This document shows positions 1 to 64,000 of a DNA stretch of 64,000 nucleotides, piece by piece. The number at the start of each line of letters is the position of its first letter. Position 1 is the first letter of the stretch. A program made the position numbers and the translations under genes. The stretch is from assembly GCA_965199495.1 (NCBI GenBank), contig CBDASK010000003.1:3328001-3392000 (forward strand), given 5' to 3'. The notes beneath the pieces are model-generated. The model worked only from the letters and a program-made list of their open reading frames with translations. It was not told the origin of the DNA and did not search any database. The DNA is from Abditibacterium sp. GTDB lineage: Bacteria > Armatimonadota > Abditibacteriia > Abditibacteriales > Abditibacteriaceae.

Positions 1-556
1 TATTTTAATCGTCTGGTTCAATTTGCCGCCCGAACTCAAGGCCTATACCGTCGGTTTCGACGCCGACCAAAATCGCAATATCGAACTGCGTTTGATAACG
101 TTGCAGCAGACGCAACAACTATTCCACGATAATCCGATTTTCGGCGCCGGATTGGGTTTGCGCAAAAACATTGACGCGACCAATGTGGCGTGGCTGGCGT
201 TGGCTGAAACTGGCATTTTGGGCGCGCTGGCTTTCGCGTGGATTTTCTGGAATTTCTATCGTCTGGCGTGGCGGGCGCGCAAAATTCTGCCGCCGTCCGA
301 CCCGCGATTCACGTTGCTGGCCCTTGGCGCCGCTCTGATGACGTGCCGATTATTGCATGGCATGGTTGACCATTATTGGACGCGCGGCGCACTGACGAAC
401 GCGTGGGCCGGTTTCGGCATGATTTTGTGTTATTGTCGCATCCCAATTGAAGAGCGCGCGCGCCAGTTGCACGCCATCGCCGAGCGTAGGCGCGCGGCTT
501 ATGCGCTGGCGTCGGCACAACGTCGCGCTTCGCGGCGCGAGTTGGCGGAGCGTTAA
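1..556 (+). CDS. O-antigen ligase/polymerase-like membrane protein (5' end outside window)
   Basis: PIFGAGLG, LAETGILG and HGMVD motifs with hydrophobic helices; lies upstream of two glycosyltransferases. Confidence 0.7.
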   Translation, partial: ILIVWFNLPPELKAYTVGFDADQNRNIELRLITLQQTQQLFHDNPIFGAGLGLRKNIDATNVAWLALAETGILGALAFAWIFWNFYRLAWRARKILPPSDPRFTLLALGAALMTCRLLHGMVDHYWTRGALTNAWAGFGMILCYCRIPIEERARQLHAIAERRRAAYALASAQRRASRRELAER

Positions 557-727
557 TTTCATTCGGATGCAGCGAATAAATTCGCTGCACGCAGAGCAAA
601 ATTCCCTTGCGCGGATTACAAGCAAACTCTTTCAGGTGATAATTTCAGTCCACGCAGGTGGGCTTTGCCTTGCGTTGCCGCGAATTTATTCGCTGGCCGT
701 TCGTTCCTGAGTTCCCCATTTAATCTT

Positions 728-1834
728 TTGAAAATTCTTCATCTCAACGATACCGATAACTGGGCCGGAACCGAAAGTCATATTCTCGACTTGGCCACAG
801 CTTTGCGCGCGCAAGGCGACGATGCCGCCATCGCGTGCCCGCCGCATTCGCCGCTCGCGGCGCGCGCGCACGCGATTCCCGTGTTGCCGCTCGAAATCAA
901 CAAACTCATTGATCGTCGCGCGATTCAAAAATTGGCGCGCTTGCTGAAAAGCGGGCGCGCCGATGTTTTGCACGCGCACAACGGGCGCACGCAACTGCAT
1001 GGCGCTCTCGCCGTGGCTGCTGCGCGGCGCGGCACTTTAGTGTGGACGCAACATTTTATCGCGCCGCGTCATGCGCAATCGCAAGGTCGCAAAGCCGCGC
1101 TGATGAAACGCGTTCATCGCGCCGTCAATGCGCGCACGCACGGATTTATCGCGATTTCAAACGCCGTCAAATGCGCGATGATCGAACGCGGCGAAGCCTC
1201 GCTCGAACAAATTGTCGTCGTCCCCAACGGCATCGGCGATCCGCGCGCGGCGAAATTGGAAGACGCCACAATCGTGCGCGCGCGCTACGTCGTCGCGCCC
1301 GATGCGCCGCTCGTTGTTTCGCTGTGCCGTTTGGAACGCGAAAAAGATGTCGCGACGTTGCTGCGCGCGTGGGCGCGATTGGAAGTGCCGGGCGCGCGCT
1401 TGTTATTGGCGGGACGCGGCGCGCAATCCGGCGAATTGCAACGGCAAATCGAACGCGATAAATTAACCGATTCGGCGCAATTAGTTGGCTTCGTCGAGGA
1501 ACCGCTTTCGCTATTAAACGCCGCCGACGTTCTGGCGCATTCAGCGCCCGCCGAACCGTTTGGTTTGGTTTTTCTCGAAGCGATGGGTTTGGCCAAACCG
1601 ATTGTCGCCTGTCGCGGCGGCGCGGCGCCCGAAATTATCAATTCCGATTGCGGCGTCTTAATCACACATGGCGACGAAGCAGCCACGGCGACGGCATTGC
1701 GCGAATTATTGCGCGACAAAACGCGCGCTCACTCTTTGGGACGGGGCGGACGAGTGCGATTCGAGGCGCATTTCACGCGCGAACGGATGGCAGAAAACAC
1801 GTTGGAGGTTTATCGCGAGGCGCTAAAACGATGA
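728..1834 (+). CDS. Glycosyltransferase family 4 (GT-B)
   Basis: MKILHL start, DVLHAH, and EPFGLVFLEAMG (EX7E) motif; TTG start at 728 inferred within ORF 665..1834. Confidence 0.9.
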   Translation: MKILHLNDTDNWAGTESHILDLATALRAQGDDAAIACPPHSPLAARAHAIPVLPLEINKLIDRRAIQKLARLLKSGRADVLHAHNGRTQLHGALAVAAARRGTLVWTQHFIAPRHAQSQGRKAALMKRVHRAVNARTHGFIAISNAVKCAMIERGEASLEQIVVVPNGIGDPRAAKLEDATIVRARYVVAPDAPLVVSLCRLEREKDVATLLRAWARLEVPGARLLLAGRGAQSGELQRQIERDKLTDSAQLVGFVEEPLSLLNAADVLAHSAPAEPFGLVFLEAMGLAKPIVACRGGAAPEIINSDCGVLITHGDEAATATALRELLRDKTRAHSLGRGGRVRFEAHFTRERMAENTLEVYREALKR

Positions 1835-2958
1835 AAGTTTTGTTGATTTCGCACACTTGCCAGAGCCGCACCGAAGGCCAACCGCGCGCGCACGAACTGG
1901 CGAAATTGCCCGATTTAGAATTGACGCTTTTGGTGCCCGACCGCTGGAAACGTTACGGCGATTGGCGCCGCGCGCAAAGGCCAATTGATGCCGATTTTCG
2001 CTTTATCGAAGGCAAAATCATTTGGCCGTGGAGCGGGCCGGGCCAAACCTACTTGCACTGGTATCCGTCGTTGCCGTGTTTGTTAAAACAATTGCAGCCC
2101 GACGTGATAGATTTGTGGGAAGAGCCGTGGAGTTTGGTGGCGGCGCAAACTTGTTTCTGGCGCGACCGCGTTTGTCCCCACGCGAAAATTGTCGCCGAAA
2201 CTGAGCAGAATATAGATAAACAGTTGCCGCCACCCTTCGAGAATTTCCGCTCTTACGTTTTGAATAAAGCTGATTATGTCGTCGGACGCAACGCCGAATC
2301 TATCGAGATACTGCGTCGCAAAGGTTACGCTGGCCCCGCGCAAGTCGTGCCCAACGCGGTTGATGTCGAATTATTTACGCGCGACGCCAATCGCGAACGC
2401 ACGCGAAATGCGCGCAATTGGAACGATTTCGTCATCGGTTACGCCGGACGTTTGGTCGAATCAAAGGGCGTGTTCGATTTGCTCGAAGCGACCAAACAAT
2501 TGGAAAACGTGCAACTCATTTTCATCGGTGACGGCGAGGCGCGCGCCGAATTGGAAAAACGCGCGGGCAAAAGCGTTCATTTTCTGGGCGCGCAACCGTT
2601 GGAAAAATTGCCGCAATTGTTCTCGGCGCTCGATTGTCTGGTTTTGCCGTCGCGCACAACCGCCAGTTGGAAAGAACAGTTTGGCCGCGTCTTAATCGAA
2701 GCCGCGTCGTGCGGCGTTCCGGTCGTCGGCAGCGATTCGGGCGCGATTCCCCTCGTCGTCGGGCAGGGCAATAATGCGATGGGATTAATTTTTCGCGAAG
2801 GCGACGTGGCTGCACTGTCGGCGGCGCTCATTCGGTTGCAAACTGATCCTAATTTGGCGCGTAAATTGGGCGCGATTGGCGCGCGGCGCGCGCGCGATGA
2901 ATTCTCGTGGAAGTGTATGGCGGCGCGATTCGATACGATTTACCGCTCATTTTCGTAA
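1831..2958 (+). CDS. Glycosyltransferase family 4 (GT-B)
   Basis: ATG overlaps the upstream stop (ATGA); YAGRL and WKEQFGRVLIEAA motifs. Confidence 0.9.
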   Translation: MKVLLISHTCQSRTEGQPRAHELAKLPDLELTLLVPDRWKRYGDWRRAQRPIDADFRFIEGKIIWPWSGPGQTYLHWYPSLPCLLKQLQPDVIDLWEEPWSLVAAQTCFWRDRVCPHAKIVAETEQNIDKQLPPPFENFRSYVLNKADYVVGRNAESIEILRRKGYAGPAQVVPNAVDVELFTRDANRERTRNARNWNDFVIGYAGRLVESKGVFDLLEATKQLENVQLIFIGDGEARAELEKRAGKSVHFLGAQPLEKLPQLFSALDCLVLPSRTTASWKEQFGRVLIEAASCGVPVVGSDSGAIPLVVGQGNNAMGLIFREGDVAALSAALIRLQTDPNLARKLGAIGARRARDEFSWKCMAARFDTIYRSFS

Positions 2959-3288
2959 ATTGCGCCAGAGCGCACGTCCGCACAAAAAGGCTCCGACTAA
3001 ACCGATTAACAAAAGCGGGATGGAAATAATCAACAAGGATTGTCCGAATTCATTATTATGTGCGGTCAAACTCGCATAACTGAATGTCCCCGAACACGCG
3101 CCGATGCCGCCGAAAATTAATGTGCCTAAACCCAGACAAATAGAACCAAAAATCCACCCCGCGCTTTTGGTCGCCTTCAATCCCAAATTCGCGCCGCAAC
3201 GCGGGCAAAATTCGGCGCGTTCAGTCAAACCAGCGCCGCAGTTCGGGCAGGTGTAGGGCGTCGGATTGGTGACGGGCGGATTCGGCAT
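2947..3288 (-). CDS. Zinc-ribbon membrane protein
   Basis: CPNCG...FCPRCG double knuckle followed by two TM helices. Confidence 0.75.
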   Translation of the reverse strand: MPNPPVTNPTPYTCPNCGAGLTERAEFCPRCGANLGLKATKSAGWIFGSICLGLGTLIFGGIGACSGTFSYASLTAHNNEFGQSLLIISIPLLLIGLVGAFLCGRALWRNLRK

Positions 3289-3297
3289 AACTAAACA

Positions 3298-3327
3298 AAA
3301 AGCGAAGCGCAATTGCGCTTCGCTTTT
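3298..3327. terminator. Palindromic intrinsic terminator downstream of gnd
   Basis: AAAAGCGAAGCGCAATTGCGCTTCGCTTTT perfect palindrome with T-tract on the minus strand. Confidence 0.7.
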
Positions 3328-3337
3328 CTATTTTATA

Positions 3338-4879
3338 TTACGGCGTTGGCGGCGGAGTTGTCGGTTGCGACTCGGACGATTTCTCGGCGTTGGCCTGATC
3401 GTCGCCGTGCGGCTTGAGGCGCTCTTCTTCCAAGCCAAACCAATCGGTGTGGAAACTGCCTTCTTTGTCGGTGCGCTCGTAGGTGTGCGCGCCGAAATAG
3501 TCGCGTTGCGCCTGCAATAGGTTCTGCGGGCCGCGCGGGTCGCGATACGAATCGTAGTAACCCAGCGACGCCGAAAACGCCGGAACGGCGATGCCGTTTT
3601 GCACGCCCTCGCAAATCACTTCGCGCCAGCCGTCCTGATTTTTGCCCATAATGTCGGTGAAAAATGGGTCGAGCATCAGGTTGACGAGTTTGGTATCGCG
3701 GCCATACGCCTCGGTGATGCGATCCAAAAAGCGCGCCTGAATAATGCAGCCACCGCGCCAAATCGCGGCGATGTTACCTAAACTCAAATTCCAATCGTAT
3801 TCCGCACTCGCCGCCGCCATCAGCGCCAAACCCTGCGCATAACTGACGACTTTCGAGGCGTAAAGCGCGGCATGAACGCTGTCAATGAACGCTTTGCGGT
3901 CGCCTTCGTAGGGTTTTGGCGATGGGCCGGGCAAAATCTCCGACGCTTTGAGGCGCTGATCTTTCATCGAAGAAACGATGCGCTGTTCGACGGCGGCGTT
4001 GATGGTCGAAACCGGAATACCCAAATCCTGCGCGCTTTGCAGCGTCCATTTGCCGGTGCCTTTTTGTCCGGCTTTATCCTGAATCATGTCCACCAACCAG
4101 TTGCCGGTATCGGGGTCTTTGCGCGTGAAAATGTCCGCGGTAATCTCGATGAGAAATGATTCGAGTGTGCCCTTATTCCAATCGGCGAACACATCGTGCA
4201 GCTCCGGTGGCTCCATGCCCAGCACGCCTTGGAGCAACGCGTAGGCTTCGCAAATCAACTGCATATCGCCGTATTCGATGCCGTTGTGAACCATTTTCAC
4301 ATAATGGCCCGCGCCGTTTGGCCCGATATAGGTGACGCAGGGCGCCATCGAACCGTCGTCTTTCAAGGTGTCCACGACTTGCGCCGAAATTTTGGTGAAA
4401 ATCGGTTCAACCAACTTATAAGCCGACATTTCGCCGCCCGGCATCATCGAAGGGCCTTTGAGCGCGCCTTCTTCGCCGCCCGAAACGCCACAACCAATAA
4501 AGAAAATTCCCTTTTCTTTGAGTTCGGCTTCGCGGCGCATGGTGTCGGTAAAGAGCGAGTTGCCGCCGTCAATGATTAAATCGCCGGGTTCGAGCAGGGG
4601 CAAAAGCTGGTCAATAACCGCGTCAACGGGCGCGCCCGCTTTGACCATGATCATCACTTTGCGCGGCTTTTCCAGCAAGGCGACAAACTCTTCGAGCGTG
4701 TCGCCCGAATGGATGTTTTTGCCGACTTTTTCCCATTCGCCCATTAATTTTTGGGTGACGGATGTGGTGCGATTGTAAATGGCGACGGTGAAGCCTTTGC
4801 TTTCCATGTTGAGGACGAGGTTTTGTCCCATCACGGCGAGGCCGATAAGTCCGATATCACAAGATTGTTCGTTGGGCAT
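3338..4879 (-). CDS. gnd: NADP-dependent 6-phosphogluconate dehydrogenase (decarboxylating)
   Basis: IGLAVMGQNL, GHYVKMVHNGIEYGDMQ, GQKGTGKWT and QAQRDYFGAHTYER motifs. Confidence 0.98.
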   Translation of the reverse strand: MPNEQSCDIGLIGLAVMGQNLVLNMESKGFTVAIYNRTTSVTQKLMGEWEKVGKNIHSGDTLEEFVALLEKPRKVMIMVKAGAPVDAVIDQLLPLLEPGDLIIDGGNSLFTDTMRREAELKEKGIFFIGCGVSGGEEGALKGPSMMPGGEMSAYKLVEPIFTKISAQVVDTLKDDGSMAPCVTYIGPNGAGHYVKMVHNGIEYGDMQLICEAYALLQGVLGMEPPELHDVFADWNKGTLESFLIEITADIFTRKDPDTGNWLVDMIQDKAGQKGTGKWTLQSAQDLGIPVSTINAAVEQRIVSSMKDQRLKASEILPGPSPKPYEGDRKAFIDSVHAALYASKVVSYAQGLALMAAASAEYDWNLSLGNIAAIWRGGCIIQARFLDRITEAYGRDTKLVNLMLDPFFTDIMGKNQDGWREVICEGVQNGIAVPAFSASLGYYDSYRDPRGPQNLLQAQRDYFGAHTYERTDKEGSFHTDWFGLEEERLKPHGDDQANAEKSSESQPTTPPPTP

Positions 4880-5019
4880 GAGTGTTTGTTTGCGGGCGCG
4901 AAAATGCGCATCCTTCTAAAGTAAAGCAGTTGGGGCAATTTGTCCGCCAACAACCGCTAATTTTAAGCACGCACCGGACAATTGTCATCTCTCTCGAATT
5001 AAGCGATAATTTTATTTCA

Positions 5020-5967
5020 ATGAGCGCGCGCGAAAATTCTGCGAAACAAAACTCCTACGACGTTGCACCTGCGCACGACGCCGAATCGGTTTATCTCGCG
5101 CCGCAACGCGAGGTCGCGGCGCCCACCGTTTCCGAGGCCGCCGTCGCCGAAATCAAAGCCGACGCCGACGAAGCGGTTCTGCGTGCGCGCGAGCGACGCG
5201 GCGAAGAGTTCGACTTCGATCTGACGCGCGAAAGTATCGAATCGGAATTGGTTGCCGTCGCGCCGAAAACCAAATATGGTTGGGCGTGGCTGCTACTTGT
5301 GCTGGCGTTGCTCATTTGCGTTTACACCTTTGGCGCCGTGAATGGCGAAAAATCGCGGCGCCCGGTACCAATCGGCCCGTTCACCACGGCGAGCGCTCAA
5401 AACGTGACCGTTAAAGTTCAAGTCGCGGGCGCGGTGAATAAACCGGGCGTCTACGAATTGCCGTTCAACGCGCGCGTGCAGGACGCGATTCGCAAAGCGG
5501 GCGGCTTCAAGGCCGACGCCGATAAAAGCGCGCTCAACTTGGCTGATTGGGCGCAGGACGGCGCCAAAATCGAAGTGCCATCCAAAGCCGCGCCCACTCC
5601 CACAGCGACGCCGACAATAATCATCAAAGAAGTGCCCGCGCCCGTCGCGCCGTCATCAGCCACGGCGCCCGCTTCGGTGGGGGCGACAACTCAAAGCGAA
5701 AGTGCAATTCCCCTCGCGAAAACCGAATCAGGCGCGACTTCGGCCAACGCCTCGTTGGAGTATCTCAAGGCCAACCCCGTGGATTTGAACAAAGCGACGC
5801 AAGCCGAACTGGAAGTTTTGCCCGGCGTCGGCCCCAAAATGGCCGAACGAATCTTGGCGTATCGCGCCGAAAACGGCGGCTTCAAAAGCGTGGATCAATT
5901 GGACGATGTGAAAGGCATTGGCGAAAAACGCATGGCGACACTGAAACCGTTGGTCAAAGTCCGATAA
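5020..5967 (+). CDS. comEA: ComEA family competence DNA-binding protein (TM, SLBB, helix-hairpin-helix)
   Basis: VQVAGAVNKPGVYEL SLBB domain; VDLNKAT..L..LPGVGPKMAERI and VKGIGEK HhH repeats. Confidence 0.9.
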   Translation: MSARENSAKQNSYDVAPAHDAESVYLAPQREVAAPTVSEAAVAEIKADADEAVLRARERRGEEFDFDLTRESIESELVAVAPKTKYGWAWLLLVLALLICVYTFGAVNGEKSRRPVPIGPFTTASAQNVTVKVQVAGAVNKPGVYELPFNARVQDAIRKAGGFKADADKSALNLADWAQDGAKIEVPSKAAPTPTATPTIIIKEVPAPVAPSSATAPASVGATTQSESAIPLAKTESGATSANASLEYLKANPVDLNKATQAELEVLPGVGPKMAERILAYRAENGGFKSVDQLDDVKGIGEKRMATLKPLVKVR

Positions 5968-6118
5968 TTTTAGCCACAAAGAATACAAAGGGGCACAAAG
6001 AAGGAAGAGGAAATTAATTTGTAAAAGCAAAACTATAAAATATAGTTCTTCTAATTTTTAATTTCCTCTTCCTTCTTTGTGCCCCTTTGTATTCTCTGTG
6101 GCTAAAATTATCGGACTT
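5957..6118. repeat. Long inverted repeat (61-bp arms, 1 mismatch) with CACAAAG/CACAGAG units
   Basis: Arms 5957-6017 and 6058-6118; each arm includes the stop codon of one of the two convergent genes. Confidence 0.9.
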
Positions 6119-7001
6119 CTCGCACGCGATCCATCAAAACATCGGCGATAACTTCATCGTGGCCCAGATAATCGCCCATCGAAAATTTCACTTCGGGATA
6201 TTTCTGTTGCGCTTCTTCCAAAGCCGAAGGCAAATCGTCGGCGACGTGATTGCCGGTGTGCAGAAAATAAGGCACGGCAACAACGCTTTTCGCGCCACGT
6301 TCAACTAATTCGTCAATCGCGTCGGGAATCGAAGGTTCGTTGCATTCCATGAAACCGACGTTGACGAGCGGAAAAACTTCGCGCGCGCGGACTTGCTCGA
6401 CAACGGCGAACATCGCGTTATTCGATTCGGGACGAGGCGAACCGTGAACCATTACGAGTAGCGCCGCCGGATCGGTGGCGCCGTGGCCGCTATAAATCGG
6501 CGCGTTTTCCAAGTCGGCGCCGGGCACCGGTTTATCGCCGGGATGAAGCGGACATTTGGCCGTATCGTAGAGTGGACAACGCGGATGTGGGCGACAAAAC
6601 TGCGGCGCGTTGTCCCACAAATCGCGCCATTTGTGCGGCTCAAATGCGCGTCCAGCGCAATTGATGATGCCATCGGCCAATAAATTATGCGTTTTCATCG
6701 CATCAGCCACGGCGACTTCGATGTTGGGATATTTCTCGATTAGCGGTTCGATGACTGGCGGCAAACTGACTTTAACGAAATAGCCTGCGACCAGAAAATA
6801 AGGCGCCACAATAATGCGCGTCGCGCCGCGATTGATGCAAGTCTCGAACGCTTGGGCAAACGTCGGCTCGGAATAATTAAGAAATCCGACTTCGACAATC
6901 GGCGCATCGCCGCGCGCTTCCATGCGCTTGGCGAGGGCAAATAAGGTTTCGCCCGCGCCGCACAAAACCGAGCCATGAGAAAAAAGAATGATCGCGTCCA
7001 T
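6108..7001 (-). CDS. Two-domain CbiX/SirB sirohydrochlorin chelatase with Cys-rich linker
   Basis: Two HGS...GF(L/M)..EP...PYFL domains separated by CRPHPRCPLYDTAKCPL. Confidence 0.85.
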   Translation of the reverse strand: MDAIILFSHGSVLCGAGETLFALAKRMEARGDAPIVEVGFLNYSEPTFAQAFETCINRGATRIIVAPYFLVAGYFVKVSLPPVIEPLIEKYPNIEVAVADAMKTHNLLADGIINCAGRAFEPHKWRDLWDNAPQFCRPHPRCPLYDTAKCPLHPGDKPVPGADLENAPIYSGHGATDPAALLVMVHGSPRPESNNAMFAVVEQVRAREVFPLVNVGFMECNEPSIPDAIDELVERGAKSVVAVPYFLHTGNHVADDLPSALEEAQQKYPEVKFSMGDYLGHDEVIADVLMDRVREVR

Positions 7002-7092
7002 AATAAAATTTACAGACGCGAATTTGGGGCCGCTAAAATGTGCTGTTTTGGGAAAACTGCGAACATTCTACCATTCTACTGTAGGGTAAATG

Positions 7093-7147
7093 TAACTACT
7101 CAGGTGCCCCGCGCTCAGAATGACAGCGCGGGGCACCTGAGTAGTTA
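7093..7147. repeat. Inverted repeat with 23-bp perfect arms
   Basis: TAACTACTCAGGTGCCCCGCGCT / AGCGCGGGGCACCTGAGTAGTTA; the loop region reads CTCAGAATGACA, a TGTCAT-type end. Confidence 0.85.
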
Positions 7148-7240
7148 TGTGTAAATTTGAATAAGGAGCGTAATCAACCGGACAAAGTGCGGGTCTGAGG
7201 CAAATCGAATTTTGGCCGATGACGTGCGATTGCAGCTCAT

Positions 7241-9136
7241 CTAACTCGTTTTTGCGAACGGTTTGCGTGCGATGATGCCTTTGTCCTGCGCGATAGTGAT
7301 GTTTTGACCGGTTGCTATATCGGTAAATTCGGTTTTGCTGCCATCAGGCCAAATGACTCTAAATTTTTTTACGCTTGTCGCGGCGCCCGTGCCGATGGTG
7401 ATGGGCAACTCGCTTTGCGAAAGATAGCTGGAGCCGGAACGCACGTCGCGCCGCACGATTTCTTTGCCGATTAGGGCATCGATGTGCGCGCCGATAGCAT
7501 CGGTATTGGGCGCTTTGGCGCGCAAAGTCACGCGAAGAGAATGGTTGGAAGTGCCATCGTTATGATAAAGTCGCGGCAATCCGTCGTTGGTGGTAAAGAG
7601 CAAATCGGGGTTGCCGTCGCCGTCGAAATCGAGGGTTGCCAGACCGCGCGCCACCAGTTTTTCTGACAGACCGGCGGCTTCGCCAACTTCGCGAAAGATC
7701 GGTTTTTGGCCGGGCGCGCGCGTGTCATTCAGATAAAACAGCGGGCGCTGTTTGTAATAGACGCCCCGCAAATAGTTATGAACTGTCGGATCGACATGGC
7801 CGTTGGCTGTAATTAAATCGGGCCAACCATCGTTATTGAGATCGGTAAAGAGCAAACCAAAAGTCAGGAATGTGATCGAAGAATCTGTCAGTCCAACCGG
7901 ATCGGCGACATCTCTAAAGGCGCCGTGCGAACTTTGCCAGAAACCCAGACCTTCGGCGTTGAAATGGCCGACGGCGATGCTGTCATCGCCCGAATGGTCT
8001 ATATCGGCGTCGTCTATGCCCATGCCGCCGCGCGGCTTGTTCTCTGGCCCCATCGCCAAGCCCGTTTTGGCGGCCTCTTCGGTAAAGGTGCCGTTCTTCT
8101 GGTTGACGAAAAAAAAGTTGGGCCGCAAATCGTTGGCGACCATCAAATCGGGCCAGCCATCTTTGTTTGGATCGCACACGATGACGCCCAAGCCCGCGCC
8201 TTCAATCGGAGTATTTGCGCCCAAGCGCCGCGAAATGCCCGCTTTGGCCGAAACGTTCTCGAAGCGCCCGTTGCCCTGATTATGAAACAATAAACTGGTC
8301 TGGCTGGGATAGTCTTTGGGCCACCCATACGATTTAATCCGCCGGTCAAGCGAGCGAAACACGTCGGTGGCGGGCGTATATTTGGCGTAGCGACAGACGA
8401 ACAAATCGAGTTTGCCGTCGTGATCGTAATCGAAAAACGCGGCGCTGGTGTTCCAACCCGCGTCGGTCACGCCCGATTGTTGGCTGACGTTACTAAATTT
8501 GGGTTTGCCATCTTTGCCGGTTTCATTATGAAACAGAAAAAGCTGACCATAAGCCGTCACGCACAAATCGGTGCGCCCATCGCCATCGTAATCCGCCGCC
8601 GCCGCGCCCATGCCCTGCATAGAGATTTGCAAACCCGACCCCGCGCTGACATCGGTAAAAGTGCCGTCGCCATTGTTACGATAAAGCGCATTAAGCGCAC
8701 GCGGTGGCTGCTTGGAAGGCAAAGACGCGCGTTGGGCCGTTTTCGGGTCGCTCTTGCTTAAATCTTGACGCACCTCTTTCTCAAATTCCCCCGTTGGCGA
8801 CTGGCGATAGGATTGCGCTTCGGCGGGCGTCCACGAACGTCCGTTGACCAGAAAAATATCGGGCAAACCGTCGCCGTTGTAATCGAAAACCGCGCAACCG
8901 CTACCCATCGTTTCGGGCAATAGCGCCGCGCCAAACGCGCCGTTAAAGTGAGCTGTTTTTAGTCCACTGCGCTTCGTTACGTCGGTGAATTTCACCATCT
9001 CAGAGGTCACTTCTGTCTCTTGTCCCGCCGGGGAAACCGAATTCACCGACGCCACATTTTGCGCGGAATCCTGCGACGCGCAACCACAAGCCGCGAGCGC
9101 GAAAAGGGCGCCCGTCAACGAAAGATACTTTTTCAT
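7241..9136 (-). CDS. CRTAC1-family lipoprotein (FG-GAP/VCBS repeats plus ASPIC/UnbV domain)
   Basis: Lipobox LAAC after MKKYL; many DYDGDG repeats; GSSYLSQS ASPIC motif; ATG overlaps the upstream stop. Confidence 0.9.
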   Translation of the reverse strand: MKKYLSLTGALFALAACGCASQDSAQNVASVNSVSPAGQETEVTSEMVKFTDVTKRSGLKTAHFNGAFGAALLPETMGSGCAVFDYNGDGLPDIFLVNGRSWTPAEAQSYRQSPTGEFEKEVRQDLSKSDPKTAQRASLPSKQPPRALNALYRNNGDGTFTDVSAGSGLQISMQGMGAAAADYDGDGRTDLCVTAYGQLFLFHNETGKDGKPKFSNVSQQSGVTDAGWNTSAAFFDYDHDGKLDLFVCRYAKYTPATDVFRSLDRRIKSYGWPKDYPSQTSLLFHNQGNGRFENVSAKAGISRRLGANTPIEGAGLGVIVCDPNKDGWPDLMVANDLRPNFFFVNQKNGTFTEEAAKTGLAMGPENKPRGGMGIDDADIDHSGDDSIAVGHFNAEGLGFWQSSHGAFRDVADPVGLTDSSITFLTFGLLFTDLNNDGWPDLITANGHVDPTVHNYLRGVYYKQRPLFYLNDTRAPGQKPIFREVGEAAGLSEKLVARGLATLDFDGDGNPDLLFTTNDGLPRLYHNDGTSNHSLRVTLRAKAPNTDAIGAHIDALIGKEIVRRDVRSGSSYLSQSELPITIGTGAATSVKKFRVIWPDGSKTEFTDIATGQNITIAQDKGIIARKPFAKTS

Positions 9137-10071
9137 ACCGTTTTTACTTCGCTCGCCATCGCCGCTGTTGTGGGCGTCGCACTCTCCGAATTGGGCGCCG
9201 TTATTTCGCTTGATTTTGCCTTGCGCTCGCTCCACCAGATGTCGGCCAGAACCGCGATTGGCCCGACGATGAACAAGGCATAATAAGGCGCGTGGATGTT
9301 TTGGTTCAAACGCAAAACCATTTCCATCGCGGCCACGCACAGCGCCACGAACATTTGCGCTTTCTTGCCCTTTACGGTCGTCTTCGGGTCGGTGATCATA
9401 AAGAAAATGAACAACTGATACATCGGCCCGGTGATGGGCGCGACTTCCGATTGGAACGAGTGTCCGGTGATTTGGCTGCGAATCGCCGCGAACGCGATGA
9501 ACGCCAACACATAGGTCGCGCAGATGTGAAACCGTTTCAAACGCCAGACGATAACGCTGCCCAACGCCCAAATCGCCAGCATCGCCCACAGGCGATTATC
9601 CCATTGCACCGATAGCGTTGAGACCGCCCACGGCGCCAACAGCAGGATGATGGCGATGGCAAAGTTCGACGGATTCCAGATGTGGCGACCTTTGACGCGA
9701 ATCACATATTTGGAGGAGATGGCGATGGCCGCGCACAAAGCGTAGGGCCAAAATTCGGGCGAGCGCACCAAAATTCCCACGCTAATGCCCGAAATATACG
9801 CGCTCGCCAGATGTGGCCACTGGCCGCGCGTGAGGCGACTGAGAAATATCTCGGTCGCCATCGAAACCGCGATGGCGAGCAACGTTTGCGGATAAGATTC
9901 CAACACGCCGAACTGCAACTGCGCGCCCAGCAAAATGCAGGTAATCAGCACGGGCGCGACATAACGCTCGTCAATTTTAAAACGACGCGGCGCATTTTTG
10001 GGCGCGATAACATCGGGCGCACTCGCGGAAGCAGCCACGTCGCTCGCGTCGGCCAAAAAAGAAGATTGCAT
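9133..10071 (-). CDS. UnbU-like / RnfD-NqrB-like integral membrane protein
   Basis: SAYISG, SKYVIR..GRHIWNPSNF and FFMITDPKTT motifs; multiple TM helices. Confidence 0.75.
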   Translation of the reverse strand: MQSSFLADASDVAASASAPDVIAPKNAPRRFKIDERYVAPVLITCILLGAQLQFGVLESYPQTLLAIAVSMATEIFLSRLTRGQWPHLASAYISGISVGILVRSPEFWPYALCAAIAISSKYVIRVKGRHIWNPSNFAIAIILLLAPWAVSTLSVQWDNRLWAMLAIWALGSVIVWRLKRFHICATYVLAFIAFAAIRSQITGHSFQSEVAPITGPMYQLFIFFMITDPKTTVKGKKAQMFVALCVAAMEMVLRLNQNIHAPYYALFIVGPIAVLADIWWSERKAKSSEITAPNSESATPTTAAMASEVKTV

Positions 10072-10129
10072 AGTTATAGTGTGTCCAAAAAACGATTGAT
10101 TTAAACCGATTAAATTTTCTTGTTTAAAG

Positions 10130-10285
10130 TAGGAGTTACGCAGTTCGTAGGCTAAAGCCTACGGCAGATGGCTGGCGCCGAACGTGCTTCGCACTTATTT
10201 CCAGTGCGAAGCACGTTCGGCGCCAGCCATCTGCCGTAGCTTTTAAGCTACGAAAATAGATTTCAACCCAACTGCGTAACTCCTA
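10130..10285. repeat. Nested inverted-repeat element (16-bp outer shell, 37-bp inner arms, small REP-like hairpins)
   Basis: Outer TAGGAGTTACGCAGTT / AACTGCGTAACTCCTA; inner perfect arms 10159-10195 and 10203-10239. Confidence 0.9.
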
Positions 10286-10303
10286 TAAAGAAAGGAAAGC
10301 TGA

Positions 10304-12100
10304 TCATGCTTCTTTAAATGCGTTAATCTCGCCCATCTTCAACGCCGTCACCGTCTGCTTTTGGCCCGATGGCCAGCGAATTTCGGCCTTTTCCAGTTTG
10401 GCATCGGCGCCCAATCCGAAGTGCAAACGCCGCGAGTTTTGCGCGCAGAAACCGCTGCCGCCGCTAATCTCTTGCAACTGCTGTTGCTCACCTTTGGCGT
10501 TTTTCCAAAACAGCGTGACCTGCGCGCCAATCGCGCTGCGATTGCTTTTTGTGCCTTCGAGCGATAACTCGATCCAATGGCGGTCGGGCGCGACTTGGTT
10601 GCGATAGAACTGCAAAGGCCCGCGCTGGTTGGCCTCCAGAATATCGAGCGCGCCATCGTTTTTGAAGTCGGCCAAAGCGACTGAGCGTCCATCCAAACGG
10701 TCGGTGGCTCCGACGGCCTGCGCGACTTCGGTGAAGTGACTGGCGCCATCGTTCATCCACAGATGCTTGGCCTGATTGCCCGATAAACTGCGGCCCGTCA
10801 TCGGCGGCCAGTTGCTCGCATCGGAAATGATCGAACTGTTGCCACCCGCGATTTTGGAATAGTCATACCAATAGCTGCCTTCTTTTTTACCCGATACATA
10901 GCCGTTAGTTAAAAATATATCGAGATTGCCGTCGTTGTCGAAATCGCCGAACTGCGCTCCGAAACTCCAACCGCCCAATTCTACGCCCATCTCGCTCGCC
11001 AAATTCGCGTATTTAATGTTGTCGCCCTTGGTGCCCGGTTGCGGAACCCACAGGTTATTGCCCTGTAACAAAACGCCCTCTTCGGAGATATTGGAAACGT
11101 AAACCGCGAATTGCCCGGTGTTCAACACATCGCCAAAGGCGGCGTTCATGCCGCTTTTGGGCGCGTAGCCGACGCCGGTTTGCTTCCCGATTTCGACGAA
11201 CTTTTTGCCCTCTTGGTTGGCCCACAATTCGGCGACGCCGTAATCGTTGGCGATGAACAAATCGGGATAGCCGGTGCCGCGCAAATCGGCGGCGGCGGCG
11301 GCCAACGACCAGCGCCGGCTTTTCAGCCCCATCGCGTCCGTCACGTCTTCAAAGGTGCCGTCGCCACGCCCGCGCAACAGATATTTGCGCCCGCCGTTTT
11401 GCGCGTATTCAAACGAATCCGGCATCATTTTGGTGTTCTTCAAATTCCATAAATCCACGTTTTCGGGATAATAACCGCCGATAAACAAATCTAATTTGCC
11501 ATCGCGATTATAGTCGAGCCAAATCGCGTTATTGGCATTGACCCAATCAGGCAATCCCGTATTTTTAACTTCGCTAAAACCTTTGCCCGCATCGTTATGA
11601 AACAATAGCGGGCGGCCCCATTTATAAACCAGCAAATCTTCGTAGCCATCGTTATCGTAATCGCCCCACACCGCGCCCATGCAGGCGCCGTGGCCTTTGT
11701 TGAGATCGGCCACGCCCATTTTTGCCGCGACATCGGTGAAGTTTCCGTCACCGTTGTTTTGATACAAATGATTGAGCGAATTTGGGCCGGAGTTGGTGAT
11801 ATAAAAATCGTCGAAGCCGTCGCGGTTGAAGTCGCCAATCGCTACGCCCGCGCCCATTGAGGCGACCTGGGGCATGATGTGATCTAATTTCGCGTCCAAC
11901 TTGGGCGCCTCATGCACGAACGAAATGCCCGCCGCTTTGGACGATTCCTGCAAGGCGAAGCCGTAACGTTTGAGCGCCTGATTGGACGATTCGGGCGCGT
12001 CGCCATTTTTCTGGCGCGCGTTTTTGATGGCGAACGGAATACCCAATAGCGCCACGAAAAAAACGATGGCGACGATTTGAGGAAGCTTTTGACGATTCAT
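10304..12100 (-). CDS. CRTAC1-family / UnbV-like protein (FG-GAP repeats plus ASPIC/UnbV)
   Basis: N-terminal membrane anchor; GDFNRDG, GDYDNDG and GDFDNDG repeats; NRSAIGA..GGSGFCAQNSRRLHFGLG..WPSG. Confidence 0.9.
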   Translation of the reverse strand: MNRQKLPQIVAIVFFVALLGIPFAIKNARQKNGDAPESSNQALKRYGFALQESSKAAGISFVHEAPKLDAKLDHIMPQVASMGAGVAIGDFNRDGFDDFYITNSGPNSLNHLYQNNGDGNFTDVAAKMGVADLNKGHGACMGAVWGDYDNDGYEDLLVYKWGRPLLFHNDAGKGFSEVKNTGLPDWVNANNAIWLDYNRDGKLDLFIGGYYPENVDLWNLKNTKMMPDSFEYAQNGGRKYLLRGRGDGTFEDVTDAMGLKSRRWSLAAAAADLRGTGYPDLFIANDYGVAELWANQEGKKFVEIGKQTGVGYAPKSGMNAAFGDVLNTGQFAVYVSNISEEGVLLQGNNLWVPQPGTKGDNIKYANLASEMGVELGGWSFGAQFGDFDNDGNLDIFLTNGYVSGKKEGSYWYDYSKIAGGNSSIISDASNWPPMTGRSLSGNQAKHLWMNDGASHFTEVAQAVGATDRLDGRSVALADFKNDGALDILEANQRGPLQFYRNQVAPDRHWIELSLEGTKSNRSAIGAQVTLFWKNAKGEQQQLQEISGGSGFCAQNSRRLHFGLGADAKLEKAEIRWPSGQKQTVTALKMGEINAFKEA

Positions 12101-12156
12101 TTCTTGGTTTTGATTTAATCTGCGGTGATAATGACGTTTTGGCTCTTAACCCAAGG

Positions 12157-12392
12157 CAAGGTCAAAGGCATTAAGTTAAGTCAACGGAAATTTATAAGTC
12201 ACACCCCCTCTGCTTTCGGCATTTCCCCCTCCGAGAGGGGAAGAATGTCTCAGTTACCTTGCGGCGCTCGTAAAGTTAGACACGTTCATCCTTGTCCGAG
12301 GCATTCTTCCCCTCTCGGAGGGGGAAATGCCGAAAGCAGAGGGGGTGTGACTTATAAATTTCCGTTGACTTAACTTAATGCCTTTGACCTTG
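12157..12392. repeat. Inverted-repeat element with 91-bp perfect arms
   Basis: Arms 12157-12247 and 12302-12392; outer GGCATTAAGTTAAG, inner CCCCCTCCGAGAGGGG hairpin. Confidence 0.92.
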
Positions 12393-12442
12393 GTGGGATG
12401 AGGGAAAAATGCGAATTCACTTCAACCCAAATCACCACAACT

Positions 12443-15400
12443 CTACTCCAATCCCACGCGCATCGCGCTGCGAAACTGCTTTGTGCCGACCCAACGCGTG
12501 TGATATTTCGTCCAATCCTGCGGGTTGCGACGGTAAACCGGATCGTCTTGCAGACGGCCCGGCGGCGCATCGGTTTGTGGCAAATCGTGCGCGGGCAGGG
12601 GCAACAAAGTCGTGGAAAAAGTAGTGTTCATGTTGCCGTCTTTGGTCCAACCATCGGTAATGAACACCGTATCGCGCACAGAGTTCGCCGTCGAAAGCGC
12701 GGGCGCGTCGAATTGCAAAGTTATCTCATCGCCCGCGTTCATAATAACGTAATGGTCGTCGGTTCGCTCCAATAGCGGCTTGACATCGCCGAATCGAGTG
12801 TAGAATCCGACCAAATCGCGCCAGCGTTGGCCGGTGCCGTTGGGGACGTAACTGAGCGGCAATTCGGGCGACGCCGGGTTTTTGGCGGCGATTTCCGAAA
12901 AGCCACGATAATGCAAATCGGCCCGGCTTGGCATGAGTTTGTGCTGGACGATTTTGGCGTCGGAGCGGTCAACCGCCCAACTGATTTTGTCCCAGTAAAT
13001 TTCCAGGTTCGTCCGCAAACGCAGACGGCGTGGCGCGCCCGGCACGAACGCATTTTGCAGCGGAATCGTCATCGTTTTGAACTTGCCCGACGGGAAGCCC
13101 ATGTGCGGCTGCACCACTTTCCAGCCACCGCGCCCATCGGCGACTTCGAGCGCCAAATCGCGCGGCAAATTGCCGCCGTTTTGCGCCAACGCCACGTTGA
13201 TCGAAGAATCAGTCGGATGCAGCCAACCCTGCGCCAGCAACCACAACGGTTTATCGAGCGGCGCATTTTGGGGCAATTCGATTTCGAGCCAATGATCCGC
13301 CGTCACGCCTTGATATTGCGCGCGCCCACAATCGAGATAATCTTCGTCAAGCGCGGCAACTTTTGCCAAAACGTCGCGGCCCTTCTCGTCACGCGCGCTT
13401 TTAATCGGTTGCTCCGCCCCGGTCACCACGACTTTGAGCGGCGGCATCGGAATCGAAAAGCGCTCGTCCACCCAGACTCGCGTGTCGGCGGGATGATCAA
13501 CCGTCATCAATTTGATGTTGTCGAAATAGTGCGCTTCCCACAAATCGGCGGTCACGCGCAGGTCGTATTTGCCAGCGCGCGCTTGCAATTGATCGCCGCG
13601 CAGATGCGCCCAATCCTCGGTTTGCACCACGCCCGCCGTGTCCTGCGAGTTGATTTTGAGGCCCAAGGGCGAACGCCAATTGACATCTTTGACGAAGGCA
13701 AATTTCGTCCCATCCCACGCCCACAAATAAGGGCAAGAACCCGTCAACCGTTGAAGCGCGACGATGTCTTTGCCCGAACACAACGCGAATTCGGCCTGAC
13801 TATCGCCGTTGGGCCACAAAATCCGCAGCGCGTCGGCGCATTTCTTTTCGCCGATGCCAAAATGTGCGATGGGCCTGTCGAGCGGTTGCCGCGCGTATTG
13901 CAAAACCGCGCGCAGTTCCATCGAGCCGCCGATGCCGTAAGAGTTGATGCGCCCGTCGCCCGTCGTCTGCTTGGAGTGCGCGCGGATGTCGAGCCAGCCA
14001 TATTTGAGCGGCCCGCCGCCCATCATCTGCGCCGCCGCGCCGCGCCCGTCGGTGCCGATTAAATCGAGGCGCCCATCGTTGTTGAGGTCAGCGACATCGA
14101 ACGTCGCGAAATTGAGCGGCGCGCCCAGCGCAGTAAATTTGCCGCCGCCATTCAGCCAAATTTGCGTGCCGACGCCATTGGACGCCACGATGTCGAACTC
14201 GCCGTTATTGTCTAAATCGGCGATTAGCAATCGCGACGGCTTGTCCTTCCCAAACCCGGCATATTTGCCTTCTTCGATGGTCGTCCATTTCGTGCCATTC
14301 AAATCGGATAATTTAACGAGGTCGCCGTTATCTTTGAGGACGAGCAAATCGAAATTGCCATCGTTATCCAAATCGCCGACGGCAATGGCGGCGACCGCGC
14401 CCAAGTCTTTGGGTATAGGGCGCTCGCTGAACTTGCCCGAACGATCATTGTTCATCACATGAAGCGTGCCCGCGTCGTCTATAATTGCGGCGTCGTTGTC
14501 GCCGTCGTTATCTAAGTCGGCCCATGCCCAAGCGCGCACGCCCTTCACCGCAGCGAAAATCGGCAGCGCGCTGAACGTGTTATTGCCGTTGTTGCGCAGT
14601 TCGAGCGGACTTTGTCCCGCGCGCCCCAGCACGATATCCAAATCGCCATCGGCTTCGATGTCGGCGACGTAAGCGCCCGTATAATTGCCGCCCAAAACGT
14701 CGGGCTTGAGATTGGTTTTGGCCGTCGCATCGTTAAAACTCGCGCCCTGCGCCTGATAAAATTTGACGCCTTTGGCGCCCGCCAAAACCAAATCGGATTG
14801 GAAATCGGAATTCCAATCAATCGGCGCCATCGTCGCCGCGCCCGCAGCAGCCACGGCGCCGCCGGGAAACGAAAATTTGGCTTTGCTTCCGACCAGAGTC
14901 ACGATTTTTCCATCGTTATAAAGCGTTTGGGCGGGCGCTTTGTCCGAGGCGTAAAAGGCACGCGCCGCGCCATAAGTGCTGGGCGCTATCTTCACGGTTT
15001 GCGCGGTAAAAGTGCTTTTCAAGTCGGGCGGCGGCGCCGTGGCTTCGAGCGGCGCGAGCGCGACGAATTGGGTCAACGGCGCGCCCGGTGCGCTGGCGCC
15101 ACCCGACGAGATTTTGGCCAAATCGTCCTGGAAAGTTGGCAACGGCTTGAGCAGATTATTCAGAAAAACAATCGGCGTCGTCGCCGCGCGCGGTGTCGCG
15201 GCGGCAGCTTGCAACTCTTTCAATTGCGCGCGCGCCTCGTCGTTCCACGCGTCCGAACGCTTTTGCAGAGCGGCGATGGCGGCTTTTAAAGCGGGCGCGT
15301 CGCCGCGCTTGGCGGCCAAACGCGCCGCTTCCAACTGCGCGGCCTGATTGTCGGGTTGCGCCTTGAGAATCGCCTCGATCTGTTCGAGCGCCTTGGCATC

Positions 15401-15910
15401 GGCGCCCGCCGCGCCGCTCTGGCTATAAGCGCCAAAAAGCGCGTAGCGCGCGCGCAGATCGCTGGGGTCGAGTTCAATGGCGCGCTCGTAATGCTTGATG
15501 GCCGCGTCAAAGTCGCCGGTTTGTTGTTTCAACAAACCAAGTAGCGCTTCGATTTGCGCGTTATTCGGCGCCAGTTCGCGCGCCTTCTCGAAATTTTTGG
15601 CGGCTTCGTCGAGCTTGTTGGAGCGCAACTGCAACACGCCCAGATCGGCCCAGCCCGCCGGTTCGAGCGGCACGATGGTCGTCGCCAATGTCAACTGCTT
15701 CAAGGCGCGCTCATCGTCGCTGTTTTGCAGGGCGAGCAAACCGATATTGAACGCCGTCGCCATTTTTTGATAGTCGCTCGAATCAGGGCCGGGCAAAGAG
15801 GTCTGGCGCCGTACGAAAATCCAGCCGAGCGCTCCAATAACGCCGACGACAACGGCAGAGGGAATAACGCGGCGCATAAAAAATTGAGCGCGGGGATGAG
15901 AAGAAGCCAT
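12443..15910 (-). CDS. TPR, FG-GAP repeat and ASPIC/UnbV domain protein
   Basis: N-terminal TM; TPR helices; DLDNDG repeats; HFGIG..WPNG..GSCPYLWAWDG C-terminal region. Confidence 0.9.
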   Translation of the reverse strand: MASSHPRAQFFMRRVIPSAVVVGVIGALGWIFVRRQTSLPGPDSSDYQKMATAFNIGLLALQNSDDERALKQLTLATTIVPLEPAGWADLGVLQLRSNKLDEAAKNFEKARELAPNNAQIEALLGLLKQQTGDFDAAIKHYERAIELDPSDLRARYALFGAYSQSGAAGADAKALEQIEAILKAQPDNQAAQLEAARLAAKRGDAPALKAAIAALQKRSDAWNDEARAQLKELQAAAATPRAATTPIVFLNNLLKPLPTFQDDLAKISSGGASAPGAPLTQFVALAPLEATAPPPDLKSTFTAQTVKIAPSTYGAARAFYASDKAPAQTLYNDGKIVTLVGSKAKFSFPGGAVAAAGAATMAPIDWNSDFQSDLVLAGAKGVKFYQAQGASFNDATAKTNLKPDVLGGNYTGAYVADIEADGDLDIVLGRAGQSPLELRNNGNNTFSALPIFAAVKGVRAWAWADLDNDGDNDAAIIDDAGTLHVMNNDRSGKFSERPIPKDLGAVAAIAVGDLDNDGNFDLLVLKDNGDLVKLSDLNGTKWTTIEEGKYAGFGKDKPSRLLIADLDNNGEFDIVASNGVGTQIWLNGGGKFTALGAPLNFATFDVADLNNDGRLDLIGTDGRGAAAQMMGGGPLKYGWLDIRAHSKQTTGDGRINSYGIGGSMELRAVLQYARQPLDRPIAHFGIGEKKCADALRILWPNGDSQAEFALCSGKDIVALQRLTGSCPYLWAWDGTKFAFVKDVNWRSPLGLKINSQDTAGVVQTEDWAHLRGDQLQARAGKYDLRVTADLWEAHYFDNIKLMTVDHPADTRVWVDERFSIPMPPLKVVVTGAEQPIKSARDEKGRDVLAKVAALDEDYLDCGRAQYQGVTADHWLEIELPQNAPLDKPLWLLAQGWLHPTDSSINVALAQNGGNLPRDLALEVADGRGGWKVVQPHMGFPSGKFKTMTIPLQNAFVPGAPRRLRLRTNLEIYWDKISWAVDRSDAKIVQHKLMPSRADLHYRGFSEIAAKNPASPELPLSYVPNGTGQRWRDLVGFYTRFGDVKPLLERTDDHYVIMNAGDEITLQFDAPALSTANSVRDTVFITDGWTKDGNMNTTFSTTLLPLPAHDLPQTDAPPGRLQDDPVYRRNPQDWTKYHTRWVGTKQFRSAMRVGLE

Positions 15911-15967
15911 GAATCGAGGAGATTTTCAGTTTAAATCAGTCGCGTCAAACGGAAGCATCAAACAGAA

Positions 15968-16001
15968 AACGGCCCCGCTCCAACCTTGGAGCGGGGCCGT
16001 T
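15968..16001 (-). terminator. Intrinsic terminator after dinB-like gene
   Basis: AACGGCCCCGCTCCAA / TTGGAGCGGGGCCGTT hairpin with T-tract on the minus strand. Confidence 0.7.
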
Positions 16002-16015
16002 CGAGCCTGATCTCT

Positions 16016-16486
16016 TTAGTGCGATTCGGTATCGCCGTAAAGCGTTTGGATGTAGTTAATCTGCGCGAACCGCGCGATAAAGGTGCGATAAGCCATCATA
16101 GTCCACGCGCCCAGCGGCATCGTGGTGCCGCCACCCATCGGCATAGTGACGGGCATCGCCAAATCGTCTTCCGACAGCGTGCCGAGCGCGGTATAAAGCG
16201 CTGCCGAGTTAGTGTTCATCGCGGCCAGCGCGTCATCCTTGCTCCAATTGGCGCGCTCAGCTTTCATCTGCGCGAACATCTGCGGCGACGGCTTCATTTC
16301 GCCTTTGGTTTCGATGAGTTTGGTTACCATCTGGCAGGTTTGCGCAGCTTCACTAAAAGCGTCGAGCGCGGTGCGGCCTTTATCCAGTGGCGCCCAATTT
16401 AGCTTATCGTCGGGCACGGCGTTAAAAGTGCGAATCAGGCTTTGCTCGCCCGATTGCATCAGAGAAAGAATCAAATCTTTGGTCAT
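16016..16486 (-). CDS. DinB/DUF664-like four-helix protein
   Basis: VPDDKLNWAP..RTA pattern and C-terminal QINYIQ.YGD. Confidence 0.7.
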   Translation of the reverse strand: MTKDLILSLMQSGEQSLIRTFNAVPDDKLNWAPLDKGRTALDAFSEAAQTCQMVTKLIETKGEMKPSPQMFAQMKAERANWSKDDALAAMNTNSAALYTALGTLSEDDLAMPVTMPMGGGTTMPLGAWTMMAYRTFIARFAQINYIQTLYGDTESH

Positions 16487-16550
16487 ATCGGGCGAGCTAA
16501 TGGGCAAATGGGTAGCCGCAGCGTCGGTTTGTCACGTTCATTTGCCCGAA

Positions 16551-18188
16551 TTACCTCGCTACTGCGTAATTATTCACACTGCGCACGCCGACAACTTTTT
16601 CCTGCGCGACACCCTGTAACGCGCGTAGTAACGCCGCCGCCGTGTCGAGCGAAGTCAGCGATGGCACGCCGTTTTCGACGGCGGCGCGACGCATTTTCAA
16701 GCCATCACGTTCGGGCGTGCGTTGGCGCTCGCTGGTATTCAGCAGAAAATCCACTTTTTGGCCGGTTAATAAATTCATCAAATTCGGCTCTTGCTCGCGA
16801 ATGCGCCGAATCACTTCGCATGGGACGCCGTGCCGCTCCAACGTGGCTGCTGTTCCACTCGTGGCGTAAATTTTATAACCCAAATCGGCGAAACCTTTGA
16901 CAATCGGCGCGCCCTCGTCTTTGGAATGATCGGCCAACGTCACCAAAAGTGCGCCCTCGCCGCGCTCTTCGTCGGGCAGGGGAATATCGTAGCCACTGGC
17001 GACCATCGCTTTATACAAAGCGCGCGCGAACGTGTTGTCCACGCCCATAATTTCGCCGGTGCTTTTCATTTCCGGCCCCAGATCGGTATCAACCAGCGCC
17101 AATTTTTGAAACGAAAAGACTGGCGCCTTGACGGCAACTTGATCGGGCGTCGGATAAAGTCCGGTTTTGTAGCCCAAGTCGGCCAACTTCTCGCCCATCA
17201 TCACGCGCGTGGCCAAATCCACCATCGGCACGCCGGTAATTTTGCTCAAATACGGAATTGTGCGCGAGGCGCGCGGGTTGACTTCGATAATATACGCCTG
17301 CTCGCCCTCAATGACGTATTGGATGTTCATCAAGCCTTTAATTTTCAGCGCGACGGCGACGCGAATCGCGTAATCGGTGATTTGGTCAATCAAGTTTTGG
17401 CTGAGCGATTGCGGCGGATAAACCGCCATCGAATCGCCCGAATGCACGCCCGCGCGCTCGATATGCTCCATGATGCCCGGCAACAAACAGGTTTCGCCGT
17501 CGCAAATCACGTCCACTTCGGCCTCTTTGCCGGTGATATATTTGTCCACCAAAATCGGCTTTTCCGGCGTGACTTCGGTTGAGGTGCGCATATAACTGCG
17601 CAAATCAGTTTCGTTATAAACGATTTCCATCGCGCGCCCGCCCAAAACATACGAAGGCCGCACCAGAACCGGATAACCGATTTCGGTCGCGACGCCGACG
17701 GCGGCGTCCAAAGTCGTCACGGCTTTGCCGTTGGGTTTGGGAATGCCTAATTTAATCAACAAACCATCGAAACGGTCGCGGTCTTCGGCCAGATCAATCG
17801 AATCGAATTGCGTGCCCAAAATCGGCACGCCCGCGCGGTCAAGCGGCCCGGCCAAGTTAATCGCGGTTTGTCCGCCGAATTGCGTGACGACTCCCAGTGG
17901 CTGCTCGCGGTCAATGATATTGAGAACGTCTTCGAGCGTGAGCGGCTCGAAATAGAGGCGGTCGGAAATATCGAAATCGGTCGAGACGGTTTCGGGATTG
18001 TTGTTGATAACAATCGCCTGATAGCCCAACTCGCGAATGGCGCGCGTGCAGTGAACCGAGGCGTAATCGAACTCGATGCCTTGGCCGATTCGGATCGGGC
18101 CGGAGCCGAGAATGATGACCTTGGGACGCGCATCGGGCAGCGGCGCGTTGGAAGCGGGAGTGAAACCAGAAGTGGAAGCGACTTGCAT
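16551..18188 (-). CDS. carB: Carbamoyl-phosphate synthase large subunit, C-terminal half only (split CarB)
   Basis: Starts at LGSGPIRIGQGIEFDY; RPSYVLGG, HIERAGVHSGDS, EVNPRASRT and GPEMKSTGE motifs plus MGS domain; 545 aa. Confidence 0.92.
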   Translation of the reverse strand: MQVASTSGFTPASNAPLPDARPKVIILGSGPIRIGQGIEFDYASVHCTRAIRELGYQAIVINNNPETVSTDFDISDRLYFEPLTLEDVLNIIDREQPLGVVTQFGGQTAINLAGPLDRAGVPILGTQFDSIDLAEDRDRFDGLLIKLGIPKPNGKAVTTLDAAVGVATEIGYPVLVRPSYVLGGRAMEIVYNETDLRSYMRTSTEVTPEKPILVDKYITGKEAEVDVICDGETCLLPGIMEHIERAGVHSGDSMAVYPPQSLSQNLIDQITDYAIRVAVALKIKGLMNIQYVIEGEQAYIIEVNPRASRTIPYLSKITGVPMVDLATRVMMGEKLADLGYKTGLYPTPDQVAVKAPVFSFQKLALVDTDLGPEMKSTGEIMGVDNTFARALYKAMVASGYDIPLPDEERGEGALLVTLADHSKDEGAPIVKGFADLGYKIYATSGTAATLERHGVPCEVIRRIREQEPNLMNLLTGQKVDFLLNTSERQRTPERDGLKMRRAAVENGVPSLTSLDTAAALLRALQGVAQEKVVGVRSVNNYAVAR

Positions 18189-18272
18189 TTTAATTGAACC
18201 GGAGAGATTTTATCGAAAATTCGGCTTTTCGGTTCTTTTTTCGGTTATCGAACAATTTTTCTTGGATTTGCC

Positions 18273-18301
18273 TTGACAAACCGCAACAACCTCTATAAAA
18301 T
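18273..18301 (+). promoter_or_regulatory. Sigma70-type promoter of the cold-shock gene
   Basis: TTGACA-N17-TAAAAT followed by a leader of about 110 nt and an AGGAG RBS. Confidence 0.8.
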
Positions 18302-18419
18302 TGGTTCAGTTCTTAAGGGGAAGCCCTTGGGAACCACAACTTAATTTAGCCGTCAATTCGCGATTTTCACTTTGGTGAAACAAGAATTAATGGCACAAAC
18401 GCAGGAGAAACACAGACGC

Positions 18420-18650
18420 ATGGCAAAAGGCACAGTAAAATGGTTTAACGACGCCAAAGGATTTGGCTTCATCGAGCAGGAGAGCGGTGGCGAAGACGTT
18501 TTCGTTCACTACTCCACGATTCAGACGGACGGTTACCGCAGTCTCAAAGAAGGCCAAAAGGTCGACTATGAGGTTGAGGGTGCCGACAAAGGTCTGCGCG
18601 CGGTCAACGTGCGCGCCACTTCCGACGAAGCGGTTCCCGCGATGAGCTAA
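18420..18650 (+). CDS. cspA: Cold-shock protein
   Basis: [15 protein letters not shown] (RNP1) and DVFVHYS (RNP2). Confidence 0.95.
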
Positions 18651-18700
18651 TCATCCAAAAATTCGTTCGTCCTGAACTTATTTGTTGATTCATAACCAAC

Positions 18701-18742
18701 AAACGCCCGCCCCGAATTGCAAAATTCGGGGCGGGCGTTTTT
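18701..18742 (+). terminator. Intrinsic terminator
   Basis: AAACGCCCGCCCCGAATT-gcaa-AATTCGGGGCGGGCGTTTTT. Confidence 0.85.
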
Positions 18743-18747
18743 GTAAA

Positions 18748-18776
18748 TTGACATCGTTTTTAGTGTTGTATATAAT
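18748..18776 (+). promoter_or_regulatory. Consensus sigma70 promoter of the TA operon (probably leaderless)
   Basis: TTGACA-N17-TATAAT ending 8 nt before ATG 18785. Confidence 0.85.
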
Positions 18777-18784
18777 ACCATTCG

Positions 18785-19213
18785 ATGCTGAAGCAAATTG
18801 TAATTGACACCAATGTTTTTATTTCGGCACTTCGTTCCAAACGTGGAGCCTCTTTCCGTCTTCTTTCGTTGATTGGTCAGAGCGCGTCATTCAAGGTCAA
18901 TGTTTCGGTGCCATTAGTGCTGGAATACGAAGATGTGGCCAACCGATATTTGGAAGCCACCGGCTTGGCGTCCTCCGATGTCGAAGCGATTATTGATTAC
19001 ATTTGCTCGAATTCCAGTCTGCGTCGCATCTTCTTTTTATGGCGTCCTTTTCTTAAAGACCCGAAAGATGACATGGTTTTGGAATTGGCCGTTGAATCGC
19101 AAAGCGAGATTATCGTGAGTTTCAATAAAAAAGACTTTGTTGGATCCGAACAATTTGGAGTGCGCGTTCTCACTCCACGCGAGTTTTTGGCAGAAATTGG
19201 AGAAACACTATGA
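18785..19213 (+). CDS. PIN-domain toxin
   Basis: IVIDTNVFISAL, EYEDV and DPKDDMVLELA..IVSFNKKDF motifs. Confidence 0.9.
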   Translation: MLKQIVIDTNVFISALRSKRGASFRLLSLIGQSASFKVNVSVPLVLEYEDVANRYLEATGLASSDVEAIIDYICSNSSLRRIFFLWRPFLKDPKDDMVLELAVESQSEIIVSFNKKDFVGSEQFGVRVLTPREFLAEIGETL

Positions 19214-19449
19214 GCACACTGAGCCTGAGAATTCCCGAATCGTTGCACAAACAAGCTCGCGAATTGGCCAAAAGCGAGGGCATTTCCATTAATCAACTGG
19301 TGGCCTCGGCTTTGGGAGAAAAAATGGCGGCGCTAATGACGCAAGATTATCTGGAACAGAGAGCCAAGCGCGGCGACCGCACCGCCTTTGAAGCGGCTCT
19401 GGCCAAAGTCAAGGATGTCGAACCCGACGACGCGCGCGACCGCTTGTAA
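19210..19449 (+). CDS. Ribbon-helix-helix (HicB-like) antitoxin
   Basis: LSLRIPESLH..A..EGISINQ; ATGA overlap with the PIN gene. Confidence 0.85.
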   Translation: MSTLSLRIPESLHKQARELAKSEGISINQLVASALGEKMAALMTQDYLEQRAKRGDRTAFEAALAKVKDVEPDDARDRL

Positions 19450-19473
19450 AAGCGCCATACTTTCCAGCGAATT

Positions 19474-20019
19474 ATGAGCATTGCGACAAAAAATGGCGAC
19501 GGCGGCCAGACACGATTAATTTTTGGCGACACGGTTTCCAAAGCCGATTTACAGGTCGAAGCCTACGGCACAATTGACGAACTCAACTCGTTTTTGGGTT
19601 TGGCGCGCGCGCTGTGCGACGAGCCGAAAACCAAAGATTGGCTCGAATCGCTGCAGCGCGACACTTTTATTGTGGGCGCCGAGTTAGCCACGCCCGCCGA
19701 CAAGCGCGACAAACTCAAGCAAACTGTGACTCCCGAAGTGACAGCGCAACTCGATTCAATCGTCGCCGAAATTGAAGAAATGCCCGGTTTATTAGACGAT
19801 TGGGCGTTGCCCGGCGCATCGGGCGGCGGCGCCGCGATTGATTGCGCGCGCGCCGTGGCTCGTCGCGCCGAACGTTGCGTTGTGCGCTTGCGCGATGCCG
19901 ACGTCGACTTGGTAAGCGATGAATTGCTGCGTTATCTCAATCGTTTATCGGACGTAATTTGGTTGCTGGGCCGTCGCTACGAAATGCGGAGCGGCGTTAA
20001 CGGCGCCTTACGGATTTAG
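19474..20019 (+). CDS. PduO-type cob(I)alamin adenosyltransferase
   Basis: TKNGDGGQT, EAYGTIDELNS, RAVARRAER and YLNRLSD motifs. Confidence 0.93.
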   Translation: MSIATKNGDGGQTRLIFGDTVSKADLQVEAYGTIDELNSFLGLARALCDEPKTKDWLESLQRDTFIVGAELATPADKRDKLKQTVTPEVTAQLDSIVAEIEEMPGLLDDWALPGASGGGAAIDCARAVARRAERCVVRLRDADVDLVSDELLRYLNRLSDVIWLLGRRYEMRSGVNGALRI

Positions 20020-20462
20020 GCTAACTTTTCGTCCAACGCGCGCAAAAACTGCGCGATATGGCGGCGGTTTTCGCCAAAATCGCCTTGACCAACGCGCGAT
20101 TTCGATGCGACGTTGACGCGCGTTTTGCCTTCATTTTCATCAACGTGAATCGTCAAATTGTCGGTAAAAACCAGCACGGGAACTTCGACGTGAATCGTAT
20201 TGCCATCGGTTTTGACAACGCGCCACGACCGGAACCACGTCTGCTGTTCGCCCGCGACGGTTTGCGCGATTTTCGTTATTTCCTCGACCGATTGCGTGCA
20301 AATGCGTGTGCGCAGTTCGGGCGCTTCGTCGGGCGCGGTTTGCGCGGCGTGAGTGGGTGGCGAGGTATTCATGGTTTTGCCTGCGAGCAGAAATGCGACG
20401 AGGGGAACGGCGATGATGAGCGGCCACTTCCAACGGCTTTTTGGTTTAAGTTTCAAATGCAC
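20016..20462 (-). CDS. DUF1499-family protein
   Basis: N-terminal TM; FTD..SKSRVGQGDFGENRRHI motif; start codon uncertain. Confidence 0.75.
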   Translation of the reverse strand: MHLKLKPKSRWKWPLIIAVPLVAFLLAGKTMNTSPPTHAAQTAPDEAPELRTRICTQSVEEITKIAQTVAGEQQTWFRSWRVVKTDGNTIHVEVPVLVFTDNLTIHVDENEGKTRVNVASKSRVGQGDFGENRRHIAQFLRALDEKLA

Positions 20463-20623
20463 TGTTATTTTTCCGTGACTTAAAGTTTTCAAAAGAGAAA
20501 ACCACTGATGTTCTCGTTGGTGAAATTCGCAAGCCGCGCGCCGCAAATACCATAATACACATCTCTACAATGAGTGCGCTTGCAATGTTTAAGATTCATG
20601 TAAAAGGGGTATAATCAAATCCC

Positions 20624-21415
<792 letters not shown>

Positions 21416-21436
21416 TCTCTGAGCGAAAGATAAAGA

Positions 21437-21476
21437 AAAGCGTGGGCCACGATGTCGTGGCCCACGCTTTTTCTTT
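21437..21476. terminator. Bidirectional intrinsic terminator
   Basis: AAAAGCGTGGGCCAC-gatgtc-GTGGCCCACGCTTTTT between convergent genes. Confidence 0.8.
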
Positions 21477-21521
21477 CATGGGGCACGTATTTCCCCTGCA
21501 TTGTTGATTTTTAGCCAAATT

Positions 21522-22208
21522 TTAATCCACCCACAACAAGCGCCCGCAACCTTCGCAGGTGGGAAATTCTTTCGTTTTGGCTTCGCGCAGTGTGAACGGC
21601 AAAATTTCGGCGCCGCACGCGCTGCACGCGCCGCCCTCGACATGAGCCACGGCGACGCCGTGATGGCGTTTGTAACCATCGGCGTAGTGTTCCCTGTCCG
21701 AAGGCGAGAGTTTCGCGATGACCGGCGCGCGCGCGGCCCGTTTGTCGGCGACGCGTTTGTCCAGCAACTCGGTTTGCGCTTTGAACTCGGCCTCGATTTG
21801 CCGCGCGTTGGCGCGCGCGGCTTCGACCTGTTTTGTTTCGGCCTCGACTTTCGCCGCCAGCGTTTCGCCTTCGTCCATCGCGGTCAAAATTGTTTCGTCC
21901 AGTTCGCCGCGCATCCGGCTCAAACCTTCGATGTCGCGTTCGAGCGCGCTAATTTCGTGGGCGCTCGAAACCGTCATGATGCGTTTTTTCTGGCGCTCGA
22001 TTTTGGTTTCGGCGGCTTCCAAATCGCCCTCGGCCTTGGCGCGCGTGGCTGCAACGATTGCGGCGGCGCTTTGGGTTTGCGCGAGTTGCGTTTCCAATTC
22101 GGCCAAAGTCGCACGGGCGGAGGTGCCATCGTCCAAACGCGCTTTTTCGCGCGTGGCGTTTTGGATGGCGGAATCGAGAAGTTGCAGATCGAGCAGGGCA
22201 CGGTTCAT
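21522..22208 (-). CDS. Coiled-coil protein with C4 zinc ribbon (DUF164/CT398-like)
   Basis: LLDLQLLD start, long coiled coil, CSAC...CEGCGRLL; usual partner of Nif3. Confidence 0.85.
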   Translation of the reverse strand: MNRALLDLQLLDSAIQNATREKARLDDGTSARATLAELETQLAQTQSAAAIVAATRAKAEGDLEAAETKIERQKKRIMTVSSAHEISALERDIEGLSRMRGELDETILTAMDEGETLAAKVEAETKQVEAARANARQIEAEFKAQTELLDKRVADKRAARAPVIAKLSPSDREHYADGYKRHHGVAVAHVEGGACSACGAEILPFTLREAKTKEFPTCEGCGRLLWVD

Positions 22209-22237
22209 TGGCGTTTAGTTTGGCGCAAAATCGTGAC

Positions 22238-23350
22238 TCACGCGCAATCGCCAAATGGATTATGCACTTTTTGCTCGCGAATCACGCGCAAACCGCCGAT
22301 ATTTTCTAACGCGCTCGCCATTAACGGCACCGCCTTGGTTTCGGTGGCGGCGTGCGTCACGTCAAGGAGAGCCACGCCGCCCGCGCGCGCTTTGAGCGCG
22401 TCGTGATGTTTGATGTCGGCGCACACGAAAACAGTGCCGGGCGCCAAATGGCCGATGAAACTCGCGCCACTTCCCGGACTGCACGCGACGGTTTCAACAT
22501 CCGCGAAATCATCGGGCACGACGACGCGAATCGAAGGCGGATTGAGTTTTTCGCGCACGGTTTCGATCCACGAATCCAAACTCTGCCGCTCGACTTGGCC
22601 GATACGAAGTGGCCCGTAACTTCCGGTTTTGTCGTTGTTGAGCAAAGCCGTGACATTATAAGCGATTTCTTCGTAAGGATGCGCGGCGCGCAACGCCGCG
22701 ACAACGGCGGGCCAATCGGCTTCGAGCGCGATGATTTCGAGTTGCAGTTCGGCGACTTGCTCGCGATTGCTGACGGTGCCAACCGTGGGATTGGCGCCTT
22801 CGAGCGGGCGAAACGTGCCCTGCCCCGCGCTGACAAACGACGCTTCATCGTAAAGCACGCCAATTTTTCCGGCGCCCGCGTTCCACATCGCATTTCGCAC
22901 CGCGTCCAAATTTTCTGGCGGAACGTAAGTCACGATGCGCACTAACTTCGGCGCGCCCGAAGCGGCGCCGACGCGCACATCGCACAGGCCCAACTGCGCG
23001 GCGAGTGCGTCGCCCAAAGCGTGGGGCGGCGACGCGCCATCGAGCGCGCTGTGGACGCAAATCAGAGCCATATTCTCGCGCACGATGCGAGCCGCCAATC
23101 GCGCGGTCGGATCGGCGTAATCGAGCGATGCAAGCGGACGAAACAATAACGGATGATAAGCGATAATCGCGCCCGCGCCCGCCGTGGCTGCTGCGTCGAG
23201 CGCGGCATCGGTGACTTCGTAGCAAACGTAAACTGATTCGATTCCGGCGTTTTTATCGCCGATATGAAGACCAACGCTGTCCCATTTTTCCACGCGATTC
23301 CACGGGAAATGTCGGTTCAGTTCGTCGAGCAAATTTTGAATCGTGGGCAT
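22238..23350 (-). CDS. Nif3-like dinuclear metal-centre hexameric protein with PII-like insert
   Basis: WDSVGL, YHPLLF, HSALD, AHPYEE, DIKHHDA and HAATE motifs. Confidence 0.92.
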   Translation of the reverse strand: MPTIQNLLDELNRHFPWNRVEKWDSVGLHIGDKNAGIESVYVCYEVTDAALDAAATAGAGAIIAYHPLLFRPLASLDYADPTARLAARIVRENMALICVHSALDGASPPHALGDALAAQLGLCDVRVGAASGAPKLVRIVTYVPPENLDAVRNAMWNAGAGKIGVLYDEASFVSAGQGTFRPLEGANPTVGTVSNREQVAELQLEIIALEADWPAVVAALRAAHPYEEIAYNVTALLNNDKTGSYGPLRIGQVERQSLDSWIETVREKLNPPSIRVVVPDDFADVETVACSPGSGASFIGHLAPGTVFVCADIKHHDALKARAGGVALLDVTHAATETKAVPLMASALENIGGLRVIREQKVHNPFGDCA

Positions 23351-23394
23351 GATATTTAATGATATAGCGTGTTCTAACCAGAGTGCTACTCCAT

Positions 23395-23466
23395 CGGGGC
23401 TAACGCCTCCTTCCAATCGGCGGTATTGCGATGAACTCCGCCGATTGGAAGGAGGCGTTAGCCCCG
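23395..23466. repeat. REP-like inverted repeat (29-bp arms), same family as 54294-54368
   Basis: CGGGGCTAACGCCTCCTTCCAATCGGCGG / CCGCCGATTGGAAGGAGGCGTTAGCCCCG. Confidence 0.9.
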
Positions 23467-23486
23467 CTTGAAGCGAAGCGGAAAGC

Positions 23487-24269
23487 CTAAATTTGGTTTT
23501 TCGCTTCATTCCACAGTTCGTCCCATTGCGCTTCGCTCAGCGATTCCAAGTCCCAGCCACGCCGCTGGGCTTGGGCTTCCATTTTCTCGAAGCGACCGCG
23601 AAATTTGCGATTGTTATCGCGCAAAGCCATTTCGGGATTGATGTCGCGCCAGCGCGCGATGTTGACGATGGTAAACAACAAATCTCCCAGCTCTTCGGCG
23701 ACGCGTTCGGGTGTTTCGTGGCGCAAAGCATCCTCGACTTCGGCGACTTCCTCGCGCAGTTTGTCCCAAACTCCGGCTTCGTCGGGCCACTCGAAACCGA
23801 CTTTGGCGGCGCGTTTCGAGATTTGCAGCGCCGCCAAAAGCGCGGGCAATTCGGTCGGCACATTCGCCAAAATCGAAGTTTGCGCTTGGCCCGCTTCGGC
23901 TTTTTCCTGCGCTTTAATCGCGTCCCAATTGGCTTTGACCGTCTCGGCATCGTCGGCGCGAGCGTCGCCGAAAATATGCGGATGGCGCCGCACCAGTTTT
24001 TCGTTGATGCCGCGCGTCACATCGTCAATCGTAAAGTCGCCGTTTTCCTGCGCCAACTGCGCGTGAAACACGACCTGCAACAGCAAATCTCCCAACTCCT
24101 CGCACAAATGCGATTTATCGCCGCTTTCGATCGCGTCCAAAACTTCGGCGCTTTCTTCGATGAGATACGGGCGCAAGGTTTCGTGGGTTTGCTTCAAATC
24201 CCACGGGCAACCGCCGTCGGGCGCGCGCAGTTGCGCCATGATTTGCGTCAATCGTTCAAATTCGGACAT
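23487..24269 (-). CDS. mazG: Nucleoside triphosphate pyrophosphohydrolase MazG
   Basis: GCPWDLKQT, EELGDLLLQVVFHA and KLVRRHPHIF motifs; tandem MazG domains. Confidence 0.95.
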   Translation of the reverse strand: MSEFERLTQIMAQLRAPDGGCPWDLKQTHETLRPYLIEESAEVLDAIESGDKSHLCEELGDLLLQVVFHAQLAQENGDFTIDDVTRGINEKLVRRHPHIFGDARADDAETVKANWDAIKAQEKAEAGQAQTSILANVPTELPALLAALQISKRAAKVGFEWPDEAGVWDKLREEVAEVEDALRHETPERVAEELGDLLFTIVNIARWRDINPEMALRDNNRKFRGRFEKMEAQAQRRGWDLESLSEAQWDELWNEAKNQI

Positions 24270-24374
24270 GAGAAAATAGCTTACTGTTTCTTTGTTGGGA
24301 AATCTTACGGTTTCCCCACAACCACAAAAGCCGCCCGATTTTCATCGGACGGCCTTTGCGTTTCGCACCCACAA

Positions 24375-25706
24375 CTACGGCGTGGCTGGTGCGGGCGCCG
24401 CGTTGGTCGCGGGCGCTTCGGGCGCGGGCGCCGCCGAATTCGCGGCGGGTGCGGCGTTGGCGTCTGTGCCAGTCGCGGGCGCGGCGTTAGCATCCGCGCC
24501 GCCAGCGGTCGGCGGAACGGGCGTGGGTATGACTTTGTATTTTTCGGCGACAGTGGTATACGCCGGGTCTTCAATTTTGACGGTGCCTTTGGAGCGCAGG
24601 TCAGTCAAGATATTCTGCTGCATTGGCTGCAAAATGGCCGTCAACACATCGCGCAAAGGCGGCGGCGCTATCGGCGTCATTGATGGTGGCGGCGCCATTG
24701 GATTTTCCTGCATCTGCTGCATTTGCTGTTGCTGCTGCTGTTGCTGTTGCTGCTGCTGAATCGCGGTGCTGGTGCGCTTGAGCGTTTCGGTAAACGGCGG
24801 GTTCTGCGGATTTTTCTTGACCTCTGCCATTGCGACTTGTGCCATTTTGTAGTCGGTCTCGATTTGCGGTTTTAGAGCGGCGAAATCGGCTTTGGTCGGC
24901 TCCTGCTTGTCGCTGATATGAAACAACACATAAATCGGCGGCTGGCCGGGGCGGATAGCGATTTCTTTGGGATCGGTCGTGCCGCCTTTGGGCAAACTGG
25001 CGATGGCTTTAGCTTCGGCCTCGCCGTAGACCGCGCCCAGCGTGTCAACTGGCGCGAGTGCATCGCCCGCGTTGGAATTTTTGGCGAGCGGATCGCTCGA
25101 TTTCTGTTGCTCGGCGAGCAGAGCCTCGAAAGTTTTGGTCTTGCCTTTGAGCGCGCGACTCATGGCGTCGGCGCGCGCCTTGGTCGAAGTCAGCAAGGTG
25201 CCGACTTTGACTTTGGCTGGGTCTTCGTAATACGATTTGTAGGTGGTGAAGAACTTCTGCAACTCGTCATCGCTGACTTTCACGTCTTTAGTCAGCACTC
25301 TTTGCGTCATCAAATCGCGGCGTATCTGCAAGTTGAGAATATCCGCCAACTTGGGATTTTTCGCCAAAGTTCCGATCAAACTGGGATCGGTTTTCTTGCG
25401 ACGCTCTAACTCTTCGGCAACTTCAGCATCGGAAACCGTGATGCCATTATCTTTGGCATTTTGAGTCAGCAATTGAGTATCAATGAGAATCGGCAATATC
25501 TGTTCGCCACCCTGAGCTTCCAGAATTTTGTTGAGATCGGTGCGCGTGATGGCCGTGCCGCCAACAGTCGCCAGCGTGTCGCCGTTGCTACCGCCGCCGG
25601 TGGCTGCTGTGCCACCGACGCCGCCTTTGTTGCCGCATCCGGCCAGAGCAAGGGCCAATCCGATGGCCGCTAACGGCTTCCATGCCGTTTTGATTTGTTT
25701 GTTCAC
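24375..25706 (-). CDS. PrsA/SurA-like foldase lipoprotein (degenerate parvulin) with poly-Gln tract
   Basis: Lipobox LAGC; LATVGGTAIT; VSDDELQKFF..Y; sits upstream of mazG. Confidence 0.7.
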   Translation of the reverse strand: MNKQIKTAWKPLAAIGLALALAGCGNKGGVGGTAATGGGSNGDTLATVGGTAITRTDLNKILEAQGGEQILPILIDTQLLTQNAKDNGITVSDAEVAEELERRKKTDPSLIGTLAKNPKLADILNLQIRRDLMTQRVLTKDVKVSDDELQKFFTTYKSYYEDPAKVKVGTLLTSTKARADAMSRALKGKTKTFEALLAEQQKSSDPLAKNSNAGDALAPVDTLGAVYGEAEAKAIASLPKGGTTDPKEIAIRPGQPPIYVLFHISDKQEPTKADFAALKPQIETDYKMAQVAMAEVKKNPQNPPFTETLKRTSTAIQQQQQQQQQQQQMQQMQENPMAPPPSMTPIAPPPLRDVLTAILQPMQQNILTDLRSKGTVKIEDPAYTTVAEKYKVIPTPVPPTAGGADANAAPATGTDANAAPAANSAAPAPEAPATNAAPAPATP

Positions 25707-25782
25707 GTTGTGTTTTTATCCTTGGGAATTGAGCTAAAATTCGCTCAAAAATTTATTTTAGTTTTGATTTACCGATCCGAAA

Positions 25783-26538
25783 TTAATCGTCGGCCAGAGT
25801 TTCGTCCGACATCGAAAAATTAGCGACGACGTTCACTACGTCGTCATCTTCTTCGAGTGCGTCCAGCAATCTTAACAGTTTGCGCGCGTCCTCGCCTTCG
25901 ATTTCGATCACCGTATCCGGCACCAAAGCCGATTCGGCGCTCTGAATCGGAAAGCCCGCCGTTTCCAAAGCGCTTTCGACGGCGTCCAACGCACCGAGCG
26001 GCGTCGTCACGGTAAAGGCATCTTCGTCATTCGCGATGTCGCTGGCGCCCGCTTCGATGGCGCTTTCAAAAAGCGCCTCTTCGTCAGTCGTCTTGCCATC
26101 ATCAGCCACGGCGTCAACCACGATTTGGCCCAGACGCTGGAACTGCCACGCGACCGACCCGCCTTCGCCCAAGCTGCCGCCGTTTTTGTTGAACAGCGAG
26201 CGAATGTTGGCGACGGTGCGATTGCGATTATCGGTTTCGGCCTCGACCAAAACCGCGATGCCGCCCGGCCCGTAGCCTTCGTAGGTGATCTCTTCGTGGT
26301 TTTCCGACGAGAGTTCGCCGGTGCCTTTTTGGATGGCGCGCTTGATATTTTCGGCGGGCATCGAACCGGCGCGGGCTTTGTCGTAGGCCAACCGCAAGCG
26401 CGGATTGGAATCGGGGTCGCCGCCGGATTTGGCGGCGACGGTGAGGTCGCGCGAAAGCTTGGCAAACAGCTTGGCGCGTTCTTTATCCGCTTTGCCTTTG
26501 TGCAAGCGGATGTTTTTCCATTTGGAATGTCCTGCCAT
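25783..26538 (-). CDS. yebC: YebC/PmpR family protein
   Basis: MAGHSKWKNI, YEGYGPGG, TDNRNRT and LEEDDDV motifs. Confidence 0.96.
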   Translation of the reverse strand: MAGHSKWKNIRLHKGKADKERAKLFAKLSRDLTVAAKSGGDPDSNPRLRLAYDKARAGSMPAENIKRAIQKGTGELSSENHEEITYEGYGPGGIAVLVEAETDNRNRTVANIRSLFNKNGGSLGEGGSVAWQFQRLGQIVVDAVADDGKTTDEEALFESAIEAGASDIANDEDAFTVTTPLGALDAVESALETAGFPIQSAESALVPDTVIEIEGEDARKLLRLLDALEEDDDVVNVVANFSMSDETLADD

Positions 26539-26814
26539 AATTTAAAAATCGAATCGGGAGAAAAGCGCGCGATAGTTTAACAGAGCCGTTTTTCGTGGGC
26601 ACATCTCGTCTTTACATTGCGACAACTATCCAAATTGATGTGTTGAACGATCCGCCAGACTTTTCTGAAGTTTTCTGACGCAAACCCTCTATTTTAACGG
26701 TTAACGTTGGTTTCATTGTTTAAAAATGACGGTTTTTGGGTATAAGTAAAAAGCGCAATTCGTTGATTTGCCCCTTTATATTTATTCAAAAATTCCCATT
26801 TAACCCCTGATGCC

Positions 26815-27708
26815 ATGAAAAAACCGGTTTTGCTCATCTTTGTCAACGCGATGATTTTGATCGTCGTGTTCGCTCTGTTGGCTCAATCGCTATTTATTGT
26901 GCAGCGCATCGCGCAGACGAGTGATGTCAGTGGAATCGTCGAAGTACAGCGCCGGGGCAAAGGCGAGTTTCAAGTTTTAGGCAACAATCAAACTGTGGCC
27001 GTCGGCGATGTCGTGCGCACCGGAGCCAACGGCCACGTCGAGTTCCTCTGGGCCGACCAAACGCGCTGGAAACTGATGCCCGGCTCGCAACTGACGGTCG
27101 CCAACGCCACGATAAATGCGGCCAAACACGCCGAAAACGCGTGTTTCCAATTGGACGAGGGCAAGTTATTTGTGCGCATTGTCAAGCCAATTCAGGCCGG
27201 TTCGTCGTTTGAAGTCAGCACGCCCAACGCCACGGCGAGGGTGACGGGCACGGTTTTCAGCATCGAAGTTCAACCCGGCGGCGCGACCTGCGTCGAATCT
27301 TACGCTGGGCAAGTAAATATGGAAAGCGGGGGCCATCACGCTTTGGTGATGGCGGGCACGGCGGGCGTCACTGGCCCCGATGCGATTGAGATGATGCCGA
27401 TGTCGGGCGCCGATTTTCGCGCGCAAGCCGACTTGGTTCGTCCCAATCTGAGCGCGCGCGCCCAAGCTCTCAAAGGCGCGGCGGCGTTTGTCACCGGCTC
27501 GACCGAAGCGGGCAACCTTGTCAAAATCAACGGCAAGCGCGCTTTGGTTCTGGGCAACGGCGGTTTCGGTCGTCGCTGCACTTTGGAACCGGGCCTCAAC
27601 CAATGGACGATTATCGCGACCGATAAACACGGCGCGCAATCGCAAGTGTGTCGCGCGCTGAACTATGACGCCAGCGCGGGCACGGCGCGCGTGGCTGCTT
27701 GCGGGTGA
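26815..27708 (+). CDS. FecR-domain membrane-anchored protein with Ig-like C-terminus
   Basis: N-terminal TM; GDVVRTG; FEVSTPNATARVTGTVF. Confidence 0.8.
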   Translation: MKKPVLLIFVNAMILIVVFALLAQSLFIVQRIAQTSDVSGIVEVQRRGKGEFQVLGNNQTVAVGDVVRTGANGHVEFLWADQTRWKLMPGSQLTVANATINAAKHAENACFQLDEGKLFVRIVKPIQAGSSFEVSTPNATARVTGTVFSIEVQPGGATCVESYAGQVNMESGGHHALVMAGTAGVTGPDAIEMMPMSGADFRAQADLVRPNLSARAQALKGAAAFVTGSTEAGNLVKINGKRALVLGNGGFGRRCTLEPGLNQWTIIATDKHGAQSQVCRALNYDASAGTARVAACG

Positions 27709-27764
27709 ACGGGATTTGGCGCGACATCTGGAAATTTTTCTTCTATCAATTCGGCCAATTCGGC

Positions 27765-27949
27765 GTTGCGTAAAAATCCGCGCCTGTCATTTCGAGTGAG
27801 GCACGAACCGAGAAATCTTTCGGCCCCGCGCCAGCGGATGTAATGCGAAGCCCGAAAGTGAAGCCGTTGTGAACTTGCGCTGCCGCGCGGGCGAAAGATT
27901 TCTCGGTTCGTGCCTCACTCGAAATGACAGGCGCGGATTTTTACGCAAC
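27765..27949. mobile_element. MITE/REPIN-like element of the TGTCATTTCGAG family, copy 1 (reverse orientation)
   Basis: 58-bp perfect arms 27765-27822 and 27892-27949; core shared with the copies at 56466 and 60707. Confidence 0.8.
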
Positions 27950-28085
27950 ATCTATCGCCATTAACACGCAACGCAAATTCTCACTATTCTTCTGATTGCT
28001 GTGGTTTTTTGTGCCCGCGCGCGTCACACTGATTGGTTCTTCCTTTTTGGAGAACGATTTACGCGGGGCCAAAATCCCGGCTGAT

Positions 28086-29423
28086 ATGAAAAAAGCTCTC
28101 GAACCTCTAATTCTTTCGTGGCGCGTGCGCGAACTGCGCAATCGCATCCTCTTCGTAATGGGCGCCATCATGGTTTACGTGTTGGCGCTCCACGTCCCAA
28201 TTCCAAACGTTGACCATGCCGCGCTCAAAAAGCTGTTCGCGCAAAGCGGCGGCGTGCTGGATTTTATTGACATTTTCGGCGGCGGCGCCCTGCGCAAACT
28301 CTCGATTTTGGCGTTGGGCATCATGCCTTATATCACGTCGTCCATTATCTTTCAGGTCTTGACAATTGCCTTTCCCTACTTCAAAGATTTGCAAAACGAA
28401 GGCGAATATGGCCGCCGCAAAATGGCGCAGTGGACGCGTTGGGCTGCGATTGGTCTGACCTTGATTCAGGCGGTTGTGGCGACCAAGGCGTTTCAGGCGC
28501 CCGGCTTTGGCATTCTGGCGCCCGGTCTGCCGATCTTCTTCGAGTCGGTTTTGTCCTTGACGGCAGGCACGATGTTCCTGATTTGGCTGGGCGAGCAGAT
28601 GACCACGCGCGGCGTGGGCAACGGCATTTCGTTCATCATCTTCGCGGGCATTGTGGCGCGTTTGCCGCTGCAAATCGGCGAAATGGTTAAAACCGGCGCG
28701 ATTTTCCAGTTGTTCTTGCTGTTCGTCGTGTTCGTCGCGACGATCTGGATTATCATCACGGTCACGCAGGGCGAGCGTCGCATTCCGGTGAAATACGCGC
28801 CTCGTCAAGCCGGACAGCGTATGGTGCAGGGCCAGCGTTCGTATTTGCCGCTCAAAATGGCGGCGGCGGGCGTGATTCCGATCATCTTCGCGATTTCGAT
28901 TGTTTTGTTTCCCGGACAAATCGCGACGTGGTATCTGGGCGCGCATCAAGCCGACGTAGGCACAACCATGTTCAATTTCGCGCAAAGTGTGCAGCAATGG
29001 TTTTCACCGCGTAGCTGGTTCGCCTCGTTGTGCTATGGCGGTCTGGTGATGCTGTTCACCTATTTCTACACGGCAGTGTTGTTCGACGTGCGCGATTTGG
29101 CCGACAACCTCAAGCGTTATGGCGGACAAATTCAAGGCTATGCGCCCGGACGCCCGACCGAAATTTTCATCAACCGCGTGTTGACGCGCATCACTTTCGC
29201 GGGCGGTTTGTTCCTCGCTTTGGTCGCGCTGATGCAATGGTGGATGCCGACGATTTTGCAGTTGCCCCAAACGTCGGGCGCCGCCGGTTCGCTCTTGGTT
29301 GGCGGCACCAGTTTGCTGATTGTGGTCGGCGTGGCTCTTGAGATCATGCAGAACTTAGATCAGCAACTCAAGATGCGCCAATACGAAGGTTTCGCCAATA
29401 AAACGGGCAAAGGCCGTTTGTAA
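28086..29423 (+). CDS. secY: Preprotein translocase subunit SecY
   Basis: SILALGIMPYITSSII, WLGEQMT.RGVGNGISFIIFAGI, AGVIPIIFA and GGTSLLIVVGV motifs. Confidence 0.97.
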   Translation: MKKALEPLILSWRVRELRNRILFVMGAIMVYVLALHVPIPNVDHAALKKLFAQSGGVLDFIDIFGGGALRKLSILALGIMPYITSSIIFQVLTIAFPYFKDLQNEGEYGRRKMAQWTRWAAIGLTLIQAVVATKAFQAPGFGILAPGLPIFFESVLSLTAGTMFLIWLGEQMTTRGVGNGISFIIFAGIVARLPLQIGEMVKTGAIFQLFLLFVVFVATIWIIITVTQGERRIPVKYAPRQAGQRMVQGQRSYLPLKMAAAGVIPIIFAISIVLFPGQIATWYLGAHQADVGTTMFNFAQSVQQWFSPRSWFASLCYGGLVMLFTYFYTAVLFDVRDLADNLKRYGGQIQGYAPGRPTEIFINRVLTRITFAGGLFLALVALMQWWMPTILQLPQTSGAAGSLLVGGTSLLIVVGVALEIMQNLDQQLKMRQYEGFANKTGKGRL

Positions 29424-29576
29424 ATTTAAAATTCCGCCGTTAATTTAAGGCTCAAGGGCTACGGCAAAAGCGTGTTTTTGGACGCGTTCTTGCCATAACT
29501 CTTGAGCCTTTTTGTTATCCCAAATATTTTTCCAACTTTCCCTTTGCTTTTGTCGTTTTAAAGTTCGTCTTCTCCT

Positions 29577-30881
29577 ATGAATATCCTTGGCCTTGGCCGT
29601 GCTTCCGATAAAGACTTGGAATCCGAAGCGGAAAACGTGGCGCCGGTAAACCCAAACGCCGATGTCATCACGCCCGATGACATCGTGGCGGGCGATGCAG
29701 CCACGGCGGGCGCGTTGCTCGCGGGCGAACTCGAAATCAGGCCGTTCACGCAATACGAGAATATGCGGCGGTTTCTGTTTTTATGCTTCGGCATATTGGG
29801 CGCGGCGCTGCTTTTATTTGCTTTGGGCAAGTTCGTGATGTTGCTGGTCGTGGTTTTATTTTTGTCCACCGTTCTGAACCCCGCCGTCGTCTGGCTGGAA
29901 AAGAGGCGTCTGCCGCGCGGACTGGCCGTCGTTTTGGTGATGCTGGGACTTATCGGAGTGATGGTGGGCGTCGGGTTTTTGGTGGTGCCGCCGATTATCG
30001 AGCAGAGCAGTTCATTGGCCACGCAAAAAGATGTTTACAGCCGCAACATCGCCGATCAACTGCAAATCGTTCTCGACCGTTTTCCTCAACTCAAATCGCT
30101 CTTGCCCGCCGGTGTCAGAAATGCCGATGATTTGAAAGATGTCGGCAATGCGCTGTCTCCGCAAATGGAAAATTGGTTCAAAACGCACTCGGACGATTTG
30201 TCCAAATGGGCGGTCGCGGCAGTCAGCGCGACGCTGAGTGGTGCGCTCACGTTTTTGCTGGCGCTGTTGCTCACGACGTTTATTTTGCTCAATCCGGCGC
30301 CGCTCGTTTCGGGTTTTTTGTGCGCCGTGCCCTCTCGCTACCGCAACGCGGCAGGCCGCTCGATTGGGCGCATCCAAAATCAAATGCTCGCGTGGATTCG
30401 CGCGACTTTGATCAACGGTTTGATTACCGGCGTTTCCACGGGATTGTTATTGTGGTGGATCGGCGTCAAACCGGCGTTGGTTTTTGGCGCGCTCGCCTTC
30501 TTTGGCGAATTCATTCCAAATATTGGCCCGTTTATCGCGGCAGTTCCGGCATTGTTTGTGGCGGCGGGCATGGGCGGCAAAACGTTCTTGCTGACGGGCG
30601 CGGCGATTTTGTTTGTGCAGCAGGTCGAAAGCAATCTTTTGGTGCCGTTCATCATGGGCAAACAATTGGAGTTGCACCCGTTTTCGATCATCTTTTTCGC
30701 GCTTGCCTTCGGCAGTTTGTTCGGGTTGGCGGGAGCGATTTTGGCGGTTCCGGCGGCGGCAGTGGTCAAAGTGTTGTTCGATGAATTTTACCTGATGCCC
30801 AATCGTGTGCCCGAACCCGCCATCGCGCACAGCAGCGAAGTTTTGGTGCGCGAGCGCGAGTGGCAGGCGCCGCAAAATTAA
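29577..30881 (+). CDS. AI-2E (PerM) family transporter
   Basis: LNPAV.WLE, FIPNIGP and QQVESNLLVP.IMG..LELHP motifs. Confidence 0.92.
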   Translation: MNILGLGRASDKDLESEAENVAPVNPNADVITPDDIVAGDAATAGALLAGELEIRPFTQYENMRRFLFLCFGILGAALLLFALGKFVMLLVVVLFLSTVLNPAVVWLEKRRLPRGLAVVLVMLGLIGVMVGVGFLVVPPIIEQSSSLATQKDVYSRNIADQLQIVLDRFPQLKSLLPAGVRNADDLKDVGNALSPQMENWFKTHSDDLSKWAVAAVSATLSGALTFLLALLLTTFILLNPAPLVSGFLCAVPSRYRNAAGRSIGRIQNQMLAWIRATLINGLITGVSTGLLLWWIGVKPALVFGALAFFGEFIPNIGPFIAAVPALFVAAGMGGKTFLLTGAAILFVQQVESNLLVPFIMGKQLELHPFSIIFFALAFGSLFGLAGAILAVPAAAVVKVLFDEFYLMPNRVPEPAIAHSSEVLVREREWQAPQN

Positions 30882-30903
30882 TTAACAAATTTCAGTAACC
30901 GTT

Positions 30904-32382
30904 ATGCCCCAAACCAACTCGTCCAATTTCGCTCCTTTTACCGATGATATTTTCGGTTCGCAGGCGGAACTTGACGCGTTAGCCGAACGCGGCGGCCATG
31001 ACGAGGAGATCGTCATTAACCTGTTTCGCCGTTTGCGCGAGGCGCGCGCGGGCGACCGCGACACGGTGCGCGGCGGCAATCCCAGCTCGCTGCGCGATCA
31101 CTTGGTGATGGTTCATGCGCCTTTGGTCGAACACTGCGCGCGCAATTTCAAGGCATCGGGCGAGCCGCTCGACGACTTGGTGCAGGAAGGTTACGTCGGA
31201 TTAATCAAGGCGGTTGACCGTTTCGATCCCGACAAAAACATCAAGTTTTCGACCTACGCTTGCCATCTCATCGTCGGCGAAATCCGCCATTATTTGCGCG
31301 ATCTGGGACGCATTATTCACGAGCCGGGCTGGCACTTCGAGTTGCGCCAACGCATCACCAAAACCGCCGATGCTTTGGTGCAGCAGACCGGACAGCAACC
31401 CACGCCCGAACAGATCGCCAGTCATTTGGGCGTGAAAGTCGAGACGGTGCGCGAAGTTCTCGAACGCGTGCAGACGCTGCGCGTGGAATCGCTCGACGAA
31501 CCGCAGGGCGACGATGAAAGCGGCGCGACCGCTCTACTCGAACGATTCGACGCGCGGCCCCACAGCCACCGCCAAGGCGACGAAGGGCGCATCGAAGATT
31601 CGATGTTTCTCGAAGACGCCCTGCCGCAACTCAAGGCGCTGGAACAGCAGGCGCTAACGATGTTCTTTTTCGACGAGCTTTCCAAATCGGAAATCGCGCG
31701 GCGTCTGGGCATTTCGGTCAACTATTCGGCCTATCTCATCCGGCGTGGGACGGAGGCGTTGCGGCGCATTTTGGAAACCACCGAGCCGATTCCCGGCGCG
31801 CAGTTGGCGGCTTCGGCGTGGGCACAGCAACAGGTGCGCGCGACGTATTTGCTCGAACTCGCCAAAAACGCCGGGCAGGGCGACGAGCGGCGGACTTTTC
31901 GTCCACCGCACCAAATCGCGGCACCCAACAAAAATAGCATCGCCAGCCTGACCCAATTTTCCGGCTGGCTGGACGACGAAGTCGCGCGCGTCGGGCGCTA
32001 CGGCGGCGAGGTTTCGATCTGTTGGCTGCAAATCCGCAACTGGTTTTCCCTCACCAAAAATATCTCCGACGCCGAAAAACGCACCGCCGCCGCCAGCGCG
32101 GCGGTGTTGGTGCGGCGCCTGTGTCGCGGCATTGATAAAGTCTCGGCGTTGCAAAGCCACGATCCGCCCGGCCTGCATTTTCTGGTGATGATGCCCAGCA
32201 CCGGCGTTGCGGGTAAAGCTCTGGAAAAACGTCTGGTCGCGGGCTTTTTGCGCCCCGATTTGCCGGGCATCACGGCGGCACTTCACGCCCGTAGCGCGTT
32301 CGCGATTTGTCCCAAAGACGCCAAATCCAGCGAGGAAATATTCGAGTTTTTAGGCGCGCAATTGCGCTTGGAAGAAGACTGA
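30904..32382 (+). CDS. SigB/SigF-type sigma-70 factor fused to a degenerate GGDEF-like domain
   Basis: DLVQEGYVGLIKAVDRFDP..FSTYA..IVGEIRHYLRD (region 2); region 3 and region 4 HTH; C-terminal F..WLDDEVARVGRYG..RGID..FLVMMPST. Confidence 0.85.
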   Translation: MPQTNSSNFAPFTDDIFGSQAELDALAERGGHDEEIVINLFRRLREARAGDRDTVRGGNPSSLRDHLVMVHAPLVEHCARNFKASGEPLDDLVQEGYVGLIKAVDRFDPDKNIKFSTYACHLIVGEIRHYLRDLGRIIHEPGWHFELRQRITKTADALVQQTGQQPTPEQIASHLGVKVETVREVLERVQTLRVESLDEPQGDDESGATALLERFDARPHSHRQGDEGRIEDSMFLEDALPQLKALEQQALTMFFFDELSKSEIARRLGISVNYSAYLIRRGTEALRRILETTEPIPGAQLAASAWAQQQVRATYLLELAKNAGQGDERRTFRPPHQIAAPNKNSIASLTQFSGWLDDEVARVGRYGGEVSICWLQIRNWFSLTKNISDAEKRTAAASAAVLVRRLCRGIDKVSALQSHDPPGLHFLVMMPSTGVAGKALEKRLVAGFLRPDLPGITAALHARSAFAICPKDAKSSEEIFEFLGAQLRLEED

Positions 32383-32469
32383 ATCTGCTCGCCAGTGGCC
32401 TAAATAGTTCAGGTCACTGACGCGCGCTATTTTCTGTTATAATTATCGGAGAAATTCCTCCTCCGATCA

Positions 32470-34551
32470 ATGAAAGCCACCGCGCCTACAGCCGCTCCCG
32501 TTGTTCATTCTGCCAGAGAAGTTGACGAGCTTCCCGAACTCAGCGGGCGCGAAGGCGGCGTGACGTTGCGCGTTGTGGTTTTGTGTCTGACGTTAGCCGT
32601 AGTTTTTGGCTACGCGTTGCCGGTCATTGATTACAAAATATACAACACGTTTTTGGGCGCCTCGCATCTGCCCGCCGGAGCCATCGGCGTTTTGCTGGCG
32701 CTGCTTTTAGTCGTCAATCCGTTGTTAAAATTGTTGCGGCGCACATGGGCATTGTCGCGCAACGAGGCGCTGACGGTTTATATCTCGTGCTTGTTTTCCA
32801 GCTTGGTGCCGGGACATGGCAGCGAGAACTTTATTATTCCCAACATCATCGCGCCGTTTTATTATGCGACGCGCGAAAACAAGTGGCTGGAATTTCTGAC
32901 GCCCTACGTCAAGCCGTGGCTCACGCCGTCGGTGAACGCGGCGGGCGCGGTTAATAGCGATGTCGTGACCGGTTGGTATCAGGGCTTGCCCGCTGGCGCC
33001 GCAATTCCGTGGGCGGCGTGGCTGGTGCCGCTGGCCTTCTGGATCGGCTTCGTTTTAACGTCCTACGTGATGTTCGGTTGCCTGAGCGTGATACTGCGCG
33101 CGCAGTGGGCAGAGCGCGAGGCGCTGGCGTTTCCCCTGCTCAAATTACCGCTCGCCATGACCGAAGACATGGACGCGCCCGACCAAAACGGCGGCGTCAT
33201 CGGCGATTTTTTTCGCAATCCGATGATGTGGAGCGGTTTCGCCATCGCGGTTTTTATCCAGTTGATGAAGGGCTTGCATCTTTACTTTCCCGACTTTCCC
33301 GATTTCCCGACGGGCATTGATACCGGCCCGCTCTTTTCCGAGGCGCCGTGGAATCAGATGGGCGGTGTGTCCATTAATACTTTTCCGATGGTCGTCGGCA
33401 TCACTTATTTGCTGACATCGGAGATTTCGTTTTCGCTGTGGTTTTTCTTCTGGTTTATGAAATTCCAGAATATCGCCGCCTACGCCGCCGGTTATCCGCC
33501 GGGCACCATGCCGGGCGCCGATGGTTTCCCCGACAAACTTTTCGCGGGCAATCAAATCGGCGGCTGTTATCTGGCTTATGTCGCCTTAATTCTGTGGACG
33601 GGCCGCGAACATTTATGGCACGTCGCGCGGCGCGGGTTGGGCCGAGCCGCAGCCACGCCGGGCGAGTCCACCGAAATGATCTCATATCCTCTGGCGTTTT
33701 GGGGCTTCATGGTTTCGTTTGGCTTGATGATCGGCGCGACGATCGTTTCGGGCGTGCGCTGGGACATCGCCGTCGCGCTGTGGTTGTCTTATTTGGTGTT
33801 GGCGCTGGGCTTGGCGCGCGTGGCTGTCGAGGGCGGTATGCTGGCGTTGCAACATCACACCAACCCTTTGGGCGCCATCGCGCGCCTGCTCAATTCGGGG
33901 CCGAGTCATTGGCTCACGCTGGATAACGGCGTCACCAACGCCGCGTTTTTTCAGGCGGGCATGGTCAACCATATGCGCGGTTTTATCATGCCATCGTTTA
34001 TCCACGGTTTCAAATTGGCGCACGATCACAAGATTCCACGCCGCCCCTTGGGCGCGCTCATCGTGGCGACGGTGCTGATTGCGGTTATCGTCAGTTGGCT
34101 TACCACGGTCAATTTGGGCTACGAAGCGGACGGCGCGCTGAGTTTCGGCCACCATTGGTGGTCGCAGGACGGCCCGCAAATGCCCGCGCAATTCATCAAT
34201 TCGATGATAGGCGGCAATCAGGGTTCATCGTCCGCCGCGTGGTTCTGGCTGGTTTTTGGCGCACTTCTCACTTGGGGCATGATGCTGGCGCGCTCGCGCT
34301 TCATGTGGTTTCCGCTCCACCCCATCGGTTACATCATGTCGCTGAGCTACCCGACGGCAGTTTTCTGGTTCTCGATATTCCTCGGTTGGATGTTCAAAAC
34401 TCTCATCACGCGTTTCGGCGGCGGCGATGCCTATCGTAAAACCATTCCGCTCTTTCTTGGTCTTGCATTGGGCGATGTTTTCATGATTATTTTCTGGCTC
34501 TTCATTGACGGCTGGCAAGGCCGCGTCGGCCATTTGCTGCTGCCGGGATGA
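32470..34551 (+). CDS. Large polytopic membrane protein (DUF6785/DUF6784-like, possible transporter)
   Basis: Many TM helices; QW..RE.L.FPL, WFPLHPIGY and FLGLALGD motifs. Confidence 0.65.
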   Translation: MKATAPTAAPVVHSAREVDELPELSGREGGVTLRVVVLCLTLAVVFGYALPVIDYKIYNTFLGASHLPAGAIGVLLALLLVVNPLLKLLRRTWALSRNEALTVYISCLFSSLVPGHGSENFIIPNIIAPFYYATRENKWLEFLTPYVKPWLTPSVNAAGAVNSDVVTGWYQGLPAGAAIPWAAWLVPLAFWIGFVLTSYVMFGCLSVILRAQWAEREALAFPLLKLPLAMTEDMDAPDQNGGVIGDFFRNPMMWSGFAIAVFIQLMKGLHLYFPDFPDFPTGIDTGPLFSEAPWNQMGGVSINTFPMVVGITYLLTSEISFSLWFFFWFMKFQNIAAYAAGYPPGTMPGADGFPDKLFAGNQIGGCYLAYVALILWTGREHLWHVARRGLGRAAATPGESTEMISYPLAFWGFMVSFGLMIGATIVSGVRWDIAVALWLSYLVLALGLARVAVEGGMLALQHHTNPLGAIARLLNSGPSHWLTLDNGVTNAAFFQAGMVNHMRGFIMPSFIHGFKLAHDHKIPRRPLGALIVATVLIAVIVSWLTTVNLGYEADGALSFGHHWWSQDGPQMPAQFINSMIGGNQGSSSAAWFWLVFGALLTWGMMLARSRFMWFPLHPIGYIMSLSYPTAVFWFSIFLGWMFKTLITRFGGGDAYRKTIPLFLGLALGDVFMIIFWLFIDGWQGRVGHLLLPG

Positions 34552-34555
34552 TTTT

Positions 34556-34591
34556 CAGGAGACAGGAGACGAGGGAGACAGAAAACAGGAG
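34556..34591. repeat. Short heptamer array (CAGGAGA/GGAGACA) at the 3' side of the four-helix-bundle gene
   Basis: caggagacaggagacgagggagacagaaaacaggag. Confidence 0.75.
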
Positions 34592-34637
34592 TTTGGCAGT
34601 ATCGGCCTTTAGCGCAGTGGCGAGCGACCTTAGATAT

Positions 34638-35021
34638 TTATGCGGAGCGATTTTCCTGATTCGCCAGAACCGATTTGCGGTAGCCGTAAAGCAAGCGAGA
34701 CACTCCATCCAAATCTTCCGAGAGTTGGCGCGCAATTTCCATTGAAACATATCCAAGTTCGGGAGCTAATATCAAGTAATAGCGGCATTCTTCCAAAGAA
34801 CCTTGAGAGATATTAAGAAATCGCGCTTTATCGAGAGCACTTTCTTTTTTGTAGCCCTCAACGATATTCGCTGGAATTGATACCGCCGCTCGGCGCAACT
34901 GCGAAGTCAAGCCAAACATTTCGTGTTTGGGGAAGTCATTGCTACAACGGTAAATATCCAAGACAAATTGATGCGCCTTTTGCCAGACTAACAAATCTTG
35001 AAATTTTTGTGAAGGTCTCAT
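34638..35021 (-). CDS. Four-helix bundle protein (23S rRNA intervening-sequence protein / Avd-like)
   Basis: FQDLLVWQKA..FP..E.FGLTSQLRRAAVSIPANIVEG..FL.IS.GSLEE. Confidence 0.92.
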   Translation of the reverse strand: MRPSQKFQDLLVWQKAHQFVLDIYRCSNDFPKHEMFGLTSQLRRAAVSIPANIVEGYKKESALDKARFLNISQGSLEECRYYLILAPELGYVSMEIARQLSEDLDGVSRLLYGYRKSVLANQENRSA

Positions 35022-35028
35022 TTGCAGG

Positions 35029-35213
35029 AAGTATCAGGGGACAGGAGACGGGAGACAAGGGAGACGGGAGACGGGTTGGGCAGGCGTGGCTCGACAGAGA
35101 AACTGTGACCTTGACATGGGCGTTATTTTCAATTTCGCAATTGATCAACCTGTCTCCCGTCTCCTGTAACCAACCCGTCTCCCTTGTCTCCCGTCTTCCG
35201 TCTCCTGATACTT
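35029..35213. repeat. Inverted heptamer arrays (GGAGACR)n ... (YGTCTCC)n between the four-helix-bundle gene and cysS
   Basis: aagtatcaggggacaggagacgggagacaagggagacgggagacgggttgg / ccaacccgtctcccttgtctcccgtcttccgtctcctgatactt. Confidence 0.85.
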
Positions 35214-35218
35214 TCCCC

Positions 35219-36613
35219 GTGCCAGAAATTCAGCTTTACAATACGCTTTCCCGTTCCAAAGAACCCTTGAAACCGCGCACGCCCGGCGAGATTTCGCTTT
35301 ACGTTTGCGGCGTCACGCCCTACGACAAACTTCACATCGGCCACGCGCGCGCGTTTTTGACTTACGACGTTTTGCGTCGCTTTCTCGAATCCAAAGGTTT
35401 GCACGTTCGCCATATCCAAAACGTCACCGATATTGACGATAAAATCATCAATCGCGCGCGCGAAGTCGGGCGCGATCCGCTCGAATTGGCCTCGCAGTTT
35501 CACGAAGATTCTCTGGTCGAACTCGCGCAATTGAACATTTTGCCCGCCAACGAATATCCGCGTGTCACCACGCATATCGCGCCAATTTTGGCGATGGTCG
35601 AAACTTTGGAACAAAAAGGCTATGCCTACGCCGCCGAAGGCGACGTTTATTTCGACGTGAGCAAAGACGACGATTACGGCAAACTCAGTGGCCAGCGCGT
35701 CGAAGAATTGAACGCGGGCGCGCGCATCGAGCCGGGCGACAAGAAAACCGATGCCGCCGATTTCGCCTTGTGGAAAGCCGCCAAACCCGATGAACCGTCG
35801 TGGCCCTCGGCTTATGGCGATGGGCGTCCGGGCTGGCACATCGAATGTTCGGCGATGGCTTTGGAACTGCTCGGCCCCGGCTTCGATATTCATGGCGGCG
35901 CGCGCGAATTAGTTTTTCCGCATCACGAAAACGAAATCGCGCAATCGGAAAGTTTTCTGCCGCACGGCGAAAACTTCGCCAACGTCTGGTGGCACTGCGG
36001 CGAACTGCGCGTCGGCGGCCAGAAAATGAGCAAGTCGCTGCACAACTTCGTCTCGCTCGACAACGCTTTGAACATGGCGCCCAAAAACGTCTGGCGCCTG
36101 TTATTCCTGCAAACGCACCCGCGTTCGCCACTCGATTATTCGCCGTCGGACAAAGAAATTTCGCTAACGGAGCCATCGAAAATTTTGGAACAAGCCAAAA
36201 GTTCGTGGAATCGAATCAACAACGCATTGGGCGAATTGCCGCCCGATGATGCAGCCACGTCTGACGTGGCTGCTGCGTTCGAGGCGCAATTCGATGCTGC
36301 ATTGTGCGACGATTTGAACACGCCCGAAGCTCTGGCGGCGGCGTTCGATGCAGTTTCCGAATACAATCGCGGCGGCGATTTGAGTCTGGCATGGGCGGCG
36401 CGCGGCGCTCTGGAAATGCTCGGCTTTAGCTTTGAAGTCGAAACCATCGGCGACGAATTGACGCCGCAATTGTTGGAATTGTTAATTCAGGTGCGCAACA
36501 GCGCGCGCGAACGGCGCGATTTCAAAGAATCGGATCGGATTCGCGACGGGTTGAAAAATTTGGGCATCGCTCTCGAAGATGGCGCGGATGGGACGAAATG
36601 GAAGCGCGAGTAG
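35219..36613 (+). CDS. cysS: Cysteine--tRNA ligase
   Basis: LYNTLSR, YVCGVTPYD..HIGH, GRPGWHIECSAM, FPHHENE and KMSKS motifs; GTG start inferred. Confidence 0.97.
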   Translation: MPEIQLYNTLSRSKEPLKPRTPGEISLYVCGVTPYDKLHIGHARAFLTYDVLRRFLESKGLHVRHIQNVTDIDDKIINRAREVGRDPLELASQFHEDSLVELAQLNILPANEYPRVTTHIAPILAMVETLEQKGYAYAAEGDVYFDVSKDDDYGKLSGQRVEELNAGARIEPGDKKTDAADFALWKAAKPDEPSWPSAYGDGRPGWHIECSAMALELLGPGFDIHGGARELVFPHHENEIAQSESFLPHGENFANVWWHCGELRVGGQKMSKSLHNFVSLDNALNMAPKNVWRLLFLQTHPRSPLDYSPSDKEISLTEPSKILEQAKSSWNRINNALGELPPDDAATSDVAAAFEAQFDAALCDDLNTPEALAAAFDAVSEYNRGGDLSLAWAARGALEMLGFSFEVETIGDELTPQLLELLIQVRNSARERRDFKESDRIRDGLKNLGIALEDGADGTKWKRE

Positions 36614-36640
36614 GGGAAATTGGGCGAGGTGGCCTTTTCT

Positions 36641-36710
36641 CCGTGAATTTTGAATTTGCCGTGTCCGCGAAGGCGGATAGTCGCGGACACGGCAAATTCA
36701 AGGTTCACGG
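36641..36710. repeat. Inverted repeat (30-bp arms, 2 mismatches) overlapping the SMI1/KNR4 stop
   Basis: CCGTGAATTTTGAATTTGCCGTGTCCGCGA / TCGCGGACACGGCAAATTCAAGGTTCACGG. Confidence 0.8.
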
Positions 36711-37459
36711 CTATGGCACAGCCAATTTGCGTAATGCTCTTCGACCAAACCGCACGCGCGGCCCCAGGGCTTGGGCGCAAAAATTTTGGGTCGGCCACTG
36801 GGGTTCACGTTCATAATGCTCAACATTGTCTCGTCAATTGTCAATTGAAGCACGCCCGGTTCGAGCCGCTGATGAATCGTTTCGTGTTCTACGCCCGCTT
36901 TCATCATCGCGTTAATTCGCTCGAAGAGTTCGAGATGGCAGCGCATTGTTCCCAACCACCATTCGTCGAAAGTCGTGGCATAATTTACATCGCCCGCATA
37001 CGGACTAATGCCAGTTTCCCAGCGCGCGTCCCACCAAACTTCGCCCGCGTTCGGCCCCTTAAGCACCAACAGAAAATAGGTCGCGCAACCGTATTCGCCG
37101 ACTTCAATGACGCCGGGAATGGCGCTGTCCCACAATTCGTCGGGCGTCTCGCCGTTGAATGCCGTCGTCTCGGCATAGGGAAAATTTTGGTCGAGTTGCG
37201 GCGCGTCCAAACTCAACGGCGTCACGCCGTAATATGGGCCGGGGCCACCGTTGCCAAGTTCGGTGAGAAAGCGGCGATAAGCTAACGGTAGCACGACTGC
37301 GTAACGGCGCTCGAACGCTTCGACTTGCGCAATTGAAAGCGGCGCCGGGAAGCGGTAATTGTAACGCCCGGCGCCAAAGGCGACGCGGCGGCAGTCCAAC
37401 TTTGTTAATTTGGCGATTAACGTTTTGACCTCAGCGATGAAATCGGCGGAATCGTCCAT
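36698..37459 (-). CDS. SMI1/KNR4 (SUKH) family protein
   Basis: VEAFERRYAVVLPLAYRRFLTELGNGGPGPYYG and GC..LVLKGP..GEVW..F..WW. Confidence 0.85.
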   Translation of the reverse strand: MDDSADFIAEVKTLIAKLTKLDCRRVAFGAGRYNYRFPAPLSIAQVEAFERRYAVVLPLAYRRFLTELGNGGPGPYYGVTPLSLDAPQLDQNFPYAETTAFNGETPDELWDSAIPGVIEVGEYGCATYFLLVLKGPNAGEVWWDARWETGISPYAGDVNYATTFDEWWLGTMRCHLELFERINAMMKAGVEHETIHQRLEPGVLQLTIDETMLSIMNVNPSGRPKIFAPKPWGRACGLVEEHYANWLCHSREP

Positions 37460-37594
37460 GATTTTATTTTAACGCGCGGCGAGACAAGCCGCGAAAGTTC
37501 TAAAATAGGTGCGCGTGGCTGTTTGGTTGGATAATGCGGAATTTCAATTTTTCTATTGGTTGTTTTTGTTGGTTGAGCGCACTAAATTTGTATT

Positions 37595-38623
37595 ATGAAT
37601 TATCATATTTTTCTCCTGTCGCTCGCCTTTGCTGTGCCCGTAGCGGCCTCTGTTCCGGAAAAAACGACGGAGAGCTGGCGACTGGTCGAACTGGTGCACT
37701 TGCGAGACTCCTTGACGAGCATGGGCCAGGTTCCTTACGGCATTACCGCGTCCGATGATTTGGTTGATGTTAACAGCGACAGATACAGCTTGAAAACTGG
37801 CGGTTTAGTCGAACAAATTGGTTTCCCCGCAGGGTTGGGTTCTTGGAATTACGGAATCGACTCCGACTCGGATCCCAATCGCAATCTGTTGGCTTTGTCT
37901 TTACAGGATAACCCGAACCAAACGTGGGCTTACCCGTTTCCGCCGACCGATAACTTCCTCAATTATGGCGATATGACCGTGCGTTTCGCGCCCGCAATAG
38001 ATCGCCTCGTGGTCACGCTCAATGGCACTTACACTCTTTGGAGCGTGCGTTCTCGTCGTTTGGAGCGCCGCGTTCGATTCGTGGATGCAGAAGCGCAACC
38101 CCACGCTTTCGGCCAGACGACGGCGCTTTCGCGCGACGGAAGCACCGTTGTTTATGCGGGTGTGAAGATGATTTTGACGGCCTCGACGCTCACCGGTCAG
38201 GTTTTAAACCGTGTTGCGATGCGGCCTTTAAGCACGAAGTATCTCGATCAGATCATTTTTGTCTCGCCTTTCGGTCGCTACGCGCTCTACGAAGCGCCCG
38301 TTGGGGCGGCTGTTTCGTCTAAAGCGCGCAAACTGACCGTGAGGGACACGCGCACAGGGCGCGCGAAGTGGGGTTTCACTTTGCCGCCCAATACTTCCAA
38401 TTCCTCTCTGGGAGATTGGCAAACCGCTTTCTCGTCCGACGAAACTCAAATCGCGGTGCCCGTGTCCGCACGAAACCTGTGGCGAATCCGCAGTTTACAA
38501 ACCGGCAAAACCATCCGCACCTTGCCACGACTGCGCGGCGCCCAAATCGCCGCCTTTTCGCCCGATAATGGCACGCTTTACTCCGTCGCCAACGGCGTTT
38601 TGTATCGCCAACGCGCGCGCTAA
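37595..38623 (+). CDS. Secreted WD40-like beta-propeller, paralogue 1
   Basis: Signal peptide; SRDG, FSSDE and FSPD blades; ends LYSVANGVLYRQRAR. Confidence 0.75.
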   Translation: MNYHIFLLSLAFAVPVAASVPEKTTESWRLVELVHLRDSLTSMGQVPYGITASDDLVDVNSDRYSLKTGGLVEQIGFPAGLGSWNYGIDSDSDPNRNLLALSLQDNPNQTWAYPFPPTDNFLNYGDMTVRFAPAIDRLVVTLNGTYTLWSVRSRRLERRVRFVDAEAQPHAFGQTTALSRDGSTVVYAGVKMILTASTLTGQVLNRVAMRPLSTKYLDQIIFVSPFGRYALYEAPVGAAVSSKARKLTVRDTRTGRAKWGFTLPPNTSNSSLGDWQTAFSSDETQIAVPVSARNLWRIRSLQTGKTIRTLPRLRGAQIAAFSPDNGTLYSVANGVLYRQRAR

Positions 38624-38645
38624 AATTAAACTTTTGCTACAAATC

Positions 38646-41243
38646 ATGTCCCAAACTAATTCCGACGACGCCAAACCCAAACTCTCGCGCCGCGAATTTG
38701 TGGCCGCGAGCGCGATTTTAGGCGCCGTGGCTGCGACCGATAAATCGTTGCGCGCCGCCCCGCAGCCACGCGCAACGAATGCCGACCTTATGAACGTCAA
38801 AACGCCCGTCGCCAACCGCGCGCCGTTGCTGCCCACGCCGTTTGTCGCGTTGCCGTTGGGTTCGATTCGGGCGCGTGGCTGGTTGCTTACGCAGTTGCAA
38901 TTGCAACGCGACGGTTTGACTGGCCATGCCGACGAACTATTGCCCGCCGTCAAACAATCGGCGTGGCGCGACGGGCAGGGCGAAGATTGGGAAAAAGGGC
39001 CGTATTATCTCAAGGGTTTGGTGCCGCTCGCATATACGCTCGATGATGCCGAGTTGAAAGCGAAAGTTACGAGTTGGATCGAGCCAATTTTGGCATCGCA
39101 GCGCGCGGACGGGTTCTTCGGGCCGACGCAAAACGACGATTGGTGGCCGCGCATGGTGGCGACTTATCTGTTGCGCGACTATGCCGAAGCCACCGGCGAT
39201 GCGCGCATCGAACCGTTTTTGACGCGCTATTATCGGCACATGAGCGAACATTTGCCCGCGCGACCATTGCAACTGTGGGCGACAGCGCGCGCGGGCGACG
39301 AAATTGATACGATTTTCTGGCTCTACAATCGCACCGGCGACGAATTTTTATTGGGTTTGGCCGATTTGCTCCACGATCAAGCAATCGCGTGGACGGATAT
39401 TTTTACCGATAATACATTCGGCGAAAAAGGTTGGATGGAGCAGCACAACGTCAACGTGCCCCAAGCGCTGAAAATGCCGCCGGTTTATTATCAGAAATCG
39501 CACAGCGCACGCGACCGCGCGGCGTTTACCGTTGGATTGGCCAACTTAGATCGCGATCACGGCAGCAGTTTTGGCATCAATAACGGCGCCGAAAAGCTAT
39601 CGGGCCGTTCGCCGGGCGCGGGCGTTGAGACGTGTTCGATTGTCGAAAAATTATTATCTTCCCACACCGCACTACGCATTTTGGGCGACGCGACTATCGG
39701 CGATAACATCGAAATGTTGGCCTTCAATGCTTTGCCCGCCGCGCTTTCGTCCGATATTCACCAGCACGTCTATTACACCATTGCCAATCACGTCAAAGCG
39801 CCGCTGGGCAAGCTGGGTTTCGACGACGATCACGGCGACGACGTGACGCCCGCGCCGCGCGCGGGTTATCCGTGTTGCTGCTACAACTTGCACATGGGCT
39901 GGCCCAAAATCGTCCAGCACAGTTGGGCAGCCACGGCGGACGGCGGTCTGGCTTTGATGATTAATGTGCCCTCGCAAGTGACGGCACGCGTGGCCGATGG
40001 GCGCGTGGCGAACATCGAATGTCAGACCAATTATCCGTTTGAAGAGACGATTAATCTCACCGTGGGCGTAACGGCGATTTTCCCGCTCAAATTGCGCATA
40101 CCGCTTTGGTGCAAAAACGCCCAGATTAGAATTAATGGCAAAGCGCAGGCGCAGCCCCGCGCGGGCGCGTTCGCGACGATTAACCGGCAATGGCGCGATG
40201 GCGACCGTGTTGAATTGACCTTGCCTATGCCGGTTAAAGTTTCGCGCGGCGCGGGTAATTCGGCGTCGGTGACGCGTGGCCCGTTGTTATTTGCGCTGGG
40301 TTTGAACGAAAATTGGCGGGCTTTTGGCGCGGGCGAGCGCGAAGGCGCGCCGGGCTTTGAATCGTATCAGATCGACACCGATTCGTCGTGGAACTGGGCG
40401 CTCGAATTGAACCCAAAAGATGCGGCGCGTTCGTTTGCCATGACCAAAAATGCGATGCCCGAAAATCCGTTTGCGACGGGCCGCGCGCCGATTTCGCTGC
40501 AAGTCAACGCGCGCCGCGTGCCCGATTGGACGATGCGCCCGTCCGACGTGGCTGCCTTCGACCCGCCGCAAAGTCCGGTGGCGACAACAGCCAACACGCA
40601 ACCAATCACGCTCGTGCCATTCGGCTCGCAAATGCTGCGCGTGACCGATTTTCCCGTCGTCGGCACGCCCGCGCAAGCCGCGATTATGCCGCGCGTTTTC
40701 GCGGATAATTTCGACGACGGCCACATTGATGATTGGATTATTTACGGCGGCAACTGGTATGACCGCGATGGCGCTTTGCGTTTGCCAACTCAGCGCGGCG
40801 CCGGAATGATCGTCGCGCCCGCCGCGCGCTTCCGCGATTTCGTGATGGACGCGCAAATTATGCCGACCATTAACGGCGATTTGGGTTTGACATTTCGCAC
40901 CGATAATCCCGGAATGCTTTTGGACGAATATCAGGGTTATTACGTCGGGCTGCGCGCCTTCGATAATCAAGTCGTCATCGGGCGCAGCGATTTCGCTTGG
41001 CAACCGCTGCAATACGCGCCGCTCGAAATGAAGCCGGGCGAACCCTATCAAATGCGCATCGAAGCGCGCGGGCCACAAATTCGTGTTTGGGTTGGCAAAG
41101 AGGCGCCCGCCGATGGAGCCACGCCGACGATTGAGGTGCGCGACGACCGTTATTCCAGCGGCGCGATTGGCATTCGTTGTTACGGCGCCGACGACGGCAA
41201 AGATAAAGCGGGCTTCGCCCGGTTGCGCGTGCGGGCGATTTAA
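38646..41243 (+). CDS. GH127-like glycoside hydrolase (beta-L-arabinofuranosidase family) with Tat signal and C-terminal DUF1080-like domain
   Basis: LSRREF Tat motif; ETC and YPCCCYN motifs; TNYPF..LRIP.W; RGPLLFAL. Confidence 0.85.
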   Translation: MSQTNSDDAKPKLSRREFVAASAILGAVAATDKSLRAAPQPRATNADLMNVKTPVANRAPLLPTPFVALPLGSIRARGWLLTQLQLQRDGLTGHADELLPAVKQSAWRDGQGEDWEKGPYYLKGLVPLAYTLDDAELKAKVTSWIEPILASQRADGFFGPTQNDDWWPRMVATYLLRDYAEATGDARIEPFLTRYYRHMSEHLPARPLQLWATARAGDEIDTIFWLYNRTGDEFLLGLADLLHDQAIAWTDIFTDNTFGEKGWMEQHNVNVPQALKMPPVYYQKSHSARDRAAFTVGLANLDRDHGSSFGINNGAEKLSGRSPGAGVETCSIVEKLLSSHTALRILGDATIGDNIEMLAFNALPAALSSDIHQHVYYTIANHVKAPLGKLGFDDDHGDDVTPAPRAGYPCCCYNLHMGWPKIVQHSWAATADGGLALMINVPSQVTARVADGRVANIECQTNYPFEETINLTVGVTAIFPLKLRIPLWCKNAQIRINGKAQAQPRAGAFATINRQWRDGDRVELTLPMPVKVSRGAGNSASVTRGPLLFALGLNENWRAFGAGEREGAPGFESYQIDTDSSWNWALELNPKDAARSFAMTKNAMPENPFATGRAPISLQVNARRVPDWTMRPSDVAAFDPPQSPVATTANTQPITLVPFGSQMLRVTDFPVVGTPAQAAIMPRVFADNFDDGHIDDWIIYGGNWYDRDGALRLPTQRGAGMIVAPAARFRDFVMDAQIMPTINGDLGLTFRTDNPGMLLDEYQGYYVGLRAFDNQVVIGRSDFAWQPLQYAPLEMKPGEPYQMRIEARGPQIRVWVGKEAPADGATPTIEVRDDRYSSGAIGIRCYGADDGKDKAGFARLRVRAI

Positions 41244-41305
41244 GGTTTGAATTGTGGAAAAGGCGGGGCTACACGGTCTCGTCTTTTCTGTTTATAATTA
41301 GAGCA

Positions 41306-42322
41306 ATGAATCGCCGTTTTCTCATTGCGCTCGCCGCTATTGTTGTTCCCATTCCGCTTCGCTTGGCCCATGCCGCGCCGGACGAGCAGCCCGTTAAAGT
41401 CGCGTTAATTGCTCCGCCCAATGCGAATGGCCATCATCTGGCTGGGCCGGCGATTTCGTTTGGTATACGCGCTTCGGAACACGAAATTATTTTTCCGACA
41501 ATAAATAAGGCCGACGATTTAGAAAGTAAGCTCTTCAACTTCAAAACAAAAACGGTGCGCCCTTTGGAAGCGGAAGGCATCGTCGCTGGCGGTAATGGCG
41601 AGTGGCATTTTGTGGGCGGCGCGGCGCCTTATCTTGCGGTGCGTCAGGGCGCGTCGGCTGAGCGGCCCTACGCATTTCCCGTCGAAGACTTTGAGGAATT
41701 GAACGCGATGCCCACCGATTTATATCAAGATTCGGCGACCGTCGCGGCCAACGATGAGCGTGTCGAAATGGTGGTCGGCGCACACTATTATCGTTGGAAC
41801 GTCAAAACGCGCGCGTTGGAGATGAACGTCAATTGCGATATGGAAAGCGGTTTAGAAAATAAGTCGATTGCGCGCGATGGCGAAAGCATCATCAACGCGG
41901 ATTTAAGTGAAATTAGCGTGCTTTCGACGGAAACTGGCCAATTCACGCGCCACGACAAAGTGCCGCACGCGGGCGCCGATGGCGCTCATATTTCCGCGTT
42001 CGGCGCTTATTGCGTTTACGAACCGGTAACGAACTCGCAAGAGCAAATTTGGTCTGTCCTCGATACAGCCACGGCGGGCGAGCTGTGGAAATTTACGCTC
42101 GATAATTGGCAAAAAGATGTCGTTCTGTTTTCGCCCGACGAAAAATACCTCATCATCGGGCGCGGCGACCGCCAAATCTGGGAATTTCACGATGTCAAAA
42201 CCGGCGAAATCCTGAAGACATTGCCGATGGTTGCAGGCGCCAATTACGCCGCCTTTGCGCCCGATGGCGAAATGCTTTACAGCGTCGCCAATGGCGTGTT
42301 GTATCAACAGAGCGCGCGCTAA
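41306..42322 (+). CDS. Secreted WD40-like beta-propeller, paralogue 2
   Basis: MNRR signal peptide with AHA cleavage site; ends LYSVANGVLYQQSAR. Confidence 0.75.
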   Translation: MNRRFLIALAAIVVPIPLRLAHAAPDEQPVKVALIAPPNANGHHLAGPAISFGIRASEHEIIFPTINKADDLESKLFNFKTKTVRPLEAEGIVAGGNGEWHFVGGAAPYLAVRQGASAERPYAFPVEDFEELNAMPTDLYQDSATVAANDERVEMVVGAHYYRWNVKTRALEMNVNCDMESGLENKSIARDGESIINADLSEISVLSTETGQFTRHDKVPHAGADGAHISAFGAYCVYEPVTNSQEQIWSVLDTATAGELWKFTLDNWQKDVVLFSPDEKYLIIGRGDRQIWEFHDVKTGEILKTLPMVAGANYAAFAPDGEMLYSVANGVLYQQSAR

Positions 42323-42332
42323 ACTTACGGGC

Positions 42333-43346
42333 ATGAAACCTCTTGGCGTTTGCGGCGGCTTAGCCGCGTTTTTAACAGCGGCCTTGTTTATCGAGGCACC
42401 CTCGTTGGCACAGCCCACAACCGGGCCGCAACCGGTGAAAGTTATAAGGCCGCTCGACGCGAGCGTTCGGGATTATGCCGAACTCGATTTGCGGGTTTCG
42501 CCGCGCTACGCTGTGGCAGGCGCGGACTCGGCTTACACGCGCTTCGACTTACAAACCGGCGCGACATTGCCGCTGAAAAATGCCACCTTTATGTCGGACG
42601 ACGGATCGCTGGGCTTTCTCGAAATCAGCGACCTTTTGGCGTTGCAACTGCGCAAAGCTGGCAATCCCACCGCGATTTATCAGGCTCCGCCTTCCAAGCC
42701 GGGAAAGGCCACTCTGATTTCCGTGGGGCAACGCCCCGATTTTGTTCGAGTGACTCCGCAAACCAATCGCGTGGAGATGATTCAGGGCGGCTTTTATTGT
42801 CGCTGGAATCAGACCTCGCGCGCGCTGCAACGCCGCGTTGCCATTGGCAATATCGGTTCGGCTCAGACGGTTTCGCGCGATGGAGAAACCGTCATTTGCG
42901 CGGCTAAAAGCGCCATTTATCGCAACTCGACGCGCGCCGGACAAAAGCCCGTCAAGGTTTCGTTTCAGGGTTTTAATGTTTCCAAGGCCCGGCAAATTTT
43001 GCCCGATGGCAGCACCGCGATTTACGAAGCTGTCGCAGCGGCGGGCGGCAAAAGCGCGCCGTTATTGCGCATTGTCAATACCAAAAACGGGCGCGAACTG
43101 TGGAACGTAAAATGGAAAGCCGATGCGTCCGGTTATCACGATGCCGCCGTTTTCTCATCGGATGAAACGCTGCTGGCGATTCCGTTTACCGTGCGGAATC
43201 TATGGGAAATCCGCGCGACGAAAACTGGCGCATTGTTGCGCACTCTGCCGTTATTATCCAACGTGCAAGCCGCCGCGTTTTCGCCTGATAACGCCACGCT
43301 TTACAGCGCCGCCGATGGCGTATTGTATCGCCAAAGCGCGCGCTAA
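42333..43346 (+). CDS. Secreted WD40-like beta-propeller, paralogue 3
   Basis: Signal peptide; ends LYSAADGVLYRQSAR. Confidence 0.75.
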   Translation: MKPLGVCGGLAAFLTAALFIEAPSLAQPTTGPQPVKVIRPLDASVRDYAELDLRVSPRYAVAGADSAYTRFDLQTGATLPLKNATFMSDDGSLGFLEISDLLALQLRKAGNPTAIYQAPPSKPGKATLISVGQRPDFVRVTPQTNRVEMIQGGFYCRWNQTSRALQRRVAIGNIGSAQTVSRDGETVICAAKSAIYRNSTRAGQKPVKVSFQGFNVSKARQILPDGSTAIYEAVAAAGGKSAPLLRIVNTKNGRELWNVKWKADASGYHDAAVFSSDETLLAIPFTVRNLWEIRATKTGALLRTLPLLSNVQAAAFSPDNATLYSAADGVLYRQSAR

Positions 43347-43404
43347 AAACGTGCGCCACAGTCGAGGCCAAACGGTTTCGGCCTTTTGGGTTTATGCTTG
43401 AGTT

Positions 43405-44412
43405 ATGAAACCACAACAACGCGGCTGGATTTTTTTGTGCGCACTTTTGCCGTTACTTTTTGGCGGTTGGGCGTTGTTTTTGTCGCGACGGGCGCCGCGT
43501 TTTGGGCAGGAATGGCAACCGCAACGCTTGGGCAGTTTCTATGTTGAGACCCAAGCGGCTAATCCCGAATTGACGATATACGCGACCAAAGATGTCGTGC
43601 GCAGCAGTCACTATATTTTCGACTTGAAAACCAATAAAGGGCGCTATTCGGTTTATGGAAATGTGACGGGCGATGGTGCTGAAATGTGGGATTTGGTCGA
43701 GGACGCGCAAAAAACCTTGCATCTGCGCGTGGCGGGCGGCAAAAATCCGTTTCGTTATGAGGTGCCCGCCGCTTTGCAAAAGACGATTCGCAAAGACATC
43801 GGAGAGCAGACCGGCGCCGATTTCTTTCAGTGGGACGATAAAGTCGGTTTGTTGGCCAACACGCGTTTGTATCGGTGGCAGCAACGCGTCGCCAAGCCGC
43901 TCAGCCCGCTCAAAATTTCGGCGTCGGGCGATGGCATTGGCACCATTAACCAAGCTCGCAACGAGATAATTTATGCAGATGTCGCGGCGATTACGCGGTT
44001 TTCTCTGCGCGATGGCAAAATCATCAAACGTCTGCGCCCGCAGACCAGCGAGGATGTCGAATGGGTCTCACTTTCGGGCGCCGGGCGCTATGTGGGTTAT
44101 GGCGCGCCATTGAACTCTCATGGCACGAGTCGTCGCTTAAAATGGCAAATCTATCGGGTCGCCACCGAAAAATTCGTGTGGAGTTTCGAGACGCAAGACG
44201 AAGCCACGTCGGCTTTCTTCGCACGGGACGGGACGCGTCATGTGCTGGCGGTGCCTGCGCGCCAACTCTGGGAAATTCGCGATGGCGCAACCGGCAAAAT
44301 TCTGCGCGTCTTGCCGATGCTGCCGGGCACACGCGCGGGCGACCTTTCGCCCGATGGTGCCACGCTTTACTCGGTCGCAAACGGCGTTCTGTATCGCCAA
44401 CGCGCGCGCTAA
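43405..44412 (+). CDS. Membrane-anchored or secreted WD40-like beta-propeller, paralogue 4
   Basis: N-terminal hydrophobic helix; ends LYSVANGVLYRQRAR. Confidence 0.75.
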   Translation: MKPQQRGWIFLCALLPLLFGGWALFLSRRAPRFGQEWQPQRLGSFYVETQAANPELTIYATKDVVRSSHYIFDLKTNKGRYSVYGNVTGDGAEMWDLVEDAQKTLHLRVAGGKNPFRYEVPAALQKTIRKDIGEQTGADFFQWDDKVGLLANTRLYRWQQRVAKPLSPLKISASGDGIGTINQARNEIIYADVAAITRFSLRDGKIIKRLRPQTSEDVEWVSLSGAGRYVGYGAPLNSHGTSRRLKWQIYRVATEKFVWSFETQDEATSAFFARDGTRHVLAVPARQLWEIRDGATGKILRVLPMLPGTRAGDLSPDGATLYSVANGVLYRQRAR

Positions 44413-44504
44413 ACTTTAGGATATGAATCGTCGCCCCACCGCGCGTCATCGCGGTTTCGGGACTCATCAAACCGGCGCTAAACTTTAGGATATGAATCGT
44501 CGCC
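44406..44504 (+). repeat. 30-bp direct repeat of the stop / -10 / start junction (period 69 bp)
   Basis: GCGCTAAACTTTAGGATATGAATCGTCGCC at 44406-44435 and 44475-44504. Confidence 0.9.
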
Positions 44505-45472
44505 TCCTTCTCATTGCGCTTGCTGTCGCGTTGCCGGTTGTCAGTTTTGCCGCGCCGAAAAAGGCGCCCATATTTTCCGCGAAATTCCGTCCGATTGTGG
44601 TGGGCAAAGTCGCGGGCGCCGACTCCGCTTTTGACGCCACTACGCGCTATCTGTTGGTTTACGGAAATAAAACTGGCGAGACTTTGTTCGATCTGAAAAC
44701 CGGCGCGCGACGGCCTTTGCAGGAAAGCGAGGGCATCGCTTCCAACGGCGCTTGGAAGTGGAAGTTACGCTTTGGTCGCACCGTCCAATTGGAGTTGCGT
44801 CACGCCAACGGCCCCAGCTCGCGTTACGATTGCCCAAAGTTCGAGGGCGACGGAATGAAGCCGCTATCGCCCGATTGGATTCGCATCGCGCCCGAACGCA
44901 ATCGGCTCGAAGCGTTGTTGATGAACCGTTGCTATCGCTGGGAATTGCGGTCGGGGCGCCTGATTTCTAATGTTGCAATGCCGTGTTTTGACGGCTCCGT
45001 CGCCGCATCATCCACGTCGCCCGATGTTTTGGTCAAAGCGAGCGATAATGGCACTGGCATTAATTTCATGTCCATCGGTTCGGGACGGCGAGTTCGTCAC
45101 GTCACCCTGCGAGCGCCATCGAATTTTACCGATGACCAATTCGCGCCCGGTGGTTCTTACGCGATTTGCACTGATAATAATCGCATTGGGCCATCCGAGC
45201 GCAATTTGGTGGTAGACACCCGCACCGGGCGCGTGTTGTGGAAGTTTGCCCTGACCCATTGGCGTGATAGCTCTTGCTTCTCGCCCGATGGAAAGCGTTT
45301 GGCGGTGCCGCAGAGCAAACGCCAGCAATGGGAAATCCGTGACTCTAAAACTGGCGTAATTCTGCACATATTGCCGCTTGTGACCGACGTTCACTCCGCC
45401 CCGTTTTCGCCTGATGGGTTTACGCTTTATTCCGTCGCCAACGGTGTGTTGTATAAGCAACGCGCGCGCTAA
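44492..45472 (+). CDS. Secreted WD40-like beta-propeller, paralogue 5
   Basis: MNRR signal peptide; ends LYSVANGVLYKQRAR. Confidence 0.75.
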   Translation: MNRRLLLIALAVALPVVSFAAPKKAPIFSAKFRPIVVGKVAGADSAFDATTRYLLVYGNKTGETLFDLKTGARRPLQESEGIASNGAWKWKLRFGRTVQLELRHANGPSSRYDCPKFEGDGMKPLSPDWIRIAPERNRLEALLMNRCYRWELRSGRLISNVAMPCFDGSVAASSTSPDVLVKASDNGTGINFMSIGSGRRVRHVTLRAPSNFTDDQFAPGGSYAICTDNNRIGPSERNLVVDTRTGRVLWKFALTHWRDSSCFSPDGKRLAVPQSKRQQWEIRDSKTGVILHILPLVTDVHSAPFSPDGFTLYSVANGVLYKQRAR

Positions 45473-46605
45473 AATACCACGCCGACGTTGCCGTAAAGCC
45501 GAAATTTATCGCCGTTCAAACGGCGGCCATAACCCAAATCCACGTAACGGTTCACGGTCAATCCAACGCCCGCATACGGGCCGCGTCCGCTCAAACCGGC
45601 GTCGGCATGAACGAGCGATTGGTGATTCGATTTTTTGATAATCGGATATTGGAAAGTCACGGCGGGCGTGATGTTGGAATCCAAACCAAACAGCAAACCG
45701 GTTTTGACGGTTGGCGCGTAGACGCGGGGAATCGGCGCGTCGGTTTTGCCGTTCCAGTTGTTAGTCAAAAATTTATAGGTCGCATTTTCGGCAGAAGTGA
45801 CGCCCAAAAATAATCCATAGTGGCCGATGTCGAGCCATTGAATTGGCGGACGGCCCAACGCTTCCCACAGTTCGGTCGAGGCGCGGCGCGGGATGATTTG
45901 GTCACGCGCGGCTTGAATCATCAAAACGTGGCGTGGGCGGTTGCGGTCGGCGTAGTAAAGCGGGTCGGCCAGCGCCAAGTCGGCTTCGGTGATTTTAGCG
46001 GGGTCAATCGTTTTACGCACATTCAAGAACAGTTTGGCGAGCGTCGAGAGTTGCGCGATTTCTTTCAAGTCGCCACCGCCGACAAGTGCCACGCCGTTGT
46101 TGAGACGTTCGTCGCGGCCCATCGCCAGATGCGTGACAATCGCCCCCAGACTGACGCCCGCGATGCCCAATTTGTCGGGATTCACTTCGGGTTGGGTTTG
46201 CAACCAATTGGCGATAGTCGAACAATCGGACGCCGCCTGATTGAACGCGCTCGCCAAAATTTTGGGGTCGTCGGACACGTAAAATTTGACTGGCGCGCGG
46301 CCAACGGCGCGGTCGTAATGATAGGGCAACTGCATCACGACGGCGTTGACGCCGCGCGCGCTGAGATATTTGGCGAAACGCTGCGAAACTTCGATGCCGC
46401 CGCCCAACAAATGCAACAGAATCGCGGCGGGCGCTTTTTGGCTGTTCACGTTCTGCGCGGGATAAAACGTCAGGTGAATCACGTCGTTGCGTGGGTAGCC
46501 GGAGTTGATGGCCGAGGGCAAAGTGACATCGCGCGTTTGTGCACCCGCTAAAGTCGGGAATAACGCAACGAGGAAAACGAGTAGAACGCGCGGGAAAAAT
46601 TTCAT
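45469..46605 (-). CDS. Secreted alpha/beta-hydrolase with C-terminal beta-strand-rich tail
   Basis: Signal peptide (LAGA-Q); GVSLG nucleophile elbow; DQII and GHY catalytic positions; start inferred. Confidence 0.8.
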   Translation of the reverse strand: MKFFPRVLLVFLVALFPTLAGAQTRDVTLPSAINSGYPRNDVIHLTFYPAQNVNSQKAPAAILLHLLGGGIEVSQRFAKYLSARGVNAVVMQLPYHYDRAVGRAPVKFYVSDDPKILASAFNQAASDCSTIANWLQTQPEVNPDKLGIAGVSLGAIVTHLAMGRDERLNNGVALVGGGDLKEIAQLSTLAKLFLNVRKTIDPAKITEADLALADPLYYADRNRPRHVLMIQAARDQIIPRRASTELWEALGRPPIQWLDIGHYGLFLGVTSAENATYKFLTNNWNGKTDAPIPRVYAPTVKTGLLFGLDSNITPAVTFQYPIIKKSNHQSLVHADAGLSGRGPYAGVGLTVNRYVDLGYGRRLNGDKFRLYGNVGVVF

Positions 46606-46686
46606 CGGAAAACTTGGGTTTGACCCCTGATATTGTGGCATAGTTTGGCTGATAATTAAAAGAGTGCGTTTGCACAAACCGTTATA

Positions 46687-47373
46687 ATGGCCACATCTCG
46701 TCCCACTCCCCAACAAGTTTTGACCGATTTGCCGCTCGATGCGGCGCGCGAAGCCACTTGGCAGGGCTTCAAAGATGCGGGCGTGAAATCGCCGGTGATT
46801 GACGGCGAGCAAAGCGTCGTCGTCGGCACCACGGGCGACGGCGTTTTGCAGGCGGCGCGCGGCGTGCGCGCGACTTTCAGCGCCGAAATGGGCGGCACTT
46901 TAATTTCGCTCGAATCCAAACCGATCATGGGCGGCGTCATCGAAGCGCGCCGCGTCAAGCTCAAGCAAGCCGCCAAAGTCGCCGACGCGGTCGAAAAAGT
47001 CATCGAGCGCGGTTGGGAACGGCGCCCGACTTCGCACGAAATGGGCGCTCCCATGCCCGCAATGCCCGCGCCCATCGCAGCGCCCGGCGCGCCCGTGGCT
47101 GCTATGACCGGCGACCCATTTTATGGTCAGGTTTTACCGCACAAACAGGGCACGACTCTCATCATTTACGGCGTGCTGGGCCTGTTTTGCTGTCAAATTC
47201 TGGCGCCCTTTACATGGTATTATTGCAATGTCGCGCTCAGAAGTTACGGTGACATCGATCCAGGCGACAAAAGTTTGGTGAAAGTCGCGCGTATTTTGGG
47301 AATTATCGGTTGCCTGTTTTTGATAGGACGTATCGCGCTATTGGTCATCGGTAATAATCAACAAATTCGCTGA
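46687..47373 (+). CDS. Hypothetical protein with DUF4190-like C-terminal TM hairpin
   Basis: GVLGLFCC..ILAP and ARILGIIG pattern. Confidence 0.6.
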   Translation: MATSRPTPQQVLTDLPLDAAREATWQGFKDAGVKSPVIDGEQSVVVGTTGDGVLQAARGVRATFSAEMGGTLISLESKPIMGGVIEARRVKLKQAAKVADAVEKVIERGWERRPTSHEMGAPMPAMPAPIAAPGAPVAAMTGDPFYGQVLPHKQGTTLIIYGVLGLFCCQILAPFTWYYCNVALRSYGDIDPGDKSLVKVARILGIIGCLFLIGRIALLVIGNNQQIR

Positions 47374-48732
<1,359 letters not shown>

Positions 48733-48733
48733 G

Positions 48734-48877
48734 TTTTTAGCCCCAGAGTTCACAGAAAACGCGCAGAGGGACGCAGAGAAGCACGAAGCCATTGAAAATT
48801 ACCGGAAAGAGATTTTCTATTGTTTTTAATTGCTTCATGTTTCTCTGTGCGCTTTCTGTGAACTCTGGGGCCAAAAA
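48734..48877. repeat. Imperfect inverted repeat with 9-bp-periodic CACAGA/CGCAGAG units (related to 5957-6118)
   Basis: tttttagccccagagttcacagaaaacgcgcagag ... ctctgtgcgctttctgtgaactctggggccaaaaa. Confidence 0.75.
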
Positions 48878-48981
48878 AATTGCAAACTATTTGGAGCGAT
48901 AAAGTTTAAATTTCGTTAGTTACGCGTTAAAATGCGTGCAGAGTTTTCGCCGCGTTTGCTTCGGAACTTCATCACACTCTC

Positions 48982-49410
48982 ATGCCATCGCCCCGTTCCA
49001 CCAGTTCTGCTCCCCCAAAAAGTTCCGCGCCTCGCTCCAAGCCGAGTGGGAAAAACGCGGCGCCGCGCCTCAATCCCAACGATGCGGGCGTGAAACGGCG
49101 CGCGCTGCAACGCACTCGGCGGCGGCGCAATAATACGTTGGCGTGGGTATTTTTTATCGGTGCGACGGTGATTGTTAGCGGCGCGGCGACTGGCATCTGG
49201 GGCGAATACGAACGTGTCCGCGAAAAAATTGACGTGAAAGAAGCCACGCTGTCGGATTTGCACGCCCAACTCGACCGCAAACAACGCCGCGTTTCGGCGC
49301 TCGATAAACCCGAAGGCAAAGAACGCGCCCTCGTTGAAGGCGGCTATCTGGGCAAAGACGAGCGGTTTTTGCTGTTTCCCAAAGATAAATCGAAAGCGGG
49401 CAAAGAATAG
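48982..49410 (+). CDS. ftsB: Septum formation initiator (FtsB/DivIC family)
   Basis: TM helix, coiled coil and E.A...GY...DE tail; directly downstream of eno. Confidence 0.65.
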   Translation: MPSPRSTSSAPPKSSAPRSKPSGKNAAPRLNPNDAGVKRRALQRTRRRRNNTLAWVFFIGATVIVSGAATGIWGEYERVREKIDVKEATLSDLHAQLDRKQRRVSALDKPEGKERALVEGGYLGKDERFLLFPKDKSKAGKE

Positions 49411-49437
49411 ATTTGGGCGAAATGCAGTCGTTTTGCT

Positions 49438-49513
49438 AAAACAGAACCCGGAGCGGGAGCGACGCGGCTTTAAACGTTTAAAGCCGCGTCGCTCCCGCTC
49501 CGGGTTCTGTTTT
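49438..49513. repeat. 76-bp perfect palindrome with no spacer
   Basis: AAAACAGAACCCGGAGCGGGAGCGACGCGGCTTTAAAC|GTTTAAAGCCGCGTCGCTCCCGCTCCGGGTTCTGTTTT. Confidence 0.92.
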
Positions 49514-49523
49514 TATTTGGTTC

Positions 49524-50192
49524 TCATGGCGCCCGTCGCATCGCATAAGGCGCCATCACTGGCGAAACCACGCGTTCCCAGCCGCCACGCATCACGTTAT
49601 CGTAAGCCACGCGCATCTGCTCGGCGCACTCGTTCGCGTTCAGGCCGCCAACGCCCGTTCCCAAACCAGAAACCGTGACGCCATAAATCGGTTGCTCGTT
49701 GGCTTGGTTGTGCTTTAAAATCGCCACCAAAACCGCGCGCATTGCCAGATAAGCGTTGATTGTGCCTTCGATGCCACCGGGAATTCTCATCGTGGGCGCC
49801 GCGATTAAAAACGGAAAGCGCCGGTGTTCCATCGGGATAACAACAGCCACGCCGACGGGCCGTTCGCCCCAAAATTGTTCGCGAATCGTCGCCATCAACG
49901 CGCTTTGCGCGGCGCCGCCGAAATAATCGTCCACGATTTTATCCAATCCGCCGCCCATATCGCCGTAACTGTTGGCGGGACAAACCAGCGCCGGGCCATC
50001 GGTTTCGAGCAAGCTGCCCTCGATAATTTCGACCGCGCCATAACCTGCAAATTCGCGCGCCCATGCTTTTACGATGTCGGCGTTGATGTCGCACAGCGCG
50101 ATTTTAAGCGCGTCGTCGGGCAAATCTGCGGCGAATTCTTGGGCGATATGAAGGCGTCGCCGCCGCAAATGGCTGGCAATGGTTCGTCGCAT
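49524..50192 (-). CDS. Macro-domain (ADP-ribose binding/hydrolase) protein
   Basis: VCPANSYGDMGGGLD, APTMR and GLGTGVGG motifs. Confidence 0.9.
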   Translation of the reverse strand: MRRTIASHLRRRRLHIAQEFAADLPDDALKIALCDINADIVKAWAREFAGYGAVEIIEGSLLETDGPALVCPANSYGDMGGGLDKIVDDYFGGAAQSALMATIREQFWGERPVGVAVVIPMEHRRFPFLIAAPTMRIPGGIEGTINAYLAMRAVLVAILKHNQANEQPIYGVTVSGLGTGVGGLNANECAEQMRVAYDNVMRGGWERVVSPVMAPYAMRRAP

Positions 50193-50244
50193 AAAGCAAA
50201 TTTAAACTGTGGCTTTGCTTTCGATTGTTGGGAATTGATTTGTT

Positions 50245-50844
50245 ATGCCGCATCGCGTTATTTTTGCCAACCGCTTGGGATGTTTGTCTTATCTTCTGGT
50301 TTTTGCCGCGCTAACAATTTTATTTATCGTGCTCTGCCTGAGCGATTATCTGTCGTGGCCAGAAAATATTCTCCACGCGATTTTCGGTGCGATTCCTTTT
50401 GTTTTTCTCTGGTGGTATGGAATTGATGGTCTGCAATCTTTATGGGCGAAACGCTTGGAGTTGAGCGAAGAACAAATCATTTATTGCGATGGAGAAACGC
50501 ACTCAACCGTTGCGATTGCGGATTTGTTGAAGGTGTCTGTTACTCGCGGCGCTGGTTTTGACAGCGGCCCTTGGACGACATTAAATTTAGAATCGCGCGA
50601 TGATAAAACTACGCCGCACTGGAACATGACCCCATTCACCTTGTGCGTCACTCTGCAAATCGCCGGACAATTGGCGAGATTAGCCGATTTGCAAGGTGTC
50701 ATTGTAGAGCAAGACAAGAGCGATGAAAAAAGTTTGCGCCGCGCCGCGCGTGGGATGGGCACTCTCACGCTTTTAACGCTCGAAGAAGAAAAAACGGTTT
50801 GGGAAAATAGGCCGCAAACCTTTCTTTTTAAGCCGCGACGCTGA
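50245..50844 (+). CDS. Hypothetical membrane protein
   Basis: Two N-terminal TM helices; the ORF fills the gap between the macro-domain gene and lnt. Confidence 0.55.
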   Translation: MPHRVIFANRLGCLSYLLVFAALTILFIVLCLSDYLSWPENILHAIFGAIPFVFLWWYGIDGLQSLWAKRLELSEEQIIYCDGETHSTVAIADLLKVSVTRGAGFDSGPWTTLNLESRDDKTTPHWNMTPFTLCVTLQIAGQLARLADLQGVIVEQDKSDEKSLRRAARGMGTLTLLTLEEEKTVWENRPQTFLFKPRR

Positions 50845-50868
50845 CGCGTTTTCCTAAACTCTCCCGCG

Positions 50869-52308
50869 TTGAATTCTTCTCTTTCGCCCGCGCCGCAAAA
50901 GCGCATTGGGCCGCTTATTCTCGCTCTGGCTTTCGGTTGGTGGCTGGCGGGCGCGTTTCAAATTTTTCTCTTGGGTTGGGTTGCGACGGCGCCCTTATGG
51001 CTTTTGGTCACCGATTTACCAACGCGACAGCGCGCGCGGTTGGGTTATGTCGCGGGCTTTGTTTCGTTCTGGCTCATCAATTGGTGGCTGGTGCCGACAA
51101 TAACCAATGGCGCCGCCGCTATCGGCGCTTCGCCATTGCTGGGCTTTGTTTTGTCCCTCGTCGCCGTCACTTTTATCGCGGCGGTTCACGGACTGCAACC
51201 GATGATTTGCGCGATTTTGGCGCGCGGCAAAAGTTGGTGGACGCCGTGGCTGTTAGCGGCGGCGTGGACATTTTTGGACTACTTGCGCGATCAAGGGCCG
51301 CTCCGCCATTCGTGGGGCGCGCTGGGTTTCACGCAGACGACCGACGCATTATTGCTACGCGGTTCGCCGGTTATCGGCCAGCATGGATTAACGTTTTTAT
51401 GCGCCTTCATCGGCGCGTGTGCGGCGTTGTGGTGGATGTCGCGCCAACGGATTTTCGCGGCGATGCCGGTTGGCGTTTTGGTTTTGTGGCACGCGGTTGG
51501 TTTGTTACCGCGCCCCATTTTATTCCCAGCGCTTGGGCCGACGCAAAATGTGCGCGTTTTGATCGTGCAAACCTACGTTTCGAGTCTGGGCAAAAACGGT
51601 GGCAACGGGCCGTTTCCGCAAGCGCTGAAGTTGACACGGGACGCGACGCGCAATCAGAAATACGATTTGATTTTGTGGCCGGAAACCACGATTGAACTGC
51701 GCAAAGCGGGCGACGGGTTTTATAGTGGTTCCGACTTGGCGCAGTGGCAATTGTTTGGGCCGAAAATTCCGCTCCTGACGGGCGCGCGCGCGACTTCGAC
51801 CGATGGCACCGAACGCAACGAAGCCGTTTTACTGATGCCTGACGGCAGCGCGCAGGGTTACGCAAAAACGCGATTGGTGCCGTTTGGCGAGCGCCCGCCG
51901 TTTGTGGAATGGTTGCCGTTTTTGGCTAATTTTGCGCCTCATCCGCTTATCGAACGCGGCGATGGGCCGAAAACTTTGTCGTTGCCGCTCGACGGCGAGC
52001 GCGATAGCAGCCACGCCGTTGGGATCAATCCGGCGATCTGTTTCGAGAGTTGTTTTCCGCTCTGGCTCGATGGCAAAAGCGCCGGTTTCAACGCGATTTT
52101 AACGAACGATGAATGGTTCGGTTGGACGGAAGCGCCGCGCCAACACCGGGCGATGGCGCAACTGCGCGCGGTCGAAACGGGTAGGCCCGTGATTCAAAGT
52201 TGCAACGGGCGCTACTCGTTTTATATCGGCGCAGACGGTAAGATATTAGCGACGACTCAAGGCAATGCCGCTCAAACGCTCGATGTGACGATTCCAGTTG
52301 CGCGATAG
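50869..52308 (+). CDS. lnt: Apolipoprotein N-acyltransferase
   Basis: WPET, YAK..LVPFGE, ICFES and TNDEWFG..QH..MA.LRAVE motifs. Confidence 0.93.
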   Translation: MNSSLSPAPQKRIGPLILALAFGWWLAGAFQIFLLGWVATAPLWLLVTDLPTRQRARLGYVAGFVSFWLINWWLVPTITNGAAAIGASPLLGFVLSLVAVTFIAAVHGLQPMICAILARGKSWWTPWLLAAAWTFLDYLRDQGPLRHSWGALGFTQTTDALLLRGSPVIGQHGLTFLCAFIGACAALWWMSRQRIFAAMPVGVLVLWHAVGLLPRPILFPALGPTQNVRVLIVQTYVSSLGKNGGNGPFPQALKLTRDATRNQKYDLILWPETTIELRKAGDGFYSGSDLAQWQLFGPKIPLLTGARATSTDGTERNEAVLLMPDGSAQGYAKTRLVPFGERPPFVEWLPFLANFAPHPLIERGDGPKTLSLPLDGERDSSHAVGINPAICFESCFPLWLDGKSAGFNAILTNDEWFGWTEAPRQHRAMAQLRAVETGRPVIQSCNGRYSFYIGADGKILATTQGNAAQTLDVTIPVAR

Positions 52309-52421
52309 GCGGATGTTTATGTCTGTCATTCAGCAACCGAGGGCTGGCAGAATCGTCTAAACTAATGTTCTCTTATTCGTCTGTGAAAACGGACGATTTG
52401 GTTTCAGAACTTCCAAATTCT

Positions 52422-54152
52422 ATGCGATATTTCAAATCTCTGGCGGCGCCGCTTTTCGCGACGGCGCTCATTTGCGCGGCCAACGGCGCGGTGTGGGCGC
52501 AACAGGTGCGCATTATCTACCCGCAGGAAGGGCAGGATGTGCGCGGCGAAGTCACGGTGCGCTACGAAGGTTTGCCGCCCGGCGGCTATGCCATCGTCAA
52601 AATTGACGGCCAGTTCAAAGATGCTTCGGCGCAGGATTTCGTGACTTTCGACACCATCTCGGATCGCAGCACCTTCGCCAAAGGCGATGGCAGCTACAAA
52701 GTGGACATCACCGTTTTGCGGCCCGGCGGCGCGCAGGTCGGCACCGCTTCGGCGAATTTTAATGTCGCCAACAACAAAGTGGATGTCGCGGGCGAAGCGG
52801 TCAAACTCACGCATTGGAAGCCCACCGATATTTTGCGCGATTCGGTCGAGCGTTATCGCGTTTTTGCCGAAAGCGATGCCGTCATTGACGATGGCACGGC
52901 GGGCGGTGGGGCGTCCGGCGGCGGTGGTGGGGGCGGCGTTGAAGGCGGCGGCGGGGGCGCGGCAGACAATTCGATTCCCGCGCCGCTCGATTGGCAGGTC
53001 GCGGCTTTGATGCGTCGTCAGGTGCGTAATATCGGTATGTATAACGGCTCGGCCAACATCGCCACGGCGGTGCAGGAATCGTTTGATCGCCAGCGTAAGG
53101 GCGAAGGCGGCGGGGGCGCTGGCGCCGAGGGCGGGCTGGGGAGCAGTTCTTCGTCGGGCCGCTCTAAAGCTCCGACTTCGGCGGCGCCCGCCAAGGCTCC
53201 GTGGAATGTGGACGATCATGGGGTACCTCTGTGGAACCGGGCGCCCGAAACCGGCAAATATTTCGTCAAAATGATCGAGCCAAACGGCACCGAAATCAAC
53301 GCGACGCGCAAAGCTCCGACGATTGCTATCGCCGATTTGCTGCCGACGTTTCCCGATGCCGAGGTGCGCCCCGGTTCGACATGGGAAACCAATATGACGA
53401 TTCTGGGCGATTTGTCCACGCGCAAAGGCATCAACGTCACGGCGCCCATCACTTTCACGGCTTACGATACGATTCTCACGCCCGGCGGCGAAAGCCGCCG
53501 TTGCGCCAAATTGGAATCGCGTTTCCGTTTGCCAGAAAATCTGTCCAAACAGATTGCCGCCGGTTTGGGCAGCAAAATTGGTTCGGCGGGCGGCGCGGGT
53601 GGCGGTGCGGAAAGCGGCCCTCCGGGAGGCGCGCCAAGTGGCGGCAGTGCTTCGGGCGCCGCCGCCGAACCGACGCTTACGCCCGAAGATATCGAAGTCG
53701 CGCGCACTGATGTGGCGCGCGTGATGTGGTTCGACATGGATCGCCGTCAGGTGCTACGCTCGGAAGATACCATCAAATCTTACTTCGAGATTCCGCCCAC
53801 TGCGATGGATGCGGCTGGCGGCGGTGGCCCTTCTTCTGTTCCCAGCGGCGGTCGCGGCGGTTTTCCGGGCGGCGGTGGCTTTCCGGGTGGCGGTGGCTTT
53901 CCGGGTGGCGGCGGTTTTCCGGGCGGCGGCTTCCCGGGCGGCGGCTTTCCCGGTGGTGAAGCTGGCGCTGACGCCGCGCCTGCCCAGCCAACCAAAGTCG
54001 ATTACAACCTGAATGTTACCACTTGGTTCGACGACCGTATTCCTTCGCCCAACTTCAGTTATACCGGTGGTCTGGGAACGGCCCATTCCAGAGATAGCGT
54101 CAACGAAGTCGGCATCTCGCGCGTTACGAAAAACGCCAGTGCCAACGGTTAA
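52422..54152 (+). CDS. Secreted Gly-rich hypothetical protein with (GGGFPG)n tract
   Basis: Signal peptide AVWA-Q; Ig-like start; Gly-rich loops; PGSTWE motif. Confidence 0.7.
   Translation: MRYFKSLAAPLFATALICAANGAVWAQQVRIIYPQEGQDVRGEVTVRYEGLPPGGYAIVKIDGQFKDASAQDFVTFDTISDRSTFAKGDGSYKVDITVLRPGGAQVGTASANFNVANNKVDVAGEAVKLTHWKPTDILRDSVERYRVFAESDAVIDDGTAGGGASGGGGGGGVEGGGGGAADNSIPAPLDWQVAALMRRQVRNIGMYNGSANIATAVQESFDRQRKGEGGGGAGAEGGLGSSSSSGRSKAPTSAAPAKAPWNVDDHGVPLWNRAPETGKYFVKMIEPNGTEINATRKAPTIAIADLLPTFPDAEVRPGSTWETNMTILGDLSTRKGINVTAPITFTAYDTILTPGGESRRCAKLESRFRLPENLSKQIAAGLGSKIGSAGGAGGGAESGPPGGAPSGGSASGAAAEPTLTPEDIEVARTDVARVMWFDMDRRQVLRSEDTIKSYFEIPPTAMDAAGGGGPSSVPSGGRGGFPGGGGFPGGGGFPGGGGFPGGGFPGGGFPGGEAGADAAPAQPTKVDYNLNVTTWFDDRIPSPNFSYTGGLGTAHSRDSVNEVGISRVTKNASANG
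53862..53958 (+). repeat. Coding tandem repeat (15-18 bp units, six FPGG)
   Basis: tttccgggcggcggtggc-like units. Confidence 0.8.
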
Positions 54153-54167
54153 TTGAAGGTCAACTCA

Positions 54168-54202
54168 AAAACCCGCGCCTCTCGTTCGAGGCGCGGGTTT
54201 TT
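54168..54202 (+). terminator. Intrinsic terminator
   Basis: AAAACCCGCGCCTC-tcgttc-GAGGCGCGGGTTTTT. Confidence 0.85.
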
Positions 54203-54293
54203 GGGTTACAGAGTTCTGTAACTTTAGCTTTTCCTCTATCGAAAGTAATTTCGCAGGCTATGGCGTTTCCTCATGTAGATACGACAACTCTCT

Positions 54294-54368
54294 GCGGGGC
54301 TGACGCTCTCTTCCAATCGGCGTAATTGCGAAAAATTATTGCCGATTGGAAGAGAGCGTCAGCCCCGC
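54294..54368. repeat. REP-like inverted repeat (28-bp arms), same family as 23395-23466
   Basis: GCGGGGCTGACGCTCTCTTCCAATCGGC / GCCGATTGGAAGAGAGCGTCAGCCCCGC; outer TTCCTCAT/ATGAGGAA. Confidence 0.9.
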
Positions 54369-54827
54369 TGGTGTAGCCGACCGATGAGGAAGCTATCGTT
54401 TCGCTCGAAAAGTCTGCCGATTGGGATTAGGCAACTAAAGCGTCAAAATTTCGGCTTTGGAGGCGCGGGTGCGCGGTTATACTGAAATGGTCTGTTGCTT
54501 CGCATGAACCGAAATCTTAGCTCGGTGGCCCTGCGACTCTTTCTCTAAATTTTCGTTTTTGGCGGATCGAACTTTCGCCAGAAGTTCTCTTTTCGATGGA
54601 AATTCCTTTGATTTGGTGGTGGCTGTGCGCCGTTTCGTTGAATATCTCTCTATTCGACCTGCGCGCGCGCAATTGCCGACAATGGAGAGCGATGCCCGCG
54701 CCAATTTTGGTGACGGCACCGCGCGAAGGCGCGTGGATGGTCGCGCGCGCGCAAGAGTTGGGAGCAACGGCATTCCGCGAAAACCCGCGACGCTCGAACG
54801 CGCGCGCGGGCCGCGAAAGGGGCATCC

Positions 54828-56411
54828 GTGAATCCAAACTTCCTCGTTGGGGTTGTTGTTATATTGTTGGTCGGAATAGGGGCGGGCGCGATTTTCTTCG
54901 CCAATTTGCTGCGCGGTGCGAACCAGCGCGCCAGCGCTTTAGTCGAAGAAAATCATCGGGAATCTGAGCGTGAAAACGAACGCAAAAGCGCCGAACTGCA
55001 AAGCGAACTGGCGCGCCGTCAGGCCGAACTCAAACTCGAAGCGCGCGAAGAAATTCAACGCGAAGTCGCTCGTCTGCGCGACGCGATGGAAACCGAAACC
55101 GCCGAGCGTCGCGCGGAGATTAAAGAATCCGAAACGCGTCTGCGCGAGCGCGAAACGCGTTTAGACCGGCGCATCAAAGAAATTGAAGGCCGCGACAAAA
55201 AATTGGGCGAGCGCGCCGTGCAACTCGAAAGCAAAATCAGCGAGGCCGACGAACTTATCGCGCAGCGCCACGGCGAGTTGGAGCGCGTGGCTCGTCTTTC
55301 CGAGGGCGAGGCCAAAGAATTGTTGCTGCAACGCGTCGAGGATGAAACGCGCGAGGCGATGTCGAGCGTTGTGCTGCGCATCGAAGAAGAGATGCGCGAC
55401 CGCGCCGAAGAGCGCGCCCGCAAACTTCTGGTGATGGCGATGCACCGTTGCGCCGTTGACCAGACCAGCGAAAGCGCGGTTTCGGTCGTGCCTCTCCCGA
55501 CCGAAGACCTCAAAGGTCGCATCATCGGGCGCGAGGGCCGCAACATTCGCACGTTCGAGCAATTGTCGGGCACCGATTTGATCATTGACGATACGCCCGA
55601 AGCGGTCATGGTTTCGTGCTTTGATCCGGTGCGCCGCGAAATCGCGCGCACGGCGCTGGCCGATTTGGTCTCCGATGGGCGCATTCATCCGGCGCGCATC
55701 GAAGAAGTTCTGGCGCGCGCCAAAGGCGAAATCGCCGTCAAAATGCGCGAGGCCGCCGAGCGCGCCTGCAACGATGCCAACGTGCGTTTGCCCAAGCCGA
55801 TCATGGAGGTCGTCGGGCGTTTGCTGTATCGCACTTCGTATGGTCAGAATATTTTGTGGCACTCGGTCGAGATGGCGAAAATCGCCGCGACCATCGCCGT
55901 CGAAGTCGGCGCCGACGTGAACGTCGCCAAGCGCGGCGCGTTTTTGCACGACATCGGCAAAGCTCTGGATCACGACCACGAAGGCAGCCACGTCGCGCTG
56001 GGCGTGGAACTGATGAAGCGCCATCGCGAGAGCGACGCGGTCATTCGCGCGGCGGGCGAGCATCATCACGATGTCGCCGAAATGTCAAGTCTGGAAGCGG
56101 TCATCGTGCAAATCGCCGATATGATGTCGGGGTCGCGTCCCGGCGCGCGCCGCGAAAACGTCGAAATTTACGTCAAGCGTCTGGCCGAACTGGAAAAAAT
56201 CGCCGATAGTTTTGAGGGCGTCGAGAAATCCTACGCGATTCAGGCGGGCCGCGAGGTGCGCATCGTCGTCAAGCCCGAACGCGTGGATGATTTGGCCGCG
56301 CTCCGTCTGGCCCGCGACGTGGCTCGTCGCGTGCAGGACGAAATGACCTATCCCGGCGAGATTAAAATCACCGTCATCCGCGAAACGCGCGCCTCGGAAA
56401 TCGCGCATTAG
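54828..56411 (+). CDS. rny: Ribonuclease Y
   Basis: N-terminal TM and coiled coil; KGRIIGREGRNIR (KH); RTSYGQN; LHDIGKA (HD); SRPGARRE; AIQAGRE. Confidence 0.98.
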   Translation: MNPNFLVGVVVILLVGIGAGAIFFANLLRGANQRASALVEENHRESERENERKSAELQSELARRQAELKLEAREEIQREVARLRDAMETETAERRAEIKESETRLRERETRLDRRIKEIEGRDKKLGERAVQLESKISEADELIAQRHGELERVARLSEGEAKELLLQRVEDETREAMSSVVLRIEEEMRDRAEERARKLLVMAMHRCAVDQTSESAVSVVPLPTEDLKGRIIGREGRNIRTFEQLSGTDLIIDDTPEAVMVSCFDPVRREIARTALADLVSDGRIHPARIEEVLARAKGEIAVKMREAAERACNDANVRLPKPIMEVVGRLLYRTSYGQNILWHSVEMAKIAATIAVEVGADVNVAKRGAFLHDIGKALDHDHEGSHVALGVELMKRHRESDAVIRAAGEHHHDVAEMSSLEAVIVQIADMMSGSRPGARRENVEIYVKRLAELEKIADSFEGVEKSYAIQAGREVRIVVKPERVDDLAALRLARDVARRVQDEMTYPGEIKITVIRETRASEIAH

Positions 56412-56413
56412 TC

Positions 56414-56670
56414 TCGGATGTCGGATGTCAGATTTCGGATGTCAGATTTCGGAGAGGGCGCGCGTTGTCATTTCGAGTGAGGCACGAACCGAGAAATCTT
56501 TCGCCCGCGTGGCAACGCAGAGTAAAATCCGCCTCAAAGTGCAAGAGAATGCCTGACTTCCGCTGGCGCGGGGCCGCAAGATTTCTCGGTTCGTGCCTCA
56601 CTTGAAATGACACCGCGCGCCCTCTCCGAAATCTGACGTCCGAAATCTGACATCTGAAATCCGACATCTG
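56414..56670. mobile_element. TGTCATTTCGAG-family element copy 2, wrapped in inverted (TCRGATK)n heptamer arrays
   Basis: Core arms 56466-56500 and 56578-56612; six heptamers on each side. Confidence 0.8.
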
Positions 56671-56715
56671 GTAACCTAAATGCGAGGAGTCAGCGCTCAT
56701 CATCACACTCTAATT

Positions 56716-56979
56716 ATGCAGACCTTGCGCGTATCGGCCAAAAGCAAACCCAACACCGTCGCCGGAGCTATCGCGGGCATTATGCGCGAAGAAGGCGAAG
56801 TCGAAGTTCAAACCGTCGGTGCGGCGGCGCTTAATCAAGCGGTCAAAGCCATCGCGATCGCGCGCGGTTTCGTCATCGCATCGGGCATCGATCTGGTGTG
56901 CGTGCCGTCGTTTTCCGAAATCGAAATAGATGGCAACGAACGCACCGCGATTAAATTATTGGTTTTGAAACGTAAATAA
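56716..56979 (+). CDS. spoVS: Stage V sporulation protein S family
   Basis: LRVSAKSKPNTVAGAIAG..GAAALNQAVKAIAIARGF..IDG.ERTAIK. Confidence 0.95.
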   Translation: MQTLRVSAKSKPNTVAGAIAGIMREEGEVEVQTVGAAALNQAVKAIAIARGFVIASGIDLVCVPSFSEIEIDGNERTAIKLLVLKRK

Positions 56980-57046
56980 CATTTCTTTATCAATTGACAG
57001 GTTCGGTTGAAACGTGGCACCGCGATTGTTCGTAATTCGCCATTCC

Positions 57047-57673
57047 ATGAATCTCAACTTAAAAAATTCTCTCGTTATTTTCTGCGGCTTCTCGCTGGCG
57101 ACGGCAGCAGCCACGGCGGCTTATGGTCAAGGCCCGGTGCTGCCCATCGAGCCGATGCCAGCCGCCGCAACCGCCAAGAACACCGTATCGGCCATTGACT
57201 TGACAACGCAGGCCGAAATCAATGAACGTGAGTATTTGCGCCGCGCCGCCGGATTGACGGCGCTGCATGGCCCCGGCATTGTCGTGACTTTGCGCGACCG
57301 CAAAGGCATCAAAAGCAAGGACGCGTCCCAGTCCATTCCCGGCTTGGTTCACGATTACGATTTATCTGCCGTCGTCAATCAATTGCGCGCCGCCGATGCC
57401 GAAGCTATCGCGATTAACGGCATACGCGTGGGCAGCCAGACCGCTATCACCGTGTCCGGCTCTTCGATTTATATCGGCGGACAAAGAATTGGCAACCCAT
57501 TTGAAATCGAGGCCATCGGCGATGCGGGCCAGATGAAAAACAGGCTGGAGGCGTCGGGAATCGCAAGCGAACTCAAAAATGTTGGCCCCTACATCAGCGT
57601 GGCGACTTCCAAAAACCTGCGCGTGCCTGCGCTCAAAGAAGCGCCCCAGTTTCGCTTTGGCAAGCCGGAATAA
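57047..57673 (+). CDS. DUF881-domain exported protein
   Basis: AGLTAL.GPGIVVTLRD; VHDYDL..VVNQL.AA.AEAIAING.R; PFEIEAIGD. Confidence 0.85.
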   Translation: MNLNLKNSLVIFCGFSLATAAATAAYGQGPVLPIEPMPAAATAKNTVSAIDLTTQAEINEREYLRRAAGLTALHGPGIVVTLRDRKGIKSKDASQSIPGLVHDYDLSAVVNQLRAADAEAIAINGIRVGSQTAITVSGSSIYIGGQRIGNPFEIEAIGDAGQMKNRLEASGIASELKNVGPYISVATSKNLRVPALKEAPQFRFGKPE

Positions 57674-57689
57674 TGGAGGCGCGCCACAC

Positions 57690-57724
57690 AAAAAACGCCC
57701 GCAACGAAAGTTGCGGGCGTTTTT
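57690..57724. terminator. Bidirectional intrinsic terminator
   Basis: AAAAACGCCCGCAAC-GAAA-GTTGCGGGCGTTTTT with GNRA loop, between convergent genes. Confidence 0.9.
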
Positions 57725-57742
57725 GTTTTCGCGGCCAAAACT

Positions 57743-59629
57743 TTAGTTCAAGCGCAGATAATTATCGCGATAAGCGTAGTATTGGTCGTCGTTGTAGGCG
57801 ACGCGCTGATCTAAACGCACGCCGATGCGCGCGCCTTGTGCGACCTTTGCTTCGGCGGCTTTATCGCCTTTGTTGGCGCCATAAAGGTAGCCGCCCAACG
57901 CGCCTAACAGCGAAGGCAAAACGCCATCTTTCTTCAAAACGCGACCAATCACGAAACCGGCGGCGGTGCCGATGCCGATGACTTTGAGCTTGTCGCCACT
58001 ATTGCTGCCCGCTTTGGCCATAATGCGACCGCCCGTTGTTTGCACGCTCTTGTCATCAAGCGTTGTCAAATTTCCAGTCAACGGCACGCGCTCGCCGCCC
58101 GGCAGAATCGCGGTGTTGAAGTCGAAGTCCAAAACGCCCGGATCATTGCCCTGCATCTGGCGCGCTTCGGTCACGCGGCCAACCAGAGTTGTGCCCGCAG
58201 GAAACTCGCTGTCGCCCAACTTTTGCGAGTCAACCGTCGCGGTAATCTCTTCTCCAACGCGCGCCGTGGCTGATGAAAGCGTGGTGTTGAGCGTTACCGG
58301 CACAACGGCTCCGGCGGGAATCGAAATCTGGCGCGCTCCGGCGACGATTTGGTTGTCGCCATTCACGGTGTTGGTCGGAATCGGCGGATAAACCGTCTGG
58401 CCGTTGGCGTCGTAGACCGGATTTGGCATCGTGTTCGTCACCTGATAACCGTCGTAATTGTCGCTGGGACGCACGCTGGTCGTCTGGTCGTAACCGTAAT
58501 CGTTGGGATTGAATCGCGTGTTGACATCGCGCAAATACGGATCGCGGAAGCGGCCATAATCGGTGGTGTCGGTGTAACGCGCCGCGTTGGTCAGCTCGAC
58601 GCCCAATGTCGTGTTTTGCGCCAGACGAGCCTCTTCGGCTTTCTTATCGCGACTGCGCGAGAACAGGTAGCCACCGGCAGCGCCCAGAATCGTGGAGACG
58701 GTCGAGTTGCTCTTCAAAACGCGGCCCAACACGTAGCCCGCGCCCGCGCCGATGCCGATAACTTTGAGGCGATCATCTTTTTTGGCACCGTTTGCAATTA
58801 AACGTCCGCCCTGATTGGAAACGTTGTCGGTATCAAGCGAAGCCAATTGACCTTGCAGAGGAATGCGCGTACCGTCGGGCAAAATTGCGGCTGTCCAATT
58901 GAAATCCAACACGCCCGGTTGGTTATTGGCGCTCGGTTGCGCTTCGGTCACTAAACCTTGAATTTTGGTGCCCGCCGGAAATTCGCTGTCGCCCAAACGC
59001 ACCGTTTTAATCGTGGCGGTAAAAGTATCGCCCACGCGCGTCGTCGCTGAATCCAACGCTTTGTCAAGCGTGACAGGAATGACGACGCCCGAAGGAATCG
59101 AAATTTGGCGATAGTTGGCGACCTGTGAACCAGTCGTGCCATTGTTATTGCCATAGTTGGGCAACGTGTTGGAATTGGTGCCGACGGGAATCGCTGGAGT
59201 TGTGGTTTGCGGCGTACGAATCGAAACGGTCTGTAGTGCGCCGTTCCAGTCCACTTGGGCGCCGGTCGCTTCGGCGACGAAACGCAGCGGCACAAAAGTG
59301 CGCCCATTGACCAAAGTCGCGGCTTGATCTAAAGTGACCGGCGCGCCGTTGACCGACGCGGTGCGATTGTTGATGGCGAGACCAATTTGCGTGGTGCCGC
59401 GCGTAGCTAAAATCGTTTGCGCGGCGGCGTTCCAGTTGACGGTGGCGCCCAGCGCCTCGAAAATATCGCGCAGAGGAACCAGCGTGCGTCCGTTCATCTG
59501 GACGGGCGCCGTCGAAGTCGCGAGCGGCTGACCATCGAGATTGACCGCGATGTCGGCGCTGGCAAAATTCGCGGCGCTCAGCGTTGTCAGCAGGGCGCCC
59601 GCAATTAAAATGGGTTTGGTTGTTTTCAT
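57743..59629 (-). CDS. Secreted protein: copper-amine-oxidase N-terminal (stalk) domain plus two beta-rich modules ending in glycine zippers
   Basis: GRTLVPLRDIFEALGATVNW and GRTFVPLRFVAE; duplicated RQISIP.G.V.PVTL..LGDSEFPAGT..KVIGIG.AG..GRVLK module. Confidence 0.8.
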   Translation of the reverse strand: MKTTKPILIAGALLTTLSAANFASADIAVNLDGQPLATSTAPVQMNGRTLVPLRDIFEALGATVNWNAAAQTILATRGTTQIGLAINNRTASVNGAPVTLDQAATLVNGRTFVPLRFVAEATGAQVDWNGALQTVSIRTPQTTTPAIPVGTNSNTLPNYGNNNGTTGSQVANYRQISIPSGVVIPVTLDKALDSATTRVGDTFTATIKTVRLGDSEFPAGTKIQGLVTEAQPSANNQPGVLDFNWTAAILPDGTRIPLQGQLASLDTDNVSNQGGRLIANGAKKDDRLKVIGIGAGAGYVLGRVLKSNSTVSTILGAAGGYLFSRSRDKKAEEARLAQNTTLGVELTNAARYTDTTDYGRFRDPYLRDVNTRFNPNDYGYDQTTSVRPSDNYDGYQVTNTMPNPVYDANGQTVYPPIPTNTVNGDNQIVAGARQISIPAGAVVPVTLNTTLSSATARVGEEITATVDSQKLGDSEFPAGTTLVGRVTEARQMQGNDPGVLDFDFNTAILPGGERVPLTGNLTTLDDKSVQTTGGRIMAKAGSNSGDKLKVIGIGTAAGFVIGRVLKKDGVLPSLLGALGGYLYGANKGDKAAEAKVAQGARIGVRLDQRVAYNDDQYYAYRDNYLRLN

Positions 59630-59782
59630 GATTGGTTTTCCTTTTTATGTTGTCGGAATAACGAACAAGCGGGCAGACGCCGTGCCGAGTGCATTGTTCG
59701 ATAATTGAATAGCAGTAAATCACCGTCCTCGGTCAAGTTCTGTAAAAGTGAGCGTGCGAAGATTCGAGTTAAAATTAAGAGC

Positions 59783-60682
59783 ATGAATCAACTCATCATC
59801 GCGATTATCGGCCCGACGGCGAGCGGCAAAACCGCGCTCGCCATCGAAGTCGCGCGCCGCCTAAACGGCGAAATCGTCAACTGCGACGCGATGCAAATCT
59901 ATCGCGAATGCGACATCGTCACCGCCAAACCAACGCCGCTCGAACGCGAAAGCGCGCCGCATCATCTGTTGGACATTTGCGCGCCCGACGAACAATTTTC
60001 GGCGGCGCAATGGGCGCAGTTGGCGACCGATAAAATCGCCGAAATTCGCGGGCGCGGCAAAGCGCCGATTGTTTGCGGCGGCACCGGCTTCTATTTGCGC
60101 GCCTTGTTAGAACCGCAACGATTGAGCGCGCCCGCGCCCGACGAAGCATTGCGCGCGCAATTGGAAACGCGTTTGGAACGCGAGGGCATCGCGGTTTTGC
60201 TGAAAGAACTGGGGCAAATGGCGCCCGACATCGCGGCGAAGTTGGAGCCAAACGATCATTATCGTGTGATTCGCGCGCTGCAAATCGCGCATCAAACCGC
60301 GCGCGGCGATGCGGCCACGGCGACTGACTCACCAGTTGAAGCGCAGGTTTTCGCGTTGAATTGGCCGCGCGAAACGCTTTACCGCCGCATCAATATGCGC
60401 GTTGACGCGATGTTGCAAGCGGGGGCGCTGGACGAAACGCGCGCTTTGTTGGACAAGTGGGGCCGCTACGCGCCGTGGGCGAGCGGTGTCGGTTACAAGC
60501 AATTGCTCGACGTTTTGGAAGATCAGGTGCCACTCGAAGACGCGATGCGCGATTGGAAACAGGCGTCGCGCCGTTACGCGAAGCGGCAGGAAACGTGGTT
60601 TCGCCATCAAACCAACGCGACGTGGCTGGATGCGACGCGCGATATTTCGGAGCTTGGAGACCAGATAGCGGATTTCGGATAG
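59783..60682 (+). CDS. miaA: tRNA dimethylallyltransferase
   Basis: IIGPTASGKT, DAMQIY, TAKP, PHHLLD, GGTGFY and RRYAKRQETWF motifs. Confidence 0.96.
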   Translation: MNQLIIAIIGPTASGKTALAIEVARRLNGEIVNCDAMQIYRECDIVTAKPTPLERESAPHHLLDICAPDEQFSAAQWAQLATDKIAEIRGRGKAPIVCGGTGFYLRALLEPQRLSAPAPDEALRAQLETRLEREGIAVLLKELGQMAPDIAAKLEPNDHYRVIRALQIAHQTARGDAATATDSPVEAQVFALNWPRETLYRRINMRVDAMLQAGALDETRALLDKWGRYAPWASGVGYKQLLDVLEDQVPLEDAMRDWKQASRRYAKRQETWFRHQTNATWLDATRDISELGDQIADFG

Positions 60683-60897
60683 CGGATTTCGGATAGGGGC
60701 GCGTGGTGTCATTTCGAGTGAGGCACGAGCCGAGAAATCTTGCGCCCGCGCGGCAGCGCAGTTCGAGCGGTTTTCACTTTTAGATTTACGCCTCATCGCC
60801 GCTGGCGCGGGGCCGCAAGATTTCTCGGTTCGTGCCTCGCTCGAAATGACACCGCGCGCCTTATCCGAAATCTGCTATCCGACATCCGAAATTTGCT
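60663..60897. mobile_element. TGTCATTTCGAG-family element copy 3, wrapped in inverted heptamer arrays overlapping the miaA stop
   Basis: Core arms 60707-60741 and 60817-60851; flanking gcggatt/tcggata heptamers. Confidence 0.8.
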
Positions 60898-60938
60898 ATT
60901 CTTAAAAACGCGTTCCCGCGCGGGGCGTTTGAATTCTC

Positions 60939-61850
60939 ATGTCTCTTGAAATTTCTTTCACGAAAATGCACGGCTCCGGCAACGATCACATCATGATTGA
61001 TTGCATCAATAACCCGATGCCGCCCGAAAACATTATGCCCGAACTGGCCAAGCGCTCCTGCGCTCGCAATTTTGGCGTGGGCGCCGACGGCCTGATTCTG
61101 ATTATGGAAGACGAAGAGGGCGACGCTGATTATCGCATGAGAATGTGGAATCCCGACGGTTCCGAAGCCGAAATGTGCGGCAACGGCATTCGTTGTTTCG
61201 CCAAATATCTCTTCGACCAAGGCATAATCGAGGCGCGCCCAATTTCGGTCGCGACAGAACAGGGTTTGCAGAGCATCGAAATCGTCGGCGGTCAGAATCG
61301 CAATGCGTCCTCGACGCAGGTGCGCGTGGATATGGGCGCGCCGCGTTTGTTGCGCTCGCAGATTCCGATGGCTTTGCACGAGGGAAATGGCGGCGACGGG
61401 CGCATCGTGGATTATCCGCTCGATGTCAATGGCGAGACTTTTCGCATCACGGCGGTTTCGATGGGCAACCCGCACGTCGTGATTTTCGTGGACGATGTCG
61501 AAACCGTGCCGCTCAAAGAAATCGGTTTGGAAATCGAGCATCACCATGATTTTCCCCAGCGCACCAACGTCCATTTCGTGCAAATGATGGGGCCACGCAA
61601 ACTGTGGGTGCGCCACTGGGAACGCGGCGCGGGCGATACTCTGGCGTGCGGAACCGGCGCCTGCGCGTGCGTCGTGGCTGCTGCGCTGAACAGCAAACTG
61701 CCCGAAGGCGACCGCAGCGCGATGACGCATCTGCCCGGCGGCGACCTCAACATCGAATGGGCGGGCAACGACCACGTTTATATGACCGGCCCCGCCAAAA
61801 CCGTGTTTTCCGGCACGTTGAGCCGCGAGTTCCTCAAAGGTTTGATTTAA
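60939..61850 (+). CDS. dapF: Diaminopimelate epimerase
   Basis: FTKMHGSGND, NPDGSEAEMCGNGIRC, MGNPH and ERGAG.TLACGTGA motifs. Confidence 0.98.
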   Translation: MSLEISFTKMHGSGNDHIMIDCINNPMPPENIMPELAKRSCARNFGVGADGLILIMEDEEGDADYRMRMWNPDGSEAEMCGNGIRCFAKYLFDQGIIEARPISVATEQGLQSIEIVGGQNRNASSTQVRVDMGAPRLLRSQIPMALHEGNGGDGRIVDYPLDVNGETFRITAVSMGNPHVVIFVDDVETVPLKEIGLEIEHHHDFPQRTNVHFVQMMGPRKLWVRHWERGAGDTLACGTGACACVVAAALNSKLPEGDRSAMTHLPGGDLNIEWAGNDHVYMTGPAKTVFSGTLSREFLKGLI

Positions 61851-61861
61851 CTGGGAGCATC

Positions 61862-62218
61862 ATGCCAATTTTAGCCACCGAAGTTGCTGAACCCGCCATC
61901 CAGACGGGCACCCAATTTTCGCCCGAAATTTTCTCTGACGAGGACGTGAATTTGGATAAGCCGTGGAATGTCGTTTTGCTCGACGACGACAATCATTCTT
62001 ACGAATATGTCATCGAAATGCTGGGCGTTTTATTTGGTTACGCGATTGACAAAGCCTATCTCATGGCGTGCGAAGTGGACGAAGAAAAACGCGTCATCGT
62101 GTGGACGGGCCATCGTGAAATCGCCGAACTCAAGCAGGAACAAATTCACGAATATGGCCCCGATTGGCGTATGGTCAGCGAGGGTTCGATGAGCGCCGTT
62201 TTGCAACAAGCGCGCTAA
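61862..62218 (+). CDS. clpS: ATP-dependent Clp protease adaptor ClpS
   Basis: WNVVLLDDDNHSYEYVIEML..F and E.AE.K motifs. Confidence 0.85.
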   Translation: MPILATEVAEPAIQTGTQFSPEIFSDEDVNLDKPWNVVLLDDDNHSYEYVIEMLGVLFGYAIDKAYLMACEVDEEKRVIVWTGHREIAELKQEQIHEYGPDWRMVSEGSMSAVLQQAR

Positions 62219-62286
62219 TTTCGGTTGAGAACCTTCAAAGTTAAGGCGCGCAATCGGCGAAAATTTCGCGTGGGCTTGGCGATTGC

Positions 62287-63351
62287 GTGAAATTCATAAG
62301 CATGTCATCGCTGCCTTTAATTTTACTGATTCTCATTTTTGTCGGCGCGGCGGTCGGCGTCTGGTTCGCGGGCATTCGTTTGTCGCAGGCGACCGACGTG
62401 TTGAGCAAAAAATATGGCTTGGGCCAAGCATTAGGCGGCCTGATTTTGCTGGCGTTCGCCACCAACTTGCCCGAAATCGCCATCACCGCGAGCGGCGCGC
62501 TTAAAGGCGATGTCGGCATTGCCGTCGGCAATATTCTGGGCGGCATTGCGCTGCAAACCGTGGTTTTAGTGGCGCTCGATGTTTTCGGAATGGGCAAAAA
62601 AATCGGCCTGACTTATAGCGCGTCATCGCTCGAACTGGTTATCGAAGGCGTCGCCGTCATCGCGATTTTGACGGCGACGGTGATGTCCACGCAATTGCCG
62701 TCGTCATTGATTTTCGCGCGCGTCACGCCGGGCGGATTGTCAATTGTCGCGTTGTGGATCGCCGGTTTGTGGCTGGTCAATCACGCTCGCACCGGTTTGC
62801 CCTGGCAAGACAAAGGCGACGCGCCCGGTGGACAGGACACTCCGGGCGGTGGCGAGAAAGCTAAACACAAGCCCAAACTCAAGCCCGACAAAGCGTTGTG
62901 GGTTTTTGGCCTCGGCGCCGTTGTGACTTTGATTTGTGGCGTCTTGCTCGAAACTTCGGGCGACGCCATCGCCAAACATTGGGGCATGAGCGGCGTATTG
63001 TTTGGCGCGACAGTGCTGGCCGCAGCCACGTCGCTGCCCGAACTCTCGACAGGGCTGGCTTCGATGAAATTGGGCGACCATAAATTAGCGATCAGCGATA
63101 TTTTCGGCGGCAACGCGTTTTTGCCCACGCTCTTTTTGCTGGCAACGCTATTATCGGGCAAAGCCGTTTTGCCACACGCCCATAAAACCGATATTTATCT
63201 GACTGGTTTGGGAATGCTCTTAACGTCGATTTACATCGTCGGCTTAATTTTTCGGCCCAAAAAACAGATCGCGCGCATGGGCATAGATTCGCTCGCGGTT
63301 TTGATTGTTTACGCCATCGGCATCGTCGGGTTATTCGCGATTGGAAATTAA
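62287..63351 (+). CDS. Sodium:calcium antiporter (CaCA family)
   Basis: ATNLPE and ATSLPE alpha repeats; GNILGG and DIFGGN. Confidence 0.9.
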   Translation: MKFISMSSLPLILLILIFVGAAVGVWFAGIRLSQATDVLSKKYGLGQALGGLILLAFATNLPEIAITASGALKGDVGIAVGNILGGIALQTVVLVALDVFGMGKKIGLTYSASSLELVIEGVAVIAILTATVMSTQLPSSLIFARVTPGGLSIVALWIAGLWLVNHARTGLPWQDKGDAPGGQDTPGGGEKAKHKPKLKPDKALWVFGLGAVVTLICGVLLETSGDAIAKHWGMSGVLFGATVLAAATSLPELSTGLASMKLGDHKLAISDIFGGNAFLPTLFLLATLLSGKAVLPHAHKTDIYLTGLGMLLTSIYIVGLIFRPKKQIARMGIDSLAVLIVYAIGIVGLFAIGN

Positions 63352-63716
63352 TCGTCGCCGAGCGCGCTTTCCAAATGCGTTTGAATATCGCGCGCGCCAT
63401 GCAGAACGCGTAACATTTCGAGGCCGTTGGCTGAGGCAAACGGGCGATAGAGAATGACGTAAGTTTTAAAGTTCTGAACTGGCCATTGCCGAATGCCGTG
63501 CAGTTGTGGATTGGAGAAAAATTGCGGCGAACCGAGATGGGGAAATTCGGCCAAGTCTTTCAACGTTTGGGCGAGAGACTCGTAAAAACGCGGGATAACT
63601 TCGCGGTTACTGCGCCCCAGATAAGCCGCGATGTCCATGACATCGGTTTGCGAGGCTGGCGTGCCCAACACGCCCGGCACCAAAAATATCAAATCTTCTT
63701 GATTTTCGGCGCTCAT
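63348..63716 (-). CDS. RelE/ParE-family toxin
   Basis: D..DIA.Y, LAEFP.LG and YVILYR..EMLRVLHGARDI motifs. Confidence 0.85.
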   Translation of the reverse strand: MSAENQEDLIFLVPGVLGTPASQTDVMDIAAYLGRSNREVIPRFYESLAQTLKDLAEFPHLGSPQFFSNPQLHGIRQWPVQNFKTYVILYRPFASANGLEMLRVLHGARDIQTHLESALGDD

Positions 63717-64000
63717 TTTTGCGCCCCATTTTTGGCGCTTTGTTGCTGCAAACGCGCCTCGACCCCAGCGTGAACGGTCTTCCACCAATTCTCATCCAGC
63801 GGCTCGCCGGGGCCGGAATTGATGCCTTCGAGCAACAACCGTTCTAATTCGGTATCGTCATCGGCGCCCGCACTTTGCGCGCGCTCGCGCGCCTCGCGCG
63901 CCAATTCGCTCACGAATTCATCGGCGCTGATTTGGCGCGAAGTCGCTTGCTGCTCGATCCACTGGCTCACGTCTTCGGATAGCGTAATTGTTCTGCTCAT
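63713..64000 (-). CDS. ParD-like antitoxin
   Basis: TITLSEDVSQWIEQQ..LERLLLEGINSG; ATGA overlap with the toxin; start lies at the window edge. Confidence 0.8.
   Translation of the reverse strand: MSRTITLSEDVSQWIEQQATSRQISADEFVSELAREARERAQSAGADDDTELERLLLEGINSGPGEPLDENWWKTVHAGVEARLQQQSAKNGAQK

Follow-up and report, generated by a model that had tools for sequence, protein, structure and literature searches.

To our knowledge, sequence-specific self-DNA tags are established in only two proteobacterial families, and the function of another iterated word, HIP1, has been an open question for three decades. The DUS of the Neisseriaceae and the USS of the Pasteurellaceae are asymmetric words of 9-13 bp, which occur on both strands at hundreds of copies per Mb, show no replichore bias, originate by point mutation, make use of permissive codons and are scarce in acquired DNA. 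Their dialects follow phylogeny, as described for the DUS of Neisseriaceae (PMC3630211), and their hosts possess an intact type IV pilus/ComEC machinery. In all these points they are like the word described here. Chi and the Chi-like sites of AddAB share with it an asymmetric, GT-rich sequence and an apparent orientation dependence. HIP1 and the alternative cyanobacterial HIPs resemble it in their density of about one copy per 1-3 kb, their occurrence in genes and spacers and the use of other words in some lineages, as far as reported in PMC4390886 and PMC5861425; two further reports link HIP1 to transformation (10.1101/2024.09.10.611283, PMC13756078).

The stretch of DNA analyzed here (the window) comprises 64 kb of an Abditibacterium-like genome (G000). 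The original prediction of 24 exact copies of the 9-mer CGTGGCTGC, 12 per strand, was reproduced at every position, compared to 0.72 copies expected and a maximum of 3 in 100 dinucleotide shuffles. Near-matches are frequent as well, with 60 sites carrying one mismatch (23.3 expected). The window is typical of the chromosome, since 24.1 copies would be expected at the chromosome mean. The copies are read in different frames and encode the different peptides that had been claimed (VAA, AAT, AWL, QPR and SH). A glycosyltransferase gene contains one copy read as AVAA (1012-1020, plus strand) and one read as AAT (1679-1687, minus), the copy within comEA is read as AWLL (5285-5293, plus), a convergent pair in a single gene (38726-38770) as AVAA (38726, plus) and PQPR (38762, minus), and the copies in lnt and in the RNase Y gene as SSHA (52007-52015, minus) and GSHV (55984-55992, minus). 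AAT is also encoded at 16842-16850 (carB half gene), 22044-22052 and 23183-23191 on the plus strand and at 29697-29705, 33649-33657, 39927-39935, 57107-57115 and 63022-63030 on the minus strand. DVAA is found at 2805-2813 (plus), 10031-10039 (minus) and 40547-40555 (plus), AVAA at 14847-14855 (minus), RVAA at 27690-27698 (plus), PVAA at 47094-47102 (plus) and VVAA at 61673-61681 (plus, dapF).

The flanks are biased to the predicted extent (CG at -3/-2 in 16 of 24 copies, T at +1 in 13 of 24); genome-wide, the extended consensus is CG[CGA]CGTGGCTGC[TA] with the core CGTGGCTG. Two blocks that had been named as free of exact copies indeed contain none: 18400-21500, with no core 8-mer, a GC content of 0.515 and PIN toxin-like and prepilin-like genes, and 41300-47000, with a single core 8-mer and genes without a curated family match. 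The caveat that all copies lie within coding sequences holds for the window (24 of 24 in called genes) but not for the whole genome, where 163 of 1,780 copies are intergenic and about 90% (1,608) intragenic.

In total, the genome comprises 1,783 copies of CGTGGCTGC (864 and 919 by strand). An order-4 Markov model expects 130 copies and an order-5 model 496, resulting in a 3.6-fold excess over the latter. The enrichment also survives codon-preserving shuffling: genes contain 1,610 copies compared to 96.5 +/- 12.4 in synonymous-codon shuffles, a 17-fold excess. It is present in each of the six reading frames and shows no bias with respect to the gene strand (837 sense, 773 antisense), and the density is lower in intergenic (204 per Mb) than in genic DNA (410 per Mb). 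No report of this word was found in literature searches. A by-product of codon use or composition would agree with the finding that the two commonest frames encode the common peptides VAA and AAT, and the frequency of Chi in E. coli has been reported to follow from codon use (10.1101/2021.07.08.451572). Against this stand the 17-fold excess, which places the word, unlike Chi, far above codon expectation, and the alanine codons used, GCT and GCA, which account for only 10% and 6% of alanine codons in G000, in line with the claimed departure from codon preference. Furthermore, ten other members of the genus hold only 28-79 copies each.

The word arose by point substitution. Between G000 and its relative G011, 158 word sites aligned without gaps; another 13 had gaps or lay at the edge of the alignment. 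Of the in-frame VA sites, G011 kept 51 of 75 at word positions compared to 55 of 173 at non-word positions (p=1.6e-7). Compared to the more distant G004, such sites were no better kept (18 of 84, control 52 of 199), and with outgroups 1 word site was in common among 46-77 aligned. The codons of the word fall at poorly conserved residues. Core and accessory DNA differ strongly in density: the chromosome holds 0.65 core 8-mers per kb, whereas plasmids and islands hold 0.09-0.31 per kb. The lowest value was determined for the two small replicons (8 core 8-mers, 58 expected); the islands range from 0.17 to 0.31 per kb, including a 137-kb island at comM (0.21) and a 30-kb island (0.17).

Within the genus, the word is carried by 3 of 13 members (G000, G011 and G004), which are monophyletic with a support of 100/100. 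The comparison of sister genomes revealed two dialects that follow phylogeny within this one clade, that of G000/G011 and that of G004, with 1,855 copies of its own dialect in G004 compared to 10 and 5 in the other two. The G004 dialect contains the Chi-like GCTGGTG, half of its copies are intergenic and many form inverted pairs; the longest start with GTAG and form intergenic inverted doublets. In sister genera, seven genomes show unrelated words (AGTACT-centred palindromes and AGTACGGTCGA). Six of these genomes, including G020 and G014, have palindromic words, and G017 has a word found mostly as T-tailed inverted pairs. Altogether, there are three or more unrelated word types in the family, each limited to part of it. 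The intergenic inverted pairs of G004 and G017 are again like DUS/USS, and the true palindromes of G020, G014 and relatives are like HIP1. Unlike DUS/USS, the word is 90% intragenic in G000 and confined to some members of a genus, and unrelated words, some of them palindromic, occur inside one family.

The GTAG start of the G004 copies resembles the feet of REP elements. Long intergenic copies, inverted doublets and this start are features in common with REP/REPIN and their RAYT transposases, and they would suit nick or transfer-origin sites, possibly REP-derived, at which an HUH nuclease or relaxase mobilizes chromosomal single strands. Nick sites are moreover asymmetric and strand-specific, and Y1 transposase-family genes were found in 4 of 5 genomes tested. 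This explanation is nevertheless very unlikely. Unlike REP/REPIN, the word of G000 is intragenic (1,608 of 1,780 copies), substitution-derived and without an internal hairpin, and the REP-like families of G000 are different sequences. At 11 Y1-family loci examined, the word does not flank the gene and 0-3 core 8-mers are present at each, G017 lacks a Y1 match, and strong and weak sites showed no robust 5'/3' asymmetry (67 vs 53 pairs pooled).

A newly recognized property of the word is its spacing. At distances of 60-500 bp, only 134 of 557 pairs in G000 are in the same orientation (278 expected). The exclusion between same-orientation copies spans about 0.8 kb, the observed/expected ratio rising with distance from 0.10 via 0.25, 0.33, 0.66 and 0.87 to 1.03, whereas opposite-orientation copies show none (ratio about 1). 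In a 450-kb gonococcal sample, the sole DUS/USS control, 57 of 117 pairs at 60-500 bp are in the same and 60 in the opposite orientation, which differs from the word (p=2.5e-7). The word is thus no plain DUS, and since USS uptake was also reported to be independent of orientation (PMC1939737), the known systems behave differently. Avoidance of direct repeats does not account for the exclusion: none of 7 control 8-mers showed a lack of same-orientation pairs at 60-500 bp, direct repeats in general are more numerous than inverted ones, and variants with only the core in common exclude each other as well (1 pair below 500 bp, observed/expected 0-0.05). Together with the shuffles and the low counts in relatives, these findings refute a by-product of codon use, composition or repeat avoidance, to which we assign practically no probability. 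In a toy model, same-strand-only exclusion arises under per-strand saturation, but not under per-molecule or additive rules. Accordingly, the word seems to be counted per strand, which limits the mechanism to a step that is single-stranded or directional. Spacing is also seen for the palindromes of G020 (clear) and G014 (weak), which serve both strands at once. As a signature, per-strand exclusion can be measured, and its calculation is applicable to every other iterated word.

The word is evenly spaced over the whole chromosome and conserved, as would suit a binding site of a nucleoid, segregation or replication protein under direct selection; for HIP1, periodicity has been argued to reflect a structural role (PMC5861425). 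A double-stranded architectural site, however, needs no separate spacing per strand, and the word shows no ori/ter zonation and little polarity. Depending on whether the arms are drawn by GC skew or by KOPS, 50.4% or 53.5% (p=0.004) of copies are co-oriented with replication, the latter a slight remaining bias, compared to 71-78% for the KOPS control (78% with KOPS-drawn arms). Since the word was also gained within one genus, with a sister lineage lacking it, such a site is highly improbable.

The main rival is a Chi-like stop for double-strand-break processing, at which a nuclease running from the break halts as soon as it meets a word in the right orientation. For two-ended breaks, as caused by desiccation or radiation, the two orientations would be equally necessary, and redundancy would be confined to neighbours of the same orientation. 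Depletion in the same orientation with opposite pairs near 1 is a direct prediction of this model, which fits the per-strand exclusion equally well, and a Chi-like role has been proposed for HIP1 (10.1101/2024.09.10.611283). The reader would be an end-processing enzyme other than AddAB. An AddAB-like pair is present in 10 of 10 word-less members of the genus but in 0 of 3 carriers, and is absent from all genomes of other genera. No AddA/AddB orthologue was found in G000 by tblastn with four queries against the whole genome (95% complete), and RecBCD is missing in both word-clade genomes tested. Conversely, a DNA2/Bad-like nuclease-helicase, in which four cysteines are invariant, occurs in 3 of 3 carriers and in 0 of the 10 others, and also in the word-bearing G017.

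Several observations make a Chi-like stop unlikely. RecC was found in none of the 5 word genomes tested, each of which has one UvrD above the cut-off, so that there is no classical Chi reader. AddAB was lost once, on a single branch, and neither AddAB nor a word is present in six of the genomes sampled. Possession of the Bad-like gene does not suffice for the word: L368, from a sister lineage and 83% identical, shows no core 8-mer over 24.2 kb where 15.8 would be expected, no word was detected in G016 despite its having the gene, and of 43 homologue loci at least 9 kb long, a single one showed a strong word. The six AGTACT genomes yielded no copy of the gene. Finally, only 50-53% of copies are oriented with replication, unlike the leading-strand polarity of known Chi sites, for which 75-90% have been reported (10.1101/2021.07.08.451572).

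Another explanation, quite unlikely in our assessment, is a methylation-linked mark modelled on HIP1 or on the methylation-dependent uptake of Campylobacter, in which an orphan methylase modifies one strand, or both strands of palindromes, and the methyl group is recognized in repair or uptake. Methylation of an asymmetric site on one strand is inherently strand-specific, the sister-genus words include the classic methylase-type palindromes AGTACT, TCGA and TGCA, and MutL was found in 5 of 5 genomes tested. HIPs have been linked to cognate methylases, with a mismatch-repair range of about 1 kb cited (PMC4390886). The word differs from HIP1 by its asymmetric CGTGGCTG core, and no methylase tracking it was found in a comparison of two families, PF01555 and PF00145. 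PF01555 groups are common to word-bearing and word-less genomes (27 genomes; the tree took 23 of 30 loci, none of them from the three CGTGGCTG genomes), and the sole PF01555 match of G014 falls in a family-wide group. Judged from lengths and scores only, no C5 methylase (PF00145, 5 genomes) is visibly specific to the three carriers. The consensus of 12-13 bp is graded and long for a methylase site; the usual sites are shorter.

With a probability of about 0.5, we regard the word as a DUS-like self tag that was built up via transformation and is read on single strands or directionally. Word-bearing DNA would be favoured in natural transformation and recombination, so that a lineage-specific self-DNA tag accumulates by point mutation through molecular drive, as modelled for DUS and USS. 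Within about 0.8 kb, little would be gained from another copy on the same strand, and a copy on the opposite strand would have its full effect. Counting per strand implies that the favoured step works on a single strand or is directional in its scanning; candidate steps are the selection of the strand that enters via ComEC, or the stage at which the incoming single strand is protected and loaded with RecA. The predicted DUS-like role fits the dialects, the substitution origin, the depletion in mobile DNA and the intergenic inverted pairs in relatives, but finds no support in the same-strand exclusion or in the two genes in the window cited in its favour. ComEA (5020-5967, plus), an ordinary protein with membrane anchor, SLBB and helix-hairpin-helix, is conserved in word-less relatives as well and therefore provides no evidence for an uptake tag. 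The prepilin-like gene (20624-21415, plus) encodes a DUF1559-type protein with about ten paralogues and no tie to the word.

ComEC, DprA, ComEA, ComM, the type IV pilus operon and the secretins are intact in the word genome; comM is split in the word-bearing G020. Since ComEC (27 of 27 genomes), DprA (25 of 27) and ComEA (26 of 27) are equally present in word-less relatives, the machinery so far does not explain the distribution of the word. All 12 loci read have kept the minor-pilin operon, whether or not the word is present, and for the fast-evolving pilin of 618 aa the matches were limited to the generic pilin fold (Z up to 6.5, over 60-100 residues). Among the loci compared, no receptor tracking the word and, in contrast to DUS/USS, no ComP/ComN-like receptor was identified. 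As the word types are limited to parts of the family and word-less relatives exist, a putative reader should be findable by comparing the approximately 27 genomes. For this family of soil and surface bacteria, about which little is known, the close word-less relatives are natural controls; transformation of these bacteria may require such a word, which is also a sharp binning marker.

More tentatively, a self-DNA signal of a third kind, distinct from both DUS and Chi, may have evolved repeatedly in the Abditibacteriaceae; it would be read single-stranded or directionally and require one copy per strand every 1-3 kb. This could be provided by separate copies in G000, by inverted doublets in G004 and G017 and by palindromes in six genomes. 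If true, DUS-like and HIP1-like words would be united under one mechanism, arising in lineages without AddAB/RecBCD. In G000 itself, inverted pairs of CGTGGCTGC at 10-20 bp are in excess genome-wide, and just 18 close inverted pairs touch intergenic DNA. An example in the window is the divergent pair within cysS (36251-36273), in which a minus-strand copy at 36251, read as AAT, is followed by a plus-strand copy at 36265, read as DVAA.

The asymmetric 9-mer CGTGGCTGC, in the following termed the word, occurs in 24 exact copies in the window, 12 on each strand, compared to 0.72 in dinucleotide shuffles, and the reading frames, flank biases and copy-free blocks originally described for it were all confirmed. 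In the whole genome (G000, 4.81 Mb, comprising a chromosome of 4.72 Mb and two small replicons) 1,783 copies were counted, 864 on the plus and 919 on the minus strand. The RNase Y of G000 has its best named matches, at 93%, 81% and 69-73% identity, among proteins labelled Abditibacteriales or Abditibacterium, and G000 is accordingly assigned to the latter genus. The word was the top over-represented 9-mer, with expected numbers of 130 (order-4 Markov model) and 496 (order-5), while orders above 5 absorb the word itself. Its consensus reads CG[CGA]CGTGGCTGC[TA], and the core 8-mer CGTGGCTG is present in 3,083 copies on the chromosome. Based on our own gene calls (3,832 genes, 83% coding), 1,610 genic copies compare to 96.5 ± 12.4 in 20 synonymous-codon shuffles, the observed and shuffled numbers in the six frames being 34/5.5, 124/20.8, 679/27.1, 554/13.8, 159/25.7 and 60/3.8, with a balance of 837 sense and 773 antisense copies. 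Alongside these numbers, the probability of a compositional artefact is negligible. The location of all copies within coding sequences, as stated in the original prediction, holds true for the window, but not for the genome, where 163 of 1,780 copies are intergenic, at half the coding density.

The expected lack of replichore polarity was reproduced with arms defined by GC skew (898 of 1,780 copies). With arms drawn by eye from KOPS, 952 of 1,780 copies (53.5%, p=0.004) were polarised, compared to 78% for KOPS itself. Accordingly, the word shows a slight replichore bias, far below that of Chi or KOPS. A preference for core over accessory DNA was likewise borne out, as the core 8-mer reaches 0.65/kb on the chromosome versus 0.09/kb on the small replicons; values of 0.21/kb and 0.17/kb were determined for a 137-kb island at comM and a 30-kb island, and 0.31/kb for a prophage-like region. 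The word is absent from a CRISPR array with 131 repeats that lies next to cas-like genes (G000:C3:2766480-2775011, C3 being the chromosomal contig). GTAG is the foot of REP elements. The chromosome also holds two families of REP-like sequences that bear no relation to the word, of GTAGAGACACC-type (157 copies) and TCATTCTGAG-type (123 copies), which are frequently paired at a distance of 50-200 bp.

Among the relatives, high counts were found in G011 (1,411) and G004 (972), compared to 28-79 in 10 other members of the genus and 52-176 in 14 other genomes of the family. The three carriers form one clade with a support of 100/100 in a single-gene tree of RNase Y from 24 genomes, three genomes with incomplete matches being omitted. 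The anticipated sister-genome variants exist: G004 comprises a longer dialect, GRACGTGGCTGGT, with 1,855 copies versus 10 and 5, and of the 257 cores sampled in it, 126 lie between genes, often in outward-facing pairs 16-47 bp apart. De novo scans came up without a comparable word for G012, G009, G006 and G010 (190-200 kb each), G023 (100 kb) and G013, G015, G016, G019 and G041 (56-80 kb each). Unrelated words were obtained for G020 (palindrome TCGAGTACTCGA), G014 (palindrome GCAAGTACTTGC) and G017 (AGTACGGTCGA), the latter with 2,412 copies versus 1-5 in four other genomes and mostly in T-tailed inverted pairs. Altogether, 10 of the 27 genomes of the family contain a word, 10 sampled ones contain none and 7 lie outside the de novo scans. 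Inverted doublets and palindromes are what a per-strand need would favour, and on this basis we treat the words of the whole family as a putative single phenomenon; a search of viral contigs for the inverted-pair pattern gave no match.

For RAGTACTY, 2,695-4,371 copies were counted in 6 of 31 genomes of the class and 0-396 in the others. Five of the nine sites in G005 lie within a 5-kb stretch of its contig C98, which is possibly mis-binned or recently acquired. GTAC, on which the iterated words of the sister genera are centred, is strongly avoided in the G000 chromosome (observed/expected 0.11) and in the G023 sample (3 copies per 100 kb). On a metagenome contig (L392:1-22661), 22 AGTACT sites were found at even spacing, most of them in the form CAAGTACTTG known from G014, and since its proteins are only 38-61% identical to those of G000, the AGTACT word may extend beyond the family.

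The age and origin of the word can be approached by comparison with relatives. L368, a contig from metagenome data that represents a sister lineage, contains no core 8-mer in 24 kb, compared to 15.8 expected, at a four-fold synonymous identity to G000 of 0.68, the same as for G004. This absence at a G004-like divergence indicates that the gain of the word is recent. In codon alignments with G011, 158 word sites were gapless (102 identical) and 13 gapped or at an edge, and four word-less relatives each share 1 site out of 46 to 77 aligned. The word arises by substitution, not by insertion. In-frame VA sites with the word were kept in G011 in 51 of 75 cases versus 55 of 173 for VA sites without it, while no conservation excess was found against G004 (18/84 versus 52/199 controls). 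Against G004, 42 of 180 word sites were identical, and conversely 43 of 91 G004 sites were shared. The residues under word codons are less conserved, showing 45-53% identity to outgroups compared to 63-66% overall.

A newly recognised property of the word is the spacing of its copies. Same-orientation core pairs showed observed/expected ratios of 0.10 below 60 bp, 0.25 at 60-200 bp and 0.33 at 200-500 bp, rising to 0.66 (0.5-1 kb), 0.87 (1-1.5 kb) and 1.03 (1.5-2 kb), whereas convergent and divergent pairs remained at 0.87-1.14 beyond 60 bp and were over-represented at 10-20 bp. An exponential fit yielded an exclusion length of 760 ± 90 bp. At 60-500 bp, 134 of 557 pairs were of the same orientation, compared to 278 ± 12 (lowest value 234) when the labels were permuted 2,000 times. 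The exclusion is present inside genes (86 same versus 311) and between genes (48 versus 112), acts also across variants that have only the core in common, fades as the variants weaken, and was found again in G011 (8 versus 27) and weakly in G004 (13 versus 27). Avoidance of direct repeats does not account for it, since generic direct repeats exceed inverted ones and none of seven control 8-mers showed same-orientation depletion at 60-500 bp. In a toy model with parameters set by hand, saturation per strand gives the observed pattern, while saturation per molecule depletes both classes and an additive effect depletes neither. The depletion of same-orientation pairs only, together with this model, leads us to infer a mode of action that is single-stranded or directional. 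No directionality was found for weak sites 5' versus 3' of strong ones (67 versus 53 over four pooled classes; 19 versus 6 in one class), and synonymous divergence was flat on both sides.

In its genomic anatomy the word resembles the uptake words of Neisseriaceae (DUS) and Pasteurellaceae (USS). Orientation-independence, as expected of uptake words, is however not given: the control, a 450-kb gonococcal stretch with 382 DUS representing these systems alone, showed 57 same versus 60 opposite pairs (p=2.5e-7 against G000). Since this independence is lacking and uptake and receptor are putative, the word is not classed as DUS/USS despite its DUS-like anatomy. The record L214 (NZ_CP119142.1), filed as a plasmid of 2.17 Mb, contains enolase together with 1,962 DUS and has the appearance of an entire gonococcal chromosome. 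HIP1 is palindromic, and the asymmetry of the word in G000 separates the two. The comparison draws on published work (PMC1939737, PMC7811141, 10.1101/2025.10.24.684340, PMC4390886, PMC3630211, PMC5861425, 10.1101/2021.07.08.451572, PMC12378983, 10.1101/2024.09.10.611283, PMC13756078, PMC2346458). Searches of largely open-access literature, supplements with possible k-mer surveys aside, gave no account of the G000 word, of any iterated word from Abditibacterium or of an exclusion between copies on the same strand.

With a probability of about one half, the word is a DUS-like self tag, which would be spread by transformation and read separately on each strand. Competence genes are common among the 27 genomes (ComEC 27, DprA 25, ComEA 26, PilD 25), and G000 has intact ORFs for all four, secretins, a full comM and a pilB-pilT-pilC-pilD-minor-pilin operon, named partly by our own reading of the sequences. 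No competence gene examined separates carriers from non-carriers. ComEA was rejected as reader, being ordinary and similar with and without the word (16 of 23 loci gave sequence for alignment). The minor pilins do not stand out as reader either, since all 12 loci examined have the same operon. A 618-aa minor pilin diverges fastest (42% identity to G004 versus 85% for PilD). Its model (mean pLDDT 64) was without Foldseek matches at E<=0.001, with VIA-align it matched generic pilins only and in the Atlas unnamed pilin clusters only, a result neutral with regard to a role as reader. Behind the minor pilins lie two large pilus-associated genes that nearly duplicate each other (1,291 and 1,328 aa, G000:C3:872853-880963). 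Outside the window, at G000:C3:1119400-1256700, an intact comM (515 aa) precedes three tandem islands in which the word is scarce, each ending with a copy of the comM 3' part (85-95% identical). In G020 comM is split by ~29 kb, and G012 carries many comM 3' fragments.

A Chi-like stop for a putative repair enzyme is a possible but unlikely alternative. An AddAB-like pair occurs in each of the 10 members of the genus that lack the word, but in no other genome of the family, and within the genus a DNA2/Bad-like gene mirrors it, taking its place on one branch. The encoded nuclease-helicase (1,421 aa, PD-(D/E)XK and SF1B, G000:C3:4111365-4115630, minus strand) has DNA2 as its nearest solved structure and contains four invariant cysteines, a feature described for Bad (PMC7430649); its 22 close homologues (64-100%, query counted) form a tight clade. 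As a sufficient reader it was rejected, since it tracks the word within the genus but fails on L368 and G016. Its homologue loci speak against this role in 42 of 43 long cases (80 fetched), in a scan that is weak at G000 word strength (4 of 5 positive 20-kb controls, scores near noise). Outside the genus, AddAB loss does not predict the word either, as G013, G015, G016, G019, G023 and G041 lack both. G000 contains no AddAB orthologue, no RecC and one UvrD, and with neither cognate enzyme nor polarity the word is not Chi. A methylation-linked mark is rather doubtful; methylases of PF01555 (27 genomes) and PF00145 (5 genomes) do not follow the word. Nick or transfer sites are improbable, with Y1 transposases not tracking it, and an architectural site is very improbable. 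Compared to these, the reading as a self tag taken up by transformation is preferred.

Besides the word, the window contains a stand-alone second half of carB (545 aa, 16551-18188), a toxin-like gene of the PIN family next to a small gene inside a word-free block (18785-19449), a secY outside a ribosomal operon (27996-29423), a sigma factor of SigB/F type that is extended by ~200 aa at its C-terminus (30904-32382) and, ahead of cysS, a gene for a four-helix-bundle protein (34638-35021).
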